A DNA stretch of 64,000 nt, taken from Hyphomonas sp. Its GTDB lineage: Bacteria; Pseudomonadota; Alphaproteobacteria; Caulobacterales; Hyphomonadaceae. The stretch covers positions 2,645,646 through 2,709,645 of the forward strand of contig NZ_OZ260087.1 of assembly GCF_965284475.1 (NCBI RefSeq), in the 5' to 3' direction. Positions 1-64,000 of the stretch are shown here, piece after piece. The notes under the pieces are model-generated. The model worked only from the letters and a program-made list of their open reading frames with translations, was not told the origin of the DNA and searched no databases. The position numbers were made by a program, and so were the translations under genes. Position 1 is the first letter of the stretch. The number at the start of each line of letters is the position of its first letter.

Positions 1-348
1 CCCTATGTGATCGACGCCATCGGCCCGCGCTGGGCCCGCGCCCTGTTTGTCACCGCGGAAACCTTCGATGCCGACTATGCCGAGCGCATGGGCCTCGTTC
101 ACTATGTCGTGGACGACCAGGCCGGCATGACGGCGATGGAAGAGCATCTCGCCAACCTTGTCTTCGCTGCTGCGCCGGGGGCGATTGCCGATGCCAAGAA
201 GCTTGTCGCCGATGTCACCGGCGAGGTCATCGACAAGGATCTCGGTCACGATACGGCCCGCCGCATTGCTGCCCGCCGGGCGTCAGACGAAGGCAAGGAA
301 GGCATCGCCGCCTTTCTCGAAAAGCGAAAGCCTAATTGGGCTCGCTAA
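1..348 (+). CDS. Enoyl-CoA hydratase/isomerase family protein, C-terminal part only (probably methylglutaconyl-CoA hydratase, LiuC-like); 5' end lies outside the window
   Basis: The frame is open from base 1 (PYVIDAIGPRWARALFVTAETFDA...EGKEGIAAFLEKRKPNW). This C-terminus is typical of crotonases, and an acyl-CoA carboxylase alpha subunit lies nearby. Confidence 0.8.
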   Translation, partial: PYVIDAIGPRWARALFVTAETFDADYAERMGLVHYVVDDQAGMTAMEEHLANLVFAAAPGAIADAKKLVADVTGEVIDKDLGHDTARRIAARRASDEGKEGIAAFLEKRKPNWAR

Positions 349-688
349 TCAGCTTCTCAGTCGCGGTCTTGACCGGCAATCCCATGTCACCAAGGAATTC
401 AAGTGTCGCAGCCACCGGGTTAATCCCTGTCATATTGGTGATCGGGGTCTGGAAGACATAGACCAGCACGCCGAACATTATGACATAGATAACGAACTGC
501 ATCGCCGACTTCAGCAGGAACGCCCCGGCGCTGCCTGCAACAAGGCCGACGCCGCCCAGAATCATTGCGCCCGCTATGGGTGGCAAATTGCTGACATCGG
601 CGGCCTGTGTGTAGCCGATATAGCCGCCCACTGCCGCCCCAATGACGCCGGCAAGACCGCTCAACTGAACTCCCGAAGCATAAGCCAT
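332..688 (-). CDS. Small hypothetical membrane protein (118 aa)
   Basis: ATG at 688 preceded by GAGGGG. The protein MAYASGVQLSGLAGVIGAAVGG... has several Gly-rich hydrophobic segments. It is the C-terminal part of track ORF 332..1381. Confidence 0.7.
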   Translation of the reverse strand: MAYASGVQLSGLAGVIGAAVGGYIGYTQAADVSNLPPIAGAMILGGVGLVAGSAGAFLLKSAMQFVIYVIMFGVLVYVFQTPITNMTGINPVAATLEFLGDMGLPVKTATEKLISEPN

Positions 689-817
689 AATTAGTCCCCT
701 CGATTGACTAGGGTTAATCCTTACGACACGCAGCAGTCGTAACAAAGTCGGAATTTCACCCCCGGACGACCCCGGAGCGGTCTCAAACCTGCCTGCTTCC
801 GGGCCGAGGGACATGGC

Positions 818-1693
818 ATGACGTCCACCCCCACGCCGCCCCCCGCCACCCGCTTGCAGCGCCGCCTGCATGACGCCCGCGCTGCTCTCCACGCCCGCTG
901 GGTGCGCGGTCCCGTCAGTCAGGCGGCGTTCGAATTCCTCGCCTTCGGCATCAAGCAGGCCTGGGCCTGCCTGTTCGGCGGCGCCATGCTCGCCCTCCTG
1001 CTGGCGACATTCCTGTTCTACCCCGAAGGCGCGCCCGTATCGCGCTACGACTTCCTTGTGATCGCGGCCATCGGCATCCAGGCCATTATGCTCCTGTCGG
1101 GTCTGGAGACGTGGGAAGAGGCCCGGATCATCCTCGTTTTCCACGTGGTCGGCACCGTAATGGAACTCTTCAAGACGCAAGCCGGCAGCTGGATCTATCC
1201 CGAGGAGAGTTTCCTGCGTATCGGCGCCGTGCCGCTCTTCTCCGGCTTCATGTATGCCGCCGTCGGCTCCTATCTTGCCCGCGTCTGGCGCATCTTCGCC
1301 TTCCGCTTCACCCACTTCCCGCCGCTCTGGCTGCAGGGCCTGCTGGCGGTCGCCATCTATGTGAACTTCTTCGCCCATCACTGGCTGCCGGATGTGCGCC
1401 TCGCTCTCTTCGCAGCCACCCTCCTGATCTATGGCCGCTCATGGGTCCGTTTCCGCCCGGATGTTGCCTGGCGCAGAATGCCGCTGATCGTCGGGTTCCT
1501 GCTGGTCGCGCTCTTCATCTGGTTCGCGGAAAACCTCGGCACCTTCGCCCGCGCCTGGGCCTATCCGGGGCAGGAGGATGGCTGGGAAATGGTGTCGCTC
1601 GCCAAACTCGGCTCATGGTATCTCTTGATGATTATCAGCTTCGTGCTGGTCGCAACAGTTCACCGGTCCCGGTCCGTCCAGCGCATTGCTTGA
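818..1693 (+). CDS. DUF817 family integral membrane protein
   Basis: Motifs FGIKQAWACLFGG, VFHVVGTVMELFKT, VPLFSGFMYAAVGSY, FIWFAENLGT and KLGSWYLL are characteristic of DUF817. GAGGGA precedes the ATG. Confidence 0.8.
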   Translation: MTSTPTPPPATRLQRRLHDARAALHARWVRGPVSQAAFEFLAFGIKQAWACLFGGAMLALLLATFLFYPEGAPVSRYDFLVIAAIGIQAIMLLSGLETWEEARIILVFHVVGTVMELFKTQAGSWIYPEESFLRIGAVPLFSGFMYAAVGSYLARVWRIFAFRFTHFPPLWLQGLLAVAIYVNFFAHHWLPDVRLALFAATLLIYGRSWVRFRPDVAWRRMPLIVGFLLVALFIWFAENLGTFARAWAYPGQEDGWEMVSLAKLGSWYLLMIISFVLVATVHRSRSVQRIA

Positions 1694-1738
1694 CCCCGCA
1701 ACTTGTCTTTTTGGGCAAAATCGGGTCTTGCTGCGGCC

Positions 1739-3643
1739 ATGATCAAAAGCCTCCTCATCGCCAATCGCGGCGAAATCGCCTGCCGCATCATGGCCACCTG
1801 CCGCGACCTCGGCATCCGCACCATTGCTGTCTATTCCGACCCTGACGCCCGCGCCAAACACGTCCGCGAGGCAGACGAGGCTGTGCATATCGGCCCGGCC
1901 CCGGCATCCGACAGCTACCTGCGCGCAGACCGCATCCTCGCTGCCGCCAAGGCCACCGGCGCCGACGCAATCCATCCCGGCTACGGCTTCCTGTCGGAGA
2001 ATGCCGAATTTGCCGAGGATGTGCGCAATGCCGGCCTCATCTGGGTTGGCCCTCCGCCCTCCGCCATCCGGTCCATGGGCCTGAAGGACGAAGCCAAGCG
2101 CATTGCCGAGGAAGCAGGCGTTCCTGTATTGCCCGGCTATCGCGGTGAAGCGCAGGACCTGAAGACGCTGACGGCCGCTGCGAAAGACGTCGGTTACCCG
2201 CTGCTCATCAAGGCCATCGCAGGCGGCGGGGGCAGGGGTATCCGTCTGGTCTCCAAGGCATCGGCTCTGAAGGACGAATTGGAAAGCGCCGTGCGCGAAG
2301 CCGAAGCGGCCTTTGGTGATGGCCGCGTCATGCTGGAAAAACTGGTCGAACAGCCGCGCCATATCGAAGTCCAGGTCTTCGGCGATGCCCACGGCAATGT
2401 CGTTCACCTGTTCGAGCGTGACTGCTCGCTCCAGCGCCGCCGCCAGAAAGTGCTGGAAGAGGCCCCCGCGCCCGGCATGCCGGATGATGTTCGCGCCGCG
2501 ATGACAGACGCCGCCGTGAAACTCGCGAAGGCTGTGAAATACGAAGGTGCCGGAACGATCGAGTTCATCGTCGATGGCAGCCGCCCGCTCAGCGTCGACA
2601 GTTTCTGGTTCCTCGAAATGAACACCCGGTTGCAGGTCGAACATCCGGTCACTGAAATGGTCACGGGCACCGATCTGGTCGAATGGCAGCTGCACGTCGC
2701 TGGCGGCGGCGAACTGCCCCTTGTGCAGGACGAGATCACGCTCAGCGGCCACGCAGTCGAGGCCCGAATCTGCGCCGAGGACCCGTCAGACGGCTTCCGC
2801 CCCGGCGCCGGCCTGATCCTCGAATTCGGCCTGCTCGAACCCGTCGACGGCGATCTGATCCGCTGGGACACAGGCTTTGAAACCGGCGACCGCGTGCCTT
2901 CAGCCTACGATTCCATGATCGCCAAGCTGATCGTCTTCGGCGATGACCGCGACGAGGCTGTCGATCGCCTGATCGACACGCTCGCCCATACCCAGCTTGT
3001 CGGCGTCCCCTCGAATGCCGGCTTCCTGCGCCGCTGCGCCATGTCTGATGCCTTCCTTGACGCCACCCACCACGTGAACTGGATCGCCGAACAGGGCGAC
3101 GCGCTCACAGCCGCACCAGACTCCCACCAGCACGCTTCTGTCATCGCCGTCTGCGACGTCCAGCTTGATGCCTCCGGCGCGGCCCAGCCATGGGACGTGA
3201 AGGATGGCTGGCGCATGAATGGCGCACCGATGCGCAAGGTGATGGTCGCGGTCGGCGGCGATGCCGACTGGATCGACCCCAATGAGTTCGATGTCGATCA
3301 GGACCTGCCGCTGCCCCTCGTCACCGACCTCTCGCCCCGCCGCTACGCCGTCACTACGGCAGGCGACAGTGTACTGGTCGACGTACCGGACTATGACGCC
3401 GATGTCGAAGCCCTGCTCGGCGGCGATTCGGTCAAGGCGCCGATGCCCGGCAAGATCATCGCGATGAACGTGAAGGCGGGTGACACGGTCGCGCGCGGCG
3501 ACACGCTCGCCGTCATGGAAGCCATGAAGATGGAACACAGCCTCTCCGCCCCGCGCGATGGCGTCGTGGAGGCCGTCTCGGGCACAGTCGGAGAGCAGGT
3601 CGCCGAGGGGATGGTGCTGGTTCAACTGATCGAGGAAGAATAG
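1739..3643 (+). CDS. Biotin carboxylase/biotin carboxyl carrier subunit of an acyl-CoA carboxylase (probably methylcrotonyl-CoA carboxylase alpha, LiuD/MccA-like)
   Basis: LIANRGEIACR, IHPGYGFLSEN, RDCSLQRRRQK and FLEMNTRLQVEHPVTE are present, with the biotinylation motif EAMKME near the C-terminus. ATG is at 1739. Confidence 0.9.
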   Translation: MIKSLLIANRGEIACRIMATCRDLGIRTIAVYSDPDARAKHVREADEAVHIGPAPASDSYLRADRILAAAKATGADAIHPGYGFLSENAEFAEDVRNAGLIWVGPPPSAIRSMGLKDEAKRIAEEAGVPVLPGYRGEAQDLKTLTAAAKDVGYPLLIKAIAGGGGRGIRLVSKASALKDELESAVREAEAAFGDGRVMLEKLVEQPRHIEVQVFGDAHGNVVHLFERDCSLQRRRQKVLEEAPAPGMPDDVRAAMTDAAVKLAKAVKYEGAGTIEFIVDGSRPLSVDSFWFLEMNTRLQVEHPVTEMVTGTDLVEWQLHVAGGGELPLVQDEITLSGHAVEARICAEDPSDGFRPGAGLILEFGLLEPVDGDLIRWDTGFETGDRVPSAYDSMIAKLIVFGDDRDEAVDRLIDTLAHTQLVGVPSNAGFLRRCAMSDAFLDATHHVNWIAEQGDALTAAPDSHQHASVIAVCDVQLDASGAAQPWDVKDGWRMNGAPMRKVMVAVGGDADWIDPNEFDVDQDLPLPLVTDLSPRRYAVTTAGDSVLVDVPDYDADVEALLGGDSVKAPMPGKIIAMNVKAGDTVARGDTLAVMEAMKMEHSLSAPRDGVVEAVSGTVGEQVAEGMVLVQLIEEE

Positions 3644-3645
3644 GT

Positions 3646-3688
3646 CCTCACCTCCCACTGCCGAGGGCAGTGGGAGGTGAGGGTTTTT
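3646..3688 (+). terminator. Rho-independent terminator: perfect 17-bp stem, 3-nt loop, T tract
   Basis: CCTCACCTCCCACTGCC (3646-3662), GAG, GGCAGTGGGAGGTGAGG (3666-3682), then GTTTTT. It lies between the convergent carboxylase and gltX genes. Confidence 0.8.
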
Positions 3689-5030
3689 AAGCCGCCTTCA
3701 GCCGCGCCCGCGTCCGCTCCCGCCCGATCAGCGGCAAGAGGCTTGCCATGTCCGGCCCGTGTTCCTGACCCGTCAGCGCCCTGCGCAGGGTCATGAACAG
3801 GCCCTTGCCCTTGCGGCCCGTGGCGGCCTTCACCGCGTTGGTCCACTCGCTCCAGGTCTCGGCGGTCAACTCGCCTTCGGGCAGCAGGTCAGCGGCCTGC
3901 AGAACGAAGTCCTTGTCCTCGGCATCGACCAGCGGCGCCACATCGCCAAACACGACATCGACCCAGGCTGACACGTCCGGCAACAGCGAGCAGTTCTGGC
4001 GCACCACGGTCCAGAAGGCTTCATCGGCGGCCTTCGGATCAATCGCCGCCAGCCGATCCTTCACCGCATCAAAAGGCAGGCCGTGCAGGATGGCAGCGTT
4101 GAGCGACAACAGGTCTGCCTCGTCAAACCGTGCCGGCGCCCGGCCGATCTTGCCAAAGTCGAATTCCTTCGCCAGTTCATCAAGGCTGGTGCGCGCCTCG
4201 ACATTGTCCGACGTGCCGATCTTGGCCAGCAGGCTGGTAATCGCCATCGGCTCATAGCCCTGCGCGCGCAGCTCGCCCATCGACAGCGAGCCGAGCCGCT
4301 TCGACAGGCCCTGTCCGTCCGCGCCGATCAGCAGCGGCGTGTGGGCCATTTGCGGCGCCGTGCCGCCCAGCGCCAGGAAGATTTCGATCTGCGCGCCGGA
4401 ATTGGTCACATGGTCCTCGCCACGCACGACATGCGTGATCTTCGCATCGATATCGTCCACCACCGAAGGCATCGTGTAGAGATAGGAGCCATCCTCGCGA
4501 ATCAGCACCGGGTCTGACAGGCTCGACGTGTCGATGCTCTGCGGCCCGCGAACAAGGTCGTCCCATTCCACCCGGTTGCCGGACAGTTTGAACCGCCAGT
4601 GCGGCTTGACGCCATCGGCTTCCAGCTTCGCCTTCTCGGCATCGCTCAGGTCCAGCGAGGCGCGGTCATAGACCGGGGGTCGCCCGCGCGAGAGGGCGAT
4701 CTTGCGCTTGCGCTCCAGCTCGTCGGCGCTCTCGTAGCAGGCGTACAGAAGGCCCATCTCCTTCAGGCGAGCGGCGGCCTTGTCATATTCTCCAAACCGG
4801 TCGGACTGGCTGAACGTGTCCGCCCAGACGAGTCCGAGCCAGGTCAGATCCTCGCGCAGGCCGTCTTCATAGGCCTTTGTCGAGCGTTCCACGTCCGTAT
4901 CATCGATGCGCAGGATGAATTTGCCGCCCTTCGCGTGCGCAAACAGCCAGTTGATCAGGGCCGTGCGCACGTTGCCAACGTGCAGGCGCCCGGTGGGCGA
5001 AGGGGCAAAACGGACAATCGGGTGGGTCAT
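3687..5030 (-). CDS. gltX: Glutamate--tRNA ligase
   Basis: VRFAPSPTGRLHVGN (HIGH motif), LRIDDTD, RGEDHVTN and GLSKR (KMSKS-equivalent). ATG is at 5030. Confidence 0.95.
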   Translation of the reverse strand: MTHPIVRFAPSPTGRLHVGNVRTALINWLFAHAKGGKFILRIDDTDVERSTKAYEDGLREDLTWLGLVWADTFSQSDRFGEYDKAAARLKEMGLLYACYESADELERKRKIALSRGRPPVYDRASLDLSDAEKAKLEADGVKPHWRFKLSGNRVEWDDLVRGPQSIDTSSLSDPVLIREDGSYLYTMPSVVDDIDAKITHVVRGEDHVTNSGAQIEIFLALGGTAPQMAHTPLLIGADGQGLSKRLGSLSMGELRAQGYEPMAITSLLAKIGTSDNVEARTSLDELAKEFDFGKIGRAPARFDEADLLSLNAAILHGLPFDAVKDRLAAIDPKAADEAFWTVVRQNCSLLPDVSAWVDVVFGDVAPLVDAEDKDFVLQAADLLPEGELTAETWSEWTNAVKAATGRKGKGLFMTLRRALTGQEHGPDMASLLPLIGRERTRARLKAA

Positions 5031-5164
5031 GGGCGTTGTTTTCCAGTCATTCCAAGCCGCTTTCGACATCAAATTGCCGAAAAAGCCAAGGCATCAGCGT
5101 CACAATCTTGCTATTGTTTGTGCTAATCATCGAGACTCAAGCGAGTCGCCCAGAGGAGTGGGAC

Positions 5165-5998
5165 ATGAAATTTGGCAGCATCTTGGCCGCAACGGTTGCG
5201 GCGGTCGTTCTGGCGGCCTGTGGCCAGTCCGCGGACACACCAAGTGAAAGCGAAATTGTACCCAATGAGGGCAATGAGATGGCCGAGCCCGGCTCCCTCA
5301 GCGAAACGCCGCAAGGCAGTGACTATGTGGCGCCGGACTTTGCCAAACTCTCCGGCTATGGCGAAGGCTGGTACATTTCTCCCGGTTGGCCGGGCGAATA
5401 CCCGGCGGGCTTTGTCGTGCTCGATGAGGGGGTCAGCGTCATGGGCCGGTCCAGCCCGAACCCGGCCGCGCCGCAGGAGATAGACTGCACCCTGCCGCAA
5501 CTAGCCAATTACCAGCTCTGGAACAATCCGCGCGTTTCGGCTGACGAACTGGAATTCTTCGTCGCCACGAAAACCTTCCCGGTTACGCTCAATCAGGACG
5601 CCCAGATCGAATATATCAGCGATGCGGGCAGCATGCAGATGCTGAACCTCAAGCAGGGCGAACAGCTGAACTACCTGCGCTATCTAGGCGAAGGCTTCGC
5701 GATCCTTTCCTATGCCGGCATCGAATATGACATCAACGAAGCCGAGCTGATGGACGTCACCGATATCCAGGCCACCAAGGGTCAGGAAGATGAGTGGGTG
5801 CGGGTGACCTGTGCGGATGCCGCCAAGGCATGGCTGCTATATGACGAGGTCGTCGCCGTGCACGGCATCCTGCCGTCGCCTATCACGGGCTATGGCGATG
5901 CATCAGACATCACGCTCGATCAGGTGGCCGGTATCCGCGCTGAAGCGGAACAGAACGCCGCGCTGGCAGCCAGCGTCGGCGAAGGCCCGGTAGAATAG
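5165..5998 (+). CDS. Hypothetical lipoprotein
   Basis: GAGGAG precedes the ATG at 5165. The signal peptide MKFGSILAATVAAVVLAAC ends in a lipobox, and the mature part is acidic. I recognise no family. Confidence 0.75.
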   Translation: MKFGSILAATVAAVVLAACGQSADTPSESEIVPNEGNEMAEPGSLSETPQGSDYVAPDFAKLSGYGEGWYISPGWPGEYPAGFVVLDEGVSVMGRSSPNPAAPQEIDCTLPQLANYQLWNNPRVSADELEFFVATKTFPVTLNQDAQIEYISDAGSMQMLNLKQGEQLNYLRYLGEGFAILSYAGIEYDINEAELMDVTDIQATKGQEDEWVRVTCADAAKAWLLYDEVVAVHGILPSPITGYGDASDITLDQVAGIRAEAEQNAALAASVGEGPVE

Positions 5999-6006
5999 GC
6001 GCTTCT

Positions 6007-7242
6007 TCAGGCTGGTCTTCTGGATGCATCAGACGCAATCGCGAACAAACGCGGCTGTAGGACCAGCATGACCCCGCTTGCCGCCAGACTGTAGAGTCCC
6101 ATGCCGAGCAGCTGCGTCGGGAACGCAATGCCATGATCGATCAGGTAGCCGGTCAGCAGCGGCGACACGGCCGAGGCACCCACCACGAACGCAAAGGTCA
6201 GCGCGCGCAATTCGCCGAGATATTTCAGGCCGAACAGTTCCGGCCAGATCGCCCCGGAAAGCGCACTGTCAAACCCCGCTGTGAACCCGATCAGCACCAT
6301 GACAGGCCACACGACCCAGAACTCGCCCACCAGCCCCAGTGAGATCATGCCCAGCGCCATCGGCAACAGGTAAAGCGGCAGCATCCGGCGCGCGCTGAAC
6401 CGGTCGATCAGGCCGCCCGCCAGCAGCGACGCGCCAACCTGCACCGTCGCGAACACGGAGAAGGCCGAGGCATACTGCACCATGTCCCACCCCTTCACGG
6501 AAATCAGGTTCAGCTGGTGGAACAACAGGCTGGTCATCATGAAGGCAGGGCAAAGCATGCCGGTCAGCATGAACCAGAAGGCCGGTGCGCGAACCACATT
6601 GCGCCGCCGCCAGCTGGTTTTCTCACGGGCCACGCCAGTCCCGTCCGCTAGCGCCGACCCCGACGGCACGCGCTCGCGCGACAGCAGCACGTAGAAAACG
6701 GGCAGGGCAACCACCAGCATGACAGCGGCTGCAATCAGCCACAGTGAACGAAAGCCAAGCGCCGCCAGTCCGGCCACGGCCAATGCCGGCGTGAACGCAA
6801 TCCCGGCTGCGTAGCCCAGCGTCACGATGCTCAGCGCCCGGCCCCGGCGCGCATCGAACCAGCGTCCGGTCGCGGTCATTGACACCTGGCTCATCATTCC
6901 CTGCCCGAACAGGCGCAGGCCCAGGAAAGCGAAGAACAGCATCCACACCGCTTGCGTCATCGCCATCAGCAGGCACGCCCCAGCGAGTCCTGCCGAAACA
7001 ATCACCGCCGCGGTGCGGGTCGACACGCGGTCCACCAGCTTGCCGAATTCCAGCAGGATCAGCGCGCTCGTAGTCGTCGCCAGTGCATAGACAAGCCCGA
7101 TCCCGCCATGGCTCAGGCTGAAGCGCGCCATCAGCACGTCATTCGACAGCGAGATGAAATAGGTCTGGCCGAAACTGGACGCGAGGCACAACAGGAAGCC
7201 CGCGAAGAGCCATCGCGCTTCGGCGCGCAGGAAACGGATCAT
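6007..7242 (-). CDS. MFS transporter
   Basis: 411 aa with about 12 hydrophobic segments and MFS loop motifs GKLVDRVSTR and GGLIDRFSAR. Confidence 0.9.
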   Translation of the reverse strand: MIRFLRAEARWLFAGFLLCLASSFGQTYFISLSNDVLMARFSLSHGGIGLVYALATTTSALILLEFGKLVDRVSTRTAAVIVSAGLAGACLLMAMTQAVWMLFFAFLGLRLFGQGMMSQVSMTATGRWFDARRGRALSIVTLGYAAGIAFTPALAVAGLAALGFRSLWLIAAAVMLVVALPVFYVLLSRERVPSGSALADGTGVAREKTSWRRRNVVRAPAFWFMLTGMLCPAFMMTSLLFHQLNLISVKGWDMVQYASAFSVFATVQVGASLLAGGLIDRFSARRMLPLYLLPMALGMISLGLVGEFWVVWPVMVLIGFTAGFDSALSGAIWPELFGLKYLGELRALTFAFVVGASAVSPLLTGYLIDHGIAFPTQLLGMGLYSLAASGVMLVLQPRLFAIASDASRRPA

Positions 7243-7320
7243 GCTGGATTGCCTTTCGGTGCTTCAGATCCTTATCGAACACTCCGAAGCGGTGAAGCCG
7301 GTTTCCTGAAACAGCGGCTT

Positions 7321-8970
7321 TCAGTCGTCGCGGAACCTGTTTGTAATCGGATAGCGGCGGTCGCGCCCGAAATTCTTGCCGCCCACTTTCACGCCGGGCG
7401 GGGCCTGACGGCGCTTGTACTCCGCGATGTAAAGCAGATGCTCTATCCGGCGCACCGTCGCCACGTCATGCCCGCGCGCCAGGATGTCATCAATGTCTTC
7501 TTCCAGTTCCACAAGGCCGCGCAGGATATCGTCCAGCACGTCATAGGGCGGCAGGCTGTCATCGTCGCGCTGGTCCTCGCGCAGTTCAGCCGATGGCGGC
7601 TTGGTGATAATCCGCATCGGGATCACTTCACCACCGGGCCCCAGCGCTCCGCGCGGTATGGTTGTGTTGCGCCACCTGGCCAGCTGGAACACTTCGGTCT
7701 TGTAGAAATCCTTCAGCGCATTGTAGCCGCCGCACATGTCACCATAGAGCGTCGCATAGCCCACGGCCATCTCGCTCTTGTTGCCTGTCGTCACCACCAT
7801 TTGGCCAAACTTGTTCGACAGGGCCATCAGCGTCACCGCGCGCAGGCGTGACTGGATGTTCTCTTCCGTCGTATCCGGCTTTGTCCCGGCAAACTGGCCT
7901 GCCAGCATCTCGTCCAGCGCATCAACGCCGGGGCGGATATTGATGATGTCATACTTGCAGCCCAGCATCTCGGCACAGGCCTTTGCGTCTTCCAAACTGT
8001 CGCTGCTCGTATATTTCGACGGCATCATCACGCACCAGACGCGCTCTGCTCCAAGCGCATCGACTGCAATCGCCGCCGTCAGCGCGCTGTCGATGCCGCC
8101 GCTCATGCCCAGAACGACGCCGGGGAACCGGTTCTTGTTCACATAATCGCCCAGCGCCAGAACGGCTGCGCGATACTCCGCTTCCCAGCCCTCGGTCAGC
8201 GTTTCCTTTGGCCCACTCTGGAAACTGCCGGTCGCACCGTCGAATGAGACCATCGCCGTGCCGGTCTCGAAATCCCCCAGCAGCTGGTGCTCGGTGCCAT
8301 CATCGTCCACGGCATAGCTCGACCCGTCAAACACCAGTTCGTCCTGTCCGCCCACCTGGTTGACGAACAGGTAGGGCACGCCTGTCTTGCGCCAGGCGGA
8401 AAAGGTCGAGTGGCGTTCCTCATGCACCGTCCGGCGCCACGGCGACCCGTTCGGCACCACCAGCATCTGCGCGCCTGCCGCCTTCAGCGCCAGCGGCACC
8501 CGGTCGAACCAGATATCCTCACAGATCGCGACGCCCACTTTCACGCCCTTCAGCGTGAACACGAAGGGTGCGCCTTCGCCCGGCGCAAAGATGCGCTTCT
8601 CGTCGAACACGCCATAATTGGGCAGTTCGCGCTTATCACAGCGCCCGGCCACTTTACCGGCCTGCAACAGCACGCTGGAATTGTGCACCTTGCTATCCTC
8701 TGCCCATGGGCACCCGATCAGGATGGACGGCCCGTCCGCCGTCTCCTCGGCCAGCGTCCTGACCGCTGCCATGGAAAGCTCCACCGCCGAGGGCTTCAGC
8801 ACCAGGTCTTCTGCCGGATAGCCGAGGATGAACAGCTCGCTCAGCACCAACAGGTCCGCGTCCCGCTCCCGCGCCTCGGCATAGGCCTCGCGCGCCAGCG
8901 CCAGGTTGCCATTGATGTCACCAACAACAGGGTTCAACTGCGCCGCGAGAATATCCAGGACTATGCTCAT
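7321..8970 (-). CDS. nadE: Glutamine-dependent NAD+ synthetase (start at 8970 or 8979)
   Basis: N-terminal nitrilase-type glutaminase domain (ELFILGYPAEDL, KRELPNYGVFDEKR, ICEDIW) and synthetase domain (GMSGGIDSA, TGNKSE, GYATLYGD, KPPSAELR). Confidence 0.95.
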   Translation of the reverse strand: MSIVLDILAAQLNPVVGDINGNLALAREAYAEARERDADLLVLSELFILGYPAEDLVLKPSAVELSMAAVRTLAEETADGPSILIGCPWAEDSKVHNSSVLLQAGKVAGRCDKRELPNYGVFDEKRIFAPGEGAPFVFTLKGVKVGVAICEDIWFDRVPLALKAAGAQMLVVPNGSPWRRTVHEERHSTFSAWRKTGVPYLFVNQVGGQDELVFDGSSYAVDDDGTEHQLLGDFETGTAMVSFDGATGSFQSGPKETLTEGWEAEYRAAVLALGDYVNKNRFPGVVLGMSGGIDSALTAAIAVDALGAERVWCVMMPSKYTSSDSLEDAKACAEMLGCKYDIINIRPGVDALDEMLAGQFAGTKPDTTEENIQSRLRAVTLMALSNKFGQMVVTTGNKSEMAVGYATLYGDMCGGYNALKDFYKTEVFQLARWRNTTIPRGALGPGGEVIPMRIITKPPSAELREDQRDDDSLPPYDVLDDILRGLVELEEDIDDILARGHDVATVRRIEHLLYIAEYKRRQAPPGVKVGGKNFGRDRRYPITNRFRDD

Positions 8971-9098
8971 ATTGAGCATTTAGGCGGGCTGAAAAGGATA
9001 AGCAATCGATCGAGGACCGATTGCCATCCGCAAGAGCTTGCCGCCCGGACCCGGCCCGCTAAGACTATGCCTCATCCGCGAGTGCGAAGAGGCCCCCC

Positions 9099-10562
9099 AT
9101 GCAAACCCCCGCCCAGGCCGTCCTCTGCCTCGCCTTCCTCGTCCTCGCCGCCTGCGTCTCGCCCCTGCAGCGCGATCTGGACTCCATCCTCCAGCCGCCG
9201 GAACTCCAGGGCGTGCGCTGGGGCCTCCTCGTCACCGACATGCAGGGCCGCGAGATCGCCGCCCTCAATCCCGACCAGCGCTTCCTGCCCGCCTCCAATA
9301 CAAAACTGTTCACCACCGCAGCCGTCTATCGCTGGCAGGATGATTTCGCTCTCATGGCCCCCCGCCTCGCCACACATGTGACGCTCGAAGACGCAGGGGA
9401 AGCTGCCCCGCCGACCCTCGTCCTGCACGGGCGCGGCGACCCGGCCCTCAGCGACGCGCCCGACTGCGAGACAAGTTGCCTCGCCCACCTCGCAGACGCC
9501 GTTGCCGCCAGCGGCCTCACCCATATCACCCGCGTGATTGGCGACGACACATGGTTCCCGCACGACCGCTGGCCTCCTGGCTGGAGCTGGGAAGACCTGC
9601 AGGCCGATGACGGCACGGCTGTCTCCGCCCTCACCCTGAATGACAATGCCCTCACGCTCAGCGTCACGCCCGCCGCCACAGAGGGCGACCCCGCCATCGT
9701 CGCCTGGGCCGATGGTGCCGCCGCCTATGCGATTCTGAACGAAACCATCACCGCAGCCTCCGAGACAGACGATTTCGTCATTGCCAGGCCGCCCGGCGCA
9801 GACACGGTCCGCGTCTTCGGCCATGTCCCGCCCGGTTCGCCCGCGCGGTCCTACCGGCTCGGAGTGGACAATCCGGCAGCGCTCGCCGCCCGGCGCTTCA
9901 GCGCGTTGCTCGCTGCGCGCGGCCTCACCGTCGACGCCCCCGCCACCGCGCGCCACCGCACACCGGGCCTCGCGGGCGCAGACGCCGCCGCCCTCACCGC
10001 GCTGGAGGCCGGCTCCGCGCCGCTCGCCTCGCTCCCCTCACTGTCCTTTCCCGATGCGCTTGCGGCGGTCTCGAAGGACAGCCAGAACCTCTATGCCGAG
10101 CTCCTGCTGCGCCATCTCGGCCACCTGTCCGAAGACGGCGCGGCCGGGGCCGGACTGACCCGCGTCACCGCCCTGCTGGAAGAGGCCGGCGCCCCGGCCA
10201 ACGGGCACGACCTGTTCGACGGCTCCGGCCTGTCGGTCTATAACCGTGTCAGCCCACGGACGATTGTCACGCTCCTGCGCCACGCCGCGGCGCAGGACTG
10301 GGGCGATGACTGGCGCGCCACCTTTCCCGTCGGCGGCCGCGATGGCTCGCTCCGGCACCGCTTCCGGGGTACAATTCTGGAAGCACGCATCGTCGCCAAG
10401 ACGGGCACCCTCAAAGGCACCAACGCCCTCTCCGGCTACCTCATCACAGCCAGTGGCCAGACCCTTGTCTTCGCCCTTATCGCCAACGAACGTCCCTTGG
10501 TCGTGCCTTCAGTCATCCCGTTCATGGACGCGGCATTGGTTAGGATTGCGGAGGGGAGTTGA
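9099..10562 (+). CDS. dacB: D-alanyl-D-alanine carboxypeptidase/endopeptidase (PBP4, peptidase S13), probable lipoprotein
   Basis: SxxK (PASNTK), SxN (SQN) and KTG (AKTGT) motifs, plus LFDGSGLS and a LAAC lipobox. Confidence 0.9.
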   Translation: MQTPAQAVLCLAFLVLAACVSPLQRDLDSILQPPELQGVRWGLLVTDMQGREIAALNPDQRFLPASNTKLFTTAAVYRWQDDFALMAPRLATHVTLEDAGEAAPPTLVLHGRGDPALSDAPDCETSCLAHLADAVAASGLTHITRVIGDDTWFPHDRWPPGWSWEDLQADDGTAVSALTLNDNALTLSVTPAATEGDPAIVAWADGAAAYAILNETITAASETDDFVIARPPGADTVRVFGHVPPGSPARSYRLGVDNPAALAARRFSALLAARGLTVDAPATARHRTPGLAGADAAALTALEAGSAPLASLPSLSFPDALAAVSKDSQNLYAELLLRHLGHLSEDGAAGAGLTRVTALLEEAGAPANGHDLFDGSGLSVYNRVSPRTIVTLLRHAAAQDWGDDWRATFPVGGRDGSLRHRFRGTILEARIVAKTGTLKGTNALSGYLITASGQTLVFALIANERPLVVPSVIPFMDAALVRIAEGS

Positions 10563-10692
10563 GCGGAATCATGGATGCATAGTCACCATATCTGGTGATA
10601 GATCGACTCGGATGGCGCACGAATCCCGCCGCTCGCCGTGACGCCTTGACCCTTCATCCTCAATTCATCTCACAAGGAAGAAGAGGGCAGAA

Positions 10693-12696
10693 TCAGATAT
10701 CCAGTTCGTCCACAAAGGCCGCGTTTTCCTGGATGAACTTGAAGCGGGTTTCGGCCTTCTTGCCCATCAGCGTGTTGATCAGGTCGCCCGGCTTCAGTTC
10801 GGTCAGTTCGTCCAGCGAATCCGGCAGCGTGATGCGCGCCAGCGTGCGGGTAGCCGGGTTCATCGTGGTTTCCTTCAGCTGAGCAGGGTTCATCTCGCCA
10901 AGGCCCTTGAATCGGGTCATGTCGACCTTCTGGTTCGGCTTGAAATGCTTGGCCATCACTTCGGCGCGGTGGGCCTCGTCCATCGCATAGGCAATCGTAC
11001 CCTTGTTCGACAGGCGGAACAGCGGCGGCATCGCCATGAACAGGCGCCCACTCTCTATCAGACCCGGTGTCATGCGGTAGAAGAAAGTGATCAGCAGCGC
11101 TGCGATATGGGCGCCGTCAACGTCCGCATCGGTCATGATGATGATTCGCTCATAGCGCAATTCATCAAGATCGAACTTGCGGCCAAGCTGGGTGCCGAGC
11201 GCGAGGGCGAGATCGTTGAGTTCCTGGTTGCCTGCCAGCTTGTCGGCCGAGGCGCTTTCCACGTTCAGGATCTTGCCGCGCAAAGGCAGGATGGCCTGCG
11301 TTTTCCGGTCGCGCGCCTGCTTGGCGCTGCCGCCAGCCGAGTCGCCCTCAACGAGGAACAGCTCGGTGCCTTCAGGCCCCTTCTCGGCGCAGTCGGCCAG
11401 CTTGCCGGGCAGGCGCAGGCGCTTGGTGACGGACTTGCGGCTGATCTCTTTCTGCTTGCGGCGGTTGGCGCGCTCCTCGGCCCGGTCAATCGCCCAGGTG
11501 AGCAGCTTCTCGGACTCCTTCGGGCTTCCGGCCAACCAGTGGTCAAACCGGTCGCGCACGGCATTTTCAACAAGGCGGAAGGCCGCCGTGGTCGACAGCT
11601 TGTCCTTCGTCTGGCCAACGAATTCCGGGTTGCGGATGAAGACAGACAGCAAAAGGCCCGAATGGCCCATGATATCTTCGGCCGTGATGTCGGCGCCCTT
11701 TTTCTGGCCGGTCAGCTCGGCAAAGTTGCGCAGGCCCTTGGTGATGGCCGACCGGAAACCGGCCTCATGTGTGCCGCCTTCGGGCGTCGGGATCGTGTTG
11801 CAGTATGAGCGGGCAAAGCCGTCCGCCTCGCCAAAACCGGCGCGGGTCCAGGCAATCGCCCATTCAACCTTGCCTTCCTTGTTCATGTCGACAAGGCCAG
11901 TGAAGGCGGTTTCGGTGATCGTGACCTTGTCATCGAAAACTTCGCCCAGCTGGTCGGCGAGACCATTTGGATAGGAAAGCACGGCTTCGGCCGGGATTTT
12001 CGAATCTTCCGGCAGAAGGGCCGGATCACAGTTCCAGCGCACTTCGACGCCGCGGTAGAGATAGGCCTTCGATCGCGCCATCTGGAACAGGCGAGCCGGG
12101 CGAAAGCGAAGCTTCTCGCCGAAAATCTGATGGTCCGGGCGGAATTTCACGCTCGTTCCACGCCGATTTGGCGCTGCGCCAACCTTTTCAAGTTTTCCCT
12201 TCGGCAGTCCGCGGGAGAATGACTGGCGGTAGAGTATCTTGTCCCGCGCCACTTCAACCTCGACCAGGTCCGACAGGGCGTTGACAACGGAGATCCCGAC
12301 GCCATGCAGTCCGCCGGCGGTTTCATAAGCCTTGTCGGAGAACTTGCCGCCCGAGTGAAGCGTGGTCATGATGACTTCAAGGGCTGATTTCTTGGGGAAT
12401 TTCGGATGCGGATCGACCGGAATGCCACGCCCGTTGTCCGAAACGGTCAGGAATCCGTCGCTTTCGAGCTTGATCTCGATCCGCGTTGCATGGCCGGCGA
12501 CCGCTTCGTCCATCGAATTGTCCAGCACTTCTGCGAACAGGTGATGGTAGGCACGCTCGTCGGTGCCGCCGATATACATGCCCGGCCGCTTGCGAACGGG
12601 CTCGAGGCCTTCAAGGACTTCAATATCCTTGGCCGAATATCCCGAAGAATCTGGTATCATTGCGTCGAACAGCTTTGCTTGATTGGCGGCGGCCAT
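10693..12696 (-). CDS. parE: DNA topoisomerase IV subunit B
   Basis: GHKL ATPase motifs (EVLDNSMDE, DNGRGIP), TOPRIM motifs EGDSAGG, PLRGKILN and IMTDADVDG, and RFKGLGEMN. At 667 aa it lacks the GyrB insertion. AAGGGAG precedes the start. Confidence 0.92.
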   Translation of the reverse strand: MAAANQAKLFDAMIPDSSGYSAKDIEVLEGLEPVRKRPGMYIGGTDERAYHHLFAEVLDNSMDEAVAGHATRIEIKLESDGFLTVSDNGRGIPVDPHPKFPKKSALEVIMTTLHSGGKFSDKAYETAGGLHGVGISVVNALSDLVEVEVARDKILYRQSFSRGLPKGKLEKVGAAPNRRGTSVKFRPDHQIFGEKLRFRPARLFQMARSKAYLYRGVEVRWNCDPALLPEDSKIPAEAVLSYPNGLADQLGEVFDDKVTITETAFTGLVDMNKEGKVEWAIAWTRAGFGEADGFARSYCNTIPTPEGGTHEAGFRSAITKGLRNFAELTGQKKGADITAEDIMGHSGLLLSVFIRNPEFVGQTKDKLSTTAAFRLVENAVRDRFDHWLAGSPKESEKLLTWAIDRAEERANRRKQKEISRKSVTKRLRLPGKLADCAEKGPEGTELFLVEGDSAGGSAKQARDRKTQAILPLRGKILNVESASADKLAGNQELNDLALALGTQLGRKFDLDELRYERIIIMTDADVDGAHIAALLITFFYRMTPGLIESGRLFMAMPPLFRLSNKGTIAYAMDEAHRAEVMAKHFKPNQKVDMTRFKGLGEMNPAQLKETTMNPATRTLARITLPDSLDELTELKPGDLINTLMGKKAETRFKFIQENAAFVDELDI

Positions 12697-12749
12697 GTTT
12701 GGTCTCCCTTAATGGGCACGCGACTCAGTGTCGATATTGGGAGAGCATA

Positions 12750-14051
12750 ATGCCCGTCACGATTAATACCCCGTTAACCCTGCAGAGTGGCCTGACGTTC
12801 CCGAACCGGTTGGTGAAGGCCGCCATGACAGAGGGACTCGCTGATCCGCGCAACCGGGTAACTGATGCGCATTCGACACTTTATCGCCGCTGGGCCGAGG
12901 GCAGGGCGGGCGGCCTGATCACCGGAAACGTCCAGATAGACCGCCAGCATCTGGAGCGCGTGGGCAATGTCGTCATTGATGCAAAAGCCGGTGACGACGA
13001 GATCGGCATGTTCTCGCGCTGGGTGGATGCCGCCAAATCGCAGGGGGCCGCGTTCATCATGCAGGTCAGCCATGCCGGGCGCCAGACACCGAAACTCGTC
13101 AACCCGCGCCCCGCTGCGCCCAGCCCTGTGGCGCTTGGCCTGCCGGGCGGACAGTTTGGCCAGCCTCGGGCGATGACGCAGGATGAAATCCGGCATGTCG
13201 TCGAAGGTTTCGGTCGTGCCACCCGGCTGGCGAAAGAGGTGGGGTTTGACGGCGTTCAGGTCCATGCTGCCCATGGCTACCTGCTAAGCTCGTTCCTTTC
13301 ACCCCTCGCCAATCGCCGCGAAGACGATTGGGGCGGTCCGCTGGAAAATCGCGCGCGCCTGCTTGCCGATTGTGTCCGCGAGACGAAAATCGAAGGCGGA
13401 GCGGCCTTCTCGGTTTCGGTGAAGCTGAACTCGGCTGACTTTCAGAAGGGCGGGTTCAGCCATGTTGATTGCCTCATGGTCATCGACATGCTCAACGCGC
13501 TTGGCGTGGATTTTGTCGAGATTTCCGGTGGCAATTATGAACAACCCAGGATGATGGACATGGAAGGCCTTGAGCCCTCCTTCGAGGAACCGAAGCGCAG
13601 CTCAACCCGCGAACGGGAAGCTTATTTCCTCACTTATGCGAAATCCGTCCAGGATCGTGCCAGCATGCCCCTGATGGTGACAGGCGGATTTCGAACGCTC
13701 GCAGGCATGAATGCGGCCGTCGCAGCGGGCGAAACCGACCTCATCGGAATCGGCCGGCCGCTCTGTGTCGACACGGCAACGCCGATAAAGCTGTTATCAG
13801 GCCAGATCGAGGCGGCCGACCGCTGGGAATCGCGCTTGCGCATTGGCCCGGGCATATTCGGGCCGAATTCGCCGATCAAGCTGATCAAGGCGCTGAACGG
13901 TTTCGGCGCCCAGGGCTGGTATTATGAACAGATACGCTTTCTGGCGGCCGACATGGCGCCTGACCCCGAATTGGGCGTCCTGCAGGCATTCCTGAAGCAT
14001 CAGAGGCGGGAAGCCTCTGGCGCCCGGGCCTGGCGCGCTGCCATGCCTTGA
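12750..14051 (+). CDS. NADH:flavin oxidoreductase / Old Yellow Enzyme family protein
   Basis: NRLVKAAMTE, QVSHAGRQ, HAAHGYLLSSFLSPLANRREDDWGG and GIGRP. ATG at 12750 follows GGGAG. Confidence 0.9.
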   Translation: MPVTINTPLTLQSGLTFPNRLVKAAMTEGLADPRNRVTDAHSTLYRRWAEGRAGGLITGNVQIDRQHLERVGNVVIDAKAGDDEIGMFSRWVDAAKSQGAAFIMQVSHAGRQTPKLVNPRPAAPSPVALGLPGGQFGQPRAMTQDEIRHVVEGFGRATRLAKEVGFDGVQVHAAHGYLLSSFLSPLANRREDDWGGPLENRARLLADCVRETKIEGGAAFSVSVKLNSADFQKGGFSHVDCLMVIDMLNALGVDFVEISGGNYEQPRMMDMEGLEPSFEEPKRSSTREREAYFLTYAKSVQDRASMPLMVTGGFRTLAGMNAAVAAGETDLIGIGRPLCVDTATPIKLLSGQIEAADRWESRLRIGPGIFGPNSPIKLIKALNGFGAQGWYYEQIRFLAADMAPDPELGVLQAFLKHQRREASGARAWRAAMP

Positions 14052-14097
14052 ATTCAGGCGTATTTCCAATTCCCCAGAATCTTGCGCATTCTTCGGG

Positions 14098-14127
14098 TTG
14101 AAGCAGCGCCCCTCGCGATCCACATCT
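14098..14127 (+). promoter_or_regulatory. Putative RpoH (sigma32) promoter for lon
   Basis: TTGAA (14098-14102), a 17-nt spacer and CCACATCT (14120-14127) resemble alphaproteobacterial RpoH -35/-10 elements. lon is a known heat-shock gene. Confidence 0.5.
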
Positions 14128-14216
14128 TAGTCAATCGCCCGACTCTCGTCATGATTGACAGGCAGGGTAAAAAGGGTCGCCGCAAGGCGGGGCCCGTATT
14201 CCAAGGAGGCATTCAA

Positions 14217-16634
14217 ATGCCAAGACTGAAAAACCTTCCGGTGTTGCCGCTTCGGGACATCGTTGTGTTTCCTGACATGGTCGCTCCGCTCTTTGTCGGA
14301 CGCGACAAGTCTGTGCGTGCGCTCGAAATGATCGACGAGGGCGACAATGAAATCATGCTGGTGGCCCAGCGCGACGCCGCGATCGATGATCCTGGCGCCG
14401 GTGACGTGCACGAGATCGGCACCGTGGCCACCATTCTCCAGCTTCTGAAACTGCCCGATGGCACCGTAAAGGTACTCGTCGAGGGCCAGACCCGTGCACG
14501 GCTGAAAACGCTGCATGACCGCGGCGACTATTTCGAAGCTGAAGTTGAAACCATTCCGGAAGCCGATAGTGACGGCGGTGACGTGCAAGCGCTGATGCGC
14601 GCCGTGCAGGAGCAGTTTGAGAATTACGTCAAACTCAACCGCAAGATCCCGCCGGAATCCGTTTCCACAATCGGCCAGCTGACGGAGCCGGGTAAACTGG
14701 CCGATGCCGTTGCCTCACAGCTTTCGGTCAAGATTTCCGACAAGCAGGAATTGCTCGAGCTTCCCGACATCAAGGACCGCCTCGAAAAGGTGTTCGCCCT
14801 GATGGAAGGCGAAATGGGCATGCTGCAAATGGAGCGGAAGATCAAAAACCGCGTCAAGCGGCAGATGGAGAAGACCCAGCGCGAGTATTACCTCAACGAG
14901 CAGATGAAAGCGATCCAGCGCGAGCTGGGTGAGCAGGGCGGCGAAGGCGGCGAACGCGACGAAGTGGCCGAACTCGAGCAGAAGATTGCCGATACGCCCT
15001 TCTCTGAAGAGGCGCGCGCAAAAGCCGAGGCTGAGGTCAAAAAACTGCGCCAGATGTCGCCGATGTCGGCCGAATCCACGGTCGTGCGCAATTATCTCGA
15101 CTGGCTGCTGTCCCTGCCCTGGGGCCAGCGCAAGGATATCCAGACGGACCTGTCCAAGGCCGAGAAACAGCTTGATGACGACCATTACGGCCTTGAAAAG
15201 GTCAAGGAACGCATCCTCGAATACCTTGCCGTGCAGAAGCGCACCGGCAAGCTGAAAGGACCGATCCTGTGCCTGGTTGGCCCTCCGGGCGTCGGCAAGA
15301 CCTCGCTTGGCAAATCCATTGCCGAAGCCACGGGACGCGATTTTGTTCGCGTGTCTCTGGGCGGCGTGCGTGACGAGTCCGAAATCCGTGGTCACCGCCG
15401 CACCTATATCGGCTCGATGCCGGGCCGGATCGTGCAGTCGCTGAAGAAGGCCAAGAGCGGTAATCCGCTCTTCCTGCTCGACGAGATCGACAAGATGGGC
15501 ATGGACCATCGCGGCGATCCTGCTTCGGCCCTGCTCGAAGTGCTCGACCCGGAACAGAATGCGACCTTCAACGACCACTATCTCGAGGTCGACTACGACC
15601 TTTCGGATGTGATGTTCGTCACCACGGCGAACTCGCTCAACATGCCCCAGCCCTTGCTGGACCGCATGGAGATCATCCGGATCGCCGGTTATACCGAGGA
15701 CGAGAAAGTCGAGATCACCAAGCGCCACCTGATCCCTCAGGTGCGGGGCGATCACGGCCTGAAGGACGAGGAATGGATTGTCACCGACGAAGCCGTTCGC
15801 GACCTTGCGCGGTACTATACGCGTGAGGCCGGTGTCCGGTCACTGAAGCGCGAGATTGCGCGTCTGGCCCGCAAGGTGGTGCGCAAGCTGGCAACGGATG
15901 AATCGCTGACCAGCCTGACCATCTCATCAGACAACCTCGCCGATTATGCTGGCGTGCGGAAATTCCGCTATGGCCTCGCTGACGAGACCGATCAGATTGG
16001 TGCCGTCACGGGACTGGCCTGGACGGAATCCGGTGGTGACCTTCTCACGATCGAGGCGGTCAAGATGCCTGGCCGTGGCAATATGAAAGTCACGGGCAAT
16101 TTGCGCGATGTGATGAAGGAATCGATCCAGGCGGCCAGCTCGCTGGTGCGGTCGCGGTCTGTTGCCCTTGGCATAAAGCCGACCGTGTTCAGCACGAACG
16201 ACATCCACGTGCACGTGCCGGACGGCGCGACACCGAAGGATGGCCCTAGTGCCGGTGCGGCCATGACTACGGCCATCGTCTCGCTGCTTACCGGCATCCC
16301 GGTGAACCGTGAGGTCGCGATGACGGGCGAGATTTCGCTGCGCGGACGCGTTCTGCCAATCGGTGGTCTGAAGGAGAAACTCCTGGCGGCTCTGCGCGGC
16401 GGCATCAAGACGGTGCTCATTCCGGAAGAGAACGAGAAGGATCTCGAGGAGATTCCGGACAATGTGAAGACCGGCCTGCGGATCGTGCCTGTGTCGGACA
16501 TCAATGAAGTGCTTGAACTGGCATTGAGCGAACCGCTGAGCCCGATTGTCTGGTCCGAGGCCGACGAGGCTGCCTTGCAGGCAAGCCTGTCCGGCCAGCC
16601 ATCATCCGCGTCGGACGCCGTTCGCACGCACTAG
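14217..16634 (+). CDS. lon: Lon ATP-dependent protease
   Basis: LPVLPLRDIVVFP at the N-terminus, Walker A GPPGVGKTS, Walker B LLDEIDK and catalytic PKDGPSAG. AAGGAGG precedes the ATG at 14217. Confidence 0.97.
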   Translation: MPRLKNLPVLPLRDIVVFPDMVAPLFVGRDKSVRALEMIDEGDNEIMLVAQRDAAIDDPGAGDVHEIGTVATILQLLKLPDGTVKVLVEGQTRARLKTLHDRGDYFEAEVETIPEADSDGGDVQALMRAVQEQFENYVKLNRKIPPESVSTIGQLTEPGKLADAVASQLSVKISDKQELLELPDIKDRLEKVFALMEGEMGMLQMERKIKNRVKRQMEKTQREYYLNEQMKAIQRELGEQGGEGGERDEVAELEQKIADTPFSEEARAKAEAEVKKLRQMSPMSAESTVVRNYLDWLLSLPWGQRKDIQTDLSKAEKQLDDDHYGLEKVKERILEYLAVQKRTGKLKGPILCLVGPPGVGKTSLGKSIAEATGRDFVRVSLGGVRDESEIRGHRRTYIGSMPGRIVQSLKKAKSGNPLFLLDEIDKMGMDHRGDPASALLEVLDPEQNATFNDHYLEVDYDLSDVMFVTTANSLNMPQPLLDRMEIIRIAGYTEDEKVEITKRHLIPQVRGDHGLKDEEWIVTDEAVRDLARYYTREAGVRSLKREIARLARKVVRKLATDESLTSLTISSDNLADYAGVRKFRYGLADETDQIGAVTGLAWTESGGDLLTIEAVKMPGRGNMKVTGNLRDVMKESIQAASSLVRSRSVALGIKPTVFSTNDIHVHVPDGATPKDGPSAGAAMTTAIVSLLTGIPVNREVAMTGEISLRGRVLPIGGLKEKLLAALRGGIKTVLIPEENEKDLEEIPDNVKTGLRIVPVSDINEVLELALSEPLSPIVWSEADEAALQASLSGQPSSASDAVRTH

Positions 16635-16655
16635 ATACTTGCACATCAACAGGAG

Positions 16656-16686
16656 GCGGCCGCGTTCATGACGCGGCCGCTTTTTT
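16656..16686 (+). terminator. Rho-independent terminator after lon
   Basis: GCGGCCGCGT, loop TCATG, ACGCGGCCGC, then TTTTTT. Confidence 0.85.
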
Positions 16687-16765
16687 GTGGCCTGTGCGCA
16701 AGGCGGAACATTGCCCGCTTGCGGCCATTGTTCTGTCAGGAAATCAAACAGACAGGAGACACGCC

Positions 16766-17416
16766 ATGAGAATTCTCGTTGCAGGCGCGACAGGCAATAC
16801 AGGCGCACGCCTTGTGCAAAAACTCACTGACGCTGGCCACACGCCGGTCGCCATGGCGCGTGAGAGTTCCGACACGAGTGTCCTTCCGGAGGGGTGCGAA
16901 ATCAGGCGGGCGGACCTCACCGATCTGCATGGCGACGTCGCCGATGATGTGGATGTCGTGATCTTCGCAGCAGGTTCGGGCGGCCAGACCGGCAAGGATA
17001 TGACAGACAATGTCGACCGCGATGGCGCCATTGCGCTGATAGACGCATCGGCTCGTGCGAACGTCAGCCGTTTCGTCATGCTCAGTTCTGTCGGCGCAGA
17101 TGACCCTTCAAAGGGGGCGGATGGCATTCGGCATTATCTTGAAGCCAAGCAGATCGCCGACATGCACCTCAAGGACGCTGGCATGCCTTATGTCATCGTC
17201 CGGCCGATCACACTCAGCGATGATGAAGGCAAGGGTCGTGTCGAGCTGGCAGATCATGTTGACCGCGGTGGCAAGGTGACGCGCGATGACGTTGCCGCCG
17301 TGCTGGCTGAATCCGCAACACAGGCGGGCATGAATAGCAGAGTGTTCGAGATGGCGTCGGGCAATACACCGGTCGCACAGGGGGTTGCCGACGTCGCCGC
17401 CTGGCCGGACCAATGA
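16766..17416 (+). CDS. NAD(P)H-binding atypical SDR family protein (NAD_binding_10-like)
   Basis: MRILVAGATGNTG Rossmann motif, VIFAAGSG, RFVMLSSVG and YVIVRP. CAGGAG precedes the start. Confidence 0.85.
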   Translation: MRILVAGATGNTGARLVQKLTDAGHTPVAMARESSDTSVLPEGCEIRRADLTDLHGDVADDVDVVIFAAGSGGQTGKDMTDNVDRDGAIALIDASARANVSRFVMLSSVGADDPSKGADGIRHYLEAKQIADMHLKDAGMPYVIVRPITLSDDEGKGRVELADHVDRGGKVTRDDVAAVLAESATQAGMNSRVFEMASGNTPVAQGVADVAAWPDQ

Positions 17417-17490
17417 GGGCAAAGCGTGCTTTTTGACACGCGCACTCTTGCTTTTTGGCGCAATTCTCAGCACAAGCCACCGACCGGATA

Positions 17491-17566
17491 GGGCGGTTAG
17501 CTCAGTTGGTAGAGCATCTCGTTTACACCGAGAGGGTCAGCGGTTCGAGCCCGTTACCGCCCACCA
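17491..17566 (+). tRNA. tRNA-Val (anticodon TAC), CCA encoded
   Basis: GGGCGGTTAGCTCAGTTGGTAGAGCATCTCGTTTACACCGAGAGGGTCAGCGGTTCGAGCCCGTTACCGCCCACCA. Acceptor stem GGGCGGT/ACCGCCC, anticodon stem TCTCG/CGAGA with loop TTTACAC, and a GGTTCGA T-loop. Confidence 0.97.
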
Positions 17567-17595
17567 CCGGACCCAGGTAACACGCAGCGCCGGTA

Positions 17596-20500
17596 TCAGA
17601 TCGTGCCTTCTTCCCAATCCATTGCCTGTTCGACGGGTGCGGAGGCGGTATCAGTCGCGTCCAGGCTGTGTTCGAGCTTTGCCGCGACTTCCGTAATCGT
17701 GGTCCCGCTCAACAGGTCTCTCAAGCCGATGTCGACATGCAGCGCTGCCTTGATGGCATTCCGGACCTGAACGGCCATCAGGGAGTCAAAGCCAAGGTCT
17801 GACAGTGGCTTGTATGCGTCGATGGTCGACGCGCTGTACCCGAGCGCGCGTCCGACATGACCCCTGAGAAACGCCTCAATAAGCTCTGCTCGCTCGTCTG
17901 CTGGCGCGGAGAGGATGTCATGGTCAAGTGAGATGGTCGGCTCTTCCTGCGTTCGGGACTCCAGGCCGCTCAGCCCGAAGAGTGCGCGGACACGCGGCGT
18001 GCTCTGAGCTGCAAGCAGCTCTATATTCGCTTTCAGAACTGCCGCGTAGGGCATTTCCTGTCCGACCACCCGCTCCATCGCGTCCAGTCCCTCTTCAAGG
18101 TCTATCTGACCCAGGCCGATCCGCTCCCAGCGTTCCCTGACGGAATCGGACAGGCGCGCTGCCATTCCGACTTCACCCCAGGCACCCCAGCCAATGCTGG
18201 TGATAGGCCGTCCGGCAGCGCGCCCCCCTGCGGCAAGACTGTCGAGCCAGGCGTTCGCGCTGGCATAGTTTGCCTGTCCAGGCCCGCCGAACATGGCCGA
18301 GCTTGATGAGAAGGCCACGAACCAGTCAAGCGGGGAACGCCCGGACGCCTTCATCAGGTTTTGTGCGCCATCGATCTTGGGCCCGGCCACGGCGCGGAAC
18401 CTGTCACGGTCTTGTTCACCGATGGGGGCGTCATCAAGCACACCTGCGGCATGGATGATCCCTCGCAATGGCAAGTGTGTGGATACATGTTGCTTCCAGA
18501 GTTCAGCTACGGATTCCGGATCCCCGATGTCACATGCAATCGCGCGAACGATGCAATCGTGTTGCTGGGCCAGATTTGCGGCGGTTTCCTGGGCTTGGGC
18601 GCTATTGCCAGAGCGGCTGACCAGTGTGATTTCGCCTGCGCCCCGTTCGGCGAGCCGCTGTGCCACAGCCAGTCCCAGACCTGCAAGGCCACCGGTGACG
18701 ATATAGGATCCGTCAGAGCGGACAGTCATACGGTTTGTTGGCTCGGGATCAGGCACAATCACGACCTTGCCCATGTGACGCGCGTTGGCCATGAACCGAA
18801 ACGCATCCTTGGCCTTGGCCAGCGAGAAGGCCTGAACGGGCAGCGGTGCCAGCTCCCCTTCTGATATCGCGTCGAGAATACTCTGGAAGGACGTGCGAAC
18901 CTGCTTCGGATCGACGATGATCTGATCACCGAGGTCGACGATGTGATAGTTGACATGCGGCGCGCGTTCTGCGGCTTCCTGCGGCGTCCATATATTGTTC
19001 TTGCCAATTTCCATGAACGCGCCGCCGGGGCGGATCACACGCATGCCTGCGTATATCATGTCTCCGGACAGGGCGTTGATGACGATGTCGACCCCCTCAC
19101 CTCCGGTTGCCTTCTCGATGGCATCGCCGAAGCTGGCTGACCGCGAGTCAAAGGCATACTTTGCCCCTTCGCCCAGCACAAAAGCGCGCTTTTCGTCAGA
19201 CCCTGCTGTCGCAATGACTTCAGCGCCGGCATTCAAGGCCATGCGCATGGCCGCGAGACCGACACCACCGGCCGCAGCGTGAACGAGAACGCGCTGTCCG
19301 GGCTTGATACCTCCAGCCATCGAATAGCAGAGGGCCGCAGTCAGATAGGTGTTGGGAAGCGTCACGGCCTCCGCAAAAGTTATGCAATCAGGTTTCGCCA
19401 GGACGAACCTCTGGCTCACGGTGACATGGCTTGCGAGGCTGTCGCCAGCAAGCGCGACGACTGCATCGCCGGGCTTCAGTCCTGTAACATTTTCACCGAC
19501 GCGGGTAATAATGCCGGCACATTCACTTCCCAGTGCGCCGGCATCGCCCGGATACATTCCCAGTGCGTTCAGAACGTCGCGAAAGTTGAGGCCGGTTGCG
19601 CGCACGCCAATTTCGACTTCGTCCGGTTCTGGAGCGCTGCGCGGCTCCTCGACGAGATGCAGCCGATCAAGGTCGCCTCTTTCCATAATACGAATGACAC
19701 TGCGTTGGCCGCTGGAAAGTGGTGGCGCTGATGTGACCGGAGCAAGGCGCGCGGCAAAGAGATCGCCATTGCGCAGCGCCAGTTCAGGCGCTCTGTCTGC
19801 CAGGGCGAGGGCATCGAATACATCCTGCGGATCAGGTGCCCGGCCTGGATCAAGATCGAGTTGCAGAAGAGGCATCGTCGGGCATTCGGCATCAATCGTG
19901 CGGCCCAGTCCAGCAAGCGTGCCCATGGCAAGAACCGGCGAGTCGCCCGGCGCAACGGCTTTGGCACCGCTGGTGAGAATGCATAGGCCGCATCCGGGTT
20001 TCTCGGACTCAAGGATTTGCGCGGCAGACAAAAGGTCAGCGAAAAGTTCTTCTTCGCGCCCTTCCTGCGTGTCGGTGTCGGCCGAGAGAGACGCGCAGTA
20101 CACGACCCATGATGGTGTGGAAGTCCTGAGCGTTGCTGACAGGTCGCCGAGCGTCACCAGTTGTGCACCTTCAACATCGGCAAGTGATGTTGCGAACTCG
20201 GTATTGTCTGAAACGATCAACAGGTCCTTCGGAATGCTGGCTTCAGGCCGCGGGACATTTTCCCAAGACAATTCAAGCTCATGGAGTGACATCTTGCTCG
20301 CGCCAAGCATCTTGGAAAGCGATGCGGCAGAGACAGCGCGTGCACGAAGTCCTTCAAATTGGGCGATGGGTTCGCCTGTCTCGGTTTCCATTGCGAGGTC
20401 CGCGACGAGCTCAACCTTGTTCGAGCTTTCCTTGCGGAGTCTTGCCGTCACGACGACCCGCCGCGGAGCCGTTCTCTCCCAGCGTATACGGTCAATTCCA

Positions 20501-23500
20501 ATGGGCAGGTAAAGTTGATCGTCTCCATCGTCCGGAACAATCGCACTTACGGCGTGGAACAGATTGTCGACCAGCGCTGGATGGAAACGGTAGTTGGCCA
20601 TGTCTTCTTCGGCGTCGGGCAGCACGGCAAGGCCGACTGCGATGCCGTCGCCTTTCTGCAGCGCTTCAAGCCCGCGGAAAATGGGGCCGTAATTCAGCCC
20701 CAGGGATTCCAGCCGACTGTAGTGTGCCTGAATATCAAGCGTTTCCGGGCACTCACTCTTCGCCTGTGCAGCACTCGGCATGGAAAAGCCGCCCAGGTCT
20801 GGCTGACGCGTCAGCCTGGTGCGCACGAGCGTGCGCCATGGCATGGCGGCGTCGTCGGGCACTTCGCGAACAGTCAGGGAATAGCTGTTCTTGTCCGCAG
20901 GCTCCAACTCGGTATGAACCGTGCAGGATGAGTTTGCATATAGCTCGAGGGGCGCTTCGATTGAAAGATCGGAGAGGGTAACGCTTCCCTTGCCAAGAAT
21001 TGCCTCACCTGCAGCGAGCGCCATCTCGACATAGCCGGTCGCAGGAAAAATGACCCGCCCGAGGATCTTGTGATCCGCAAGGAAGGAAGGTGATTGGGCA
21101 TCAATTGTGGAGATAAACGCCTTGCGCGGCGGCGGGACTTGCTGGATTTCTCCCAGAATCGGATGGAAATGATTGGTGTCCGGGCGCTTGCTGGCAGGCT
21201 GATCGTCAAACCAATAGCGATCATACTGGAAAGGGTAAGTCGGCGCGGGCACGAGGTGTCCGCTGCGATGCCGGTAGACACCCTTCCAGTCAATTTTGGC
21301 GCCTGCTGCATACGCCTGTGCCAGCGCGTTGAGCGCCGTGGCGTTATCATCCTGGCCTCTGCGGAGGCTGGGAACAGTTTTCCACTTTGCTGCAGGACGG
21401 GCACGTGCCGTAAGCCCCAGCAGGGCGGGCTGTGGGCCGAGCTCGATCAGGATGTCGGCCCCGGCCTCTTCCAGCGCCGCTACGCAGTCGCCGAAACGAA
21501 CAGCATTCCGGGCGTGGGCGCGCCAATAGGCGGCGTCAGGTTGAGTGCCTGTCTGGAAAGCTGATCCAGTGAGGTTTGAGATCAGCGGGATGCGGGCAGG
21601 CCGATAGGTGACTTTCCCTGCGGCTTGTTCGAACGCGTCCAGCATGGGGTCCAGGAGCGGGGAGTGGAATGCATGGCTAACCGTCAGGCGGCGCGTCGTC
21701 ACGCCCTTGCTTTCCAGTTCCTTCAGCACTGCCTCCACGGCAGATTCAGTTCCGGAAATGACGGTTTCTTCCACGCCGTTGACACCAGCGATGGCGATCT
21801 CGGTTTCACGGCCACCGAGCATGGGTGAAACCTGATCCTCAGGTGCGAAAATGGCTGCCATGGCGCCACCAGCCGGAAGCTGTTGCATGAGGCGCCCGCG
21901 CTCTGCCACAAGTTGCAATGCGTCCTCGTGACTCATTACTCCAGCCAGGCAAGCTGCGACGTATTCTCCGATACTGTGACCGACAACCATGGAAGGTGTG
22001 ATGCCCCATGACCGCCACAGCTCTGCCATCGCGTACTGGACTGCGAATAGCGCAGGCTGTGTATAGGCCGTTTCCGATATCGGGCTTTCCGCACCCTCAC
22101 TGGGGTACAAGACATCCTGAAGCGGTAGTTCAAGCGCGTCTTTCAGAATAAGTGCGGACTGGTCGATCGACGCACGAAACACAGGCTCGGACTCATAAAG
22201 TCCGCGTGTCATGCCAGGGTATTGAGCACCCTGGCCGGTGCAAAGGAAAGCAACGCGCGGCGAGCTGCCGCCGCTGGTATGACCGATAGTCATTCCCGGG
22301 AGACTGTCACCCTTTGCCAGCGCCGCCAGCTTTTCGCGAAGGTCATTGCTGTCGGATACGACGAGAGCCGCACGATGCATGAGCTGTGACCGCCCGACGG
22401 CAAGTGTCCGTGCAAGATCGTTGAGCGCGGGTGCGCCATCTCTTGAGACAAAGTCACCATATCGCGCAGCGAGTTGCCGGAGCGCGCCCGGCGTTTCGGC
22501 AGATATCGGGATTATGCTGGTGCGATCACTCCCGGCGGGCGATCGTTTGTTTTGCGGGGCGTCGGACAGGATCGCGTGGACGTTTGTGCCGCTGAACCCG
22601 AATGCGCTGACCCCGGCGCGTCGGGGCGTATCACGTCTAGGCCAAGGGGTCGTTTCGGTCACAACTTCGAGCGGCAGATCATCCCAGTCTATTCCCGGGT
22701 TCGGGATATCAAAATGCAATTGCGGCAGAATGGATTCCGACCGGAAGCAGACTAGGACCTTGAGCAGCCCTGCAATGCCGGACGCCGCTTCTGCGTGGCC
22801 AAGGTTTGTCTTGATTGAGCCGATACGAAGCGGCTGAGAAGGGTCGCGTCCATTACACAGGACAGCCCCGAGAGCGCCAGCCTCGATAGGGTCTCCGATT
22901 GGCGTGCCAGTGCCGTGGGCCTCAATATAGTCGATGTCCAGGGGGCCGAGGTGCGCGCTTGCCAGAGCGGCCTTCAACATGCGCTCCTGCGCGGGACCAC
23001 TCGGGACAGTCATTCCGCTCGAGCGGCCATCCGAATTTGTTGCCGAACCGACGAGCAGTCCAAGTATCGGATTGCCGTCCTTCTCGGCATCGGACAGTCG
23101 CTTCAAGGCGATCATGGCGCAGCCCTCGCCGCGGGCAAAGCCGTTAGCTGACGCGTCAAATGTCTTGCAAGCGCCATCTGGTGAGAGCATTCCCCATCTT
23201 GAAAACATCGCCATAGCATCGGGCATGGCGATGACGGCCACGCCACCGGCCAGGGCCAGGTCGCTTTCGCCATTCCGAAGGCTTTGGCAGGCGAGGTGAA
23301 TGGCATTCAGTGATGACGAGCAGGCAGTATCGATGGCGGCGCTGGGCCCAAGGAAACCGTAAGTGAATGAGATGCGGCCAGGGGCTGCATTCATGGCGCC
23401 TCCGGTGGCCGAATAGACGTCGGATTGTTCCGCGCCATTGGACCACATCAGGCGCCCATATTCGGTCGTCGAGATGCCGACGAAGACGCCGGTTGCGCTT

Positions 23501-23928
23501 CCTTCAAGCTGATCCGGCGCGATGCCAGCTGTTTCCATCGCTTCGTGCGCCGTTTCCAGAAGCATTCGCTGCTGTGGATCCAGCGATTTTGCCTCCCGTG
23601 GAGAGATGCCGAAGAATTGCGGGTCGAACTGATCAATCCGGTCCAGAAATCCGCCCTTCTTGGTTACAATCTTGCCGGCTGCGTCACGGTCCGGCGAATA
23701 ATACGCCTCAGCGTCCCAGCGGTCGGCGGGGACGGTGCGGACCGCGTTCACCTTGCCGGAAAGCAGGGCCTGCAAATCGTCCAGGGAGCGGACCCCACCA
23801 GGATAGCGCAAGCCGCAGCCCACAATGGCAATTGGCTCAGACTTTGCACGCTTGGCGACATCAAGTTTTGACTGGAGGCGCTCAATTGCGACGAGGGCGT
23901 CTTTCAGCATATCCCGCGGTGTGGTCAT
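17596..23928 (-). CDS. Modular type I PKS 'F': KS-AT(malonyl)-DH-ER-KR(B)-ACP, with C-terminal DWEEGTI docking motif
   Basis: KS DTACSSS/HGTGT/NLGH; AT GHSIG and HAFH; DH DHKILGRVIFP; ER LNFRDVL and HAAAGGVG; KR VLDD and GQANYASAN; ACP GFDSL. The ATG at 23928 overlaps the upstream TGA. Confidence 0.92.
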   Translation of the reverse strand: MTTPRDMLKDALVAIERLQSKLDVAKRAKSEPIAIVGCGLRYPGGVRSLDDLQALLSGKVNAVRTVPADRWDAEAYYSPDRDAAGKIVTKKGGFLDRIDQFDPQFFGISPREAKSLDPQQRMLLETAHEAMETAGIAPDQLEGSATGVFVGISTTEYGRLMWSNGAEQSDVYSATGGAMNAAPGRISFTYGFLGPSAAIDTACSSSLNAIHLACQSLRNGESDLALAGGVAVIAMPDAMAMFSRWGMLSPDGACKTFDASANGFARGEGCAMIALKRLSDAEKDGNPILGLLVGSATNSDGRSSGMTVPSGPAQERMLKAALASAHLGPLDIDYIEAHGTGTPIGDPIEAGALGAVLCNGRDPSQPLRIGSIKTNLGHAEAASGIAGLLKVLVCFRSESILPQLHFDIPNPGIDWDDLPLEVVTETTPWPRRDTPRRAGVSAFGFSGTNVHAILSDAPQNKRSPAGSDRTSIIPISAETPGALRQLAARYGDFVSRDGAPALNDLARTLAVGRSQLMHRAALVVSDSNDLREKLAALAKGDSLPGMTIGHTSGGSSPRVAFLCTGQGAQYPGMTRGLYESEPVFRASIDQSALILKDALELPLQDVLYPSEGAESPISETAYTQPALFAVQYAMAELWRSWGITPSMVVGHSIGEYVAACLAGVMSHEDALQLVAERGRLMQQLPAGGAMAAIFAPEDQVSPMLGGRETEIAIAGVNGVEETVISGTESAVEAVLKELESKGVTTRRLTVSHAFHSPLLDPMLDAFEQAAGKVTYRPARIPLISNLTGSAFQTGTQPDAAYWRAHARNAVRFGDCVAALEEAGADILIELGPQPALLGLTARARPAAKWKTVPSLRRGQDDNATALNALAQAYAAGAKIDWKGVYRHRSGHLVPAPTYPFQYDRYWFDDQPASKRPDTNHFHPILGEIQQVPPPRKAFISTIDAQSPSFLADHKILGRVIFPATGYVEMALAAGEAILGKGSVTLSDLSIEAPLELYANSSCTVHTELEPADKNSYSLTVREVPDDAAMPWRTLVRTRLTRQPDLGGFSMPSAAQAKSECPETLDIQAHYSRLESLGLNYGPIFRGLEALQKGDGIAVGLAVLPDAEEDMANYRFHPALVDNLFHAVSAIVPDDGDDQLYLPIGIDRIRWERTAPRRVVVTARLRKESSNKVELVADLAMETETGEPIAQFEGLRARAVSAASLSKMLGASKMSLHELELSWENVPRPEASIPKDLLIVSDNTEFATSLADVEGAQLVTLGDLSATLRTSTPSWVVYCASLSADTDTQEGREEELFADLLSAAQILESEKPGCGLCILTSGAKAVAPGDSPVLAMGTLAGLGRTIDAECPTMPLLQLDLDPGRAPDPQDVFDALALADRAPELALRNGDLFAARLAPVTSAPPLSSGQRSVIRIMERGDLDRLHLVEEPRSAPEPDEVEIGVRATGLNFRDVLNALGMYPGDAGALGSECAGIITRVGENVTGLKPGDAVVALAGDSLASHVTVSQRFVLAKPDCITFAEAVTLPNTYLTAALCYSMAGGIKPGQRVLVHAAAGGVGLAAMRMALNAGAEVIATAGSDEKRAFVLGEGAKYAFDSRSASFGDAIEKATGGEGVDIVINALSGDMIYAGMRVIRPGGAFMEIGKNNIWTPQEAAERAPHVNYHIVDLGDQIIVDPKQVRTSFQSILDAISEGELAPLPVQAFSLAKAKDAFRFMANARHMGKVVIVPDPEPTNRMTVRSDGSYIVTGGLAGLGLAVAQRLAERGAGEITLVSRSGNSAQAQETAANLAQQHDCIVRAIACDIGDPESVAELWKQHVSTHLPLRGIIHAAGVLDDAPIGEQDRDRFRAVAGPKIDGAQNLMKASGRSPLDWFVAFSSSSAMFGGPGQANYASANAWLDSLAAGGRAAGRPITSIGWGAWGEVGMAARLSDSVRERWERIGLGQIDLEEGLDAMERVVGQEMPYAAVLKANIELLAAQSTPRVRALFGLSGLESRTQEEPTISLDHDILSAPADERAELIEAFLRGHVGRALGYSASTIDAYKPLSDLGFDSLMAVQVRNAIKAALHVDIGLRDLLSGTTITEVAAKLEHSLDATDTASAPVEQAMDWEEGTI

Positions 23929-24797
23929 GGATTTATTCTTTTCAGGTGTGCGTTCAGCGTAAAGATGAGTGGGGTGGCACATGCGATGCAAATGATCGCT
24001 AAAAGGACAATTCTGTTCGAATTATATCCTTCATTGTCTATAAGCCAGCCCGCCAGGAATGCCAGTGGAACCGGAGCAAGTAGAAGCGGCGCGGATGGCG
24101 CAATTGGTGCCAGGAAGGCGGCTCGGTCTAGCAGTAGCAGAGCCAGCAATCCCAACACGCCTGTCACCGCGAAATGAAGACTATGTCGCAATTCCAGTTC
24201 CACCCACATGCCCGGCATAAACGGTGCAAGAATGATCACAATACCTGCTGTGACATAGAACAAGTTCGTGCTTGTTTTTTCGCCGCGAAGAGCGCGCGAC
24301 AGAACAAGAAACAGGCTGAACGAGACGGGCATGCCCAGAATTGCGAGCCATACAAACCCGAACGGGATAATGTCTCCCTGAGCATAGATCGCCATTGCCG
24401 CAACACTACCCATAGTAGCAACCAGCCACGTCATGTGGTTTGCACGTTCTCCTAATAATATAGCCGAGAATAGAATCACCAGAATGGGAGTTCCCCAGAA
24501 GGCGGCATGAACGGCGTGCCCGTACCCTGCATTGGAGGCGAATGCCCAGGACACCGGCATCAACAGCAGGAACACCGCGCGAAGTATCTGTGTCACCGGC
24601 TTTTGGGTGCGGATAAGATCGCCACGTGACCTGAAGCCAGCGATCGCCACCCACATACACAGCAGTATCAGATAGTGCAGCCACACGACCTGAAACGGCG
24701 GGTACTGATTCAAAAGCGTGCCGACAATCGCTTCGGTCACGGTCCAAACGAGGACGAATCCCAGCATCAGGGAGATGGTACGATAAGAACCCGTCAT
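23925..24797 (-). CDS. EamA/DMT family transporter embedded in the PKS operon
   Basis: 290 aa with about 10 TM segments in two repeats (PFQVVWLHY; ILFSAILLGER). ATGA overlaps at both ends. Confidence 0.8.
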   Translation of the reverse strand: MTGSYRTISLMLGFVLVWTVTEAIVGTLLNQYPPFQVVWLHYLILLCMWVAIAGFRSRGDLIRTQKPVTQILRAVFLLLMPVSWAFASNAGYGHAVHAAFWGTPILVILFSAILLGERANHMTWLVATMGSVAAMAIYAQGDIIPFGFVWLAILGMPVSFSLFLVLSRALRGEKTSTNLFYVTAGIVIILAPFMPGMWVELELRHSLHFAVTGVLGLLALLLLDRAAFLAPIAPSAPLLLAPVPLAFLAGWLIDNEGYNSNRIVLLAIICIACATPLIFTLNAHLKRINP

Positions 24798-27700
24798 TCG
24801 AGTGAATCCAGTGTGGCCCGAAGGCGCGCCGCCAAGTCTTCCTCGCTTATGGAATCATAGTCGTCGACTGGTTGGGAAAGCTCTGTCTTGCCGGTCGTTT
24901 CCATTTTCGCTGGAGACGTCTGAATTCCAAAGCGTGAATCCAGGAAACCGGCCAGCGCATTTACATTCGGATAATTGAACGTCACCGTCGTGGGCAATTT
25001 CAGTCCGGTTCCCACCTCTAGCCGCCTGCGCAGCTCAACTGACATGAGGCTGTCCATACCCATTTCGAAGAGCCCCCGGTCAGGCGAGATGGCATCACCT
25101 GAGGCCTCACCCATAACGATGGCCGCCTCTGCGGCCACGAATTGGGCCAGAATGTCCCGGCGTGCCGACTCGTGAGCGTTTGCGAGCTTGTCCAGGAGAT
25201 CCTTCGCCGCGGACGAACTGTCATTGTTGGCTTGGGGGGCTTTAAGGCTGTCGGGCGCTGCTTGGTCGGCATGGCCGAGCTTTGAAAGCAGCGGTCGCGG
25301 ACGGCGGGTTTCATGTAGTGCCTTCAGGCGCCCCCAATCGATCGAGGCAACAAGCCGCTGGCCGGACTGCGGCGCGTTGATCAGGCCACCCAGCGCATCC
25401 AGTGCCGCCTCGGCATACATGGGCTGGAGGCCTTGCTCGCTATAAGTTCGCTGGATGTCATCGGATGCCAGTCGCATCGTGTCCCAGGTCCCCCACCCAA
25501 CGGAAAGCACATTCAGGCCGCCCGTGCCTGGATTCTGAGCGCTGGCGTCAAGAAATGCGTTTGCCGCCGCATAATGGGCAAAACCAGGCGCACCGAGCAC
25601 AGCTGTTGTGGATGAAAAAAGCGCCAGGAAGTCGGCCCCCCGTTTGGATAGCGTTGCCTCAAGCGCAAGCGTCCCTGCGATTTTCGGCCGCAGCATGGCG
25701 TCGACTTGTGACAGACTCAGATCCCCCATGGCGACAGCTTCGAGGTGAGCGGCTGCATGAATTGTGCCACGGAGCGGAGGGCCCGACAGGAGCAGATCAT
25801 TGAGGGCATCCTCAAGTGAGGCTTCGTCGGCAATGTCCACTTTTATCGCAACTGCATCAGCGCCAGCCTCGCGTATAGCGGTCATCGCAGGGCCATCGGG
25901 CTCTGGGTTCCGGCCGAGAAGCGCGACGCGGCCGGCGCCATGATCAGCCAGCCATTTCGCAACAATCGTACCGAGTCCTCCGAACCCGCCAGTGACGAGA
26001 TAAGTGCCGTTAGCGTCGAAACGCACAGTTTCTTCACTGATTGCGGGAACCTCACAAAGGCGTGGGACAAAACGTTGTCCGTTTCGCCATGCACATTGAT
26101 CCTCATCGTCACGCGTCACGATTGATTTGACGAGAGCGCTGGCCTGGGCGGTCAGTTGGTCTTCACTATCGAGATCGATCAAACCTCCCCAGCTTGACGG
26201 CGCCTCGAGCGCAGCTGTCCGGCCAAAGCCAAGCGCTGGGGCTTGCCATCTTGAATGGGCTGCAGGTTGAGATCCATCACAACAGTGAACACCTCTTGTG
26301 GCGACCCAGAGTCTGGAGCCGTCATGCTTTTCCGCAAGACGAAGCAGATGCCGCAGGGGTGCCATGAAGGCCGCCTCTTCCATTTCAGTGAAAGCTGACA
26401 TGTCTGGCGCAAAGCCCGGATTCGCAAGCGCGAGCGCGCCAAGATAGACAATGTCACAGGGTTCATCAGAGCTGATCTCTGCTTCCGGGTGCACAGCGAA
26501 GCCTCGCGCCTCAAAGGTATGAGTCACAGCTTCCTGGAACTCTCCAGCGTCCCCCACAATCGCAATATGACGTTTGCTTTCAGGCTTGCGCGCGGCAATC
26601 AGCATTTGCTGCGCGCCGGCCCTTCCAAGTCTGGCTTCACCGCCAACGCGGGCGATTTGATTCAAACCTGTCTGATGGAGCAGTTCGGACCAGGCCGCTG
26701 CGGATATCAGGGGGTAATCAGGGCGGAGTGACTTGTCGCTAAATCTCCACCATCCTGGCGTCATCCCGAATGTCAGGTCTACCCACCGCTCGGGAGCGAC
26801 GCCTTCCAGGAGCAGCAACTGACCGCCCGGGGAAAGCAGCGATTGAGCATGCAAAACGGCTTTGCACAGGTCCTCGGTTGCGTGGAGGACATTTGCGGCG
26901 ACCACAATATCGAATGATTCCAGCTCCTGGCCCTGTGAGGCCGGATCGCTCTCGATGTTCAAAATGTCGGTAGAAAACCCAGCGACGTGGCCGTAAGTCC
27001 TGGACGCATCGTCGAGGAAATGCGGAGACACGTCGGTGAAGACGTACTCTATCTGCCTGCCTTCGAAGGCCGCAAGTATTGATCCGGTACTACCGCCTGT
27101 GCCGCCTCCGATTTCGAGTATGCGAACGCGGTGGTCGTCCGGAACGGTCTGTATCACTTGCCGGAGCAGCTCGGCGATCGCGCCGTTGAACGTGCGGGCG
27201 AAGGGCGCCTCGATGTACAACTGGCGCGCTTCTTCGAGAGAGCCATCCGGGAAGAGAAGGCCCACTGCATTCTTCTCACCTTTCAGTACGTCTGCGAGCG
27301 CGACACCACACCGCCGAAGGATTGAAAGTTCTGCGCACTTGCTACCAAACTGCTCAACGGCGCGCTCATACAGGTCAGCTGCATCGTGCCGGGGCAGGGG
27401 ATAAATTGGCCAGAATTCGGTTCCGTCTGTAGAAAGAATATTCTCTTCTGCAAGAATCTGCAGCAGCCTGCTAAAGAGTTGGGTCTGGTCCGGAGCGACC
27501 GAAAGACGTTTCGCCTCTTCTGTCGCCATAAATCGTCGGCCAACGCTTTCGTCGAATCCGAGATCCCTAAACGCCTTGCTCACATAGGCGAGTGAAATGT
27601 GATCCAGCGCAGGCAACAGGTCATCATAACTGCCTAGACCATGCGCTGTGGCGAGATCAGTGAAAGCTGACTCAAGAGCGCTGTGCACGGATTCCGGCGA

Positions 27701-30700
27701 ACGGAGAAATTCTGCTGCTGACAGCTTCGCTGGCGCCGGCTCCCACTGAATCTCGTACTGACTTGGCGCATTTGTTCGATAACCGTCAGCGCGGGTGAGC
27801 TGAATTCCGGTTACAACGCCAATGCAGTTGCCTTCACCGTCAAAGATTGTGGAATCGACGCGCTGTCGGCGTTCACCCTGAGGACTTTTAAGTGTTGCGC
27901 GGCACCAAATGCTGGATGGCAGCGGACCCGACAGTGAAATATGTTCGATACCGGTCAGGAAGAAGAGCGGGCTTTCTTCGTTTTTCTTTCTCGGCAAACT
28001 TGCCCCGGCCGTTTGAAGAATGCCATCAAGCAGGCCAGGGTCGGCAAAAGATACTGCGAGAGGTGACAGCCCCTCGGGGAGCGCGAGCCGGGCTATGGCG
28101 ACGCCATTCTTTGTATGCAGCCGGTCAAGTGCTCGAAAGCGACCGGAAAGCTTGATGCCAAGGCCTTCCAGCATCGCAAGATGGGTCGCCGCCAGATTGT
28201 CTGGGTGAAGCTCGGTCGCGGCGGCTTCGATATCTTCGGCTTCAGTCGCAAAGTGGACGGCTGGGAATGTGAGTGTCCCTTCCGCATGCCGCGTCCAGGA
28301 TGTGTCCGATCCGAATTGCGGTCTGCTGTGAATCGAGAAGTCCACCCGGCCGCCAGATTCAGTTCCCAAACGTGTCTCGACTATAAGCGGTGCGCTCTCC
28401 AGCCGCATGGCATGTTCGATAGTGAAATTCTCGATGGACCAATCAGCTGCACCCAAGGCCTTTGTGGCGGCACCTACCGCCATGGACAGATAGACGGGCC
28501 CGGCGACCAGAGTACTTCCGTGCACGATGTGATCTGAAAGCCAGTCATGGCTATCGCTTGAGAGCAAGGTTTCAAAAACAAGCCCGTTGGCGTCTCTTTG
28601 TGTTCCGGCAAGCAAGGCTGCTGAAGATCTGGCCTGGTCGGGACTTTTGGGCCGATGGCTGCTCTCGATCCAGAACCGGCTGCGCTGGAAAGGATACGTC
28701 GGCAAGGAAACCGGTCGTGGCCGGGGTGTCGGGACGGTTCGATTCCAGTTGACCGACACGCCCTCTACGAACAGCTTTCCCAATGCATCGGCCATCTCTG
28801 CCCAATCATCGTGGTCACGCCTCAGGGAGCCTATAAACGCAGGCATGCAGTCGGAACTGGTATCATCGAGATCTCTTGCAGCGAGCGCTGCCAGGACTGG
28901 ATGCGGGCCGAGTTCGAGGAATACGCGATGCCCGGCGTTGCGCAGGCTCGACATGCCAGCGGAAAACTGAACGGGCTCGCGAAGATGACGCCTCCAGTAG
29001 GCCGCATCAGGTGCGCCGTCGGGTAGTTGAGCGCCGCCCGTGAGGTTCCAGGCGACAGGAATGCTCGGCGGGCGGGCGGTGATGCCGGTCGCAACCGCTT
29101 CCATTGCGTCGAGGGCAGAGTCTACCAGCGGCGAATGGGCAGCAAATGATATATGGAGGCGATGCCCATGCATGCCCTGTTTTGCCAATTGCGACAAAAC
29201 CGCATCAATGCCCGTCAGGCTACCGGAAATCGCGACACTATCGCGCGCATTCACGGCGGCGATGGAAACCTCTCCCTTGAATGGAAGGATCAGTTCTGCA
29301 ACCTCTGCTTCGCTGAGGAAAAGAGCCGCCATTGCGCCGCCGGCCGGGAGTCCGGACAGGAGCTTGCCTCGTTCGGCAACCAGTTTCAGTCCATCTTCAA
29401 GAGTAAAGACGCCTGCTATTTCTGCCGCTGCGAATTCACCTGCAGAATGACCAATTACGGCCGATGGCTCGACGCCCCATGAACGCCAGACGGCGGCCAG
29501 GCCACATTCGACGGCGTATAATGCTGGTTGTGTCCACTCAGTCTGGTGAATCGGGGCTTCAGGTCCTTGTCCCGAATTCATCACGTCAATCAGTGTGCGG
29601 CCATCCGGTTGCGGTCCTAACGCCGCATCGCAGCGCTCTATGACTTCCCGAAAAACGGAAGAATGCTCGAAAAGGCCACGCGCCATTCCTGGATACTGCG
29701 CGCCCTGTCCGGTACAAAGAAAGACGACATCAGACGATTGCCCCGGTGCAACATGCCCGCAGTTCAGGCGCGGTGATCCCCTGCCGTTGATATAGTCGTT
29801 CAGCGCCTCAACTGCGCCCTGCTTGGTTGATGCGGAAATGGCCAGACGCTCCGGCAGATGTGCCCTGCCGGTCGCAAGCGTGTATGCGATGGATCCAAGG
29901 TCTGAATCACTTTCCGAGATGGCGGAACTTAGGCGCCTGGCCTGGGCCAGAAGCGCTACCTTGCTGCGGGCGGAAACCGGGAGACAGTATGACGACAACC
30001 CGGCACGCGTAGGTGTACCAGTCGGCTGCCGCGCGGACTCAAGAACGATGTGAGCATTGGTGCCACTAAAGCCAAATGAGCTGACACCTGCCAGTCGACG
30101 CCCGTCCATTGTCGGCCAGCCTCGTGCCTTGGTCGGTATTTCCACTCCCGCGCTATCCCAGTCAATCCCGGGATTGCCTTCATTGAAATGCAGATGTGGT
30201 GGGATTATCCCATGGTGCAGAGCCAGCGCAGTCTTGATGACGCCGGCGATACCCGCTGCGCTTTCGAGATGGCCGAAATTGGTTTTTGCCGAGCCAACAA
30301 TAAGGGGCTGGTCTGGTGTCCGCCCGGATGTGAGGGCCGCTGAAATAGCCCGGATTTCAATCGGGTCGCCGAGTCGGGTGCCGGTGCCGTGCGCTTCGAC
30401 GTAGCTGATCTCCTGCGGGGTGACGCCAGCATTGGTCAATGCCGCCCTTATCAGTGCTTCCTGCGCGCTTCGACTTGGAACAGTGAGGCCGGCGCTTCGC
30501 CCGTCCTGATTGAGGGCGCTGCCCCGAATGACGGCATAAACCTGGTCATTGTCGCGTTCGGCATCCTCAAGCCTCTTGAGAGCAACAAGTCCGCAGCCTT
30601 CGCCGCGCGAAAATCCATCTGCAGACGCATCAAATGCTTTGCAGCGACCATCCGGAGCGAGCATACCTGCCTTCGACAGCGATACCATGGTTTCAGGTTC

Positions 30701-31417
30701 GCAGATAACATTGACCCCGCCCGCCAGCGCCAGAGAACACTCGCGGGTGCGCAGAGACACTATGGCCTGATGCACAGCCACCAGCGAGGATGAGCATGCT
30801 GTATCGACCGAAATCGCCGGTCCACTGAATCCCAATGTGTAGGATATCCGTCCTGCAGCAACGCTCGAAGCATTGCCGGATGCAATGTAAGCATCGATTT
30901 TTTCGGCTCCGCGCGCCAGCACCCTGTGGAAATGGTCACTGTTGCAAATCCCGACAAACACGCCTGTCTGGCTTCCCGCAAGACTGTTTGGCGCTATCCC
31001 TGCATGCTCGAGCGTTTCCCACGCAACCTCCAGCAATAATCGCTGTTGCGGGTCCATCGTTGCAGCTTCGCGCGGCGTAATCCCGAAACTGGCCGGGTCA
31101 AAGTCTGTGATGTTGTCAAGGAATCCGCCCCGTTTGGCGGACATTCTGCCGCTTGTTTCCGGATCAGGGTCAAACCATTCATCTGCATTCCAGCGGTCAG
31201 CCGGGATATCGCGTATGGCTTCCCTGCCTTCGAGCAAAAACTTCCAATACGTATCCGGACTATCAATACCGCCAGGAAATCTGCAGCCTATGCCGACGAT
31301 TGCAATTGGAGCAGTCTGCGCTGTCTTTGTCTGTTCCAGCTCCTTGCTAAGCCGGAGTGCCAGCACGGCCAGTTGCTTCTGGGACAGCTTTTGAATGCGT
31401 TCAAGAAAATCGGTCAT
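24794..31417 (-). CDS. Modular type I PKS 'E': KS-AT(FAAH)-DH(atypical)-cMT-KR(A-like)-ACP
   Basis: KS DTACSSS/HGTGT/NFGH; AT GHSAG and FAAH; DH DHIVHGSTLVAGP; MT LEIGGGTGG, FTDVS and ANVLHAT; KR TGGFGGLG with no LDD and AHYAAAN; ACP GMDSL. Confidence 0.92.
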   Translation of the reverse strand: MTDFLERIQKLSQKQLAVLALRLSKELEQTKTAQTAPIAIVGIGCRFPGGIDSPDTYWKFLLEGREAIRDIPADRWNADEWFDPDPETSGRMSAKRGGFLDNITDFDPASFGITPREAATMDPQQRLLLEVAWETLEHAGIAPNSLAGSQTGVFVGICNSDHFHRVLARGAEKIDAYIASGNASSVAAGRISYTLGFSGPAISVDTACSSSLVAVHQAIVSLRTRECSLALAGGVNVICEPETMVSLSKAGMLAPDGRCKAFDASADGFSRGEGCGLVALKRLEDAERDNDQVYAVIRGSALNQDGRSAGLTVPSRSAQEALIRAALTNAGVTPQEISYVEAHGTGTRLGDPIEIRAISAALTSGRTPDQPLIVGSAKTNFGHLESAAGIAGVIKTALALHHGIIPPHLHFNEGNPGIDWDSAGVEIPTKARGWPTMDGRRLAGVSSFGFSGTNAHIVLESARQPTGTPTRAGLSSYCLPVSARSKVALLAQARRLSSAISESDSDLGSIAYTLATGRAHLPERLAISASTKQGAVEALNDYINGRGSPRLNCGHVAPGQSSDVVFLCTGQGAQYPGMARGLFEHSSVFREVIERCDAALGPQPDGRTLIDVMNSGQGPEAPIHQTEWTQPALYAVECGLAAVWRSWGVEPSAVIGHSAGEFAAAEIAGVFTLEDGLKLVAERGKLLSGLPAGGAMAALFLSEAEVAELILPFKGEVSIAAVNARDSVAISGSLTGIDAVLSQLAKQGMHGHRLHISFAAHSPLVDSALDAMEAVATGITARPPSIPVAWNLTGGAQLPDGAPDAAYWRRHLREPVQFSAGMSSLRNAGHRVFLELGPHPVLAALAARDLDDTSSDCMPAFIGSLRRDHDDWAEMADALGKLFVEGVSVNWNRTVPTPRPRPVSLPTYPFQRSRFWIESSHRPKSPDQARSSAALLAGTQRDANGLVFETLLSSDSHDWLSDHIVHGSTLVAGPVYLSMAVGAATKALGAADWSIENFTIEHAMRLESAPLIVETRLGTESGGRVDFSIHSRPQFGSDTSWTRHAEGTLTFPAVHFATEAEDIEAAATELHPDNLAATHLAMLEGLGIKLSGRFRALDRLHTKNGVAIARLALPEGLSPLAVSFADPGLLDGILQTAGASLPRKKNEESPLFFLTGIEHISLSGPLPSSIWCRATLKSPQGERRQRVDSTIFDGEGNCIGVVTGIQLTRADGYRTNAPSQYEIQWEPAPAKLSAAEFLRSPESVHSALESAFTDLATAHGLGSYDDLLPALDHISLAYVSKAFRDLGFDESVGRRFMATEEAKRLSVAPDQTQLFSRLLQILAEENILSTDGTEFWPIYPLPRHDAADLYERAVEQFGSKCAELSILRRCGVALADVLKGEKNAVGLLFPDGSLEEARQLYIEAPFARTFNGAIAELLRQVIQTVPDDHRVRILEIGGGTGGSTGSILAAFEGRQIEYVFTDVSPHFLDDASRTYGHVAGFSTDILNIESDPASQGQELESFDIVVAANVLHATEDLCKAVLHAQSLLSPGGQLLLLEGVAPERWVDLTFGMTPGWWRFSDKSLRPDYPLISAAAWSELLHQTGLNQIARVGGEARLGRAGAQQMLIAARKPESKRHIAIVGDAGEFQEAVTHTFEARGFAVHPEAEISSDEPCDIVYLGALALANPGFAPDMSAFTEMEEAAFMAPLRHLLRLAEKHDGSRLWVATRGVHCCDGSQPAAHSRWQAPALGFGRTAALEAPSSWGGLIDLDSEDQLTAQASALVKSIVTRDDEDQCAWRNGQRFVPRLCEVPAISEETVRFDANGTYLVTGGFGGLGTIVAKWLADHGAGRVALLGRNPEPDGPAMTAIREAGADAVAIKVDIADEASLEDALNDLLLSGPPLRGTIHAAAHLEAVAMGDLSLSQVDAMLRPKIAGTLALEATLSKRGADFLALFSSTTAVLGAPGFAHYAAANAFLDASAQNPGTGGLNVLSVGWGTWDTMRLASDDIQRTYSEQGLQPMYAEAALDALGGLINAPQSGQRLVASIDWGRLKALHETRRPRPLLSKLGHADQAAPDSLKAPQANNDSSSAAKDLLDKLANAHESARRDILAQFVAAEAAIVMGEASGDAISPDRGLFEMGMDSLMSVELRRRLEVGTGLKLPTTVTFNYPNVNALAGFLDSRFGIQTSPAKMETTGKTELSQPVDDYDSISEEDLAARLRATLDSLE

Positions 31418-34400
31418 GCTTCATCCTTTGCATTCAGTCCCAGCATGAGATCCAGTTCTTCTTCGCTAAGGTCTTCAAGTCCGTCCAGCGCGCTGGCGCC
31501 AGCGCTCTGCGGTGACACTGCCATGGCAACATCAGCTGGCGCGGCGATGAATTCAGCGATCAGGGTTTCTCCCAAAGTGTTGATAGTGGGGCTTTCGAAG
31601 AGCAGCGTGGCAGGTAGCTTTCGTCCAAGTGCCCGGCCCAACCGGTTGCGTAGTTCGATCGCCAGGAGTGAATCAAGTCCCATCTCGCCGAAGGGCATTT
31701 CCGGATCAATTCTTCGGCCGGCTGGCAGTGCAAATGTCGTGCGGAGCATGTCTTCAATGAATAGATCAAGAACCTTGCGCTTTTGGTCATCTGGCGCACC
31801 CTTGATGCGGTCATGCAGATCGACTGGTTCAGGGTTTCCACCCGCTCGCTCATTTTTACCGTGATTGCGACCTGGTACAGGCCCGGCAGTGGTGCCTGAA
31901 TCCTCTCGTCTTATCAAATCAGAGAATACCGGATTGGCTGGTCCTCCCCGCCATTCAGACAGTTTCCGCCAATTTACCGGGGCCACGGCAACCTGGCCTG
32001 TGGCTGTATTCATCAGGTAGGCGCTTGCTGCGCGTCCCTCGGCTGGCGACAGGGCTGAAATGCCTTGCTCGGAAAGCCGCGCCAGGGTGTTGTTTCCTGC
32101 GGCCGCGCCAATATCGCTCCACGGGCCCCAGTCAATCGCGAGCCCCGGCAGTCCGCGGCTGTTTCGCTCGCGCATGATGCTTCCAAGCGCAGCATTGGCC
32201 GCCGAGTGGTTTGATTGGGTCGGTGAGCCCAATACGGCGGAGAGCGATGAATACACACAGAAAATATCGATCGGGTCGCTGCGGCTGAGTTTCTCAAGGA
32301 TATAGGTCCCGTCGACCTTTGGGGCCATGACGGTTCGAACCGTTTCGGCGTTTTGTTGCTGTATGCCCGCATCGGCAAGCGTACCTGCTGAATGAATGAT
32401 CCCGCGAAGAGGGGGACCATCCTTGCGGATGCTTGAGAACAGGCGCTCCATGGCGGCTTCGTCAGTTACGTCCACTCTGTGGCTTTCGATGAGTGCACCA
32501 TTTTTGCGGAGCGCGTCCAATACAGTTTCAGCCTCGGAAGACGGCGTACTGCGTGCCGTCGCGACAATACGGCCGGCGCCTTCCTCAGCTAACAGGCGGA
32601 CGGTGTCGAGGCCAATGCCCGAAAGGCCACCGGTAACAAGGTAGGTGCCAGACTTGCGGATAGTGGGCCGTGGCGGGTCTTGCCAGCCAATCACGATCTT
32701 GCCGACATGCCCTGCTTGAGCCATCAGTCTAAACGCATCGGTAATCCGGTCCGGGCCAAAGTTGTGCTGAGGGAGAGGGGTGAGAATGCCCGCATTGAAT
32801 TCAGCAACGACCCTTTGCAGGATCTTACCAATGTAAGCCGGGTCTTCGTCGGCAACATGGCCCCAGTTCACAGGAAGGTATTCAAACGCGTTCACTTGGC
32901 GAGCGGACGTTTCTTCATCCCGCACGTCACGAACGCCGAGTTCAATAAAACGCCCACCCTTTACCAGGATACGCATGCTGGCATCGACCATGTCGCCGGT
33001 CAGCGCATTCAGTACCAGATCAACGCCCCGTCCGTTGGTTGCCTCCAGCACTTCATCTGCGAACTTTGAGTTTCGAGAATCCATGACGAGCTTCGCGCCC
33101 AGACGGCTGACGAGCTTCCGCTTCTCGGGGCTTCCAGCCGTCGCATAGATTTCTGCTCCGGCGGCACGGGCAATTTGAACGGCTGCCATGCCGACGCCCC
33201 CAGAGGCTGCATGGATCAGAACGCGATCACCAGCCGCTATCTTTCCAAGTTCGCGAAGGCAGTAGTCGGCTGTTACGAAAGGAATGGCGAATGCGGAACC
33301 ATCCAGCATGTTGAAGTCGTCAGGAAGATGCGCTGCAAGGGCGGCTGGCAGCGTGACATGTGACGCGAACGCGCCACTTGTCAGAGCAACGACAGCGTCA
33401 CCTGTTTCAAACCCCTCAACGCCTGTTCCCTTGGCGACCACGCGGCCTGCGCATTCGCCGCCAAGAGGAGGAGCACCCGGATATTCGCCAAGGGCGTTGA
33501 GCACATCGCGGAAATTCAATCCTGTCGATTCGACTGCAACTTCAATTTCTCCCGGGCCGGGCACGCGCCGCCGCAATGGTTGACGTTGAAGCTGGTCCAG
33601 ACTTCCTGGTGCAGCATTTACAAGTCGCCACGGTTCGGTGTGTCCTGCTTCCATGGTTTCGGGACGCCATGGCCGGAGCCTTGCTACATACCGTTTCCCC
33701 CCTCTGATCGCGATCTCGGTCTCATTGTCCTGACACAGGAGCGAGGCGGCGATCACAGCATGGCTCTCAACGTCAGGGTCGAGATCAATGCGGCGGCATG
33801 CAAGTTCCGGCAACTCCAGGGGAAGGCTTTTGGCTAGCCCGCCAATGGCTGCGCTGGCTGGTCTGAGTTTCGATTCAGTGCCGGATACGTCCTCTCCTCC
33901 CTTCGTCAGGAAAGTGAGTCTGCTGGTCGGGCTTGCCTTCAGGGCTGCTTGAGATGCGGACAGGGCGGAGATGAAACGCTCCGACACATCTGTCACGCTG
34001 TCATCATCAACAATAACGATCTCGTCGAAGGGCTGGCTTTGATCCAGGAATGCTTCGAGACTGGATTCGCTGTCCGCGCCTGAACTCCGATGGAACACCG
34101 AAACCGTCTGGCCGGCAATCGTCAGTTCTTCTGCGAACGCGTCAGCCTTGGATTGTGATGAGGAGGCGATCAGCCAACGCTCAGAGCACTTGCTGGCCGA
34201 TGCAACCAGGATGGTTTGCGATCCCCGGCAGCCGGGCACATCTGGATCGCCGTCGATCGCCATGACGTCTCCGAGACCTGCCTCCTTGAGGAGGTTGATC
34301 CATGCCGATTTTGTGAGCAACGGGGTCTTGTACCTGAGGTGAGTGTCCTCGTAGGCCCACCAGCCAGGCGTCAGGCCAACTGTCAGATCAAACCAGCGCT

Positions 34401-37400
34401 GCGGTTTTGTCACTTCCAGTATCACCAGCCGTCCGACGGGCGACATGACGTTTCTTAGGCGCTGCAGCGTCTCGCCCAGGTTTCTGGTAGCATGTACAAC
34501 ATTGGCGCCAATCACGACATCAATCGAATGCGCCTCAATGCCCTGTTCAATCAGGTCGCGTTCGAGATCAATCGTCTTGAACCGCATACCTGACCGATGC
34601 CCAAAACGGCTTTGGGCGCGATCGACAAAACTCTGTCCAATGTCAGTAAATGTGTAGTCAGCTTCTGCGTTCAGCTTTTCGACAAGACGTGCGGTTGTGC
34701 CGCCCGTACCACCGCCAATTTCCAGAATTCTGATGGTGCGTCCATGGGATACGAGATGAGCCACCATCTCCGAGATCAGCCCGTTGAAGTAGATCGACGT
34801 GGGCACGTCGCGGTAGAGTGCTTCATTCGCTTCGGTGCTGCCCGCCGGGAACAGCAGTTCCAGCGGATCGCAGTCACCGACCAGCGCCTGTGCGAATCCG
34901 GATTGTGCCCTGAGGACAATGTCCAGTTCAGGCGCGGCGGCCGGCGGAGCAGATTTACGCAGAATGTCTGCAAGCTCGCTGAATTGGGTTTGCTTCAGCT
35001 CACGCACAACCAGCCAGTCCTCACGAACCTGCTGCAGGTCTCCTGCTTCCGCCAGTATCTCCAGCAGGCGGTTGAACAGACGGTAGTGTCGCGGCAGAAT
35101 CTTCAAACTATCTGCAAGAACAGCTGCATTGAATCTTTCACCTGCCGACGGCGCCCAACCAAGTGCGCCAAACGTGTTCCGGACGAATTCGACACAGACG
35201 TCCTCCAGTCTCTGGACGAAACGGTCATAGGCCTCGAGATTGGCCTCCGCGGCCAGGGAGTCAGCGTGATGCTCTGCGATCGTCGAAAGCTCCTGCGGCG
35301 TTGGGACAGGCGATTGTTCGACCCAGTCCATAGTGTGAAGGGCCTCGCCCAGCGGCCGACCTGCTGCAGTGAGCGTCGCAACCGGATCAAGCTTGCGAAG
35401 CCGGACCCCCACAAGCTCCATAACCACACTGCCATCGTCAGCGTATGCTGTGATGTCGGCGGACAGCATGTCTGCCCCCTCTGCGCGAACCGTCGCGCGG
35501 GTCCAGACCTGATGTCCGGGGGGCGAATGGATTGAGAACCGGTCAATGGCGAAGGGGAGGAATGCGCTCCTGCCGGTGGCTTGAACCTGATGTGTTGCGG
35601 CTGCCACTTGCAGGCACCCGTCAAGCACGAGCGGATGGACGGGAAGAGTTGGGTCTGTGGGCAAGTCGTCCGGTATCGTCACGCGGGCCCATGCGCATTC
35701 TGGATCAGCGTGAATGTCGCTCAGGACCTTGAATGCCGGTCCCAGCACAATTCCACGCTCATGCAAATCCTCGTAAAAATGCTCCGCGTCGACCTGACTG
35801 TCAGTCGGTTTAAAAGCACTCTCTATATCGATAACGGCGGGGACATCAGGGCTGGCTGCATGCATAGCTGTGGCATGCCTGCTCCATGTTGTGCCCGCGG
35901 ACGTTCCCTGACGGCTCACCGAAAGCGTACCATCGGCTGCATGTCGAATGGTCTGCAGCTTTGTCTCCCGACCATCTCCTGGAATGGAGAGTGGTGCTTC
36001 GATAATGACATCCTCAAGTGATACGCGGCTGGCGGTCTCGGAGGCCGCCAATCCCGCGGCTGCCATCATGCTCAGCAGTGCTGCTCCGGGAACAATGAGA
36101 TCGTCGTCCACAACATGATCACGGAGCCATGCAGGTGAGCAGGCCGATGCTTCGCCTTGCCATATTCGATCAGCCGCAGCAGTCGGAATGGCGTGTCCGA
36201 AGAGGGAGCCTGTCGACTTCAACGCATTTTGGAAGTGCGCCTTTGGAGCGATCCAGTGGCGCTCTCGTGCAAAGGGATAAGTCGGGACGTCTGTTACATT
36301 GCCCCCGCGCGCCTGCTCGACGGCGCGCCAATTGATCGGCAATCCGTTCTGCCAAAGCGATCCGAGGGTCAACTGAATCTGATCCCATTCATTTCGCCCA
36401 CGACGTAATGACGCCAGAAAGGTCGCGCCTTCGCCAAAGTCATTCGCTTCGAGAGTCTCTCGGGTGAGGGCGGTCAGCACAGGCTGCGGCCCGATCTCCA
36501 CATAGATCTGTACTCCATGCTCTGCCAGAGAGGCCGCACCATCTGCAAATCGAACCGTGTCGCGCATGTGCTGGCGCCAATATGCCGGTGTGCAGATTGT
36601 TTTGGAGTCTGCGGTCTTGCCGGTGAGGTTGGAAATCAGGCGAATTCTTGGAGGCGAGAACGCGACCTGACTGGCGCGCGCCTCAAATGCGTCGAGCACA
36701 GGATCCACCATGGACGAATGAAATGCATGCGACACGGGCAAGGTGCGATAGCGGATTCCGTTCGATTCCAGGTGGCTTGCCAAATCAGACAGTGCGGAAA
36801 CAGGGCCGGCGACCACAGTTTGCTCTGGCGCGTTGACCGCGGCGACGCTCACGGCTGAAGGCAGGTATGGCAGCACCACTCCTTCGGCGGCATTGACCGA
36901 CATCATGCCTCCGCCAGCTGGCAGAGTATTCATCAGCCTGCCGCGCTCAGCCACCACGTCCAGACCGTCCTCGAAGCTCAGGATGCCCGCGACGCAAGCG
37001 GCGGCATATTCCCCGATGGAATGGCCGATCACAAGATCAGGCTCAATCCCCCAGGATTGCCACACTCGGTAGAGTGCGTACTCGATGGCAAACAGGGCAG
37101 GTTGCGTATAGCGCGTCTGATCGAGCAGGCTGTCGTCTTCGGCTGCTCCGAATATGACGTCGAGCAGCGATACTTCCAGCCGATCCTTCAGGCGTTCCGA
37201 AGCGGCGTCCAGCACCGCCTTGAAAACAGGAATGCGATCATACAGCTCCCGGCCCATCCCAATGAACTGGGCACCCTGTCCTGTGAACAGGAAGGCTACC
37301 TTTGGCCTGGACCGAATGGGACCAGTGATCAGTTGATCATCACGGGCGACTTGCAGAAACCCTGCCTGCATTTCCGCGTGCGTAGCGCCTGACACGACTG

Positions 37401-38979
37401 CGCGATAGGGCAGCTGGGCGCGCCCGGCATTTGCCGTGCGGCACATGTCTTTTAAAGCTGGTGCGCTGGATTTCGACAGCGCCTCTGCGTGGCGAGATGC
37501 GAGTTCACGCAAGGCTTCCTCAGTGGCTGCTGAGACAGCAATGATCGACGGTTCTTCACAAGCTGGCGATGACGTGTGGCTGTCAGCTTCCTCAAGGACC
37601 ACATGTGCATTCGTTCCGCTGAACCCGAACGAGCTGACCGATGCGATACGCCTTCCATTGATGGCCCCCCATGGCTCAGCCTGCGTTGGAATGCGAACTG
37701 GCAGACTATGCCAGGGTATGTGTGGGCTCGGCGTATTGAGGTGCAGGTGAGGCGGAATGCGCCTCGCAATCAGCATGAGCACCAGCTTGATTACACCGGT
37801 GACGCCGGCAGCTGCTTCGAGATGGCCGATATTGGTTTTCACTGATCCCACAATCAGCGGCGCGGCCCGGTGGGACGCGAAAACATTGCCGATCGCCTGC
37901 ATTTCCTGCGGGTCGCCCAGCGAGGTTCCCGTGCCGTGGGCTTCAAGATAGCCTAGGTCCGAGGTCTCGATCCCGGCATCGGCCAGCGCGGCCCTGATAA
38001 CCGCCTCTTGCGCCGGGCCGTTCGGAGCGGTCAATCCACTGGAGGGACCATCCTGGTTGATCGCACTGCCGCGTATGACCGCAAGCACGCGATCGCCGTC
38101 GGCCTGTGCGTCCACGAGCCGCTTCAGCACAATGACGCCGCAGCCCTCGCCGCGCGCAAAGCCGTCAGCGCTTGCATCGAATGTCTTGCATCGTCCGTCT
38201 GGTGCCAGCATGTGGGCGCGCGACAGTGCAATGAATATTTCCGGGGACAGGATCGTGTTGACTCCGCCCGCCAGCGCCATGCGCGTTTCACCGCGCCGCA
38301 GTGACTGAACAGCCTGATGGACCGCCACAAGTGAGGACGAGCACGCGGTGTCGATCGTGATGCTCGGCCCTTGCAGACCAAGCAGGTAAGATAGGCGACC
38401 GGAGACGATGCTATGCGCTATTCCTGAAGTGAAATGGGCGTCGAGGGCTTCCGGATCCTGTGTCGCAAGCTGCATGTACGCATAGTCGGAGCCAGTGACG
38501 CCACAAAACACGCCCGTCCTGGTGCCCGACAAGCTGTCAGGCGCGAGTCCGGCATTTTCCAGCGCTTCCCATGCGGTTTCGAGGAACAGGCGTTGTTGAG
38601 GGTCCATGCTACGCGCTTCACGCGGCGCAATGCCGAAGAGGTTGGCATCGAACCGGTCAACTTGTTCCAGAAATCCGCCCCTGTTTGTGGCAATGCCTCC
38701 CGGTTGATCAGGGTCAGTCGTATAATATTTGTCATGGTCCCAGCGGTCGGCTGGTATGGGGCGCGTCGCGTCGGTTCCGGAATCTAGAAGCTGCCAGAAG
38801 GCTTCCGGGCGGTCAGCGCCCGGAATACGGCAGCCCTGTCCTATGATCGCGATGGGAGCCCGTGCGGCATCTTCAAGCCTCTTTGCGCGTGCTTCAGCTT
38901 CTTCCAACGCCAAAAACGCCCGTTTGAGCGGCGAAAGCTCCGGAATGTTCGCGTCCTTGGTAGGGAGTTGAGACGTCAT
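31414..38979 (-). CDS. Modular type I PKS 'D': KS-AT(malonyl)-DH-cMT-ER-KR(Tyr>His)-ACP
   Basis: KS DTACSSS/HGTGT/NIGH; AT GHSIG and HAFH; DH DHVVDDDLIVP; MT LEIGGGTGG; ER HAASGGVG; KR TLAD and QSNHSAAN; ACP GLDSL. Confidence 0.92.
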   Translation of the reverse strand: MTSQLPTKDANIPELSPLKRAFLALEEAEARAKRLEDAARAPIAIIGQGCRIPGADRPEAFWQLLDSGTDATRPIPADRWDHDKYYTTDPDQPGGIATNRGGFLEQVDRFDANLFGIAPREARSMDPQQRLFLETAWEALENAGLAPDSLSGTRTGVFCGVTGSDYAYMQLATQDPEALDAHFTSGIAHSIVSGRLSYLLGLQGPSITIDTACSSSLVAVHQAVQSLRRGETRMALAGGVNTILSPEIFIALSRAHMLAPDGRCKTFDASADGFARGEGCGVIVLKRLVDAQADGDRVLAVIRGSAINQDGPSSGLTAPNGPAQEAVIRAALADAGIETSDLGYLEAHGTGTSLGDPQEMQAIGNVFASHRAAPLIVGSVKTNIGHLEAAAGVTGVIKLVLMLIARRIPPHLHLNTPSPHIPWHSLPVRIPTQAEPWGAINGRRIASVSSFGFSGTNAHVVLEEADSHTSSPACEEPSIIAVSAATEEALRELASRHAEALSKSSAPALKDMCRTANAGRAQLPYRAVVSGATHAEMQAGFLQVARDDQLITGPIRSRPKVAFLFTGQGAQFIGMGRELYDRIPVFKAVLDAASERLKDRLEVSLLDVIFGAAEDDSLLDQTRYTQPALFAIEYALYRVWQSWGIEPDLVIGHSIGEYAAACVAGILSFEDGLDVVAERGRLMNTLPAGGGMMSVNAAEGVVLPYLPSAVSVAAVNAPEQTVVAGPVSALSDLASHLESNGIRYRTLPVSHAFHSSMVDPVLDAFEARASQVAFSPPRIRLISNLTGKTADSKTICTPAYWRQHMRDTVRFADGAASLAEHGVQIYVEIGPQPVLTALTRETLEANDFGEGATFLASLRRGRNEWDQIQLTLGSLWQNGLPINWRAVEQARGGNVTDVPTYPFARERHWIAPKAHFQNALKSTGSLFGHAIPTAAADRIWQGEASACSPAWLRDHVVDDDLIVPGAALLSMMAAAGLAASETASRVSLEDVIIEAPLSIPGDGRETKLQTIRHAADGTLSVSRQGTSAGTTWSRHATAMHAASPDVPAVIDIESAFKPTDSQVDAEHFYEDLHERGIVLGPAFKVLSDIHADPECAWARVTIPDDLPTDPTLPVHPLVLDGCLQVAAATHQVQATGRSAFLPFAIDRFSIHSPPGHQVWTRATVRAEGADMLSADITAYADDGSVVMELVGVRLRKLDPVATLTAAGRPLGEALHTMDWVEQSPVPTPQELSTIAEHHADSLAAEANLEAYDRFVQRLEDVCVEFVRNTFGALGWAPSAGERFNAAVLADSLKILPRHYRLFNRLLEILAEAGDLQQVREDWLVVRELKQTQFSELADILRKSAPPAAAPELDIVLRAQSGFAQALVGDCDPLELLFPAGSTEANEALYRDVPTSIYFNGLISEMVAHLVSHGRTIRILEIGGGTGGTTARLVEKLNAEADYTFTDIGQSFVDRAQSRFGHRSGMRFKTIDLERDLIEQGIEAHSIDVVIGANVVHATRNLGETLQRLRNVMSPVGRLVILEVTKPQRWFDLTVGLTPGWWAYEDTHLRYKTPLLTKSAWINLLKEAGLGDVMAIDGDPDVPGCRGSQTILVASASKCSERWLIASSSQSKADAFAEELTIAGQTVSVFHRSSGADSESSLEAFLDQSQPFDEIVIVDDDSVTDVSERFISALSASQAALKASPTSRLTFLTKGGEDVSGTESKLRPASAAIGGLAKSLPLELPELACRRIDLDPDVESHAVIAASLLCQDNETEIAIRGGKRYVARLRPWRPETMEAGHTEPWRLVNAAPGSLDQLQRQPLRRRVPGPGEIEVAVESTGLNFRDVLNALGEYPGAPPLGGECAGRVVAKGTGVEGFETGDAVVALTSGAFASHVTLPAALAAHLPDDFNMLDGSAFAIPFVTADYCLRELGKIAAGDRVLIHAASGGVGMAAVQIARAAGAEIYATAGSPEKRKLVSRLGAKLVMDSRNSKFADEVLEATNGRGVDLVLNALTGDMVDASMRILVKGGRFIELGVRDVRDEETSARQVNAFEYLPVNWGHVADEDPAYIGKILQRVVAEFNAGILTPLPQHNFGPDRITDAFRLMAQAGHVGKIVIGWQDPPRPTIRKSGTYLVTGGLSGIGLDTVRLLAEEGAGRIVATARSTPSSEAETVLDALRKNGALIESHRVDVTDEAAMERLFSSIRKDGPPLRGIIHSAGTLADAGIQQQNAETVRTVMAPKVDGTYILEKLSRSDPIDIFCVYSSLSAVLGSPTQSNHSAANAALGSIMRERNSRGLPGLAIDWGPWSDIGAAAGNNTLARLSEQGISALSPAEGRAASAYLMNTATGQVAVAPVNWRKLSEWRGGPANPVFSDLIRREDSGTTAGPVPGRNHGKNERAGGNPEPVDLHDRIKGAPDDQKRKVLDLFIEDMLRTTFALPAGRRIDPEMPFGEMGLDSLLAIELRNRLGRALGRKLPATLLFESPTINTLGETLIAEFIAAPADVAMAVSPQSAGASALDGLEDLSEEELDLMLGLNAKDEA

Positions 38980-41900
38980 CGTTTGAGGCGCTCCAGCAGC
39001 AGGGCTTCAACCTCTTCGTCTGTCATATTGGTAACGTCCGTGGGAACGATGTCTTCAGTCCGTTGCCTGACGGCAGAACCAGCTTCTGCAGGTTTGGACG
39101 TGCCATTTATTGCGGACAGGAATTGGGACAGGGCGCCAATGGTCGGATAATCGAATACAAGTGACATCGGCAGCCCGCCGTCAATCCCGAGATCGTGGGT
39201 CAGGGCATTTCTGAGTTGAACCGCCATGAGCGAGTCCAGACCAATGTCGCGTAGTCTCTCATCATCGCCAGGTGGGCGGTCCGTCCGGCGGCGAAGCAAC
39301 ATCACGACACGAAGGCGAACGAGTTCACTGATTGCCTTGGCACGTTCGCCCGGCAGCGCATTGGCAATCGCTTCAATCGCTGCGGCAATTTCCGGAGCAG
39401 CTTCGAGACGGGGCGCTTCGATAAACTGGGGTGTTGCGAAGAGTGTGTCAGGCTGGGCGATTGCCGTATCCGAAGGGGCTCTCGCGACAAGCAGGTGCTG
39501 ACCAACCGATTCCGCCGAGGAACCCGGTCTCGGCCAGCTCTCAACAGCGCTGAAGCCTGCGTCCAGCAGCGCACCTTGCCACTTGGTGGCGTCCATGAGT
39601 GCGAGGTCGTCACGCAGGTCGTCCTCTGCATGGCGCCAGCCCTCAATGAGACCAGTGGTCACGTCGAACCAAGCGAAATGCGTCGTCGACTCGATGAGCA
39701 ACAACACGCCAGACGGGCGTAGGAGACTGCGAAGATAGGCCAGTGTATCCGGCAGGTTGCGTACGGCATGAACGGCGTTTGAGGCGAGGACAATATCGAA
39801 GCTGGCCGGTTGAAACCCCTGCTCGCTGGGCGAAGTCTCAAGGTCAAACCGCGCATAGCTGACGCGGTCATGATCGGCGAACCGTTCTTTTGCACGATCC
39901 AGGAATAGATCGGAAACATCCGTGAACGTGTAATTGCCCTGGGCGCCGTCGAGCACATCAAGGACAGCTGCTGTCGTGCCTCCAGTTCCTGCTCCCGCTT
40001 CCAGAATGGCGAGGTTTGGCTTTGTCGCTGCGAGTGCCTCGAAGGCTGCGGCGGCAAGGTCATTCATGTAACGCATGGTTGAGGATCGCTCGTACAGTCC
40101 AAGTGCAAGCGAAAAGTCGCCGCCGGGAAACAGTGTCTCCAGCGGACTGGCCTCGCCCCGCAGGACAGGACCGAGAAGGTTTGCGCAGTGAAGCACGTAA
40201 TCACAAAGCGGTACGTTATCGCTAAGCATAGTTTTGACGTGGGTCATGGCAGACGGAAGGTCCGGGTTCGCAAGCTTGCGCGGCGCGGTTATCCGATCAT
40301 TCTCGATGTCGAGATCATCGCTATCAGCCAGGGCATGAAGCCAGCGACCTACAAGCGGAACCAGTTCTGCGGTCACGCGCATTTGCCTGGATACGTCGGC
40401 AAAGGTTCGCTGTTCTCCATCTTCTGTAAACAGATTATTATCTCGAAGCAGGGAAATTACGAGTGCGCGGCGGAGATCGCCAAGAGCTTGCCATTTCTCT
40501 GGATAGGCTGCCGCGTCGAATCCAAGGGGGCCGCGCTCAGATTGCCTGTCCAGGCGAGCGGAAAGTCTTTTCCAGTGAGTGTCCGTTTGCCACACGCCTG
40601 ACGCTCCGGGTTGCGGTGCGCTTGGGTGCCAGTGCCGGGTGCGCTCAAAGGGATAGGTCGGTAGCGGAACGCGGCGGTTGTTGCGGTTTCTCGAAAGGGA
40701 AGCCGGATCCACGTTAGCGCCATCAACGTAGAGGCGCGCCAGGCTCGTTGCAATCTCGAGACCAGGCTCGCCATTTCGGCGTAGGGATGCCAGAAACGCC
40801 GCCCTGTTGGATGACCCCGTTCGTTCGTCTGATTCCATTGCCATGGCAGAAAGTACCGGGTGCGGACCAATTTCAACAAAGTGCGTAATGCCGAATTCAC
40901 GCAAGCTCTGAATTCCGTCGGCGAAGCGAACGGGTTGGCGGAGGTGATTGACCCAGTGGTCAGGTGTTTCCATGGCACTGGAGTCCGCAAACTCTCCCGT
41001 GAGATTTGATACGATGGGGATTGAACCCTTCTGGAAGTGGACTTTTTCAGCAGCGGCCTTGAAGCGGTCCAGAACCGGATCGACAAGAGCGCAGTGCGCA
41101 GCAAATGCAATCCTCAGAGGTTCGGCACGGATTCCCATAGTAGTGAACTGCGAGATAAGGGGTTCCAGTTCATCCGAATGGCCGCTCAGGACATGATTGT
41201 TCGGGCCATTATAGGCTGCAATCTCAACCGATTGCGTGCCTTCGGTGAGAGGCAGGATCGTGTCGGCGCTGGAGAACACGCTGGCCATCATCCCGCCACT
41301 GGCTGCCTCGGCCGACAGTCGACCACGCTCGGCGACAAGTGAAAGTGCATCCTGAAGCGGCAGAATGCCGGCGATTGTTGCCGCGACAAACTCTCCAAGG
41401 CTGTGCCCGCACAAGGCGTCAGGTATGACACCAAATGACATCCAGAGTCTCGCCAGTGCATATTCCAAGGCAAACAATGCCGGCTGCGCAACGCTCGGAT
41501 CGATCACGCGTGTGTCGTCCTGGTCGGCATGCAAAACGGCCAGCAATCCCCCGGGGACAGCGTCTCCAAGCAGGTCATTGCATTGATCGATTGCATCCCT
41601 GTAAACCGGCTGCGTGTCGTAGAGCGCGCGCCCCATTCCTGGGTGTTGTGCCCCCTGACCCGTGAAGAGAAAAGCCACTTTCGGTCGGTTGCCGGGAATT
41701 GCACGTCCTGACACAAGGCCGGGATGGCATTGACCACTCGCTGCGCTTTGCAGTGCTGCCGAAAGTTCGGCCTTGTCCCGGACTGCTACGGCGAAGCGAT
41801 ACTGAAAATGGGCCCTGCCTTCCGCTGCCGTAAAGCACAGGTCTGTCAGCGGGTCGTTACGCTCAGCGAGTACCGTGGCCGTCCGAGCGGCGAGTTCCGA

Positions 41901-43337
41901 CGCGGCTTCGGGCGTTCGTGCAGACAGAGGGAAAACCTGGCAGGGCAGGGACGTGTCGACCGCCTTCGGATCTTTATACTGAGCCTGTTCCAGCACCAGG
42001 TGGGCGTTGGTGCCGCTAAACCCGAATGAGCTCACTCCGGCTCGTCGTGGCCCTTCGTTGACTGGCCAGGGCTGGGGATCAACCGGTACGGTCACGGAAC
42101 TGGATGGCCATTCGATGTGATCGTTGGGCGTCTTGAAATTCAGGTGCGCAGGTATTCGTCCGCTCTGCAGTGCGACGATGCACTTCAGGACACCGACGGC
42201 TCCAGCAGCAGACTCAAGGTGCCCGAGGTTGGTTTTGACGGATCCGACGAACATCGCCGGCGCGCCGCTATCGTCCCGGCTGTAAGCGCTCGCAAGCGCA
42301 TTCATCTCGATTGGGTCGCCCAGCGGTGTGCCGGTGCCGTGCGCTTCGACATATCCAACTGTGTGCGCATTCACGCGGGCATCGTTCAGGGCCGACTTTA
42401 TGACGGCCTCCTGAGCGGGACCATTGGGTGCGGTCAGGCCGTTGCTGCGGCCATCCTGGTTGATGGCGCTGCCTCGAATAATGGCCAGAATATTGTCGCC
42501 GTCTGCTTGCGCATCCTCCAGCCGCCGAAGGACGAACAGGACGCATCCCTCGCCACGGACATATCCGTCAGCATCAGCGTCGAACGTCTTGCAAAGCCCA
42601 TCACTCGCCAACATGCTCGCGCGCGAAAAGTTCACATGAACTTCGGGAGAAAGGATGAGGTTGGCGCCGCCTGCCAGGGCAATGTCGCATTCTCCGGACT
42701 TGAGCGCGTGACAGGCGAGATGCATCGCAACCAGTGAAGATGAGCATGCGGTGTCCAGTGTGATCGCAGGGCCCTTGGCGCCGAGGAAGTAAGCCAGTCG
42801 CCCGCTCGCCACGGAGAACGCCGAGCCTGACGTGAAATAGGGATCGATGGCTGGCAGGTCGCGCAACAGGCTGCGCCCGTAGTCACTGTTGGCCATGCCA
42901 AGAAAGATTCCCAGTGACTTTTCCGAAAAACTGTCCGGCGCGTGTCCCGAATGCTCGAGCGCCTCCCAGCCTGTTTCCAGTACCAGTCTTTGCTGCGGAT
43001 CCATGCTGGCGGCTTCAGTGCCGGATATGCCGAAAAATTCCGGGTCAAACATATCGACTTGATCAAGAAATGCGCCATACCTCGCCGATTTTGGAAGATC
43101 CGCAGGGGCATCTTCCGGGCGCCACCGGCTTGCAGGCACTTCCGTTATGACATGCCGGGCCTCATCAAGGAGCGCCTCAAATCCCGCCAGACTGGAAATG
43201 CCGCCGGGCAATCGCAAACCTGTTCCGACGATTGCAATCGGCCCGGAATAGCTGCCCGCCTCCTTCGCCTCAAGGTCCCTGCGGAGACGCCGTATTTCGA
43301 GCAGCGCTTGTTTGATTTGCTCAGATGCAGACGTCAT
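38976..43337 (-). CDS. Modular type I PKS 'C': KS-AT(FAAH)-cMT-ACP (no reductive domains)
   Basis: KS DTACSSS/HGTGT/NLGH; AT GHSLG and FAAH; [18 protein letters not shown] and SNAVHA; ACP GLDSL. No KR Rossmann motif is present. Confidence 0.92.
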
Positions 43338-46300
43338 GACTGCGGCTCCCGTTTCGCATCCCGGCTGATTCCGGAGGCGGCCAGTTCCTCCTCCAGTAGG
43401 GCGGCGAGTTCCTGATCAGACAAATTGTCGAGATCATCCGCGTCACGCATTGAAACCGTTGATGTTTCGGGCTTGGCCGGAGATAGGGCGCGATCCAGAT
43501 GCTCAACCAGGCGATTGAGGGTCGGAAAATCGAACAGCAAAGTCGCGTTTAGCCGCAGGCCAATTCCACGTGCTAATTCATTGCGCATTTCGACGGCCAT
43601 CAGCGAATCCAGACCGATGTCTTTTAGGGGTTTGTCGGGATCAATATTCATGTCGGTTTGAATTCCGATAATGTGTCTGGCGGCCGTCTCAACGCAGTCC
43701 CGAAGTTTGGCGCGGCGTTCGGCTGGTGACGCGATCTTCAGTTTTTCGCCTAGAGTCTGTTCCTGCGCTCTGACTGGTTCGCGTCCCGTTAACGTGGGTC
43801 CTTTCATGAACTCGGAAAAAGGACGCACATCCAGCGCTTCCGGTGCGGTCGCAGCAAACCTGCGCCAGTCAATTACCATTGCCATGGCATTTGGCATTCC
43901 CGACCGGAGCATCTGCTCAAGCTGCGGGAAACCAATCTCAGGTGTGATGTTCCCGAGCCCCCTCTGAGCCCAGACATCGCGTCCATTTGCAGCAAGCTCT
44001 GCAAGCATGCCTGCACCGCTCCAGGAACCCCAGGCGATACTCGAAGCCGGATATCCAGCGTGCCTGCGTCTTGCGGCAAGCGCGTCAAGCGCTGTGTTTG
44101 CGGCCGCATAAAGCGATTGACCCGGTGCACCGAGCGTCGTGCCTGCCGCTGAATAGCAAACGAAGAAGTCCAGCGGTAGATCGCGCGTAAGCTGATCCAG
44201 CGATTCGGCGCCTGCGAGCTTGCCACGAAACACCGCTTCCACATCTTCACGCTGGCGGGTCAGCACCGGGCCGTCACGCAAAGCGCCGGCTGCATGAATG
44301 ATCCCGCGCAAAGGCGGCATCGTATCCTTGATCACCGCAAGCGCCTTCACGTTGGATGCATGATCGCCTGCATCACACGTGAGCACATGGACTCTTGCGC
44401 CAGTTTTCTCGATCCCGGCAATCGCGGCCTTGGCGGATTCGCTCGCAGCGTGACGTCCGCTCAGCACAATATGTTGCGCGCCGCTGTCAGTGAGCCACCG
44501 TGCCGTATAAAGACCAAGACCGCCCAGCCCCCCGGTGATCCAGTAGCTCGCATTGCCCCGGACAGTAGAAGTCAGCCTTGGTGGTACGCGGAGGACGACT
44601 TTCCCGACATGCTTGGCAGACGCCATGAAACGCATGGCTTCCTCAGTCTGCTCAATGCCGAAGACACGCGTCGGCAGGGGCGAAAATTTCTTGTCCGCTA
44701 TCCCGGTCAGGACAATATCGAGCACAGGCTTAAGGCGGGCCGGTTCGGCCTCGATGATTTGCCCAAGGTCGTACACGCAATAGCTTGCAGCGGGCCGGAT
44801 GGCTGAAAACTCATCTTGGCTGAGAAGATTCCGTTTGCCGAGTTCAAGAAAGCGCCCATTAGCCGAAAGTGATCGAACACTCGCCAGTATGAAATCGCCG
44901 GCCAGAGAGTTGAGCACGACATCGACGCCTTCGCCCTGCGTCGCGTCCAGAACCTGTTTCTCGAAATCGAGTGCGCGGGAATCAAAGACGTGATTGACGC
45001 CCAGGCTCCGCAGCATGTCACGCTTGCGCTCTGATCCAGCGGTCGTGAAGACTTCTGCCCCTCGGGCAAGTGCAATCTGGACCGCTGCGAGCCCGACACC
45101 ACCAGCACCGGCATGTATCAGCACGCGCTCGCCCGCTTTCAGTCGCGCAATGCTGTCCAGCCCATAAAGCGCCGTTCCAAATGCGACTGTCAGGCCAGCT
45201 GCATCTTCATCCGTAATTTGATCAGGTATCAGCGTCATCCATTCCGCCGGAACGATGACTTCCTCGGAAAACGCACCGGGAGCATAGCCAAAAACACGGT
45301 CGCCTGCTTTGAATGCTGTCACCTCCGGGGAAACTTCAATAACTTCACCGGCGCATTCCACGCCGAGCGGTGGCAAAGTGCCATCCAGCATTCCAAGCGT
45401 GCTGAGGACGTCACGGAAGTTCAGGCCAGCATGTCGGACCGCGACGCGAACCTGGCCTTTCGAGAGTTTGTTCCGCTCCAGCGTTTCCATCGTGAGGCCA
45501 TCAATGCCAGCAGAATCCCGGCGTCGGACAGCCCGATAGCTAGAAGTGCCTGCGAGGCGCGCCGGTGTAATATGCGGAGACAGCCAGTCCTCGCCCCTCA
45601 ATGCCAATTTTGTGGGCCCTTTGCGCCCGAGCTGTGCAGACAGGGCTGCGGCAATCTCATTCGCTGAAGACATATCTGCTGCCGGATCGAGATCGATACC
45701 GCGAATGGCCATTTCGGGATGCTCAAGCGATGCTGTCGCAGCGAATCCCTGAATTGCCGCTCCCTGTACCGATGGCGCTGATGCGTCGCCATCAGTTGTG
45801 AAAGCACCGCGTGTGACAACAGCGAAGCTCGCCGAAGGTGCATGGGCTGCGATTGCCTGGACATGTTCCAGTGTCGTGATCACAGCCTCGGCAGGGCCAG
45901 CCCCGTCTGCCAGCCCTGTCAGATCGATGATTTGCCGTGGCTCGGGAGCTGCAGAGAGCCAGTTGAGGGCTGCGCTCAGTTCCCCTTCATCAGCTTTCAG
46001 GCCGAGTACACGCACGTCATCCGTGATCGCTTTCAAGGCGTCAGTCAGCTCTTCGCCCTGCTTGTCGCCAGACATGACAAGCCATGATTGCACGGGAGCG
46101 ACTGGCGAGTGCGCTTCACGCGCCTCTGCCTGCCACCGGGTCGCATAGAGCTGTACCGGGGCTGCAATACCTGCGGCCAACGTGGCTTGCGTAGCTTTTG
46201 CGAAGCGCAGGCCTGTAATTTCTGCAATAAGCAATCCGGCGGGATCGCGATAGCTGATGTCCGCGATAAGCGTGCCATTGCAGCCGTTTGCAATGAGCCG

Positions 46301-49300
46301 CACTTCGGCGTCGAGGCTATGCGATGCTGACGGATTGAGCGTTCTGAATGACTTCACCGCAACCGGAAGCCAGGTCGTTGCGGCATCTCCGGCGGCGGCA
46401 ATGACGCAAAGTTGTACGCCCGCGTCCAGAGCCGCTGGATGAACAAGGTGGGCGGACCCGGTCAGCGCCTCTGGCAATGTTACCCGCCCGGTAGCTGCAG
46501 CTGGCGCAATCTTGACGTCTGAGAGCAGCTGGAATGATGCGCCGAAATCAGCACCGATTGTGCGGAAACGCGAAATCACTGCCGAATCTGTAACGGTCGT
46601 CTTGCTATCGTTGAAGGCTTTATCGTCTGTCAGGAACTGGCTGTCGGGTTCGTATGGTCGAGCTGGAGCAAGGTCTGCCGAGACGCTGGCCTCAGCAATC
46701 GCCCTGCCTTCGGAAGTGCCGACATCATCATCCAGCAAGTTGAGCTTCAGTACCCAGACGTTTTTGCGGAGCTGTGCGACAACCTGCCAACGCGATTGGA
46801 GCTCGCCAGGTCCGCCTAGCGGTAGCGGCGCCAACTGGGTGAAATCATCAAGCCGCGCCGTCTGGCCGCCGATAGCCCGCGCAGCGGCGGCCAGCAGTTC
46901 CATGACTGCTGTCGCCGGTGCAATGGCCTGACCAAAAATCCGGTGCTCAAGCAACCAGCCCAAACTCGCTGTCTGGCCACCTTCGTAAACGACAAGGTCG
47001 TCGGCCGTGATGTTCAGGCGGTAACCCAGCAAAGGGTGACCGGAATCGATGCCGGCCTGTTGTAGCACCGACGTATTCACGTCCCGCCAGTGCCGTTGAC
47101 GCTGCCATGGGTAATTGGGGAGAGAGACAACGCGTCCGCCTGAAGGCTGCAGGGCGGACCATTTCGGAGAATATCCGGTTTCGAATAGCTTCGCTGCACA
47201 TTCGGCTATCACCTCCCGGTCGAGCCGGCCGCGTCGCAAGGTCGGAACGATTGGCCGGTCCGGTGCTCCGGCCTGGTCCATGCTCGCTGCAATCGAAGCA
47301 GACAGGACAGGGTGCGGGCCGATCTCGACATAAACAGTCCGCTCGTCGCCTGCTGTTGCTTGCATCGCCTTGGCAAAAAGAACTGGCGCGCGAATGCCGC
47401 GTGCAAAGTGCGCCGCGTCGACCTGCTCGACAGGCTTGCCCGTGACGGTGGAGATGGCACGTATGCCGGTTGCCGGATGTGAGGTCACCGCGCGAACAGT
47501 TTCAACCAGGCGCTTCTCAAACGGCGACATCTGTTCGCTGTGAAATGCGTAGCGTACGGGTAGGCGGTGCAGTCCAATGCCTTGCGTCTTGAGCGTATCC
47601 AGCAGCGCGTCCAGAGCAGCGGATTCTCCGGATATCACCGTCTCCCCCGGCGCATTAATTGCGGCGATGCTGAGCGCCTTGCCGAACGGGGCAATCGCTT
47701 CCGCCGCCGCCGCAGAATCCACCAACACCGAAGCCATGGCACCTGTACCGTCAGCGGCCTGCATGATCTCGCCTCTATGACAGGCGATACGGATAGCATC
47801 CTCGAGAGACACGATACCGGCTGATTGCAGGGCTGCGATTTCGCCCACGCTATGGCCGATGACGGTGTCGGGTTCCAGGTTCCAGGATTTCAGCAAAGCG
47901 ACCAGCCCGGTTTGCAATGCGGTCAGCGCCGGCTGTGCAATCGCAGTCTCCTGCAATCGGCTATCGACGTCCTCCCGCGCGAGTTCTTCCAGGAGTGACC
48001 ACCCAGCATATTGCCGAATCAGCCCGTCACATGTCTCAAGGTGCTTGGCAAAAACGGGCTCGCAGGCGGCCAGCGACATGCCCATGCGTGCCGTTTGGGG
48101 GCCCTGACCACAGAACACAAAGCAAATCTGTGGGCAGGGCGCTTCAATGGCTTTTGCGCTACGCTCTGCCAATTTCTGGGCGAGGGCGGTCCGGCTCGTC
48201 GCCGACACGGCGATGCGATGCGCATGATGCGACCGCTTCTCTGCCGCTGTGTGGCAGAGATCCGTCAGGGAAGGAGAGGGGGAGGCGAGTACGCCCTGCC
48301 AGTCTGCCGCGCTTTGCAGCAACCCTTCCGGTGTGCGTGCCGAAAGCGGCAACGTCCAGATGTCACTGTCTCGTGCATCAGATTTTGGAGCATCGACTTT
48401 TGGCCCGGCCTCAAGGATGACATGCGCGTTCGTGCCCCCGACGCCAAACGAGCTGACACCGGCGAGAGGCGTGCCGATTGACCTGGGTAATGGCTGCCGC
48501 CTGGTCGCGATTTCAAAACGCGTCCGGTCCAGGTTAATGTGCGGGTTCAGCTTCTTGAAACCGGGCTGTGCTGGCACTTCACCCTTGTTCAGGACCAGTG
48601 CCGCCTTGATGATGCCAGCCACGCCGGCTGCCGCCTCAAGATGCCCGATATTGGCCTTTACGCCGCCCAAGAGGCAGGTCGGGCGGTCAGCCGCTTTTGC
48701 GCCAATTGTTTCAGTCAGCGCATCTACTTCGATCGGGTCACCCAGGATCGTACCGGTGCCGTGGGTTTCGACGTAGACAATATCATCTGCGTCAACCCGC
48801 GAGGTTGCGACAGCTTCGCGCACCAGGGCTGCCTGGGCCTGCACATTGGGAGCGGCAAGCAAAGTCGACTCCCCGTCCTGGTTCACAACCGAACCACGAA
48901 TCACAGACCATATACGGTCGCCGTCCGCCAAGGCGTCGGACAGGCGCTTCAGGGCAATCACCCCGCACCCTTCGCCCCGCCCGAAACCATCGGCGCTCGC
49001 GTCGAATGTCTTGCACAGGCCATCAGGCGCCAGAAATCCGAGCCGCGACATGCTGACCATCAGTTCCGGTGCAAGGATGGCCGAGACCCCGCCTGCCAGA
49101 GCCACATTGCTCTCGCCGGTGCGGAGACTTTGGCAGGCCAGGTGCACGGCAACGAGCGAAGACGAGCACGCAGTGTCGATGGAAACGCTCGGACCGCGAA
49201 GATCGAAAATGTATGACAGCCGGTTCGCCAACACGCTGTGTAGCGTGCCCGTCAGGGTTCGCTGGTCCATGGCGGCGGGGTCGCGGTAGAGCATCTGTGC

Positions 49301-49780
49301 ATAGTCATTGTGATAACTGGCTACAAACACCCCGGTGCGTGAACGCCGCAGGTCTTCGAATCGAATCCCGGCGTCCTCCATTGCCTGAACAGCCACTTCA
49401 AGGAAAATCCGCTGCTGGGGATCCATCTGATCGGCTTCGCGGGGCGGAATACCGAAATATCCTGAGTCAAACGTGTCGACAGACTCAAGGAAAGACGCAC
49501 CAGCGGCGGTGCTGAGTCCGACAGCATCCGGGCCCTCTCCGTGCCATTTTCGAGCATCCCACCGGTCTGGTGGTACGGGCGATACCGTCGTGCGACTTTC
49601 CAGCAAAAACGACCAGAAACTCTCAGGGTCGTTGCCGCCTCCGGGGAACCGGCATCCAATTCCGACAATCGCGATCGGATCAGCTGCGAGTGTCGCGCCA
49701 ACTTTTTCGCGTGCACTGCGCGCCATCAAGGCAAGTTTTATGGAAGAAACTCGATTTGTATGCGTTTCAGCGTGGCTCAT
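43334..49780 (-). CDS. Modular type I PKS 'B': KS-AT(YAFH, malonyl-like)-DH-ER-KR(B)-ACP
   Basis: KS DTACSSS/HGTGT/NIGH; AT GHSVG and YAFH; DH EHRIFGQAIAP; ER HAGAGGVG; KR ALRD and GQSLYAAAN; ACP GLDSL. Confidence 0.92.
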   Translation of the reverse strand: MSHAETHTNRVSSIKLALMARSAREKVGATLAADPIAIVGIGCRFPGGGNDPESFWSFLLESRTTVSPVPPDRWDARKWHGEGPDAVGLSTAAGASFLESVDTFDSGYFGIPPREADQMDPQQRIFLEVAVQAMEDAGIRFEDLRRSRTGVFVASYHNDYAQMLYRDPAAMDQRTLTGTLHSVLANRLSYIFDLRGPSVSIDTACSSSLVAVHLACQSLRTGESNVALAGGVSAILAPELMVSMSRLGFLAPDGLCKTFDASADGFGRGEGCGVIALKRLSDALADGDRIWSVIRGSVVNQDGESTLLAAPNVQAQAALVREAVATSRVDADDIVYVETHGTGTILGDPIEVDALTETIGAKAADRPTCLLGGVKANIGHLEAAAGVAGIIKAALVLNKGEVPAQPGFKKLNPHINLDRTRFEIATRRQPLPRSIGTPLAGVSSFGVGGTNAHVILEAGPKVDAPKSDARDSDIWTLPLSARTPEGLLQSAADWQGVLASPSPSLTDLCHTAAEKRSHHAHRIAVSATSRTALAQKLAERSAKAIEAPCPQICFVFCGQGPQTARMGMSLAACEPVFAKHLETCDGLIRQYAGWSLLEELAREDVDSRLQETAIAQPALTALQTGLVALLKSWNLEPDTVIGHSVGEIAALQSAGIVSLEDAIRIACHRGEIMQAADGTGAMASVLVDSAAAAEAIAPFGKALSIAAINAPGETVISGESAALDALLDTLKTQGIGLHRLPVRYAFHSEQMSPFEKRLVETVRAVTSHPATGIRAISTVTGKPVEQVDAAHFARGIRAPVLFAKAMQATAGDERTVYVEIGPHPVLSASIAASMDQAGAPDRPIVPTLRRGRLDREVIAECAAKLFETGYSPKWSALQPSGGRVVSLPNYPWQRQRHWRDVNTSVLQQAGIDSGHPLLGYRLNITADDLVVYEGGQTASLGWLLEHRIFGQAIAPATAVMELLAAAARAIGGQTARLDDFTQLAPLPLGGPGELQSRWQVVAQLRKNVWVLKLNLLDDDVGTSEGRAIAEASVSADLAPARPYEPDSQFLTDDKAFNDSKTTVTDSAVISRFRTIGADFGASFQLLSDVKIAPAAATGRVTLPEALTGSAHLVHPAALDAGVQLCVIAAAGDAATTWLPVAVKSFRTLNPSASHSLDAEVRLIANGCNGTLIADISYRDPAGLLIAEITGLRFAKATQATLAAGIAAPVQLYATRWQAEAREAHSPVAPVQSWLVMSGDKQGEELTDALKAITDDVRVLGLKADEGELSAALNWLSAAPEPRQIIDLTGLADGAGPAEAVITTLEHVQAIAAHAPSASFAVVTRGAFTTDGDASAPSVQGAAIQGFAATASLEHPEMAIRGIDLDPAADMSSANEIAAALSAQLGRKGPTKLALRGEDWLSPHITPARLAGTSSYRAVRRRDSAGIDGLTMETLERNKLSKGQVRVAVRHAGLNFRDVLSTLGMLDGTLPPLGVECAGEVIEVSPEVTAFKAGDRVFGYAPGAFSEEVIVPAEWMTLIPDQITDEDAAGLTVAFGTALYGLDSIARLKAGERVLIHAGAGGVGLAAVQIALARGAEVFTTAGSERKRDMLRSLGVNHVFDSRALDFEKQVLDATQGEGVDVVLNSLAGDFILASVRSLSANGRFLELGKRNLLSQDEFSAIRPAASYCVYDLGQIIEAEPARLKPVLDIVLTGIADKKFSPLPTRVFGIEQTEEAMRFMASAKHVGKVVLRVPPRLTSTVRGNASYWITGGLGGLGLYTARWLTDSGAQHIVLSGRHAASESAKAAIAGIEKTGARVHVLTCDAGDHASNVKALAVIKDTMPPLRGIIHAAGALRDGPVLTRQREDVEAVFRGKLAGAESLDQLTRDLPLDFFVCYSAAGTTLGAPGQSLYAAANTALDALAARRRHAGYPASSIAWGSWSGAGMLAELAANGRDVWAQRGLGNITPEIGFPQLEQMLRSGMPNAMAMVIDWRRFAATAPEALDVRPFSEFMKGPTLTGREPVRAQEQTLGEKLKIASPAERRAKLRDCVETAARHIIGIQTDMNIDPDKPLKDIGLDSLMAVEMRNELARGIGLRLNATLLFDFPTLNRLVEHLDRALSPAKPETSTVSMRDADDLDNLSDQELAALLEEELAASGISRDAKREPQS

Positions 49781-52700
49781 TTGCGCCCTCCAAGTAGGGC
49801 CGCAAGGGCTTCATCTTCGCTCAGGCCCTCGATTGTTGAGAAGCTTGTCTCAAGGTCGTCGGACGAAAGAGCCGCTTCCGGAACCGGTGCAGAGGTTGGT
49901 GTCTGCGCGCCATGTGGACTGGCGCACAGGAAGTCGATGATTTTACTGGCTGTCGGATAAGTCCAGGCTAGCGTGGCAGGCAGAGGGCGCCCCACCAACT
50001 TTTCAAGCGCGTTCCGCAATTCGATGCCCATCAGTGAGTTCAATCCCAAGTCCCCGAGAGGTCGAATTGGGTCAAAGTCCTCAGGGCGCAGCTTGAGGAC
50101 CTTCGTCACGATCGCAGGAACAAAGGTCATCGCTGCCTTCCGGCGGTCGGTCAGGGACAGACTTTCGAACGACGCGTTGTCAGAAGACGTGTCGACGCCC
50201 CCGGCGAACAGCTCTTCGAATAGATGGTACGCGCGCCCTGGCCGGCTTTTGCTGAATGCCGACCAGTCCATTCGGAACGCGCTCACGGCAGGCATTGACT
50301 GGCCGATGACCCAGTCAAGCAAGGCATCTCCTTCGCGCGGATCCATGGCGAGTTCGCCATGTTCCTCGAATTCGTCTGCGACATGATCAAGCGCAGCGCG
50401 ACCGAGTTGGTTCCACGGGCCCCAAGCGACGCTCACAGCGGCTTGTCCACGCGCATGCCGATCATACGCCAGGGCATCCAGGCCGCAGTTTGCGGCAGCA
50501 TAAGCCGCCAGCCCCTGGTGGGGAACAAACGCCATCGTGGAGGAATACAGAACGAACAGGTCAACGTCCGGAAATTCACGGTCAAGTATTCGCGCGCCAT
50601 CCAGTTTGGGGGCAATGGCCAGATTGAAACTGTCTTGGTTCGTGTCAGCTGCAAGCCGCGTATCATAAGCTGTTGCCAGATGGATCACCCCCTTGACGGA
50701 CGGCCGCATTTCGGATTCGCGCGCTAAAAGAAATGCCCGCAAGGCGTCGGCATCCGCAATATCAAGCGCCGCGATCTCCACCGAAACGCCGGAAGCCTCT
50801 AGCGCAACAACGCCTGCGATGCGGTCCGCGTCATCGGTTCCTTCGGCGACACGCCCCCAATGCTTGCGAGGCGGAAGAGGGCGCCGCGACATCAGGATGA
50901 TGTGGCGTGCACCGGCGTTTGCAAGGACACCTGCTGCCCGCAGCCCCAGTGCACTCAGGCCGCCGGTAATCAGGTAGGCGGCGTCCTTCTTCAATTCGGG
51001 ACCCGTCTTGTGAGCGCCAGTGTTCATGAACTGGCGCAAGCGCGGGACAAACCAGCTCCCTTGTCGGTACGCGGCCTCAGGCTCCGCGCTATCGGCCAGG
51101 CACTGGCTCGCCAGTGCGTCCGCCTGTTCGGCAAGCGGAAAGTCGGGGTCGGAATCAATGAGGCGAAAACTGAATTCGGGATGCTCATCGGCAACGACCC
51201 GAAAGGCACCCATCATGGACGCCTGATCGATAGCCACACGCTGTTCCGGGCCACCTGCAACTGTGGCGCCTTGCGTTACGATTATGACCCTCTGAGACCC
51301 GACACTGTTCTCGCGCAGGAGCTGAAGCAGCCTGATGGGCAAGAACCCGGCACCCAGGTCTGGTGCGATCGACACGATTCCATGATAGGTGTGACCCGAA
51401 GCGAGCGCACTATGAGCGGCCTTAAATTCCAGGCAATCGACCTCGGCGCCTGTCTTCTTCAGCGCGGCAGCCAGTGCACTCGCATCTATCATCTCTGGGC
51501 TGATGACCAACCAGTCCTGCTCTTGCGCCGAGGTTGCGTCCTTGTGCTCTACCGGCTTCCAGGCAAGCTGGTGGAGCATGTCGCGCGCGTCTTCGGACAG
51601 GTGCGGGCGTTTGCGGTTGTTGCTTGTATGCGTCCCCTCGGCTGCCTCGTGCCAATGCCGGGAACGTTGCCAGGGATAGTGAGGCAGCGGCACATCGTGA
51701 CGCGGCGTGCCTGAATAGGCGCCCCAGTCAATATCAGTGCCGCGTGTCCAGAGTTTAGCCATGCCTTCGGCGATGATATCCATTGCCGGGCTGTCGCGGC
51801 GCTCACTGGCAGCCAGGACAGCATCCGCATCCCCGTGGCTGAGAATCTGCTCGACCGATGTCAGCAGTACGGGATTGGGACCAAGCTCGATGAATGCACC
51901 GGCGCCTGCCTCCAGCGCTGCTTCGACAGCGTCAAGGAATTGCACGGGTTCGCGCAAATTTCGTGCCCAATAGCTGCCATCCAGTTGCAGGCCGGCCGTT
52001 GCGCTACCCGTTACGGTCGAGAGCATTGGTACGCTGAATTCGGCGGGGGTGATGTCATGAAGCTGGGATGCGAGCTCAGGCGCCAGCGCCGCCATTTGCG
52101 GACCATGGGACGCAACGTCCACCTTGACCTTGCGACAGAAAATGCCGTCGCCTGAAAGCTTTTCCAGAACGGTATCCAGTGAAGCGACCTCACCAGAAAT
52201 GATGCTTGCGCGGGGGCTGTTGATTGCGGCAACACAGAGTTTGCCGGAGTAGGGATCCAGAATCGGCTCGAGATCCGCTCGCGGGAGTTCCACCAGTGCC
52301 ATGCCGCCCTCGCCGCTGGTGCGCGCCATCAGGGCGCTACGCGCAACCACTACCCGCATTGCATCCTTCAGGCTAAGAATTCCCGATATGGCCGCCGCAG
52401 AGACCTCGCCCATGCTGTGGCCGATTGTCAGCATCGGGTGAACGCCAAATGAGCGCCACAGTTGCGCATAGCTGATCGCGAGTGCGACGAGTACGGGCTG
52501 AATCACCCCGATTTCGCTGAGGCGATGCCCGGCGTCGCTGTCTCCGAGCTGAAGCTGTTCCTGCAGAGACCAGTCCACCAGTGGCGCAAGAGCCTGCTCA
52601 CACGCATCGATGGATTGCCTGAAGACCGGTTCGGCTGCGATGAGCGATCGTGCCATGCCAGTCCATTGTCCGCCTTGCCCCGGCGCGACAAATGTCACGA

Positions 52701-54327
52701 CCGGCGAAGTGTCCGTCCAGACCTGCCCACGAATCGCATCGTCATCACCGAAGCGGAAGCGTTCAAGGGCCGCGATCAGTTCATCGCGGTCATGGCCAAC
52801 AAATGCGGCGCGATTTGTGAGGGCTGTCCGGTTGCCGGCCGCCGCGGCGCAAATTTCGTGAACGGATATACCAGTCTCAGTACGGAGTGTTCTTTCATAC
52901 AGCCGGGCAAGTTCACGCAGGGCGTCGTGGCTCTCGGCGGAGATTGGCAGGATGGCGGGACGAGAACAGTTCGCCTGCGTGATCGGTCCCAGTTTGGCTG
53001 CCGGCGGGTTCTGAACAAGAAGGTGCGCATTCGATCCGGCAATCCCGAATCCACTGACGCCGGCGATCCGTTCGGGGCCATCCCAAAGCTGGCGTTCGCG
53101 CGCAATTTCGAGCGGCGCGGAATCCCAGTCGATGTCCGGGTTCGGAGTGTCAAAGTGGAGGCTGGCCGGCACATGTCCCATCTTGACGGCCAAAGCTGCC
53201 TTGAGCAGTCCGGCCATGCCGGCCGCGCCTTCCGTATGTCCGATGTTCGTCTTGACCGAGCCAACGTGGAGAGCCTGGCTGCGGCCGCCCCCAAGGACGG
53301 CACTGATCGCGCCGAGTTCTACGGGGTCACCGGAACGTGTCCCTGTGCCGTGCGCCTCGACATAGCCAACGGACGCCGCTGGCAAGTTCGCATCAATAAG
53401 CGCCTGGCGGAGCAATGCTTCCTGCCCTTTGCGGCTGGGTGTCCCGAAAGAGCCGCTTGACCTGCCATCATTGTTGATGGCGCTACCGCGAATGACGGCA
53501 TGTATCCGGTCGCCATCCGCCAGCGCGCGGTCCAGCCGCTTGAGCAGAACGAGGCCGGCTCCTTCACTGCGAACATAACCATCGCCAGAAGCGTCGCCAA
53601 ACTTGCAGCGCCCATCTGGTGCCATCATGCGGCTCTGCGAGTAGCCGACGGTGATGTGGGGGCTGAGGATGACATTGACCCCCGCCGCAAATGCGAGATC
53701 GGACTCTCCCGAGCGAAGGCTTTGTATGGCGAGATGCACGGCTGTTAGCGATGACGAACAGGCTGTGTCGAGTGTCAGGCTCGGGCCCATCAGGTTCAGG
53801 AAGTGCGACACACGTCCGGATGTCGTGTATCTGCCGCTTCCCGTCGTCATTTCGAAATCCGTGATCGTTGGATCGCTGAGGAGCCGCATCTCGAAATCGC
53901 TCAGCCATTGGCCGACATAGACCCCGACGGATTGTCCAGCCAAGGCTTTCGCGTCCAGGCCCGCATCTTCAATCGCTTCCCAGGCTGTCTCCAGCAAGAG
54001 CCGCTGCTGCGGGTCCATGCGCTCCGCTTCACGAGGTGAAATATGGAAAAATCCCGCGTCGAACTGCTCGATACCCTCAAGGTATCCGCCGAAGCGCGTC
54101 ATGATCCGGCCAGGCGTCGCCGGCGTCTGCGAATAAAGCCCGTCTACGTCCATGCGGGTTGGAGGGATTTCACCCACAGCATCCCGACCTTCACACAACA
54201 TCTTCCAGTAGGCATCAGGCGTATTCGCGCCGCCGGGAAAGCGGCAGGCCATCCCGATGATTGCTACTGATCGAGTTGGTTCAGGCGCCATATCTTTCAC
54301 CCTCGACAAAGCTGAGCTTGCGCTCAC
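49777..54327 (-). CDS. Modular type I PKS 'A': KS-AT(VASH, methylmalonyl-like)-KR(A-like)-ACP; start is GTG 54327 or ATG 54291
   Basis: KS DTACSSS/HGTGT/NIGH; AT VIQP, GHSMG and VDVASH; KR TGGLSALG with no LDD and GLAAYAAAN; ACP GLNSL. Confidence 0.9.
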   Translation of the reverse strand: MSASSALSRVKDMAPEPTRSVAIIGMACRFPGGANTPDAYWKMLCEGRDAVGEIPPTRMDVDGLYSQTPATPGRIMTRFGGYLEGIEQFDAGFFHISPREAERMDPQQRLLLETAWEAIEDAGLDAKALAGQSVGVYVGQWLSDFEMRLLSDPTITDFEMTTGSGRYTTSGRVSHFLNLMGPSLTLDTACSSSLTAVHLAIQSLRSGESDLAFAAGVNVILSPHITVGYSQSRMMAPDGRCKFGDASGDGYVRSEGAGLVLLKRLDRALADGDRIHAVIRGSAINNDGRSSGSFGTPSRKGQEALLRQALIDANLPAASVGYVEAHGTGTRSGDPVELGAISAVLGGGRSQALHVGSVKTNIGHTEGAAGMAGLLKAALAVKMGHVPASLHFDTPNPDIDWDSAPLEIARERQLWDGPERIAGVSGFGIAGSNAHLLVQNPPAAKLGPITQANCSRPAILPISAESHDALRELARLYERTLRTETGISVHEICAAAAGNRTALTNRAAFVGHDRDELIAALERFRFGDDDAIRGQVWTDTSPVVTFVAPGQGGQWTGMARSLIAAEPVFRQSIDACEQALAPLVDWSLQEQLQLGDSDAGHRLSEIGVIQPVLVALAISYAQLWRSFGVHPMLTIGHSMGEVSAAAISGILSLKDAMRVVVARSALMARTSGEGGMALVELPRADLEPILDPYSGKLCVAAINSPRASIISGEVASLDTVLEKLSGDGIFCRKVKVDVASHGPQMAALAPELASQLHDITPAEFSVPMLSTVTGSATAGLQLDGSYWARNLREPVQFLDAVEAALEAGAGAFIELGPNPVLLTSVEQILSHGDADAVLAASERRDSPAMDIIAEGMAKLWTRGTDIDWGAYSGTPRHDVPLPHYPWQRSRHWHEAAEGTHTSNNRKRPHLSEDARDMLHQLAWKPVEHKDATSAQEQDWLVISPEMIDASALAAALKKTGAEVDCLEFKAAHSALASGHTYHGIVSIAPDLGAGFLPIRLLQLLRENSVGSQRVIIVTQGATVAGGPEQRVAIDQASMMGAFRVVADEHPEFSFRLIDSDPDFPLAEQADALASQCLADSAEPEAAYRQGSWFVPRLRQFMNTGAHKTGPELKKDAAYLITGGLSALGLRAAGVLANAGARHIILMSRRPLPPRKHWGRVAEGTDDADRIAGVVALEASGVSVEIAALDIADADALRAFLLARESEMRPSVKGVIHLATAYDTRLAADTNQDSFNLAIAPKLDGARILDREFPDVDLFVLYSSTMAFVPHQGLAAYAAANCGLDALAYDRHARGQAAVSVAWGPWNQLGRAALDHVADEFEEHGELAMDPREGDALLDWVIGQSMPAVSAFRMDWSAFSKSRPGRAYHLFEELFAGGVDTSSDNASFESLSLTDRRKAAMTFVPAIVTKVLKLRPEDFDPIRPLGDLGLNSLMGIELRNALEKLVGRPLPATLAWTYPTASKIIDFLCASPHGAQTPTSAPVPEAALSSDDLETSFSTIEGLSEDEALAALLGGRK

Positions 54328-55139
54328 GGACTACTGGGTGTTGCAGCTGCGGGCATTTTTGCTTCCAGAACGTCCTGGATATGCAAAATGAGTGCCGAGC
54401 GCTGGTCTTCCAGATAGAAATGCCCTCCGTCGAACATCTGAAGACGAAAGTCCTGTTCGGTCCAGGATCCCCACCCCGCGAGAAGATGTTCGGGAACCAG
54501 CCTGTCGTCCTTGCCGCCAAGAGCGCTGATGGCGATCGGTAACCGGCGGGGAGTGGCGCGCTCGATCCTTTCAAGCGTGCGAATATCGGCCTTCAGCGTT
54601 GGCAACAGCAGTTCCAGGACTTCCGGTGCTTCAATGATTTCGCGCGGAATGCCGCCATAGCGCTTGTTCACCTCTTCGACGAACGTCATGTCATCGAGGT
54701 GTGAGAGCGGGCCAACGGGGCTGGGCAAGTTGGGCGGTTGCCGTGCGGAAAGAAAGAGGTGCATCGGGGCGTGCATTTCCTGCCGTACGATCTCGGAGGC
54801 AAGTTCCGAAGCGAAGACAGCGCCCATACTGTGTCCAAAAAAAGCGTAAGGCCGGTCTGTCAGGGTGGACAATTCCGGAAGAATGGATCGAACGAGTTCA
54901 GGAAAACTGTCCAATGGAGGCTCTGCAAGCCGATTGGCACGGCCGGGGGGCTGGACGGGCACGATTTCCAGCCAGGCCGGGGCCTGGGATTGCCATGCCC
55001 GATACATCGCGGCGCCATAGCCAGCGCACGGAAAACAGAACAGGCGGATTCGCATTTCAGCCGTAGGCGAGGAACGGAAAAACCAGCTTGCAGCCTGCTG
55101 CATGCCACCACGGTTGGGGGCCATGTTACGGATATCCAT
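54324..55139 (-). CDS. Type II (editing) thioesterase
   Basis: RLFCFPCAG, VQPPGR, GHSMG nucleophile motif, LLLPTLKAD and GGHFYL. Confidence 0.9.
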   Translation of the reverse strand: MDIRNMAPNRGGMQQAASWFFRSSPTAEMRIRLFCFPCAGYGAAMYRAWQSQAPAWLEIVPVQPPGRANRLAEPPLDSFPELVRSILPELSTLTDRPYAFFGHSMGAVFASELASEIVRQEMHAPMHLFLSARQPPNLPSPVGPLSHLDDMTFVEEVNKRYGGIPREIIEAPEVLELLLPTLKADIRTLERIERATPRRLPIAISALGGKDDRLVPEHLLAGWGSWTEQDFRLQMFDGGHFYLEDQRSALILHIQDVLEAKMPAAATPSSP

Positions 55140-55353
55140 GATGCTTTACTGTCCCACACCCGTTCCCGGTCGACAACACGGCATCGAAATACCTGACCGA
55201 ACACTATTTCAAATTACACTTTGCCATGGAAATAGCCACGGTCACAACAAACTTGTGCGAGCATTACAGCACAGCTGTTGTTGAGGAATTGCTACTTTTC
55301 GAACATTTTTTGCAGACTGCGGCAGCGCCGGGAATTTGCAACCTCTGGTGCGC

Positions 55354-56832
55354 TTAAACGCGCCTCCCGCGTGGCCGCAAAATGCCTGTGATCCGACGTG
55401 CAATGGCGCGCAGGATGCGGGCAAATTCCATGTGGAGTGGGTGCTTGAGCAGGTAGAGGGAAGCAATCCAGCTCACACCTGCGACACCGACCGCCAGAAG
55501 GCCCTCCGCAAGGCCGACATTTGCGCTGCCACCAGAATAGTGAACGATTGCAAGCGGGCCGGCAACAGTCGCGGCGGTCGCAACCGCACTTCGGGAGAGT
55601 GCGCGTCCGATATCCAGCCATGTAAATCGTATCACATAAGCCTGCACGAACCAGGTCGACAGGACCACGTTGATCGCAACAATAGGCCATGTGGCCCACG
55701 CGACGGCATGGATTCCATACTGTGCGCTGATGACAATTGTCGGGAGTACGATACACGCCTGCAGGATCGCGAGCAGGAATGCACGTCGCACCGCACCCTG
55801 GGCAATCAGGATGGGATAGTTCAGTCCGGGGGGAAAATTCAGGAGCAGTCCACCTGCGATAATCTGCACTAGTGGAATGGTTTCGAGCCAGTCATTACCC
55901 AGGAACAGGCGGATCAGGGGGGCGGCAAGGACGATGATCAGGCCGAGGCAGGGCCAGATCAATCCGCTAATCCGCTCGACGGCAGCAAGGTAGTATTTCC
56001 TGAGGTCACTCTTTTCGCGGGCGGCCTCAGAGAAGGCCGGCAGGGCCGCAGCGCTGACGCCGGCCATGACGGTGCGTTCCGGAAACTGGGCGATCATTGA
56101 TGCGCGGTTCAACAGGCCGACCATGGCCGGCGGCATGAAATTGCCAACGGCCATAACGGAGAGGACTTCCGTTGCGCGCTGCACAATGCCGGTGCCGCCA
56201 CTGAACAGGCTGAATGACAGGACGTCTTTCCAGGCGCTGAACGATGGCCGGAAAATTTCGAAACTCGGGCGGAAGTAGAGCAGCAACAATGTGCCGACCA
56301 ACGCCGAAACAACCTGCGCGTATGCGAAACTCAGATAACTGGCGCCAGCGATGGCTGTGCCGATCAGGACCGCTGAATTGAAGACTGTCGATGCGATGTT
56401 GATTACAGCGAGCTTTCCAAATGCGAAGTCGCGCGCAAGCAGCGCATGTAGCGGGTAGACGATGGCACCCACCGCAAACGGAACAGCGCAAATCTTAAGA
56501 TAGAGATCCAGGCCCGGCGAATTGAGCAGGCGAGCCAGGGCCGGTGCTGACAGAACCATGCAGGGGAGGATGGCGAGGGTCAGGAAAAGATTCAGGGTAA
56601 ACGCAGCGCGCAGTTTCGCGAGCGTCAGCTCCTTTGCCTGGATAATGTAAGCTGACGAGCCCACGTCGCGTAATGTGTTTGCCATGAGCAGAACGGCTGC
56701 GCCCAGAACTGTAACGCCGAATTCTGCCGGATTGATCAGACGGGCAACAATTGCCGTTGTGACCAGCGTGATCGCTGTCGATACATACTTGTCAGCCGTG
56801 GCGACAATGACGGCAGTCCTGATTTTATCCAT
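55354..56832 (-). CDS. Wzx-type oligosaccharide flippase (PST family, MOP superfamily; 'polysaccharide biosynthesis protein')
   Basis: 492 aa with 12-14 TM segments. ARLINPAEFG, ALLARDFAFGKL, VGLLNRA, LPAFS and LFLGNDW match the PST flippase pattern. GGGGGAAG precedes the start. Confidence 0.85.
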   Translation of the reverse strand: MDKIRTAVIVATADKYVSTAITLVTTAIVARLINPAEFGVTVLGAAVLLMANTLRDVGSSAYIIQAKELTLAKLRAAFTLNLFLTLAILPCMVLSAPALARLLNSPGLDLYLKICAVPFAVGAIVYPLHALLARDFAFGKLAVINIASTVFNSAVLIGTAIAGASYLSFAYAQVVSALVGTLLLLYFRPSFEIFRPSFSAWKDVLSFSLFSGGTGIVQRATEVLSVMAVGNFMPPAMVGLLNRASMIAQFPERTVMAGVSAAALPAFSEAAREKSDLRKYYLAAVERISGLIWPCLGLIIVLAAPLIRLFLGNDWLETIPLVQIIAGGLLLNFPPGLNYPILIAQGAVRRAFLLAILQACIVLPTIVISAQYGIHAVAWATWPIVAINVVLSTWFVQAYVIRFTWLDIGRALSRSAVATAATVAGPLAIVHYSGGSANVGLAEGLLAVGVAGVSWIASLYLLKHPLHMEFARILRAIARRITGILRPRGRRV

Positions 56833-56927
56833 AAGACTTCCCCCGGCTGAGTGCGGATTCCGTTTCAGCGCCGGTCAGGACAAGGCACACCTGAACCATG
56901 CTGACAAGCAAAGGACGTGCCGCAGTG

Positions 56928-57758
56928 TCAGAGTATGTAGAAGTACTTGAAATCGTATGAACCATGCGGGGCTGCCACGGCGGCGCGGTAACCCTGAACC
57001 GGTGGCACGTCCCATAGGCCGTACGCATTGATGGCGTCAGCTGCGCCCCAGGCCCGCAGGACAGCAGCCGGCGCGTCAGGATCGACCCTGACTTCGAAAC
57101 AATTCAGTGGAATTTCAAGGCCTCGACCGTCGGCCTTGATCAGGGCCTCCTTGCGCGTCCAGCAGGCAAAGAAGCCATCCAGGCGCCGCATCTCATCAAG
57201 TGCTGAAAGTTCGACATATTCGCCAGGCGCGAATGTGTCCTGGGCGAGCCTCTCCATTCGGTCCAGCGTGCGGATTTCTTCAATGTCCACGCCGATACTG
57301 CCCTCTGTTGCCACCGCCAGAAGGCCCCAGCTGCCAGAGTGGGACAGATTGAAACTGAGTGGTCGCGCATGTTCTGGCGTCTGCAGGCGGGGTTTGTTGT
57401 TGGTGCCGATGGCGAAAGTCAGGTCTTTTGCCGCGCCGGCACCACAAGCGCTCAGGACGATCCGCATGGCGCCATGTGCGGCGATAAATCGTGAGCGGTG
57501 TTCTGCGAAATGGAAGCGCTCGGCGCGCTGACGCTCATCGGCGCTCAATACATCCATAAGTTGTTCCATCTCCAAGGGCGGTTCTGCCGTGTTGAATAAC
57601 CAGATATGCACGGAACCAGGCTCGGGCCGCCACGAAGGGTGCGTGCCGGACGTTTCAGTCGCTGATCTGGAAAGCTGGGAAATAGAAACGGTCTGGAAGG
57701 CCCGAGAACCTAGGTCAGAATGGGGGATTCGCCCGTTTCTGGGTACTTCTGCTGTCAC
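56928..57758 (-). CDS. Sfp-type 4'-phosphopantetheinyl transferase (start uncertain)
   Basis: LSADERQRAERF, NKPRL, FNLSHS, IGVDIE and FFACWTRKEALIKADGRGL. Confidence 0.92.
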   Translation of the reverse strand: MTAEVPRNGRIPHSDLGSRAFQTVSISQLSRSATETSGTHPSWRPEPGSVHIWLFNTAEPPLEMEQLMDVLSADERQRAERFHFAEHRSRFIAAHGAMRIVLSACGAGAAKDLTFAIGTNNKPRLQTPEHARPLSFNLSHSGSWGLLAVATEGSIGVDIEEIRTLDRMERLAQDTFAPGEYVELSALDEMRRLDGFFACWTRKEALIKADGRGLEIPLNCFEVRVDPDAPAAVLRAWGAADAINAYGLWDVPPVQGYRAAVAAPHGSYDFKYFYIL

Positions 57759-58011
57759 GAAATCGACTTTCGAAACGTTGACTCTTTCGGACGCAATGTG
57801 GCACAGCTCGGGACAGAGGGCGGTGCTTGGGGGAGCAGCGTTTTCGCATTCGAAAGCAACGCATCGTATTCGATACTGCAGCTGTCAGTGGTTGAAATAC
57901 GGGTGCTCACCTCCGGTTGTATCGCAAAGGGACTCGAATTGCATAAAGGCGAGGGGGCGCAACTTGAGATCATGTCGTTCCAGCTGAGTCGATTGCGATT
58001 GTTTAAGTAAC

Positions 58012-61000
58012 ATGGACGTCGCCCGATTTATAGAAGATCTTTCCAGGGTCGGCGTCACACTCTGGACGTCCGATGGCAAGATTCGCTTTCGCGGTCCCAA
58101 AGGCGCGCTTGGCGAAAAAGACAAGTTCACGATACGCGAAAACCATGCGGCAATCGTGGAAGTGCTTGCCAATTGGCAAGTTGTTCGCGACCTGCCACTT
58201 GCTGATGGCCAGCGATCCCTCTGGTTTGTTCACCGCCAGGCTCCGCTAAGCCCGACCTACAATTTCGGAACGGCCATACGGGTACGGGGCCCTGTTGAGC
58301 CAATGGCACTGAAGACGGCCTTCCAGAAGGTAGTGGAGCGCCATGCTGCCCTGCGTGCCAGCTTTCCGGTCGTGGCGAATAATCCCGTTCAGAGAATTCC
58401 GCACGATCAAAAGGTGCATCTGGACTATCACAGGATTGATGGCAGCGCCGATGCGGAGGTCATCGCGCATGTGCTGAGCGTGCACAGGCGCCCTTTCAAC
58501 CTGGCGACTGGTCCGGTTTCCCGATTGGCTTTGTTCCGGGTGGCACCAAACGATCATGTCATCCTTTTTGGAGCGCACCACATCGTATGTGACGCGACAG
58601 GGGGTGCGACAGCCTGCCATGATCTCAAACAATTCTACATCGAAGGGGTTGCAGGCAAGCCGGCTGAGCTGACGCCCCGGACTGCCGATTTCCCGGATTT
58701 TGTCGATTGGCAGCGATCAGTACTGTCAGGCCCTCAAGGCGAGGCGTTGCTGGCGCATTGGCAAGAGCGACTGAAGCCTCCGCTTCCTGTGCTTGCCCTT
58801 CCGACTGACAGGCCAAGGCCCGTCAACAGACAGTTCCGTGGTGACACCTTGCAGAGGGTTTTTTCATCTGAACAGATAGCGGCGCTCGATGCGCTGGCAA
58901 CGCGCACGCGCGCGACCCGATCTGCAATATTGATTGCACTTATGGCGGCAATGCTCGGGCGTGTTTGCGATCAGGATGATGTCGTGATCGGGACCCCCTT
59001 CTTCGGGCGCGCGGATGAGCGGTTCGAAACGACAGTCGGTCATTTTGCAAACCCGCTTCCTATCCGCCTCACCGTTTCGCCCGCATGTTCCTTCGATGAC
59101 CTGATTATTGAGGCACGCGAGCGGCTGCTCGACGCGCTCGACAATCAGGATATGCCGCTTCTGCGACTTGTAGATGCCCTCAATCCGCCCCGCGATTCCA
59201 CGCGGATGCCCTTTTTTGATGTTCTGTTCACGTTTCTTTTGTTCGATCATCTGACGGGCGGTTTGCAGTCAGAAAATGACGCTGAAACACGCGCCATTTT
59301 CCCGGTCGAGCCATTATTGTTTCCGCTAATGGAGGGTCAGTTTGACCTGTCCGTCCGGTTCGAGGAGATGAATAACGGTCTCACAATGAACTGGAGCTTT
59401 GATACCGATCTGTTCGACAAGTCGACAATCGAGACTTTCGTGAACATTTTTTCGGAACTGGTAACGGAATTTTCAAGGGATTCATCAATTCCTGTGCGGG
59501 CCTACAACGCGGCAAGACCCTTGCAAGGCATAAAGCCGGAACAGGGAGAGCCCGAAATGGAAGTGCATGCACTGTTTGGCAGACTGGCGGACAGGGGAGT
59601 CGCCTTGTCGCTTGATGGTGATCAGTTGCGCATCAAGGCTCCAAAAGGCGCAATCGGCACGTCATTACGCGACGAACTGGTCGCCATGAAACCGGCCATC
59701 GTGGACATGCTCAGGTCCGAAGCTACCGGCTTCCGGTCGCGTTCGCCCCAGAAGGCCAATCTTCCCCTGTCATATGCGCAGCAGAGACTCTGGTTTCTGA
59801 ACCGGCTTGATCCAACCAGTACCGCTTTCAATGTCGCGGCCGGCGCCTGGATGAGTGGTCCTCTCAATCCGAAACTGATCGCCGAAGCGTTCAGGCTCCT
59901 TGCGCAGCGCCACGACGCGTTGCGCATGCGGTTTACAGAGCGCGAGGGCAAGCCCGTTGCTGAAGCGGTCGACGACCTGATGCCCCATTTTGAGTATCTG
60001 GACGTCGAGCATGTCGCGTCGGAACTTCGCAGGCAGGAAGCTGAGCGCATTGTCGATGAGCGAATACGCCGGCCGTTTGATCTCGCGACCGGCCCCCTGT
60101 GCGGCTTTACGCTCATCCGTCTGTCAGAGGATCGGTACGCATCACTGCTGCTCGCCCATCACATTATTGTTGATGGGTGGTCGATGGCCGTCGCACACCG
60201 TGAGGTCGTCGAAATCTACGACGCACTCCTTGAGGGGCGCGAGCCGGGCCTGCCCGAGGTCAAGGCGCAGGCCACGGATCATGCCCGCCGTGAGCGCCGC
60301 ATGGCCGTGTCGCCTGAATGGGCAGAACACATTGATTTCTGGCGCGAAGAACTCAGTGGCGCACCTGCGGTCATTGAGCTGCCTACGGATCGCAGGCGTC
60401 CTGCCAACCAGACCTTCAATGGCGGAAGACTGACTGAGCGGTTCGATGCGAAACTGCTGGCGGACCTGAACGCCCTCGCGCGATCCGAGGGCGTCACACT
60501 GTTCATGCTGCTGATGGCCGGATGGGCGGCAACGCTTTATCGCTATAGCGGACAGACGGACATTGTCCTGGGCTCGCCACATGCCAATCGCAACCATGCC
60601 GATCAGGAGAGCATGGTCGGTTGCCTGATCAACAACATGGTCGTGCGCTGCCGTGTCGACGGGTCCTTGAGCTTTAGCGACCATCTTGCAAATGTCCGTA
60701 GCGCGACCCTCGGATCGCTTGAGCATAGCGAACTTCCGTTCGATCTGCTGGTCGACACCGTCAATCCGGAACGCAGCGCCAGCCACGCTCCGATATTCCA
60801 GACGCTTTTCAGCTTGATGACGTTCCCGAAGATCGAACATGGCTTCAAGGGCACCGAAGTTGAGCCGATGATCCCAGGAACGGGTGCCTCAAGGTATGAC
60901 TTGTCTCTGGACTGTGTGGAGTTCGGCGGCGAGCTCCTGACGCACTACGAGTTTGCGACGGACCTGTTTGACACCGACACGATTCTGAGATTGCATCGTC

Positions 61001-62985
61001 ATTACCAAACCCTGATGCGCGCGGCGATTGCCGATCCCTTGGCGCCCGTCAAATCATTGCAAATGCTGACGCGGGATGATGCGGCAGAAATTGCCAATTC
61101 GAACGCGCGGACAGTCAAAGAGTTTGATCGTAGCGCAACCACGCTGGATATGATCGAGTCTTGCGTCCGGGAGGTTCCGGACCAAGGGGCCGTAACCGAT
61201 GCGCACGGAACACTGAGCTATGCCGAACTCGACGTGCGCGCAAATCGCCTGGCGCACCTGCTGCACAACAACGGTGTGGGTCGCGGCAGTCTGGTCGCGG
61301 TAAGTCTCGAGCGCAGCGTGAATCTTCCAATGGCGCTTCTTGCGGTCTGGAAGGCCGGCGCGGCCTATCTGCCACTTGATCCGAAACACCCGCAGGAACG
61401 CATCAACAGCATTGTTGCCGATGCCGGTGTAGACTTGGTCCTGACAGAAACAGCCTCGGCAGCGCCGTTCGGCGACAACCAGCCAGTGCTGGCGCTCGAT
61501 CAGTTGGAAAGTCGCCTTGACGCGATGCCGCATACGGCACCGGACCGCGAGACAACGCCTGAAGATCTGGCCTATGTGATCTATACGTCAGGCTCCACCG
61601 GGCGCCCGAAAGGGGTTGAAGTCGAGCACCGCAATCTCGCGGCTTTCCTGGTCGCCATGCAGGAGGAACCTGGAATCCGTGAGGGACAAACGCTCCTCGC
61701 CGTGACAACCCCGTCGTTCGACATCTTTGGACTGGAAGCATGGCTACCACTTTCATCGAAGGCGCGTATGGTTATCGCATCGCGTGAAACGGCGCTGGAC
61801 GGGCGTGCTCTGGCCGACCTTATGGACTCAGAAAATGTCGACATTCTTCAGGCCACACCCGCGACATGGAATGTTCTGATCGAGACAGGCTGGCAGGGAC
61901 GTGGGGGCCTGAAGGCGCTTTGTGGCGGCGAAGCGCTGCCGCTGGCCCTGGCCGACGCACTTCTGCAGCGCGGCTGTGATCTCTGGAATATGTATGGCCC
62001 GACCGAGACGACGATCTGGTCTTCAGTGCAACATATCGAGAAGGCCGATGATGCTATCAGCATCGGCAAGCCCATCGCGAATACGCGCATGTATATCCTG
62101 GATGACCAAGGCGTGCCGGTACCGCCTGGTGCGATTGGCGAGCTTTGTATCGGCGGTGAAGGCGTCACGCGCGGATATCGCGGCCGGCAGGATCTCACGG
62201 ACGAACGCTACCTCTCGCTGGACCTTCCCGGTCACGACAAGGAACGCATTTACCGCACCGGAGATTTCGCGCGTGAAACAGTCGATGGCCGGCTGATTTT
62301 TCTCGGGCGTCGCGACTTTCAGGTCAAGATCCGTGGTTTTCGGATCGAACTCGGCGAGATCGAGAGTGAAATTGGCGCATTGGAGAGCGTTGCCGAGTGC
62401 GCCGTTATCGCCCACGAGCGTGCCAAAGGTGATCTCGAACTTGTCGCATACGTCGTGCCCGCAGCAGGCCGCACTGTTGAACCCGGGGCCTTGCGTGCGT
62501 CACTTCGGTCCCAGTTGCCGAACTATATGGTACCGGCGCATGTTGTTGTGCTCGACGCCCTGCCGCTAACGCCCAACCTGAAAGTTGACCGCAAAGCGCT
62601 GCCGCTGCCGCAAGTCAAGCAGGCATCGGATACGTCCGCTGGCAACGTCGTCATGTCACCTGCTGAGCAAAGCGTGGCCGAGATCTGGTGCGCGGTGCTT
62701 GGCCGGACCCAGGTCGGACTTGAAGATAACTTCTTTGATATTGGCGGGCATTCCATGCTGTTGGTTCGCTTGCACGAACGGCTCCGGAATGATCTTGGTG
62801 CGACGATGGCACTGATAGAACTTTTCCAGCGCACGACAGTCGCGCAGCAGGCTGCCGCCATTCCGGGCGGTGCGGGATCCGGGCTGGTGGGGTCCGCTTC
62901 TGCTACGCAGCCGGCTCAGCCCGTCCAGTCAGACCGCCTCACACGGGCAAAAAAACGAGCGGAGCGCATCCGGCATGGCCAGTAA
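58012..62985 (+). CDS. NRPS: betaHD(TubC_N)-C-betaHD(TubC_N)-C-A(Gly)-PCP
   Basis: Two beta-hairpin docking-like segments (LSRVGVTLWTSDGKIRFRGPKGA; LADRGVALSLDGDQLRIKAPKGA). C motifs HHIVCDA and HHIIVDG. A-domain YTSGSTGRPKG and NMYGPTETT, with hand-read code DILQLGMIWK. PCP FFDIGGHS. The C-terminal tail is basic. Confidence 0.92.
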   Translation: MDVARFIEDLSRVGVTLWTSDGKIRFRGPKGALGEKDKFTIRENHAAIVEVLANWQVVRDLPLADGQRSLWFVHRQAPLSPTYNFGTAIRVRGPVEPMALKTAFQKVVERHAALRASFPVVANNPVQRIPHDQKVHLDYHRIDGSADAEVIAHVLSVHRRPFNLATGPVSRLALFRVAPNDHVILFGAHHIVCDATGGATACHDLKQFYIEGVAGKPAELTPRTADFPDFVDWQRSVLSGPQGEALLAHWQERLKPPLPVLALPTDRPRPVNRQFRGDTLQRVFSSEQIAALDALATRTRATRSAILIALMAAMLGRVCDQDDVVIGTPFFGRADERFETTVGHFANPLPIRLTVSPACSFDDLIIEARERLLDALDNQDMPLLRLVDALNPPRDSTRMPFFDVLFTFLLFDHLTGGLQSENDAETRAIFPVEPLLFPLMEGQFDLSVRFEEMNNGLTMNWSFDTDLFDKSTIETFVNIFSELVTEFSRDSSIPVRAYNAARPLQGIKPEQGEPEMEVHALFGRLADRGVALSLDGDQLRIKAPKGAIGTSLRDELVAMKPAIVDMLRSEATGFRSRSPQKANLPLSYAQQRLWFLNRLDPTSTAFNVAAGAWMSGPLNPKLIAEAFRLLAQRHDALRMRFTEREGKPVAEAVDDLMPHFEYLDVEHVASELRRQEAERIVDERIRRPFDLATGPLCGFTLIRLSEDRYASLLLAHHIIVDGWSMAVAHREVVEIYDALLEGREPGLPEVKAQATDHARRERRMAVSPEWAEHIDFWREELSGAPAVIELPTDRRRPANQTFNGGRLTERFDAKLLADLNALARSEGVTLFMLLMAGWAATLYRYSGQTDIVLGSPHANRNHADQESMVGCLINNMVVRCRVDGSLSFSDHLANVRSATLGSLEHSELPFDLLVDTVNPERSASHAPIFQTLFSLMTFPKIEHGFKGTEVEPMIPGTGASRYDLSLDCVEFGGELLTHYEFATDLFDTDTILRLHRHYQTLMRAAIADPLAPVKSLQMLTRDDAAEIANSNARTVKEFDRSATTLDMIESCVREVPDQGAVTDAHGTLSYAELDVRANRLAHLLHNNGVGRGSLVAVSLERSVNLPMALLAVWKAGAAYLPLDPKHPQERINSIVADAGVDLVLTETASAAPFGDNQPVLALDQLESRLDAMPHTAPDRETTPEDLAYVIYTSGSTGRPKGVEVEHRNLAAFLVAMQEEPGIREGQTLLAVTTPSFDIFGLEAWLPLSSKARMVIASRETALDGRALADLMDSENVDILQATPATWNVLIETGWQGRGGLKALCGGEALPLALADALLQRGCDLWNMYGPTETTIWSSVQHIEKADDAISIGKPIANTRMYILDDQGVPVPPGAIGELCIGGEGVTRGYRGRQDLTDERYLSLDLPGHDKERIYRTGDFARETVDGRLIFLGRRDFQVKIRGFRIELGEIESEIGALESVAECAVIAHERAKGDLELVAYVVPAAGRTVEPGALRASLRSQLPNYMVPAHVVVLDALPLTPNLKVDRKALPLPQVKQASDTSAGNVVMSPAEQSVAEIWCAVLGRTQVGLEDNFFDIGGHSMLLVRLHERLRNDLGATMALIELFQRTTVAQQAAAIPGGAGSGLVGSASATQPAQPVQSDRLTRAKKRAERIRHGQ

Positions 62986-64000
62986 GGAAAATTCCCCTGC
63001 TCTGTCTCCCCATGCCATTGCAATTGTTGGCATGGCGGGAAGATTCCCCGATGCGCCGGACATCGACACGTTCTGGCGTAATATCCTTGCCGGGAAAGAA
63101 TCCCTGCGGACATTTGACACCGAAACACTTGAGAAGGCGGGTGTACCGCAGGCATTGCAGGATCACCCTGATTTCGTTCCCAAAGGCACGCCGCTTGATG
63201 AAGTCGATATGTTCGATGCGGAGTTCTTTGGCCTGTCGGCTGGCGAAGCCCGGATAATCGATCCGCAGCAACGCGTCTTTCTTGAATGTGCGTGGCAGGC
63301 CATGGAGCATGCAGGCTATGCGCCGGGCGAGCTTGAAGAACCGGTAGGCGTCTTTGCCGGCACTGGCATGAACACTTACCTGATGGCGCACATCCTGTCA
63401 GATCGTGCCGCGGTAGAGGCAGCCGGCGGTTATCAATTGATGCTCGGTAACGACAAGGACTTTCTTTGCACACGGGTTAGCTACAAACTGGACCTGCGCG
63501 GGCCAAGTGCCACTGTCCAGACGGCATGCTCAACATCTCTCGTCGCAGTTGAAATGGCCTGCAGGGCCTTGTCGCGCGGCGAATGTGACATGGCGCTCGC
63601 AGGCGGGGTCTCGATCGCCTTTCCCGACAAGGCGGGGTATCTCTACCAGGAAGGCATGATCTTCTCGCCCGATGGTCATTGCCGCCCGTTCGACATCGAC
63701 GCCAAGGGCACCCGGGCAGGTGCCGGAGCAGGTGTCGTAACCCTGAAGCGCCTTGCAGACGCAGAGCGGGATGGCGACACGATCCACGCAGTAATCCGCG
63801 GCATCGCTGTCAATAATGATGGGGCGGCCAAGGCGGGCTATACGGCCCCGTCAATTGACGGACAGGCCGAAGTCGTTGCGATGGCGCAGGCGCTCGCTGG
63901 CGTATCGCCGCGCTCAATCGGCTATCTGGAAGCTCACGGGACAGCAACACCGCTGGGTGACCCCATTGAGATTGCAGCCCTGACCCAGGTTTTCCGCGAA
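62975..64000 (+). CDS. Type I PKS, hybrid-type (post-NRPS) KS domain; truncated by the window edge and absent from the ORF track
   Basis: Translating by hand from ATG 62975 gives MASKENSPALSPHAIAIVGMAGRFPDAPDIDTFWRNILAGKESL...DPQQRVFLE...GNDKDFLCTRVSYKLDLRGP...VQTACSTSLVAV...[14 protein letters not shown]. It overlaps the NRPS 3' end by 11 bp. Confidence 0.92.
   Translation, partial: MASKENSPALSPHAIAIVGMAGRFPDAPDIDTFWRNILAGKESLRTFDTETLEKAGVPQALQDHPDFVPKGTPLDEVDMFDAEFFGLSAGEARIIDPQQRVFLECAWQAMEHAGYAPGELEEPVGVFAGTGMNTYLMAHILSDRAAVEAAGGYQLMLGNDKDFLCTRVSYKLDLRGPSATVQTACSTSLVAVEMACRALSRGECDMALAGGVSIAFPDKAGYLYQEGMIFSPDGHCRPFDIDAKGTRAGAGAGVVTLKRLADAERDGDTIHAVIRGIAVNNDGAAKAGYTAPSIDGQAEVVAMAQALAGVSPRSIGYLEAHGTATPLGDPIEIAALTQVFRE

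Follow-up and report, generated by a model that had tools for sequence, protein, structure and literature searches.

Split cis-AT assembly lines of the tubulysin and epothilone type, from myxobacteria and cyanobacteria, have one module per protein, embedded C-methyltransferases, an Sfp-type PPTase and a type II thioesterase (TEII), and their NRPSs carry TubC_N beta-hairpin docks that face short acidic C-terminal tails. The line described here, from a marine Hyphomonas, is alike in all these respects. It differs in having no loading module, no TE in cis and no reductase, and in having a free-standing pair of hydrolases. It also always includes a PST flippase, and its genes form a tRNA-linked island in an alphaproteobacterial host. 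Reducing type I PKS chemistry leading to long aliphatic chains is also shared with RkpA, WcbR, HglE and Mas/Pps. Those enzymes have glycosyltransferase or capsule-export genes around them or require such genes, or they use MmpL/ABC export, whereas no glycosyltransferase, capsule-export or MmpL/ABC export genes lie alongside the Hyphomonas line.

Two further groups of proteins are relevant. The flippases WzxE, WzxC, TuaB and HfsF share PF13440/PF01943 and a 14-helix MOP fold, best matching MurJ and WzxE, with the flippase of this locus, which nevertheless falls in a clade of its own (≤30% identity) and has no glycosyltransferase or polymerase partners. The hydrolases of exosortase-A (XrtA/PEP-CTERM) systems occur in tandem, hydrolase 2 then hydrolase 1; the first has an Arg at the nucleophile position, the second a Cys nucleophile and the His motif DHT(F). 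According to the TIGRFAM descriptions, the neighbours of the pair are an acyl-CoA ligase and an ACP, and we know of no role assigned to these hydrolases. The pair found here has the same order and residues but follows an NRPS PCP, scores under the family cut-offs and is not accompanied by an exosortase.

Gene content and module order

The window, by which we mean the whole 64 000 nucleotide stretch analysed, contains the left edge of an inserted island at a tRNA-Val(TAC) gene (17491..17566, plus strand; ARAGORN). There follows a minus-strand arm that holds six PKSs, whose modules were assigned from Pfam domains and motifs. PKS A (49777..54327; KS-AT-KR-ACP) is the first module; it lacks an N-terminal docking helix, the KS beginning at residue 19, and its AT has the motifs GHSMGE and VASH. 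PKS B (43334..49780) is KS-AT-DH-ER-KR-ACP, PKS C (38976..43337) is KS-AT-cMT-ACP with no reductive domains, PKS D (31414..38979) is KS-AT-DH-cMT-ER-KR-ACP and PKS E (24794..31417) is KS-AT-DH-cMT-KR-ACP, the AT motif being FAAH in both C and E. The last polyketide module of the arm, PKS F (17596..23991; KS-AT-DH-ER-KR-ACP), has the AT motif HAFH and ends in the tail DWEEGTI. Between PKS F and PKS E there is a gene for an EamA/DMT-type transporter, a putative accessory exporter (23925..24797, minus strand); its Pfam EamA match of 26.3 bits is slightly under the cut-off of 28.2, but orthologues recur in related clusters. The same strand encodes the editing thioesterase TEII (54324..55139; Pfam Thioesterase, 144 bits), which overlaps the start of PKS A by 4 bases and is kept in all clusters compared, a PST/Wzx-family MOP flippase of 492 aa (55354..56832; PF13440, Polysacc_synt_3, 168 bits) and an Sfp/HetI-type 4'-phosphopantetheinyl transferase (PPTase; 56928..57758; ACPS, 60 bits), a type found in every cluster.

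On the plus strand, NRPS1 (58012..62985) has the Pfam domain order TubC_N dock-C-dock-C-A-PCP, of which the first dock-C pair is present only in Hyphomonas-type copies. Its Stachelhaus code, DILQLGMIWK, predicts Gly. The 5' part of PKS G (KS-AT-KR-ACP) occupies 62870..64000 and the gene continues to window-equivalent position 67507; its true start is probably an in-frame ATG near 62975, and its C-terminal tail is REEFVI. Outside the window lie NRPS2 (67504-70809 in window-equivalent positions; dock-C-A-PCP, A-domain code DIIQIGGIYK) and two free-standing alpha/beta hydrolases, ABH1 (70806-71594) and ABH2 (71582-72511). The catalytic motifs are intact (KS DTACSS, HGTGT and N(I/L)GH; AT GHSxGE; C HHxxxD). 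The KS-AT-ACP and C-A-PCP sets, with Pfam scores far above the cut-offs, identify a modular type I cis-AT PKS/NRPS hybrid, and the colinear module order and dedicated PPTase that mark such systems are both present.

These results bear out the inventory given in a preliminary description of this DNA: the six one-module cis-AT PKSs, the Gly-NRPS, the PPTase, the TEII, the PST flippase and the DMT transporter are all in place, together with the start of a seventh PKS, PKS G. Its remark that the window has no terminal TE or reductase domain also extends to the continuation of the line past the window, where we found neither.

In genome G046 the genes form one fully colinear operon, TEII-A-B-C-D-E-F-NRPS1-G-NRPS2-ABH1-ABH2-MOP, in which the PKS A orthologue is the first PKS after TEII and the PKS F orthologue lies directly before NRPS1. 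From synteny with this operon we place the modules in the order PKS A to F, NRPS1, PKS G, NRPS2. Consistent with this, the tails DWEEGTI and REEFVI of PKS F and PKS G would face the TubC_N docks of NRPS1 and NRPS2, respectively. PKS A to F are predicted to build an acyl chain and NRPS1 to add Gly, after which PKS G would carry out a malonyl extension with ketoreduction and NRPS2 would add a small, Gly-like amino acid. From the domain content, with reductive and methyltransferase domains taken as active solely because they are present, we predict a C12-plus, tri-methyl-branched chain bearing hydroxy, keto and ene groups. An amide would join this chain to a 4-amino-3-hydroxybutyryl unit, and a small amino acid would form the terminus. 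On this basis the predicted product is an amphiphilic, probably anionic, lipopeptide. A literature search returned no characterised product, no Hyphomonas PKS and no account of the cluster, which agrees with the earlier statement that it is not a recognised characterised system.

The proposed release pair, the flippase and other transporters

The pair ABH1/ABH2 would release the chain from this line, which has neither a cis TE nor a reductase. Its motifs are invariant in seven clusters: G-L-R-x-G in ABH1, which places an Arg at the nucleophile position, and G-L-C-S-G, LDPS and CDHTF in ABH2, which supply a Cys-Asp-His set. These residues suggest that ABH1 is probably a non-catalytic partner. 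Pairs of this type are widespread (1766 homologues at E ≤ 1e-30) and also close several differing TE-less PKS/NRPS lines. The best NCBIfam match of ABH1 is exosortase-A hydrolase 2 (TIGR03101), at 100.7 bits against a cut-off of 202.75, and the sole match of ABH2 is hydrolase 1 (TIGR03100), at 104.5 bits against a cut-off of 168.45. An alignment of the nucleophile elbows of five true members scoring over cut-off and of the seven clusters shows the same tandem pair throughout, with Arg in hydrolase 2 and Cys in hydrolase 1. The source genome, which is 99.99% complete, has no match to exosortase (TIGR02602). A PDB sequence search with ABH1 and ABH2 gave generic esterases only, and a literature search found no account of such a pair or of exosortase-associated hydrolases.

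The flippase belongs to the PST/Wzx family by sequence, with a full-length match to PF13440 (167.9 bits, cut-off 23) and a match to PF01943 (Polysacc_synt; 75.3 bits, cut-off 28.2). It falls under every NCBIfam equivalog cut-off, scoring 168 bits against PRK10459 (WzxC-like; cut-off 273), 129 bits against TuaB (cut-off 580) and 92 bits against the O-glycosylation Wzx (cut-off 720), and is not a member of any of these named groups. A PDB sequence search gave no match. In Foldseek comparisons the AF2 model (pLDDT 85.8) matched MurJ with a TM of 0.71-0.75 and WzxE with a target-TM of 0.77-0.81, as against ~0.5-0.6 for MATE; as modelled, the protein is a 14-TM MurJ/Wzx-like MOP fold of the lipid-linked-substrate branch. 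Its orthologues form a tight clade at 46-85% identity, beyond which the next PST proteins fall to ≤30%, and all clade members whose neighbourhoods were inspected lie within PKS-NRPS clusters. All 12 homologous alphaproteobacterial clusters, which come in three gene orders, have kept the flippase. Among 151 Hyphomonadaceae genomes, five have a MOP orthologue, and these are precisely the five with an ABH1 orthologue. The inclusion of the flippase in the cluster, as first described, is thus upheld. In the G046 operon its gene comes directly after those of the release enzymes. Because of this conservation and the fold, we propose that a PST/Wzx-type MOP protein, co-opted from polysaccharide flippases, moves the lipid-like product over the cytoplasmic membrane.

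Orthologues of the EamA transporter are present in the clusters of H. oceanitis, Oceaniovalibus, Allosediminivita, a Roseovarius MAG and Rhizobacter (two copies) but were not found in the cluster stretches inspected of Ruegeria spongiae and G046. The exporter sets are MOP only (R. spongiae and G046), MOP plus EamA (most clusters) and two EamA with no MOP (Rhizobacter). The transporters are therefore interchangeable across the family, the pattern expected of product exporters, and EamA may be a second, dispensable exporter. We also considered the adjoining RND pump (AcrB plus membrane-fusion protein) and rejected it as part of an export route: all 28 congeners have an orthologue of it, few have the cluster, and the pump genes are on a different contig in genome G069 and flank an empty site in G139.

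Distribution and mobility

The same line is present in twelve genomes of Hyphomonadaceae and Rhodobacteraceae, in three gene orders, and the cluster occurs in three of 27 sampled congeners. Clusters from Allosediminivita and the Roseovarius MAG that seemed short, with no six-PKS arm, were found once more DNA was inspected to have the arm moved to the other side. Integrase genes adjoin the cluster in three other genomes. The congener G139 shows the empty site, where the same tRNA gene (100% identical) is ~3 kb from the RND gene, compared with 55 kb here. The cluster is a horizontally mobile island of ~55 kb, inserted beside tRNA-Val and spanning genome positions 2663241-2718156.

There is a relative in the Burkholderiales. 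A Rhizobacter MAG has a homologous line, with PKS A to F 40-49% identical, no NRPS1, no PKS G and two EamA genes. This line makes up an acyl chain plus one amino acid, and no flippase of the cluster type is encoded anywhere in the MAG. Horizontal transfer has carried the family between Hyphomonadaceae and Rhodobacteraceae.

A hybrid PKS/NRPS cluster that is widespread among roseobacters and includes a glycosyltransferase has been reported (Martens et al., 2007, as described in PMC5014874). As far as that description goes, it resembles the present family in combining a hybrid PKS/NRPS with a PPTase, in its occurrence in marine Rhodobacteraceae and in having no known product. The two are not the same when compared by the description in PMC5014874: the ABH1 marker was found in none of 300 further Rhodobacteraceae genomes sampled, and there is no glycosyltransferase here.

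Substrate of the flippase and nature of the product

To our knowledge lipid-linked glycans are the only substrates of the PST family, and we know of no member with a proven non-glycan substrate. The preliminary description had proposed that the line may supply an envelope glycan with a lipid anchor or with acyl groups; the flippase would then carry a lipid-linked oligosaccharide, acylated later, or a glycosylated lipid. The protein does belong to the PST/Wzx family, and its fold is like those of Wzx and MurJ. ABH1 and ABH2 resemble hydrolases 2 and 1 of exosortase-A systems in their tandem order and in the odd Arg and Cys positions, and the nearest flippase of the outgroup, at 28% identity, is encoded within an XrtA EPS locus. 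Through these exosortase-A EPS relatives of the hydrolases and of the outgroup flippase a glycan or envelope tie is conceivable, as a faint echo of the original idea. However, a survey of the cluster and its flanks in seven genomes (G000, G001-G005 and G046) found no priming transferase, glycosyltransferase, Wzy or Wzc/Wza, and no FAAL lies in or beside the clusters inspected. The search that had been proposed beyond position 64000 met only PKS G, NRPS2, the two hydrolases and then core-genome genes. The source genome has no exosortase. A homologous cluster without the flippase had been named in advance as evidence against the glycan link, and the Rhizobacter line, with two EamA genes instead, is such a cluster. 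A metagenomic NRPS-PKS line that ends in an ABH pair (L064) does abut a holdfast-like EPS locus (GT2, HfsF-like flippase, deacetylases, Wzy_C), but we discarded it as support for a glycan: BLASTP gave no significant match between its flippase and the clade, so the adjacency may be chance. We consider a glycan role for the line improbable. With no sugar-handling genes present, what the flippase carries is most likely the lipid and not a surface glycan.

The product might instead stay in the envelope as an aminolipid-like membrane lipid that is not secreted, the flippase delivering it to the periplasmic leaflet and thence perhaps to the outer membrane. The Rhizobacter line, literally an acyl chain plus one amino acid, fits such a lipid, as does a transporter drawn from a family of lipid-linked-substrate flippases and not from the drug pumps. 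In addition, the loci of a 2011 study, so far as it is cited in PMC4897644 and PMC11631085, are those that hold ABH1/ABH2 homologues. A rare mobile island, in three of 27 congeners, is however unlike a core membrane-lipid pathway, and the presence of EamA-type exporters in these clusters suggests that the product leaves the cell. We regard a retained membrane lipid as a less likely outcome. The same holds for its more specific form, a custom envelope 'aminolipid' (a polyketide-acylated amino acid or dipeptide) with Cys-/pseudo-hydrolase off-loading and Wzx-like flipping, both parts coming from the exosortase-A EPS toolkit. That the flippase is a passenger or self-protection gene with no part in product handling seems very unlikely. 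The Rhizobacter line does without it, and its gene is separated by 214 bp from TEII and by 95 bp from the PPTase gene. There is, however, no terminator-like site in either gap, and the gene has survived three independent rearrangements and always lies on the strand of biosynthetic genes. Moreover, it has diverged in step with those genes (35-85% identity for MOP, 44-70% for ABH1). On balance we favour an orphan, mobile line of ~55 kb whose co-opted flippase probably moves a lipid-like lipopeptide and not a lipid-linked glycan, even though the fold is nearer to Wzx/MurJ than to the drug-exporting MATE branch.

Were the custom aminolipid to be the product, the XrtA ACP, ligase and hydrolase genes and lines of this kind would share one pathway of lipid off-loading and flipping, and the PST family would include a flippase for a non-glycan lipid. 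On the favoured reading the product is predicted to be a marine lipopeptide. The PKS-NRPS context of the release pair offers a tractable route to the function of the exosortase-A-associated hydrolases, and a Wzx/PST flippase fixed in a PKS-NRPS family that has no glycan genes would widen the substrate range of the PST family.

Gene content and module order of the assembly line

ORF listing and Pfam scans recovered, in place, all the genes named in the preliminary description. The window corresponds to G000:C1:2645646-2709645 within a single-contig genome of 3.43 Mb. The minus-strand arm is transcribed from the PPTase gene (56928-57758) through the PST/MOP protein, or flippase (55354-56832), and a type II thioesterase (TEII; 54324-55139) into PKS A to F, with an EamA gene separating E and F. 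Pfam assigns KS-AT-KR-ACP to PKS A (49777-54327), KS-AT-DH-ER-KR-ACP to PKS B and PKS F, KS-AT-cMT-ACP to PKS C (38976-43337), KS-AT-DH-cMT-ER-KR-ACP to PKS D and KS-AT-DH-cMT-KR-ACP to PKS E (24794-31417). On the plus strand are NRPS1 (TubC_N dock-C-dock-C-A-PCP) and PKS G (KS-AT-KR-ACP), which begins in the window and continues beyond it. PKS G is followed on the same strand, outside the window, by NRPS2 (TubC_N dock-C-A-PCP; Gly-like code DIIQIGGIYK) and by two free-standing alpha/beta hydrolases, ABH1 (262 aa) and ABH2 (309 aa), at 70806-72511 in coordinates continued past the window end (L001:8451-10156). No cis thioesterase or reductase domain was found in the line, its extension beyond the window included.

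The Cys and both His residues are retained in every KS domain. The AT motif is HAFH in PKS D, F and G and YAFH in PKS B. FAAH replaces HAFH in PKS C and E, two of the three cMT modules, and the GHSMGE/VASH of PKS A is likewise unusual. The cluster lacks a loading module, and its first enzyme, PKS A, begins without an N-terminal dock. The NRPS1 A-domain code, DILQLGMIWK, is a glycine code; it was extracted against an aligned GrsA fragment, for which the procedure returned DAWTIAAICK, as expected. The longest ORF for PKS G has a GTG start and a 116-base overlap with the 3' end of NRPS1 (window 62870-62985); translation more probably begins at an in-frame ATG about 35 codons further on (MASKENS...). 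The extra N-terminal dock-C of NRPS1 (window 58012-59556) has the motif HHIVCDA and shares 30% identity with the second C domain. Only Hyphomonas-type clusters have this unit, and their NRPS1 is 1655-1657 aa long; the single dock-C form (1142-1177 aa) occurs in Rhodobacteraceae, G046 (a genome from a second Hyphomonadaceae genus) and Rhizobacter.

In G046 the genes form one colinear operon, TEII-A-B-C-D-E-F-NRPS1-G-NRPS2-ABH1-ABH2-MOP, and this settles the module order. Consistent with this, PKS F ends in DWEEGTI and PKS G in REEFVI, C-terminal tails that face the TubC_N dock of NRPS1 and of NRPS2, respectively.

The flippase and the question of a glycan

The flippase is a true PST-family member (PF13440, 168 bits, full-length match) that falls under every NCBIfam equivalog cut-off. 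Modelled with AlphaFold2 from 18 clade members (pLDDT 85.8), the protein resembles MurJ (TM 0.71-0.75) and WzxE (target-normalised TM 0.77-0.81), with MATE proteins lower at about 0.5-0.6. The closest outgroup flippase (28% identity) belongs to a typical exosortase-A EPS locus that also contains XrtA-EpsI, an XrtA-associated decarboxylase, three GT2 genes and a sulfotransferase. Taken together, the data suggest that the clade was co-opted from polysaccharide flippases. A search of 5.8 billion proteins showed the clade to be tight, with 46-85% identity and then a sharp fall to 30% or less, and among about 185,000 species genomes scanned, 10 flippase loci were found.

When the source genome and G046 are added to these 10 loci, 12 genomes have the flippase gene inside this PKS-NRPS cluster. 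The others are Hyphomonas oceanitis, H. pacifica, Ruegeria spongiae, an Oceaniovalibus sp., Allosediminivita pacifica, a Rhodobacterales MAG, a Roseovarius MAG, a Pseudomonadota MAG and two MAGs with the label Alphaproteobacteria that correspond to two same-genus genomes of the family sample. Three gene orders occur: divergent arms, as in the window; a PKS A-F arm relocated past ABH2, with PPTase-MOP-TEII still adjoining NRPS1; and the operon of G046. To avoid circularity, flippase and ABH1 were queried independently in 151 Hyphomonadaceae genomes, and both searches returned the identical five. The flippase was proposed to be part of the system, and this is confirmed by its presence in the same cluster through three gene orders and by its match to the ABH1 distribution.

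The further proposal, that the line builds a lipid anchor or acyl decoration for an envelope glycan, is not supported. No glycosyltransferase, Wzy, Wzc, Wza or FAAL gene was found past the window, and there are no glycan genes inside or beside any cluster, with flanks read in the window's genome and six others; flanks vary by genome and include LysR, GGDEF, PfkB, integrase and transposition genes. A homologous line occurs in a Rhizobacter MAG (Betaproteobacteria), in the order TEII-A-B-C-D-E-EamA-EamA-F-NRPS-ABH1-ABH2 and accompanied by a divergent PPTase. Its PKSs are 40-49% identical to those of the window, and NRPS1 and PKS G are missing. There is no flippase match at E <= 1e-5 in this MAG, which may be incomplete. 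Transporter content is MOP only in R. spongiae and G046, MOP with EamA in most clusters and two EamA in Rhizobacter, a variation more in keeping with product exporters than with a glycan flippase.

Another ABH1/ABH2-terminated line, NRPS-PKS-NRPS on a JGI metagenome contig (L064:11757-20787), directly adjoins a holdfast-like EPS locus with GT2, GNAT/FemAB-like, HfsF-like PST flippase, two polysaccharide deacetylase and Wzy_C/PEP_O_lig-like genes. The present clade and the flippase of that EPS locus are unrelated. Two distant PST homologues (25-29% identity; L043, L044) adjoin ABC exporter genes, not glycosyltransferases.

Genomic setting of the cluster

The left flank is housekeeping (biotin carboxylase, GltX-like tRNA synthetase, NAD synthase, ParE and Lon), and downstream of ABH2 are an RND pump, CorA, an amidase, superoxide dismutase and FtsJ. 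The RND pump was rejected as a cluster member: it is core genome, with an orthologue in 28 of 28 congeners, and flanks the empty site in the congener G139. The cluster has the marks of an island. Between the end of a tRNA-Val gene and the PKS F stop codon there are 29 bases; the identical tRNA is about 3 kb from the RND gene in G139, as against 55 kb here. The cluster occurs in three of 27 sampled congeners. It differs from the conserved roseobacter PKS/NRPS cluster (PMC5014874), and its ABH1 marker was found in none of 300 further Rhodobacteraceae.

Integrase or transposition genes (phage-type integrases, rve, TniQ/TniB) adjoin homologous clusters in three other genomes: A. pacifica (L035:4068-5378), the Roseovarius MAG (L005:13923-15651 and 18611-21452) and the Rhizobacter MAG (L045:13796-14704). 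This fits horizontal spread. In the window, lon and tRNA-Val are separated by a 243-aa NAD(P)-binding (NmrA/SDR-like) gene (window 16685-17416). G139, where the tRNA follows lon by about 90 bp, lacks this gene, which represents a second small insertion at the site.

Proposed chain release and pathway

The best NCBIfam match of ABH1 is TIGR03101 and the sole match of ABH2 is TIGR03100 (exosortase-A-system hydrolases 2 and 1, respectively), both below cut-offs. In an alignment of seven clusters, Arg occupies the nucleophile position of ABH1 (G-L-R-x-G); the corresponding motif of ABH2 is G-L-C-S-G, and its Asp (LDPS) and His (CDHTF) are invariant. This gene order and the Arg/Cys positions recur in five true XrtA-associated pairs, all of which score above cut-off. 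The window's genome lacks an exosortase, so the pair is related to XrtA systems by homology and not, in this organism, by function. At E <= 1e-30, 1766 homologues of ABH1 were found; all sampled contexts are the ends of TE-less PKS/NRPS lines, different lines among them. From these sequence patterns we infer that the pair is a widespread carrier-protein off-loading module, a Cys-hydrolase with a pseudo-enzyme partner.

The assembly line itself is ordinary, a split cis-AT PKS-NRPS with beta-hairpin docking. Three features are unusual: a PST flippase is a fixed member without glycan genes, an Arg/Cys hydrolase pair takes the place of a TE, and this pair is homologous to exosortase-A hydrolases. 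A literature search found no published account of the cluster.

Domain inventory, module order, conservation pattern, lack of glycan genes and hydrolase catalytic-residue pattern were established directly, and the following pathway is proposed. PKS A would be primed directly, because loading module and N-terminal dock are both missing. Six extensions would give a chain with hydroxy, keto and ene groups and three methyl branches, to which NRPS1 would add Gly and PKS G a reduced C2, forming a 4-amino-3-hydroxybutyryl unit; NRPS2 would then add a small amino acid. The ABH2 Cys would accept the chain from the last PCP for release by hydrolysis or transfer, and MOP would carry the resulting amphiphile through the inner membrane, EamA providing an accessory route.

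What the first reader, a model, noticed from the sequence alone, without database searches (positions are those of the whole stretch)
17596..17619. PKS F ends in DWEEGTI, a SLiM that predicts hand-off to the divergently encoded NRPS about 40 kb away
Seen: PKS A-E end in helical acidic docking tails (e.g. LSEEELDLML), but PKS F ends in ...QAMDWEEGTI. Established: short acidic C-terminal motifs ending G-x-I/L bind TubC_N-type beta-hairpin docking domains, as in the tubulysin, epothilone, enacyloxin and rhabdopeptide systems. The only such domains in view are the two in the NRPS at 58012. Inference: the chain passes from the last gene of the minus arm to the first gene of the plus arm, linking the two operons into one line.
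Basis: partly seen in the sequence, partly recalled or inferred. Interest (0 to 1): 0.78.

Follow-up and report, generated by a model that had tools for sequence, protein, structure and literature searches.

The report
Docking tail linking PKS to NRPS
The last six residues of the final polyketide synthase (W-E-E-G-T-I) are a conserved docking tag that most likely plugs this enzyme into the peptide synthetase encoded 40 kb away on the other strand, a known kind of connection found here in an uncharacterised Hyphomonas gene cluster.

Summary
PKS F (17596-23928, minus strand) ends in ...AMDWEEGTI, whereas PKS A-E end in acidic helical-type tails.

The tail is not chance. In 14 orthologues down to about 45% identity the last six residues are W-[E/D]-E-[G/S/T]-x-[I/L], after an unconserved linker.

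The genome has three TubC_N docking domains (betaHDs), not two. The third opens a second NRPS just past the window, and PKS G, which ends in DREEFVI, feeds it.

Three results support hand-off from PKS F to the NRPS at 58012:
- Two metagenomic relatives encode the PKS F orthologue directly upstream of the NRPS orthologue, once with a 4-bp overlap.
- Rhodobacterales-type relatives have exactly two tails and two betaHDs.
- No other carrier protein in this genome has such a tail.

By the published docking rules the tail fits the N-terminal betaHD1 (K-I-R-F-R) better than betaHD2. BetaHD2 resembles betaHD3 and may take PKS G's tail.

Binding and chain transfer are untested, and no complex could be modelled. 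This is a new member of a known docking system. An earlier agent of this scan described the two-port glycine module on other DNA.

The parts
17599..17616 (-).
   Evidence: Sequence read. Conserved as W-[ED]-E-[GST]-x-[IL] in 14 orthologues.
17617..17679 (-). Unconserved, acidic, Ala/Thr-rich linker of about 21 residues between the ACP and the SLiM
   Evidence: No positional conservation from -10 to -30 in 14 orthologues. Modelled as coil in a low-confidence AF2 model.
17680..17871 (-). ACP (PP-binding) domain of PKS F, the carrier that would present the chain
   Evidence: PF00550 match at residues 2041-2104 of the 2131-aa frame. Also found in the genome-wide PF00550 scan.
17596..23928 (-). PKS F gene: KS-AT-DH-ER-KR-ACP-SLiM, 2110 aa. 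Its start ATG overlaps the EamA stop as ATGA.
   Evidence: (P0121 is 2110 aa and 100% identical).
58012..58167 (+). betaHD1, the N-terminal TubC_N docking domain of NRPS1. Its beta2 strand is K-I-R-F-R and beta1 contains a Trp. This is the proposed main port for the PKS F tail.
   Evidence: PF18563, 36.5 bits against a cut-off of 26. PDB hits AerJ and Bamb_5915 (6CGO). The code x-[ILV]-[RQ]-F-R is present in 12 of 12 orthologues.
58189..59502 (+). C1, an extra condensation domain with no A or T domain of its own. Its motif is HHIVCDA.
   Evidence: Pfam Condensation, two stretches. Forms a separate clade with 100/100 support. HHxxxD is kept in distant homologues. Best PDB hits are Txo1 and Txo2.
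59566..59715 (+). betaHD2, an internal TubC_N docking domain. Its beta2 strand is Q-L-R-I-K here and x-L-[RK]-[ILV]-N in 11 of 12 orthologues.
   Evidence: PF18563, 48.8 bits. PDB hits EpoB, Bamb_5915 and TubC. Table.
59758..62862 (+). C2-A-T of NRPS1. The A-domain code is about DILTCGMIWK, which looks glycine-like. This part is orthologous to the whole single-type NRPS1' of Allosediminivita.
   Evidence: Pfam. 45% identity end to end with the 1142-aa betaHD-C-A-T protein. Tree. A-domain residues; assigning them to Gly rests on my memory of Stachelhaus codes.
62975..64000 (+). Start of PKS G (KS-AT-KR-ACP), which continues to window coordinate 67507 and ends in DREEFVI. NRPS2 (betaHD3-C-A-T) starts at 67504.
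   Evidence: The third TubC_N is at G000:C1:2713161-2713307, 56.1 bits.
49780..49824 (-). PKS A C-terminal acidic helical-type tail, LSEDEALAALLGGRK
   Evidence: Conserved in congeners.
43337..43423 (-). PKS B C-terminal tail, [29 protein letters not shown]
38979..39026 (-). PKS C C-terminal tail, [16 protein letters not shown]
31417..31470 (-). PKS D C-terminal tail, LSEEELDLMLGLNAKDEA
24797..24850 (-). PKS E C-terminal tail, ISEEDLAARLRATLDSLE

Best explanation
The C-terminal W-E-E-G-T-I of PKS F is a short linear docking motif on a flexible linker behind the last ACP of the minus-strand PKS operon. It binds a TubC_N-type beta-hairpin docking domain of the NRPS at 58012. This brings the ACP-bound, six-module polyketide to a condensation domain, which joins it to the probable glycine on the NRPS carrier. 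The line then runs through PKS G, whose own tail DREEFVI docks on betaHD3 of NRPS2. The overall order is A-B-C-D-E-F, then NRPS1, PKS G and NRPS2. The port used by PKS F is most likely the N-terminal betaHD1, feeding C1. Shown: the tail, its conservation, the three betaHDs, and the gene orders in relatives. Inferred: binding, the port used, and chain transfer. My confidence in hand-off to NRPS1 is about 0.78. My confidence that betaHD1 is the main port is about 0.55-0.6.
For: The tail is present and conserved over a variable linker. The genome has three betaHDs above the Pfam cut-off, all in this cluster, and the same three occur in each of three congeners. Only PKS F and PKS G among the carrier-ending proteins have such tails. 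PKS G overlaps NRPS2 by 4 bp in every cluster seen, so betaHD3 is taken. Collinear relatives place the PKS F orthologue next to the NRPS1 orthologue, with a 4-bp overlap or 190 bp apart with tail AWEEGTI. Single-type relatives have two tails and two betaHDs. PKS A has no N-terminal docking helix, and the NRPS2 C-terminus is unconserved, so the line has one start and one end. The docking rules come from the Kj12B/C complex (PMC6195595): position -4 pairs with beta2 residue 28, Gly at -3 packs on aromatic residue 27, and the last residue is buried. BetaHD1 is [KR]-[ILV]-[RQ]-F-R in 12 of 12 orthologues, which fits E(-4)-G(-3). BetaHD2 and betaHD3 have an aliphatic residue at 27 and Asn at 28. 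The lineage that lost betaHD1-C1 (tree) has Arg28 in the surviving betaHD in 4 of 6 cases.
Against: There is no binding or transfer data, and the tools could not model a complex. The tail departs from the Kj12B pattern L-R-G-E-I: Thr or Val at -2 is uncharged, and -5 is Glu rather than hydrophobic, with Trp at -6 perhaps taking that role. In this genome betaHD2 has Lys28, so it may also bind the tail. Gly(-3) against Phe27 is not a strict rule. P0128 (WEEGLI) appears to pair with a betaHD reading R-L-R-L-R (the pairing is inferred from equal contig length). In the FR-901375 system the SLiM is dispensable in vivo and the betaHD grips the ACP directly (PMC13324335), so the tail may contribute little. 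In other relatives the NRPS block precedes the PKS block, so gene order alone does not fix the direction.
Confidence: 0.78

Rival explanations
1. The PKS F tail docks mainly on the internal betaHD2, or on both ports, so that C2 is the entry point, as it must be in the single-type relatives. BetaHD1-C1 would then serve another purpose.
For: BetaHD2-C2-A-T is the orthologue of the whole single-type NRPS1', at 45% identity against 28% for betaHD1-C1 (tree). In single-type clusters that betaHD must take the PKS F tail. In this genome betaHD2 has Lys28. One SLiM serving several betaHDs has precedent (PMC9113145).
Against: In 11 of 12 double-type proteins betaHD2 has Asn28 and an aliphatic residue at 27, like betaHD3, the partner of the different PKS G tail. 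Arg28 is invariant in betaHD1 and reappears in the single-type betaHD only after betaHD1 is lost. BetaHD1 and the HHxxxD motif of C1 are conserved down to about 33% identity, so that port must have a SLiM partner, and only two SLiMs exist.
Confidence: 0.25
2. The PKS F tail docks on betaHD3 of NRPS2, beyond the window, bypassing NRPS1.
For: BetaHD3 exists and is the best-scoring TubC_N in the genome, at 56 bits. SLiM/betaHD pairs can be promiscuous.
Against: BetaHD3 is translationally coupled to PKS G, which carries its own conserved tail, in every cluster. It has Asn28 and Val27. In collinear relatives PKS F abuts NRPS1, not NRPS2. NRPS1 would be left with two ports and no donor.
Confidence: 0.04
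3. The tail is conserved for a reason other than betaHD docking, such as recognition by the type II thioesterase, the hydrolases or the EamA/MOP exporters. Alternatively it adds little, and the betaHD recognises the ACP body instead.
For: The SLiM is dispensable in vivo in FR-901375 biosynthesis, where the betaHD grips the ACP (PMC13324335). PKS F has no release domain, and hydrolases are encoded in the cluster.
Against: The tail has the position, length, C-terminal Ile or Leu and acidic character of known SLiMs. It co-occurs with betaHD-bearing NRPSs in every relative examined. A second, different tail precedes the other betaHD protein.
Confidence: 0.1

Closest known systems
DepC-DepD and PcdC-PcdK (romidepsin / FR-901375) ACP-SLiM to betaHD-C-A-PCP junctions
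   Same: A PKS ACP with a C-terminal SLiM hands a polyketide to a betaHD-C-A-PCP module on another protein (PMC13324335; PMC6195595).
   Different: Here the receiving protein has two betaHD-C units in tandem before one A-T. The tail sequence W-E-E-G-x-I is specific to this cluster family. Nothing has been tested experimentally.
Rhabdopeptide synthetase Kj12A/B/C (structure 6EWV)
   Same: The last five residues form a strand against beta2 of the betaHD, with Gly at -3 packing on an aromatic residue 27 and a charge pair at -4/28. That system has three betaHDs and two SLiMs, the same count as here.
   Different: Kj12 is a pure NRPS with each betaHD on a separate protein. Here the polarity of the -4/28 pair is reversed (Glu/Arg), -2 is uncharged, and two betaHDs sit on one polypeptide.
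Bamb_5917 / Bamb_5915 (enacyloxin chain release; 6CGO)
   Same: The betaHD of Bamb_5915 (E-L-S-F-R) is among the closest solved relatives of betaHD1 and has the same Phe27-Arg28. It is a betaHD-C unit without its own A-T, as C1 is.
   Different: Bamb_5915 is a stand-alone protein that condenses with a free small molecule. C1 is fused upstream of a full module, and its C-domain part resembles ordinary elongation C domains (Txo1/Txo2), not 6CGO.
EpoA-EpoB and TubB-TubC
   Same: These are PKS-to-NRPS junctions with a TubC_N fold. EpoB and TubC appear among the PDB hits of betaHD2 and betaHD3.
   Different: The downstream domain in EpoB is a cyclisation domain, and the genes are adjacent. Here the partner genes are 40 kb apart on opposite strands.

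Membership tests
SLiM / beta-hairpin docking domain (TubC_N, PF18563) pair | The receiving protein carries a TubC_N-fold domain upstream of a C, Cy, E or similar domain | tested here: met
   PF18563 scores of 36.5, 48.8 and 56.1 bits against a cut-off of 26. PDB sequence hits to AerJ, Bamb_5915, EpoB, TubC and Kj12B-NDD.
SLiM / beta-hairpin docking domain (TubC_N, PF18563) pair | The donor ends, after a carrier protein and a flexible linker, in a motif shorter than 15 residues at the extreme C-terminus | tested here: met
   The ACP ends 27 residues before the stop. The linker is unconserved and six terminal residues are conserved.
SLiM / beta-hairpin docking domain (TubC_N, PF18563) pair | The last five residues follow the Kj12 rules: hydrophobic last residue, small residue at -3 against aromatic 27, and charges at -4 and -2 complementary to beta2 residues 28 and 24 | tested here: inconclusive
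   Ile(-1), Gly(-3)/Phe27 and Glu(-4)/Arg28 fit betaHD1. Thr(-2)/Lys24 is not a salt bridge, and -5 is Glu rather than hydrophobic.
SLiM / beta-hairpin docking domain (TubC_N, PF18563) pair | The tail and betaHD co-occur across relatives, and the genes are adjacent in at least some of them | tested here: met
   Four Hyphomonas genomes, the A. pacifica type and metagenomic clusters. Adjacent and co-oriented and 41/43.
SLiM / beta-hairpin docking domain (TubC_N, PF18563) pair | Physical binding of the tail to the betaHD, and docking-dependent acyl transfer | not testable with these tools
   No multimer prediction or experiment was available. The single-chain AF2 model of ACP plus tail was of low confidence, with mean pLDDT 51.
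Iterative or multi-port docking of the rhabdopeptide kind (more betaHDs than SLiMs) | More betaHD ports than SLiM tails within one assembly line | tested here: met
   Three betaHDs against two tails. The same holds in congeners.
Iterative or multi-port docking of the rhabdopeptide kind (more betaHDs than SLiMs) | One SLiM productively serves two ports, so that a module is reused | not testable with these tools
   The only evidence is the similarity of the beta2 codes of betaHD2 and betaHD3.
Alpha-helical PKS-PKS docking domains (tails of PKS A-E) | A C-terminal amphipathic acidic helix matched by an N-terminal coiled-coil segment on the next subunit | not tested
   Read from sequence only. The tails have the form [LMI][ST][DE][DEQ]E[LVA]..[LM]L, and PKS B-F have N-terminal stretches of the form ...L[KQ]xALxxIxxLxxxL... 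before the KS. PKS A has none.

The most novel reading that the evidence does not exclude
The cluster family uses two docking-code classes. Class I is betaHD1 (Trp in beta1, Phe27, Arg28), which takes the PKS F tail W-E-E-G-x-I. Class II is betaHD2 and betaHD3 (aliphatic residue 27, Asn28), both of which take the PKS G tail E-E-F-V-I. The glycine module plus PKS G would then be a bimodule entered once from PKS F through C1 and again from PKS G's own ACP through C2, before exit through C3. That would be programmed re-use of a hybrid NRPS-PKS bimodule, encoded by docking ports on one polypeptide. The lineage that lost betaHD1-C1 re-specified the remaining port (Asn28 to Arg) and would make a product shorter by one Gly-C2 unit.
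Probability: 0.3. Interest if true: 0.7.

Novelty: new member of a known kind. Interest (0 to 1): 0.4.

Why it matters
The result gives a testable order for an uncharacterised 55-kb PKS-NRPS line split over two divergent operons in Hyphomonas. Predicting the product and expressing the cluster in another host both need that order.

The comparative set adds a natural experiment in docking specificity. It contains two tail classes, two betaHD classes, a protein with two ports, and a lineage that lost one port and changed residue 28 of the other. This could refine the rules used to re-wire assembly lines.

As a docking pair alone it is ordinary. More than 1400 SLiM/betaHD pairs have been reported (PMC9113145).

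Tried and rejected
- **AF2 model of ACP plus tail.** A single-sequence model of the last 134 residues of PKS F had mean pLDDT 51, too poor to say more than that the tail is coil.
- **A third SLiM on the 309-aa hydrolase.** It ends in MESVEF, IESMEF or MEIEEF in Hyphomonas. I rejected it because the tail is not conserved in L036 or L039.
- **Strict covariation of Gly(-3) with Phe27.** I rejected this rule. P0128 (WEEGLI) and P0257 (R-L-R-L-R) appear to share a contig, as do P0125 (WEETVI) and P0247 (Q-L-R-V-R). These pairings rest on equal contig lengths.
- **C1 as a Bamb_5915-like release enzyme.** This found no support from sequence. The best solved relatives are Txo1 and Txo2, and 6CGO is absent at E <= 1e-10 for the C-domain part.
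- **Using the EamA gene as a cluster marker.** The 3-sequence scan of genome contigs found only Hyphomonas, Allosediminivita pacifica and four unrelated EamA genes.
- **Literature searches.** I found no paper on this cluster or its product, and none on tandem betaHD-C-betaHD-C. The AerJ docking search gave nothing usable.
- **Reverse order, NRPS2 to PKS A.** I rejected this. The NRPS2 tail is unconserved, PKS A lacks an N-terminal docking segment, and three hydrolase genes separate the two where they are neighbours.
Full report
**Observation.** The minus-strand frame ending at 17596 reads ...V-E-Q-A-M-D-W-E-E-G-T-I-stop. D-W-E-E-G-T-I occupies 17619-17599 and the TGA occupies 17598-17596. The protein is KS-AT-DH-ER-KR-ACP. 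Orthologues and the database copy (P0121, 2110 aa) show that it starts at the ATG at 23928, which overlaps the stop of the upstream EamA-family gene as ATGA. The NRPS at 58012 is betaHD-C-betaHD-C-A-T, with TubC_N matches at residues 1-52 and 519-568.

**What lies beyond the window.** The window is G000:C1:2645646-2709645 of a 3.43-Mb single-contig genome. Named close hits place it in Hyphomonas: H. oceanitis at 75% and H. pacifica at 56%.
- The whole genome has exactly three TubC_N domains above the Pfam cut-off.
- The third, and best-scoring, lies at window coordinate about 67516.
- The plus arm continues as PKS G (KS-AT-KR-ACP, about 62975-67507), which ends in ...GDDREEFVI.
- NRPS2 follows (betaHD-C-A-T, 67504-70809), overlapping PKS G by 4 bp.
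- Two alpha/beta hydrolases come next. They resemble the exosortase-A-associated hydrolases 2 and 1 weakly, below the curated cut-offs.
- No in-line thioesterase or reductase domain is present.

It comes with its own tail-bearing partner.

**Is the tail real?** Three congeners carry the same cluster in the same divergent layout, with three betaHDs each.
- Their PKS F tails are EWEEGTI, EWEEGVI and EWEEGVI, behind linkers that have diverged completely.
- Their PKS G tails are all DREEFVI.
- Across 14 PKS F orthologues down to about 45% identity, including Allosediminivita pacifica and metagenomic proteins, the last six positions are W (13 of 14), E (13), E (14), G (10, otherwise S or T), x, and I or L (14). 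Positions -10 to -30 show no conservation.
- In the whole genome only three of 14,152 frames of at least 100 aa end in EE[GSTF]x[IL], and two of them are PKS F and PKS G. I defined that pattern after seeing the tails, so the count is descriptive only.
- None of the other carrier-terminated proteins in the genome has such a tail.

**Does PKS F feed the NRPS at 58012?**
1. *Elimination.* There are three ports and two tails. PKS G overlaps NRPS2 by 4 bp in every cluster seen, so betaHD3 belongs to PKS G.
2. *Gene order elsewhere.*
   - In a 54-kb metagenomic contig the order is PKS(2193 aa)-EamA-PKS(2132 aa)-[4-bp overlap]-betaHD-C-betaHD-C-A-T-PKS(1539 aa)-NRPS.
   - In another contig (L038) the PKS F orthologue, with tail AWEEGTI, lies 190 bp upstream of the two-port NRPS on the same strand.
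   - Other relatives place the NRPS block first, followed by the hydrolases, the type II thioesterase and presumably the PKS block. The two blocks are therefore permuted among genomes, and gene order alone is not proof.
3. *Single-type clusters.* In A. pacifica and its relatives the first NRPS is a plain betaHD-C-A-T of 1142 aa. These clusters have two tails (WEESLI and IEEFVL) and two betaHDs, a one-to-one arrangement.
4. *Ends of the line.* PKS A alone lacks an N-terminal docking segment, and the NRPS2 C-terminus is unconserved. Both fit one line running A to F, then NRPS1, PKS G and NRPS2.
5. *A weak Rosetta-stone hint.* P0218 is a natural fusion of a PKS F-like module to a C-A-T module with no betaHD between them.

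**Which port?** The Kj12B/Kj12C complex gives the rules (PMC6195595). The SLiM's last five residues, L-R-G-E-I, form a strand on beta2. Position -4 pairs with residue 28, -2 pairs with residue 24, Gly at -3 packs on Tyr27, and the last residue is buried. I mapped this numbering through the HMMER alignments to Kj12B-NDD.

| Port | beta2 residues 24-28 | Orthologues |
|---|---|---|
| betaHD1 | [K/R]-[I/L/V]-[R/Q]-F-R, plus a Trp in beta1 | 12 of 12 |
| betaHD2 | [Q/K/R]-L-[R/K]-[I/L/V]-N (Lys28 only in this genome) | 11 of 12 |
| betaHD3 | [K/R/D]-L-x-[V/L]-[N/T] | 6 of 6 |

The PKS F tail, with E(-4)-G(-3), therefore fits betaHD1. The PKS G tail, with E(-4)-F(-3), goes with the aliphatic-27/Asn28 type. 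BetaHD2 is of that second type.

Evolution points the same way. The single-type NRPS aligns end to end with betaHD2-C2-A-T at 45% identity, against 28% for betaHD1-C1. In a maximum-likelihood tree its C domain nests inside the C2 clade as sister to Hyphomonas C2 (support 98/97), while C1 is a separate clade (100/100). The single type is therefore most simply a loss of betaHD1-C1. In that lineage the surviving betaHD has Arg at residue 28 in 4 of 6 cases, as if it had been re-specified for the PKS F tail.

Several caveats apply.
- Thr or Val at -2 is uncharged.
- Position -5 is Glu, not hydrophobic.
- Gly(-3) against Phe27 is not strict.
- Lys28 in this genome's betaHD2 could let it bind the tail as well.
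- In FR-901375 biosynthesis the SLiM is dispensable in vivo, because the betaHD grips the ACP itself (PMC13324335).

**What the second port might do.** C1 keeps HHxxxD in all homologues, and both betaHDs are conserved down to about 33% identity. Both ports should therefore be used, yet only two tails exist. The A domain of NRPS1 reads about D-I-L-T-C-G-M-I-W-K, which I take to be glycine-like from memory of the specificity codes. Glycine has one nucleophile, which argues against double acylation of one residue. The simplest remaining idea is that PKS G's tail can dock on betaHD2 as well as betaHD3, so that the Gly module plus PKS G is entered twice. This is a hypothesis and is untested. An earlier agent of this scan reached a similar reading, a glycine module with two docking ports, on another genome (e1-2126306). 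I found no paper describing the layout.

**Comparison with known systems.** This is a SLiM/betaHD junction of the DepC-DepD and PcdC-PcdK kind, in which an ACP-SLiM feeds a betaHD-C-A-PCP. Its port-to-tail ratio matches the rhabdopeptide system. The features that define the family at sequence level are met. Binding and transfer could not be tested. More than 1400 such pairs have been reported, so the docking pair itself is a new member of a known kind.

**Verdict.** Interest is moderate. The finding fixes the order of an uncharacterised split assembly line and exposes a natural two-class docking code worth testing.

Noticed in passing
G000:C1:2713131-2713307 (window coordinates about 67486-67662, beyond the window): A second SLiM/betaHD junction lies just past the window. 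PKS G ends in DREEFVI, and NRPS2 begins with the best-scoring TubC_N of the genome, overlapping PKS G by 4 bp. The tail is conserved as [RI]-E-E-F-[VE]-[IL] in all relatives seen.
   Followed up: yes
window 58012-62985, with relatives P0244, P0247, P0257 and L039:6580-10008: The cluster family exists in a two-port form (betaHD-C-betaHD-C-A-T) and a one-port form (betaHD-C-A-T, Allosediminivita type). The tree places the one-port C domain inside the C2 clade, so the one-port form looks like a loss of betaHD1-C1. Residue 28 of the surviving betaHD is Arg instead of Asn.
   Followed up: yes
window 59544-59559: GGGAG lies 8 nt upstream of an in-frame ATG at 59557, which opens betaHD2. The Met is at the same place in all four Hyphomonas genomes but not in distant homologues. 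A separately translated betaHD2-C2-A-T isoform is conceivable.
   Followed up: partly
G000:C1 about 2716451-2718156 (window coordinates 70806-72511): Two alpha/beta hydrolases follow NRPS2. They match TIGR03101 and TIGR03100 (exosortase-A-associated hydrolases 2 and 1) weakly, below the cut-offs. They are the only obvious release candidates besides the type II thioesterase at 54324-55139. The 309-aa hydrolase ends in an acidic ...EF tail, in Hyphomonas only.
   Followed up: partly
window 23925-23928: The EamA-family membrane protein gene sits between PKS E and PKS F and is translationally coupled to PKS F through an ATGA overlap. The E-EamA-F arrangement is kept in every relative, including distant metagenomic ones.
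   Followed up: partly
window 17491-17566: tRNA-Val (TAC) lies on the plus strand, 29 bp from the PKS F stop and convergent with it. The cluster ends at a tRNA gene.
   Followed up: partly
P0218 (metagenomic protein, 3224 aa): This is a natural fusion of a PKS F-like KS-AT-DH-ER-KR-ACP module directly to C-A-T, with no betaHD or SLiM at the junction. The fused protein itself ends in a SLiM-like ...DHEEILL.
   Followed up: no
G000:C1 about 115258-115803 and about 209509-215224: The genome holds further carrier-protein loci outside this cluster: a 1312-aa frame with two tandem PP-binding domains, and two large frames (2089 and 1957 aa) with PP-binding domains. None ends in a SLiM-like tail.
   Followed up: partly

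Follow-up and report, generated by a model that had tools for sequence, protein, structure and literature searches.

The Wzx flippases of E. coli, such as WzxC for colanic acid and WzxE for ECA lipid III (TC 2.A.66.2), are among the closest described systems to the protein considered here. To our knowledge, all PST/Wzx proteins characterised so far flip polyprenyl-diphosphate-linked glycans, and a flippase of the Wzx type is taken as the sign of a glycan pathway and is automatically named accordingly. MurJ, the lipid II flippase of the MVF family, possesses two additional helices at its C-terminus, in which the lipid tail is held. ClbM, encoded in the colibactin NRPS-PKS cluster, is a MATE transporter by which an acylated peptide precursor crosses the inner membrane. 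The exosortase-A (XrtA/PEP-CTERM) EPS cassette is comprised of an acyl-CoA ligase, an ACP and the TIGR03101 and TIGR03100 hydrolases, with a PST in the same loci. A four-gene NRPS/PKS/glycosyltransferase/PPTase cluster has been described in about half of the Roseobacter genomes (PMC4337385). Full-text search of the literature has revealed no precedent for a non-glycan substrate of a PST/Wzx protein, no paper on such a protein in a PKS/NRPS cluster and one passing mention only of TIGR03100.

In the current analysis we have identified a PST/Wzx-type flippase encoded in a hybrid PKS-NRPS cluster of Hyphomonas sp. The features of the cluster are given below, with the evidence in brackets; the window is the whole stretch of DNA analysed, 64,000 nucleotides in length, and genes beyond its end have window-equivalent positions.

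17596..23991, minus strand: PKS F, KS-AT-DH-ER-KR-ACP, last gene of the minus-strand operon (Pfam)
23925..24797, minus strand: small polytopic membrane protein, weakly EamA/DMT-like (Pfam, hydropathy)
24794..31417, minus strand: PKS E, KS-AT-DH-cMT-KR-ACP (Pfam)
31414..38979, minus strand: PKS D, KS-AT-DH-cMT-ER-KR-ACP (Pfam)
38976..43337, minus strand: PKS C, KS-AT-cMT-ACP (Pfam)
43334..49780, minus strand: PKS B, KS-AT-DH-ER-KR-ACP (Pfam)
49777..54327, minus strand: PKS A, KS(Cys)-AT-KR-ACP, without a loading module (Pfam; DTACSS active site)
54324..55139, minus strand: type II thioesterase, TEII (Pfam Thioesterase, 144 bits)
55354..56832, minus strand: PST/Wzx-type MOP flippase (Pfam, NCBIfam, AF2 model, Foldseek, synteny, clade)
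56928..57758, minus strand: Sfp/HetI-type 4'-phosphopantetheinyl transferase, PPTase (Pfam ACPS and AASDHPPT_N)
58012..62985, plus strand: NRPS 1, docking-C-docking-C-A(Gly)-PCP, divergent from the PPTase (Pfam)
62870..64000, plus strand: start of PKS G, KS-AT-KR-ACP, continuing past the window end (Pfam)
Window-equivalent 67504-70809, after PKS G: NRPS 2, docking-C-A-PCP, without TE (ORFs of locus L006, Pfam)
Window-equivalent 70806-71594, after NRPS 2: Hyd1, hydrolase with Arg elbow (NCBIfam TIGR03101, elbow motif)
Window-equivalent 71582-72511, after Hyd1: Hyd2, hydrolase with Cys elbow (NCBIfam TIGR03100, elbow motif)

The whole line amounts to a seven-module PKS and a two-module NRPS. The PPTase, which scores 144 bits against NCBIfam HetI and is below the HetI cut-off, lies on the strand of the flippase and 95 nt upstream of it. 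On the other side, the stop of TEII overlaps the start of PKS A by 4 nt and TEII is translationally coupled to six PKS genes; the position of the flippase between core assembly-line genes, as described in the first-pass annotation, is borne out by the PPTase on one side and the TEII-PKS operon on the other. The specificity codes of the A-domains, read by hand after motif anchoring, are DILQLGMIWK (Gly) for NRPS 1 and DIIQIGGIYK for NRPS 2. The EamA-like gene, which lies between PKS E and PKS F in translational coupling, encodes a protein with about 10 hydrophobic segments in the hydropathy profile and a Pfam EamA score of 26.3 bits, under the cut-off of 28.2. It is kept in Allosediminivita (42% identity) and in a Roseovarius MAG and is missing from the wider PST clade described below; this second candidate transporter could, in this subfamily, be the true exporter. 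Next to Hyd2 is an RND AcrB/MFP pair; as it is not conserved in four of four other loci, it is not the exporter of the cluster.

The flippase is a protein of 492 residues with 14 trans-membrane helices in the AF2 model (pLDDT 86.8). Its ATG is preceded at 5-6 nt by the Shine-Dalgarno sequence GGGGGAAG, and the homologues align with it starting at M1. It scores 167.9 bits against Polysacc_synt_3 (PF13440; cut-off 23) and 75.3 bits against Polysacc_synt (PF01943; cut-off 28.2), and no other Pfam family has been matched at E≤10. Membership of the PST family, with scores above the curated cut-offs, confirms the first-pass reading of a real ORF for a PST-family membrane protein on the strand of the assembly-line genes. 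The suggested discrimination by profile HMMs has thus favoured the Polysacc_synt/Wzx type: neither MatE (PF01554) nor MurJ (PF03023) is matched at E≤10, the MatE matches of the genome fall at other places, and a separate MurJ gene of the genome is found at 947764-949077 (324 bits). The model shows the MOP fold, with two six-helix lobes and two extra C-terminal helices, and Foldseek gives TM values of 0.74 with MurJ, 0.78 with WzxE and 0.5-0.59 with MATE structures. The protein is not a member of the WzxC equivalog NF007773 (167.9 bits against a cut-off of 273), and a profile search of PDB sequences has given no match.

Species genomes numbering 185,579 were searched for related loci and 10 were found, in Hyphomonas and Rhodobacterales, with flippase identities of 47-84%. 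NRPS 1 and a PKS adjoin the PST in all 10; the PPTase precedes the PST in nine, and TEII follows it in nine, the contig ending there in the tenth. The PKS operon has been relocated in Allosediminivita and a Roseovarius MAG with its gene content retained. Relatives at 36-39% identity, from Aliidongia-like and other MAGs, adjoin NRPS-Hyd1-Hyd2. All the relatives found carry names like 'O-antigen/teichoic acid export' or 'oligosaccharide flippase', and the culturable carriers include Allosediminivita pacifica DSM 29329, Ruegeria spongiae, Hyphomonas oceanitis and H. pacifica.

A tree of 95 PSTs, drawn from 80 metagenome loci and the genome loci, places all 42 assembly-line contexts within one clade of 46 (UFBoot 100 / SH-aLRT 96), the flanks of the remaining four rows being too short for judging the context. 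The clade, which is defined in this analysis and includes the flippase of the window, is nested among flippases of glycan loci; in its sister clade of 33 rows, 20 contexts are of the glycan type and none is of the assembly-line type. The gap in identity between 46% and 30% in a word-indexed search, which had suggested that the subfamily stands apart, was an artefact of that search, and exhaustive HMM search shows a continuum. PST, Hyd1 and Hyd2 are the only small proteins common to the clade loci. The flippase has thus been shown to be part of the hybrid PKS-NRPS cluster by inheritance, in a monophyletic branch that moved from polysaccharide loci to assembly-line loci and is constantly partnered by a Cys/Arg hydrolase pair and by an assembly line whose last domain is a carrier protein, with no release domain after it. 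Co-occurrence with the PKS genes had been proposed in the first-pass annotation as a check, and that annotation would have been abandoned for a MATE protein or for a gene of an unrelated EPS locus without co-inheritance. Since the flippase is not MATE and is co-inherited with the cluster, neither situation applies; synteny and phylogeny together rule out a stray EPS gene. The second PST of the genome, which also adjoins NRPS/PKS genes, was considered as a further case; it belongs to a broad family with a distant orthologue in a purely glycan locus and is treated as a canonical flippase.

Hyd1 and Hyd2 have the α/β-hydrolase fold with Arg and Cys respectively at the nucleophile position. The Arg elbow of Hyd1 is invariant in 10 of 10 sequences and the Cys elbow of Hyd2 in 17 of 17, and no signal peptide has been found in either protein. 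The best NCBIfam match of Hyd1 is TIGR03101, exosortase-A EPS hydrolase 2 (100.7 against a cut-off of 202.75), and that of Hyd2 is TIGR03100, exosortase-A EPS hydrolase 1 (104.5 against 168.45); they are relatives, not members, of these families. Two loci with an NRPS and the hydrolase pair have no PST within 10 kb, and the flippase is therefore not obligatory for the pair. Most Hyd2-like genes of Alphaproteobacteria have EpsH, a PGT or GTs as neighbours, and a WcaJ-like PGT directly follows Hyd2 in one NRPS-type locus. The closest PST relatives outside the clade come from EPS loci in which exosortase and GT2 genes are also present. The flippase and the hydrolase pair descend from genes of exosortase-type EPS loci.

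Sugar genes were searched for at several scales. No GT domain is present in the window among ORFs of at least 200 aa, in agreement with the first-pass annotation, and the nearest match to the GT2, GT4 and Bac_transf profiles in the whole complete genome is more than 270 kb from the cluster. No glycosyltransferase or phosphoglycosyltransferase is found in the cluster or within ±10 kb in the 10 related genome loci. The initiating transferase, glycosyltransferase, Wzy and Wzz of a Wzx/Wzy pathway are absent from the locus, Wzy also from the flanks of the 10 related loci, and this complete genome has no Exosortase_EpsH match. GTs went undetected in 14 of the 16 fully flanked clade loci; metagenome loci were screened for GTs by tblastn with a few queries, which overlooked at least one GT2 gene (L059). 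WecG/GT neighbours occur in about four of the 46 clade members, and WecG/GT2/epimerase genes are situated beside the PST in L038 and L060.

Mapping of the WzxE residues K17, R44, R143, R239 and R282 onto the flippase is untrustworthy at 18% identity, and functional residues were judged instead by conservation of clade against clade. Of the charged positions kept in the glycan sister clade, about nine are lost from the assembly-line clade, namely D14, D56, the acidic positions 73, 105 and 122, R/K133, D350, R354 and R398. The conserved arginines common to the clade and the glycan flippases are retained, the positions kept in the clade being R5, K15, R31, R55, R134, R243, R253, R272, R278 and R349. 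The C-terminal tail of the flippase is Arg-rich.

These observations are best explained by the gene being the cluster's own inner-membrane flippase. The product has been predicted from the domain strings and the A-domain codes. PKS A-F would build a partly reduced, methyl-branched acyl chain, to which NRPS 1 would add glycine, PKS G a β-hydroxy C2 unit and NRPS 2 another small residue (Gly-like). From the final carrier protein the chain may then pass to the Cys hydrolase, to be freed as an amphiphilic carboxylic acid, which would enter the cytoplasmic leaflet. The anionic head group could be bound in the arginine-lined cavity of the PST, with the tail held in the groove of TM13-14, and the molecule would be moved to the periplasmic leaflet with neither a polyprenyl carrier nor a sugar involved. 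We give about an even chance to the proposal that the hydrolase pair frees a polyketide-Gly-ketide-Gly-like amphiphilic acid and that this acid, free of any sugar, is flipped by the PST to the other side of the inner membrane. The broader suggestion, that sugar-free lipopeptide or polyketide lipids from assembly lines have replaced polyprenyl-diphosphate glycans as the substrates of this PST branch, which constitutes with the hydrolase pair a portable release-and-flip module, is put forward tentatively and falls a little short of an even chance.

The first-pass annotation had suggested that the product is joined to a lipid-linked glycan or is itself a glycolipid. Its assignment of PST/Wzx type and cluster membership stands, and its glycan part is unsupported at this locus, with no GT or PGT within 270 kb and the loss of the charged positions. 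A refined form of this suggestion is retained because the flippase and the hydrolases descend from exosortase-type EPS loci: a lipid-linked acceptor supplied by genes elsewhere, e.g. Und-PP-sugar or another phosphate-bearing membrane lipid, would receive the chain from the hydrolase pair, and the PST would flip the conjugate as in classical Wzx. The best matches of Hyd1 and Hyd2 to the exosortase-A hydrolases, the EPS loci of the nearest PSTs outside the clade, the company of EpsH, PGT and GTs kept by alphaproteobacterial Hyd2-like genes and the WcaJ-like PGT, and the sugar genes of L038 and L060 are all consistent with it, and a Cys nucleophile fits transfer chemistry. The retained arginines could equally well bind a diphosphate, and the Arg-rich tail recalls that of WzxE, where it is essential (PMC11706664). 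Against this stand the absence of GT/PGT genes from the cluster, from the 10 related loci out to ±10 kb and from 270 kb of this genome, the 14 of 16 clade loci with no GT detected, the nine or so charged positions lost and a complete genome with no exosortase, and we regard such a conjugate as possible but unlikely.

A role in drug-type efflux or self-protection, in which the PST works like a MATE protein and expels a soluble product or shields the producer, would draw on the common MOP superfamily, on the Foldseek likeness to MATE structures and on the PST being the only transporter conserved with the cluster. The MatE HMM is however without a match, and it is lipid flippases that share the two added C-terminal helices and give the closest structural matches. 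The product is moreover predicted to carry a long reduced, methyl-branched tail and should therefore be membrane-bound; efflux of this kind appears distinctly improbable. The PST might also be placed by chance, as a remnant of a polysaccharide locus or in the service of distant glycan loci, with the EamA-like protein as the real exporter. The glycan loci at 3.13-3.20 Mb hold the only Bac_transf gene of the genome and have no PST nearby, and the PKS operon includes the coupled gene of the EamA-like protein. This would have to be reconciled with synteny in 10 of 10 loci across two orders, with the link to assembly lines in 42 of 42 informative loci and with the absence of the EamA-like gene from the wider clade; chance placement is extremely improbable and through co-inheritance close to refuted.

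A well-supported flippase branch that is always accompanied by NRPS/PKS lines lacking a release domain, and mostly lacking sugar genes, points either to an undescribed class of substrates or to an undescribed joining of such products to envelope glycans. If sugar-free release and flipping is true, the module would deliver products to the outer leaflet of the inner membrane and then to the cell envelope, the substrate would be the first non-glycan one in the PST family, and the orphan products would be envelope lipids, not secreted antibiotics. The suggestion that they are membrane-resident lipids directs the search to cell extracts, not supernatants. A rule for genome mining would be that a PST with a Cys/Arg hydrolase pair marks the export and release genes of orphan clusters.

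ClbM of the colibactin cluster resembles the flippase as a MOP-superfamily protein encoded within an NRPS-PKS cluster; it differs in being a MATE and not a PST protein, and a ClbP-like periplasmic peptidase is absent here, Hyd1 and Hyd2 having no signal peptides. The Roseobacter four-gene cluster is likewise an orphan hybrid cluster of marine Rhodobacterales with its own PPTase (PMC4337385). The two are nevertheless different clusters, the Roseobacter one having a GT and the present one a PST, TEII and the hydrolase pair without a GT, and the present cluster is found in 10 species genomes only, against about half of the Roseobacter genomes.

In two of the exosortase-A EPS loci that house the nearest PSTs outside the clade (G042 and G250), a Hyd2-like gene is situated 14-17 kb from the PST on the same contig. 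The present locus has a PKS/NRPS line in place of the single ligase and ACP, hydrolases below the family cut-offs and no GTs, in a genome with no exosortase. MurJ is the best overall structural match (TM 0.74) and shares the two extra C-terminal helices; the flippase differs in having no match to the MurJ HMM, and a separate MurJ is encoded in the genome. The Wzx proteins belong to the same Pfam families as the flippase. WzxC, its best NCBIfam match (residues 17-475), has the same length and 14-helix layout, and the structure matches WzxE at TM 0.78, with arginines conserved on TM1, 2, 4 and 8 and an Arg-rich C-terminal tail. The flippase differs from WzxC and WzxE in sequence, with an identity of 18-20% (20% with WzxC), in the loss by its clade of charged positions kept in relatives from glycan loci, and in the location of its gene in a PKS-NRPS cluster.

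The 492-residue flippase is encoded in a complete, single-contig genome of 3.43 Mb, of which the window covers positions 2,645,646-2,709,645, and the nearest named relative of the genome by flippase sequence is Hyphomonas oceanitis (84% identity). Only two Pfam families have been assigned to the protein, Polysacc_synt_3 (167.9 bits) and Polysacc_synt (75.3 bits); no further family appears even with the E-value limit at 10, and matches to MatE and MurJ are thus absent. The top NCBIfam match is a WzxC-type 'MOP flippase' model, aligned end to end with 168 bits against an equivalog cut-off of 273. The AlphaFold model, for which 20 homologues served as input (pLDDT 86.8, pTM 0.83), has 14 predicted membrane helices and a C-terminal amphipathic helix. 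It is closer in Foldseek to MurJ (TM 0.74) and WzxE (TM 0.78 on the target) than to MATE pumps (about 0.5-0.59). The first-pass annotation had set this protein in the PST/Wzx group and apart from the MATE family, and the family matches agree with it. The protein is filed under the PST family, though not as an orthologue of WzxC or WzxE; nor is it a demonstrated Wzx, since the genomic hallmarks of the Wzx/Wzy pathway were looked for and not found.

The genes of the cluster, some of the plus-strand ones extending past the window, are the following.

95 nt upstream of the flippase gene, minus strand: 4'-phosphopantetheinyl transferase (PPTase), Sfp/HetI type
55354-56832, minus strand: PST flippase, 492 aa, good Shine-Dalgarno sequence ahead of the ATG
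214 nt downstream of the flippase gene, minus strand: type II thioesterase (TEII)
Minus strand: PKS A, KS-AT-KR-ACP, active Cys in the KS, without loading module
Minus strand: PKS B, KS-AT-DH-ER-KR-ACP
Minus strand: PKS C, KS-AT-cMT-ACP
Minus strand: PKS D, KS-AT-DH-cMT-ER-KR-ACP
Minus strand: PKS E, KS-AT-DH-cMT-KR-ACP
23925-24797, minus strand: small polytopic, weakly EamA-like protein, about 10 hydrophobic segments
Minus strand: PKS F, KS-AT-DH-ER-KR-ACP
Plus strand: NRPS 1, docking-C-docking-C-A-PCP
Plus strand: PKS G, KS-AT-KR-ACP
Plus strand: NRPS 2, docking-C-A-PCP, carrier protein last, without thioesterase or reductase
70806-72511, past the window (8452-10157 of L006, the stretch of this genome reaching beyond it), plus strand: Hyd1-Hyd2 tandem after NRPS 2, two alpha/beta-hydrolase-fold proteins

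The flanking genes bear out the earlier placement of the flippase between PPTase and TEII/PKS operon on the same strand. The TEII stop overlaps the first PKS gene by 4 nt and the later genes of the six-PKS operon are also chained by 4-nt overlaps, the EamA-like gene being translationally coupled between PKS E and PKS F. No intrinsic terminator is predicted in the gaps on either side of the flippase gene. A 667-aa GyrB/ParE-type topoisomerase subunit (10693-12696, minus strand), probably a housekeeping ParE, is encoded some 5 kb beyond the edge of the cluster.

Specificity codes of the A domains, read by hand from the A4, A5 and A10 motifs and not taken from a predictor, give a glycine code for NRPS 1 (DILQLGMIWK) and a glycine-like, unassigned code for NRPS 2 (DIIQIGGIYK). 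From the domain strings and these codes the product is predicted to be a partly reduced, methyl-branched acyl chain followed by glycine, a beta-hydroxy C2 unit and a small amino acid. Such a molecule would be amphiphilic, its head group small and anionic; structure, module order and starter unit are all predictions. The N-terminus of NRPS 1 (58012-59560) carries an additional docking domain and a C domain (motif HHIVCDA), an extra part that is confined to the Hyphomonas-type loci (1657 aa) and lacking in the Rhodobacterales orthologues (1142-1157 aa).

In a scan of 185,579 species, each represented by one genome, ten loci were found to encode a close relative of the flippase (47-84% identity). 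Those of H. oceanitis, H. pacifica and two unclassified Alphaproteobacteria MAGs (68-74% identity) are neighbours in the tree, five belong to Rhodobacterales (Ruegeria spongiae, Oceaniovalibus, Allosediminivita pacifica, a Rhodobacterales MAG and a Roseovarius MAG), and the tenth, from a Pseudomonadota MAG (L014), is nested in the Rhodobacterales group. NRPS 1 and a PKS adjoin the flippase gene divergently in all ten, and the co-occurrence with the PKS genes that was put forward as a check at first pass is upheld. TEII follows the flippase in nine loci, the contig ending in the tenth, and PPTase precedes it in 9/10. The large PKS operon has changed place in A. pacifica and the Roseovarius MAG: instead of following TEII it stands at the cluster's opposite end, in convergent orientation to Hyd1 and Hyd2, and gene content has thus survived rearrangement. 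The EamA-like protein is retained in Allosediminivita (42% identity), weakly in the Roseovarius MAG, and is absent from the wider clade of flippase loci; in A. pacifica its ORF apparently continues into the next PKS ORF, through either a gene fusion or a wrongly assigned start. All four extended loci contain both Hyd1 and Hyd2. An AcrB-type RND pump with a membrane-fusion protein, convergent to Hyd2 in this genome (L006 10193-14523, minus strand, past the window), follows Hyd2 in none of the four.

The top NCBIfam matches of the hydrolases are TIGR03101, 'hydrolase 2, exosortase A system-associated', for Hyd1 (100.7 bits) and TIGR03100, 'hydrolase 1', for Hyd2 (104.5 bits), both below the family cut-offs, and neither protein has a signal peptide. 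Across the clade's loci, the nucleophile elbow has an invariant Arg in Hyd1-like proteins (G-L/M-R-L/V-G in 10/10; GLRVG in Hyd1) and an invariant Cys in Hyd2-like proteins (G-L/M-C-S/A-G-A-D-H in 17/17; GLCSG in Hyd2). Occupying the place of the absent release domain, the pair is likely to be the release device, with Hyd2 as the putative catalyst. A reverse search detected Hyd2-like genes in 20 of 401 sampled Alphaproteobacteria, mostly in exosortase or EPS-type settings. Two NRPS-type Hyd2 loci have no PST gene within 10 kb, and one of them has a WcaJ-like phosphoglycosyltransferase (PGT) directly after Hyd2. The hydrolase pair is thus a wider module, of which the flippase clade is one frequent partner.

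A word-indexed search had suggested an isolated PST subfamily; exhaustive HMM searches showed a continuum of relatives. The same 401 genomes contain one relative of 37.5% identity, beside NRPS-Hyd1-Hyd2, and the seven weaker relatives examined (27-33%) lie beside GT2 genes or an exosortase. Three relatives from protein databases, one of them from an Aliidongia MAG, all adjoin an NRPS and then two hydrolases. A metagenome scan provided 80 loci, on contigs that are often short and with related loci that are not independent samples; context was scored by tblastn with a limited marker set (C, A, KS, Hyd1, Hyd2, PPTase, TEII, ten glycosyltransferases, a PGT and an exosortase). In a maximum-likelihood tree of 95 flippases rooted on E. 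coli WzxC, the 42 proteins with assembly-line context all group together in a 46-member clade (ultrafast bootstrap 100, SH-aLRT 96), whose four remaining members are uninformative because less than 2 kb of sequence is available on the usual hydrolase side. The sister clade of 33 has 20 glycan contexts and no assembly-line context, and among the next outgroups those whose flanks are long enough for a judgement are glycan loci too. All-against-all clustering of the small proteins of 28 long clade loci revealed only the flippase, Hyd1 and Hyd2 as widely common, TEII and PPTase being shared by the subfamily of the window and one other lineage. What recurs is therefore an assembly line ending in a carrier protein, together with Hyd1, Hyd2 and the flippase. 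In a soil member of the clade the flippase is preceded by an MFS-acyltransferase-AMP-ligase fusion (L040 6425-9838), an LplT/Aas-like lysophospholipid transporter and re-acylase, which hints at a link with membrane-lipid remodelling.

The absence of a glycosyltransferase, noted earlier for the window, holds for the whole cluster, and in genome-wide profile searches no GT2, GT4 or Bac_transf gene came up within 270 kb. The complete genome encodes no exosortase and has MurJ and MATE genes of its own. Its glycosyltransferase-rich main region (G000:C1:3129408-3201059 of the same contig, outside the window) contains the only Bac_transf PGT (3138210-3138788) and has no PST gene nearby. A second PST of 495 aa (Polysacc_synt_3, 278 bits; G000:C1:208654-222453, L008 1-11454, outside the window) opens an operon continuing with an NRPS of formyltransferase-A-MT-PCP organisation, a luciferase-like monooxygenase being inserted in the A domain, and then a PKS. 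In Hyphomonas sp. Mor2 this PST is convergent to the same NRPS/PKS, with another PST and GT8, GT2 and DegT genes beside it; a less closely related orthologue is in a purely glycan locus. A third PST-like gene (452 aa; G000:C1:2931347-2941264, outside the window) has neighbours recognised by eye, without HMM, as fatty acyl-AMP ligase, NAD-dependent epimerase-like reductase, LptF/LptG, a serine-palmitoyltransferase-like (AONS family) enzyme and an LCB5/diacylglycerol-kinase-like protein. The region looks like a sphingolipid or ceramide locus and may be another non-classical PST setting.

For WzxE, binding of the diphosphate has been ascribed to paired arginines and a C-terminal arginine cluster, and reading of the sugars to carboxylates and polar residues (PMC11706664). 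A clade-against-clade sequence comparison shows that the assembly-line clade has kept the basic residues R5, K/R15, R31, R55, R134, R243, R/K253, R272, R278 and R349, and has lost acidic residues at 14, 56, 73, 105, 122 and 350 and basic residues at 133, 354 and 398 that are 80-100% conserved in the sister clade. The pattern is only suggestive, and would fit a substrate still bearing an anionic group and no longer bearing sugars. We give an even chance to the flippase moving a free amphiphilic acid: Hyd2 would release the chain as this acid, and the flippase would turn it from the inner to the outer leaflet of the inner membrane.

In the main rival explanation, a refined form of the glycan-linked product inferred at first pass, Hyd2 would hand the chain on to a lipid-linked acceptor whose synthesis is encoded elsewhere, the flippase then moving a glycan or carrier conjugate. 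This appears rather unlikely, though three points argue for it: flippase and hydrolases alike are of EPS ancestry, the arginines are retained, and about 4 of the 46 clade members still adjoin WecG/GT2/epimerase genes. Against it speaks that no sugar gene is present in the cluster or its ten relatives, nor in 14/16 fully flanked clade loci, a count in which at least one GT2 gene, that of L059, escaped tblastn. Two further explanations rate below both the free acid and the conjugate: that the flippase is an efflux pump for a soluble product is improbable, and that it is a chance neighbour of the cluster is scarcely credible.

Full-text literature searches returned almost nothing on the TIGR03100/03101 hydrolases, and no paper in which a PST/Wzx protein is assigned to a PKS/NRPS cluster. 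A four-gene NRPS/PKS/glycosyltransferase/PPTase cluster is well known from the Roseobacter group; it was considered and is a different system from the flippase-containing cluster described here.

Follow-up and report, generated by a model that had tools for sequence, protein, structure and literature searches.

Organization of the NRPS1 locus

The window, i.e., the whole stretch of 64,000 nucleotides of Hyphomonas sp. DNA that was analyzed, contains the NRPS gene NRPS1 (Table 1), an uninterrupted open reading frame. Pfam assigns two TubC_N, two Condensation, one AMP-binding, one AMP-binding_C and one PP-binding domain to its product, in the order bHD1-C1-bHD2-C2-A(Gly)-PCP followed by a basic tail, so that two condensation domains, C1 and C2, each with its own docking domain (dock), stand ahead of a single glycine-loading A-PCP. 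Six cis-AT PKS modules are encoded on the minus strand, the last of which is PKS6. PKS7, which has a KR and no DH, lies just downstream of NRPS1, its likely ATG overlapping the NRPS1 stop, and has its C-terminus, the class B tail 'DDREEFVI', encoded outside the window (L004, ending at 10153). The following NRPS2 (bHD3-C-A-PCP) has a PCP as its last domain and lacks a TE domain. Wzx-like, EamA and RND genes, of the lipid export type, are found within the cluster, the product of which is probably an exported lipid-like molecule.

Table 1. Coordinates of NRPS1, its parts and the neighboring PKS features in the window
Feature	Position	Strand	Residues or size	Basis or remark
NRPS1 gene	58012..62985	+	1657 aa	ORF, translation, Pfam domains
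bHD1, class I dock, hairpin VTLWTSDGKIRFRGPKGAL	58012..58182	+	1-57	TubC_N, class HMM, AF2
C1 condensation domain	58186..59511	+	~59-500	motif HHIVCDA; Pfam Condensation
C1-to-bHD2 linker, flexible	59509..59556	+	500-515	pLDDT <50; variable in family alignment
bHD2, internal class II dock, hairpin VALSLDGDQLRIKAPKGAI	59557..59727	+	516-572	TubC_N, class HMM, AF2
C2 condensation domain	59752..61101	+	~581-1030	motif HHIIVDG; Pfam residues 583-1027
Adenylation domain	61162..62580	+		Pfam AMP-binding, AMP-binding_C; core motifs give DILQLGMIWK
PCP	62671..62862	+	1554-1617	Pfam PP-binding
Basic C-terminal tail SDRLTRAKKRAERIRHGQ, PCP-to-KS junction element	62929..62982	+		family conservation
PKS6, KS-AT-DH-ER-KR-ACP, last polyketide module	17596..23991	-
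PKS6 class A tail 'WEEGTI'	17599-17616	-		sole class A tail in genome
PKS7 5′ part, KS-AT-KR-ACP	62975..64000	+	1545 aa	length counted from upstream GTG at 62870

An earlier note on this DNA described the gene as a betaHD-C joined to a betaHD-C-A-PCP. The protein does have that look, but the same layout of ~1650 aa is found in more than 45 homologues from several phyla at ~33% identity, and NRPS1 is therefore not a recent fusion peculiar to this Hyphomonas genome. A homologue split at this point does exist (L020, with bHD1-C1-A-PCP and bHD2-C2-A-PCP as separate proteins), although an A-PCP is present in its first protein as well. That an error of sequencing or assembly around 59500-59560 turned two ordinary genes into one, a reading for which the sole support is an in-frame ATG with a Shine-Dalgarno (SD)-like motif, is rejected given the open, collinear frame of more than 45 independently assembled homologues. 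Five lineages of the Hyphomonas clade differ in their DNA here yet keep this frame open and collinear, and the window is drawn from a complete, single-contig genome of 3.43 Mb, so that the probability of such an artifact is vanishingly small.

Two docking domains of different class

The TubC_N profile (PF18563), which has a curated cut-off of 26 bits, matches bHD1 at residues 3-52 with 37.4 bits and bHD2 at residues 519-568 with 49.6 bits (E 4e-13, profile positions 2-51 of 52), confirming the earlier observation that a TubC_N-like segment recurs near residue 516. An AlphaFold2 (AF2) model built from a 16-sequence alignment predicts helix, strand, strand, helix, helix for residues 515-572 (H515-527, E531-535, E538-542, H550-558, H560-572; pLDDT ~70-77), a pattern equal to that of residues 3-55. 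Profile and predicted structure thus agree on a beta-hairpin docking fold at residue 516, and the second, internal docking domain that the earlier note had proposed is real. Low-confidence linkers (pLDDT <50) flank it at residues 500-516 and 571-580, the latter tethering bHD2 directly ahead of C2, which starts at about residue 581. Contrary to the usual N-terminal location, bHD2 begins at residue 516 of 1657, and it is likewise internal in the more than 45 homologues. At ~33% overall identity, the hairpins of bHD1 and bHD2 are both strongly conserved, that of bHD2 carrying the family-wide motif 'LDG[DE][KR]L[RK][VI]NAPKGAL'.

Using HMMs for class I and class II docks built without Hyphomonas sequences, bHD1 scores 44 bits on class I vs. 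27 on class II, whereas bHD2 scores 55 bits on class II vs. 45 on class I. The dock at the N-terminus of NRPS2, bHD3, is also class II, and this assignment (bHD1 class I, bHD2 and bHD3 class II) holds in all 13 of the homologous clusters in which the downstream NRPS is visible. Exactly three TubC_N domains are present in the genome. Because the two docks of NRPS1 fall into two docking classes, they very probably recognize different partners, as the earlier note had suggested.

Catalytic domains and basic tail of NRPS1

The Condensation profile (PF00668) matches NRPS1 with 601.9 bits over two stretches. The C1 motif HHxxxD[GA] is kept in 46/46 family members, with G in 26 and A, as here, in 20, and HHxxxDG of C2 is likewise kept in all 46; the intact HHxxxD in both domains counts in favor of two working entrances. 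Sequence searches of the PDB place C1 and C2 among ordinary C domains (Txo1/2, TycC) and recover Bamb_5915 and EpoB via the dock. Mutual similarities of C1, C2 and C3 are 27-30% in all three comparisons, which is uninformative on a shared donor. The A-domain code, read from the FDIFGLE, LQATP, LCGGE and NMYGPTETTIW segments, is DILQLGMIWK, matching the Stachelhaus pattern DILQLG[LMV]IWK, which we take to be that of glycine, with a position mapping that is presumed as well. By this motif reading, the A domain reads as glycine-activating.

The basic C-terminal tail is kept family-wide as '..RARARAARQ..', other NRPS modules standing ahead of KS-first PKSs bear similar tails, and the tail is missing where no PKS follows. 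The split form L020, in which protein 1 ends with this tail beside protein 2, raised the idea that the basic '..RARARA..' tail is the partner of bHD2. This pairing was rejected because of both that absence and the presence of basic tails ahead of KS-first PKSs in clusters without an inner dock. The A-PCP copies of L020 are 97.5% identical in DNA, so the tail shared by its two proteins may be too young to have functional meaning.

A two-class docking code

To relate docks to tails, 51 adjacent gene pairs in 80 loci were compared. Class I docks ('LWxEGxRLRFRAP') follow class A tails ('..xEG[ESTV][ILV]') in 30/30 pairs and class II docks ('G.KLRVNAPKG') follow class B tails ('..[RE]EE[FILM]x[FLI]') in 19/21 pairs, i.e., the rule holds in 49/51 pairs overall and is directly usable for predicting subunit order in orphan clusters. 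As the tails of both classes share an acidic-hydrophobic character, a tail might also bind a dock of the other class.

The genome contains only two docking-type carrier tails, one of class A on PKS6 and one of class B on PKS7; a third was sought on NRPS2 and across the rest of the genome, and none was found. With three docks vs. two tails, either two docks share a tail or one dock is left without a tail. This is the RXP-type situation, a single class B tail being matched by two class II docks. The co-occurrence of class II docks with class B tails makes the PKS7 tail '..DREEFVI' the candidate partner of bHD2.

Proposed re-entry of the chain at the internal dock

From the observed domains, their order, the classes of docks and tails, and the rules of co-occurrence, we infer who may bind whom and whether the line may iterate. 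We propose that C1 admits the PKS6 polyketide and that bHD2-C2 re-admits the chain from PKS7, so that the glycine module and PKS7 would iterate, a reading that we consider about equally likely to be right or wrong. The acyl chain from the six minus-strand cis-AT PKS modules would end on the PKS6 ACP, the PKS6 tail '..WEEGTI' would dock on the class I bHD1, and C1 would couple the chain to Gly-S-PCP. Following standard logic, the basic tail of NRPS1 would then pass acyl-Gly to PKS7, which would add and reduce a C2 unit, giving an N-acyl-4-amino-3-hydroxybutyryl thioester. At this point the class B motif on the PKS7 ACP would, by comparison with the other clusters, have two possible class II docks. 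Docking on bHD2 would bring the chain back to C2, to be coupled to freshly loaded Gly-PCP for another round of NRPS1 and PKS7, whereas docking on bHD3 would send it onward to the last module, NRPS2, and to release by two alpha/beta-hydrolases. Because the chain would wait on the PKS7 ACP while the PCP is reloaded, such iteration would need no second NRPS1 molecule. From such a line we predict a lipid-like product, acyl-(Gly-C2OH)n-Gly-like in structure, where n would probably be 2 or span a small range; literature searches found no natural product with repeated Gly-C2OH units.

Slightly more doubtful, with a little less than an even chance, is that the internal dock is a programmed re-entry port for NRPS-PKS iteration on one A-PCP, to which a separate re-entry protein may add in Hyphomonas. 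If true, this pairing of a conserved internal dock with the tail of the following enzyme would amount to a simple and transplantable means of programming NRPS-PKS iteration, and would explain how a single module is used twice without a second protomer.

Natural variants and alternative readings

The cluster family offers natural variants that bear on these proposals. Twenty loci have both the inner dock and PKS7 and 3 have neither (L098, L045 and L076, which also lack the basic tail), and no discordant case was seen; the occurrence of the inner dock only where PKS7 is present fits the re-entry reading. In L097, bHD1-C1-A-PCP-bHD2-C2-A-PCP is followed by a PKS7 with the tail '..ESREVLEI' and by no downstream NRPS, so the inner dock is the sole class II partner seen on that locus. 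The PKS7 of L020, with the ending '..PREVLEI', likewise has no NRPS after it on the contig, and this incomplete MAG yielded only two TubC_N domains. Since L020 and L097 are MAG or metagenome contigs, a terminating NRPS may be encoded elsewhere. Clusters of this family are widespread among uncultured bacteria from soil and marine habitats.

Some of the variants also provide an argument for an alternative, which we regard as unlikely, that bHD2 is an inherited scar of fusion, serving now only as a structured linker in a line that runs once without looping back. The ancestor would have been either a two-module NRPS (bHD1-C1-A-PCP-bHD2-C2-A-PCP) or two genes, and C1 and C2 would act in series via two NRPS1 molecules to give acyl-Gly-Gly, or just one of them would condense. 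The di-module relatives L083, L096 and L097 keep bHD2 directly after a PCP, where hand-over in cis needs no dock and bHD2 could therefore be an inherited linker; the split in L020 shows that a gene boundary can fall exactly here, and the Met at the first residue of the dock in the Hyphomonas clade resembles an old start codon. However, across phyla the hairpin motifs of bHD2 and bHD1 are equally well conserved, the catalytic motifs of both C domains persist in every one of the 46 members, and loss of the inner dock coincides exactly with loss of PKS7. Moreover, the PKS7 class B tail would have no other partner in L097 and L020, and the tail of the NRPS1 PCP is of the basic PCP-to-KS type rather than a class B motif.

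A second alternative makes C1 a release, cyclization or chain-transfer domain, with bHD1 docking the last carrier protein, in the manner of the stand-alone bHD-C enzymes Bamb_5915 and Kj12C, and C2 as the sole elongating C domain. The lack of a TE after the PCP of NRPS2, the existence of stand-alone bHD-C release enzymes (PMC9113145, PMC13324335), and the variant motif HHxxxDA of C1 are all in its favor, and yet NRPS2 does not end in a conserved docking motif, release could be carried out by the two hydrolases or, in L007, by a fused TE, and 26 of the 46 members have HHxxxDG in C1. In a collinear Gemmatimonadales MAG (L006/L013; PKS6-like, NRPS1, PKS7, NRPS2, two hydrolases), the PKS6-like gene lies directly upstream of NRPS1, and it is PKS6 that carries the class A tail matching bHD1; in addition, the variants place C1 in a full C-A-PCP module. 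We consider this role for C1 improbable, at well below the chance of a fusion scar.

The earlier note had further suggested convergent assembly of a di-acylated product, in which each dock takes a different acyl donor and the product receives both acyl groups. Under such a scheme, C2 might N-acylate Gly, and C1 might use a second PKS6 chain to O-acylate the hydroxyl that the KR of PKS7 generates. Two docks and two C domains, active by motif, for one PCP, the free hydroxyl expected from a KR without DH, and the lipid-type export genes (Wzx-like, EamA, RND) are compatible with this. The suggestion nevertheless does not hold up well, and we consider it very unlikely, since glycine, as read from the A-domain code, offers a single amine as its one nucleophile. 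In the variant clusters, C1 and C2 each lie within an ordinary C-A(Gly)-PCP module, with C1 following a class A tail as a normal N-acylating domain would, and bHD2, being class II, does not match the PKS6 tail.

Comparison with known systems

No description of such a layout emerged when the literature was searched for internal docks and tandem C domains, or for a Hyphomonas product or Gly-C2OH repeat lipopeptide. The zeamine system, with its 'two condensation domains', and the solanimycin system were examined in the literature and differ from NRPS1. VibF of the vibriobactin synthetase (Cy-Cy-A-C-PCP-C) resembles NRPS1 in having tandem C-family domains N-terminal to one A domain and serving one carrier protein, but its two Cy domains split condensation and cyclization on the same residue, and no docking domains are known to lie between them. 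The icosalide synthetase of Burkholderia gladioli, with a second, internal chain-starting C domain, is, like NRPS1, an NRPS with two acyl-donor entry points, whereas each of its starter C domains belongs to a separate module and the product takes up two lipid chains; no internal beta-hairpin dock is known to have been described for it.

Docking domains set the subunit order in assembly lines and are used for engineering them. The known SLiM/beta-hairpin pairs (TubB-TubC, EpoA-EpoB, Bamb_5917-Bamb_5915, DepC-DepD/PcdC-PcdK) show both likenesses and differences to NRPS1. As here, the dock of the pairs sits on a flexible linker just ahead of a C domain, and its partner is a short acidic-hydrophobic motif at the extreme C-terminus of a carrier protein (PMC9113145, PMC13324335). 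Every described dock, however, is N-terminal and forward-pointing, whereas bHD2 is internal, between two C domains without an intervening carrier protein, and its predicted partner is the downstream rather than the upstream enzyme.

The rhabdopeptide/xenortide NRPS Kj12A/B/C, with three docks, two SLiMs and iterative use of modules, is a system in which, as here, docks outnumber tails and in which one tail can choose between docks, leading to iteration and a product series (PMC6195595, PMC9113145). Two differences are evident. First, each dock of Kj12A/B/C heads its own single-module protein, whereas the two docks of NRPS1 lie on the same polypeptide and use one A-PCP in common. Second, iteration there runs between NRPS modules, whereas the loop predicted here would run through a PKS module. 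Modules are also re-used within one assembly line in solanimycin SolG, locillomycin LocB and thalassospiramide TtcB (PMC10204066), for which no dedicated second C domain or re-entry dock has been described and in which protomer-to-protomer transfer had to be invoked for single-module iteration.

A conserved putative internal start codon in the Hyphomonas clade

The first residue of bHD2 is encoded by an in-frame ATG (59557-59559, codon 516), with GGGAG at 59544-59548, 8 nt 5′ of it and inside the C1-to-bHD2 linker, while the annotated start at 58012 has no Shine-Dalgarno motif, both as the earlier note had stated. Among 17,794 in-frame ATGs internal to long ORFs of this genome, 1.6% are preceded by such a 5-mer at 5-10 nt, vs. 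~24% of 68 unambiguous gene starts, so that the internal motif is unusual whereas its absence at 58012 is normal. Among the 36 in-frame ATGs of NRPS1, codon 516 alone has the motif. Met516 is missing in ~38/46 family members and is thus dispensable for the architecture. In the Hyphomonas clade, however, ATG516 is kept in 5/5 lineages and a 5-mer SD stands 6-8 nt upstream in 4/5, although the linker residues differ; none of the other conserved Met codons, 22 in all with Met516, shows such conservation of ATG and SD. This conservation is more than chance, and tentatively, at odds somewhat against it, the putative internal start may also yield a shorter bHD2-C2-A-PCP protein in this clade.

Domain organization of NRPS1

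NRPS1 contains a second, internal docking domain. Its ORF is uninterrupted and lies in a complete, single-contig host genome (3.43 Mb), and the protein is closest, among named relatives, to those of Hyphomonas oceanitis (identity 75%) and H. pacifica (identity 56%). Pfam matches to TubC_N (cut-off 26 bits) and Condensation, two of each, together with AMP-binding, AMP-binding_C and PP-binding, give the layout bHD1-C1-bHD2-C2-A-PCP, in which bHD1 and bHD2 are the outer and inner beta-hairpin docks and C1 and C2 the condensation domains. The earlier note had placed a docking domain at residue 516, and both the inner TubC_N match and the predicted fold bear this out: in an AlphaFold2 model (16-sequence alignment, mean pLDDT 82.7), residues 515-572 form the same helix-strand-strand-helix-helix pattern as residues 3-55, with low-confidence linkers at residues 500-516 and 571-580. 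The A-domain specificity residues, taken from core motifs, are DILQLGMIWK, which corresponds to the glycine code.

Features of NRPS1 and its neighbours (window coordinates, except residue ranges and L004, the host locus reaching beyond the window end)
Feature	Position	Strand	Description
PKS6, sixth PKS	17596-23991	-	KS-AT-DH-ER-KR-ACP
First minus-strand PKS	49777-54327	-	Begins with a KS domain, without loading module
Type II thioesterase	54324-55139	-	Overlaps first-PKS start by 4 nt
Wzx-like gene	55354-56832	-	
30 nt 5' of NRPS1 start	57982-58011		AGCTGAGTCGATTGCGATTGTTTAAGTAAC; SD absent
NRPS1	58012-62985	+	1657 aa
NRPS1 bHD1	residues 3-52	+	Pfam TubC_N, 37.4 bits
NRPS1 bHD2	residues 519-568	+	Pfam TubC_N, 49.6 bits
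NRPS1 C2	residues 583-1027	+	Pfam Condensation, one of two
PKS7 likely ATG	62975, overlap 62975-62985	+	ATGGCCAGTAA; 11 nt shared with last NRPS1 codons and stop
NRPS2	L004:10150-13455, beyond window end		bHD3-C-A-PCP, 1101 aa

With NRPS1 residues 1-700 as query, dozens of proteins of 1636-1675 aa were found at 32-36% identity and 99-100% coverage in Gemmatimonadota, Acidobacteriota, Planctomycetota and others. With this recurrence across phyla, the layout is neither an artefact nor a recent gene fusion. When one genome per species was scanned, bHD1-C1-bHD2-C2 turned up in 17 loci, including Steroidobacteraceae, Polyangiaceae, Rhodopila, Gemmatimonadaceae and Hyphomonas. In a 46-protein alignment, the hairpins of bHD1 ('G[VI]ELW[FV]EGxRLRFRAPKGAL') and bHD2 ('RD[IV]RLxLDG[DE][KR]L[RK][VI]NAPKGAL') are each strongly conserved and mutually different, and HHxxxD is retained in C1 and C2 of all 46 members.

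Docking of beta-hairpin domains with C-terminal motifs is well documented, and one motif can recruit several docks (PMC9113145, PMC13324335). In all the accounts found, these docks occupy the subunit N-terminus, whereas bHD2 is internal. The literature searched yielded no description of a dock placed inside a protein between two successive C domains, nor of this cluster family or its product; the original enacyloxin/HMM survey may list internal hits.

Pairing of docks and tails

Dock-bearing genes directly following genes that end in a carrier region were collected from the ORFs of 80 fetched loci (L008-L087), docks being called class I or II when they scored best on the bHD1 or bHD2 model, respectively. 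Class I docks were preceded by '..xEG[ESTV][ILV]' tails (class A) in 30/30 pairs and class II docks by '..[RE]EE[FILM]x[FLI]' tails (class B) in 19/21, so that the two-class pairing holds in 49 of 51. The former tail accompanies the dock motif 'LWxEGxRLR[FY]RAP' and the latter 'G.KLRVNAPKG', and this code seems to be general across unrelated PKS/NRPS clusters.

Class HMMs built without Hyphomonas sequences assigned bHD1 to class I (44 vs. 27 bits for class II), and bHD2 and bHD3 to class II (55 vs. 45 and 48 vs. 36 bits for class I), which supports the suggestion that two docks serve two donors. The whole host genome holds these three docks and one tail of each class, each after a carrier motif: class A in PKS6 (..WEEGTI) and class B in PKS7 (..DREEFVI). 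Homologous clusters without exception have a class A tail on the PKS6-like protein (WEEGSL, WEVGSL, FEHGTL, others), a class B tail on PKS7 (DREEFEL, EREEIEF, DREEFVI, others) and a class II dock on NRPS2.

Gene cluster and natural variants

On the minus strand, genes for a PPTase, the Wzx-like MOP protein and the type II thioesterase come first, then five cis-AT PKSs, an EamA transporter and PKS6, in this order. NRPS1 lies divergently on the plus strand, followed by PKS7 (KS-AT-KR-ACP), NRPS2 and two alpha/beta-hydrolases, after which RND and MFP export genes occupy the opposite strand. A Gemmatimonadales MAG carries these genes collinearly on a single strand (..PKS, EamA, PKS6-like, NRPS1, PKS7, NRPS2, hydrolase, hydrolase), which fixes the assembly-line order. 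A mechanical ORF call begins PKS7 earlier, at GTG 62870; the overlap of its likely ATG with NRPS1 suggests translational coupling. The basic C-terminal tail of NRPS1 ('..RAKKRAERIRHGQ'; '..RARARAARQ..' in relatives) resembles those of other NRPS modules preceding KS-first PKSs with very short N-termini, and is taken as a putative PCP-to-KS junction element. The A-domain code of NRPS2 is atypical but glycine-like (roughly DIIQIGGIY-); the equivalent position in other phyla has the plain glycine code DILQLGMIWK.

In L083, L096/P0094 and L097/P0114, PKS7 is preceded by a di-module form, bHD1-C1-A-PCP-bHD2-C2-A(Gly)-PCP. The PKS7 tail of L097 ('..ESREVLEI') is class B, and the 5 kb of other genes after PKS7 include no further NRPS, which leaves the inner dock as the sole class II partner in view. 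A homologue split at bHD2 is L020 (Rubrivivax MAG), which has two genes there, but the first protein also has A-PCP (bHD1-C1-A-PCP, 1192 aa; bHD2-C2-A-PCP, 1158 aa; then PKS7 ending '..PREVLEI'). No NRPS after PKS7 was found on that contig, and only two TubC_N domains were found in the MAG. As both genes are glycine-coded, C1 and C2 each serve as the condensation domain of an ordinary C-A(Gly)-PCP module. The two A-PCP halves (L020:2645-4557 and L020:6143-8052) share 97.5% DNA identity over 1.9 kb, unlike the dock-C parts (about 30-35% protein identity), which points to a recent duplication or gene conversion of the A-PCP-tail parts.

A form without PKS7 (L098/P0109, L045, L076) reads bHD1-C1-A-PCP-C-A-PCP and then two hydrolases, with an ordinary short PCP-C linker and neither inner dock nor basic tail. 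In 20 loci PKS7 and the inner class II dock are both present and in 3 both are absent; no locus with one but not the other was seen. Another tandem-C layout was observed in Thiomargarita/Thiotrichaceae MAGs (L053:8414-13213, L056:2041-6939), whose ~1600-aa proteins parse as dock(class II)-C-C-A-carrier; dock HMMs detected no inner dock between their tandem C domains.

Proposed mechanism

We propose that PKS6-ACP uses its class A tail to dock on bHD1 and that C1 acylates Gly-S-PCP; the basic tail of NRPS1 would then hand acyl-Gly to PKS7 for extension and reduction. PKS7-ACP, with its class B tail, could dock on bHD2, where C2 would couple the chain to a new Gly-S-PCP for a further round, or alternatively on bHD3 of NRPS2, leading to termination and hydrolase release. 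We consider this re-entry scheme, whose dock-tail pairing is drawn only from co-occurrence, about evenly balanced between right and wrong. A second NRPS1 molecule would not be needed, since the chain would wait on ACP7 during PCP reloading; for solanimycin, such a need was raised as a problem of single-module iteration (PMC10204066). Like the rhabdopeptide system, where two tails are shared among three competing docks (PMC6195595, PMC9113145), the scheme has three docks and two tails; unlike it, NRPS1 holds two docks and two C domains on one polypeptide with one A-PCP, and the loop would pass through a PKS. The di-acylated product envisaged in the earlier note is unlikely; overall, the interpretation given in the note is partly supported.

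Possible internal start and upstream leader

Two translation products from an internal start at codon 516 had also been suggested. Met516 is limited to seven Hyphomonas-clade proteins (one other has a nearby Met, and about 38 of 46 lack it), so that dual translation does not belong to the conserved design. In the Hyphomonas clade itself, ATG516 is kept in 5/5 lineages, four of which have a 5-mer SD 6-8 nt upstream: GGGAG in the window lineage (encoding QGE), GGGAG/GGAGG in L094 (RRE), and AGGAG in L095/L057 (QQE) and L039/L038 (SQE). L046 has only AAGGGAAA (QGK). The host 16S rRNA 3' end is CCTCCTT. Other conserved Met codons (22 in the gene) have an SD in at most 2/5 lineages, and the genome background is 1.6% of internal ATGs vs. 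about 24% of 68 unambiguous starts. Internal initiation is plausible in the Hyphomonas clade only, and we rate it, tentatively, at somewhat below even chances; the same conservation could be left over from a former gene start or could reflect another nucleotide-level constraint.

The annotated start at 58012 has, as previously claimed, no SD in the 30 nt upstream, which is normal in this genome given the low share of unambiguous starts with one. Among Hyphomonas-clade lineages with protein identities of only 56-77%, these 30 nt hardly change. They may represent a conserved leader or a regulatory element between the divergent PPTase and NRPS1 genes.

Possible nature of the product

Four relatives of ~2500-2600 aa (P0008, P0015, P0033, P0044), covering about 91-94% of NRPS1 residues 1-700, bear glycosyltransferase domains (PF00534, PF13439, PF20706, PF13692); no TubC_N match is recorded for them. 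In L098, Wza/Wzz genes adjoin the hydrolases. Together with the Wzx-like gene, these observations hint at a cell-surface or glycosylated lipid as the cluster product.
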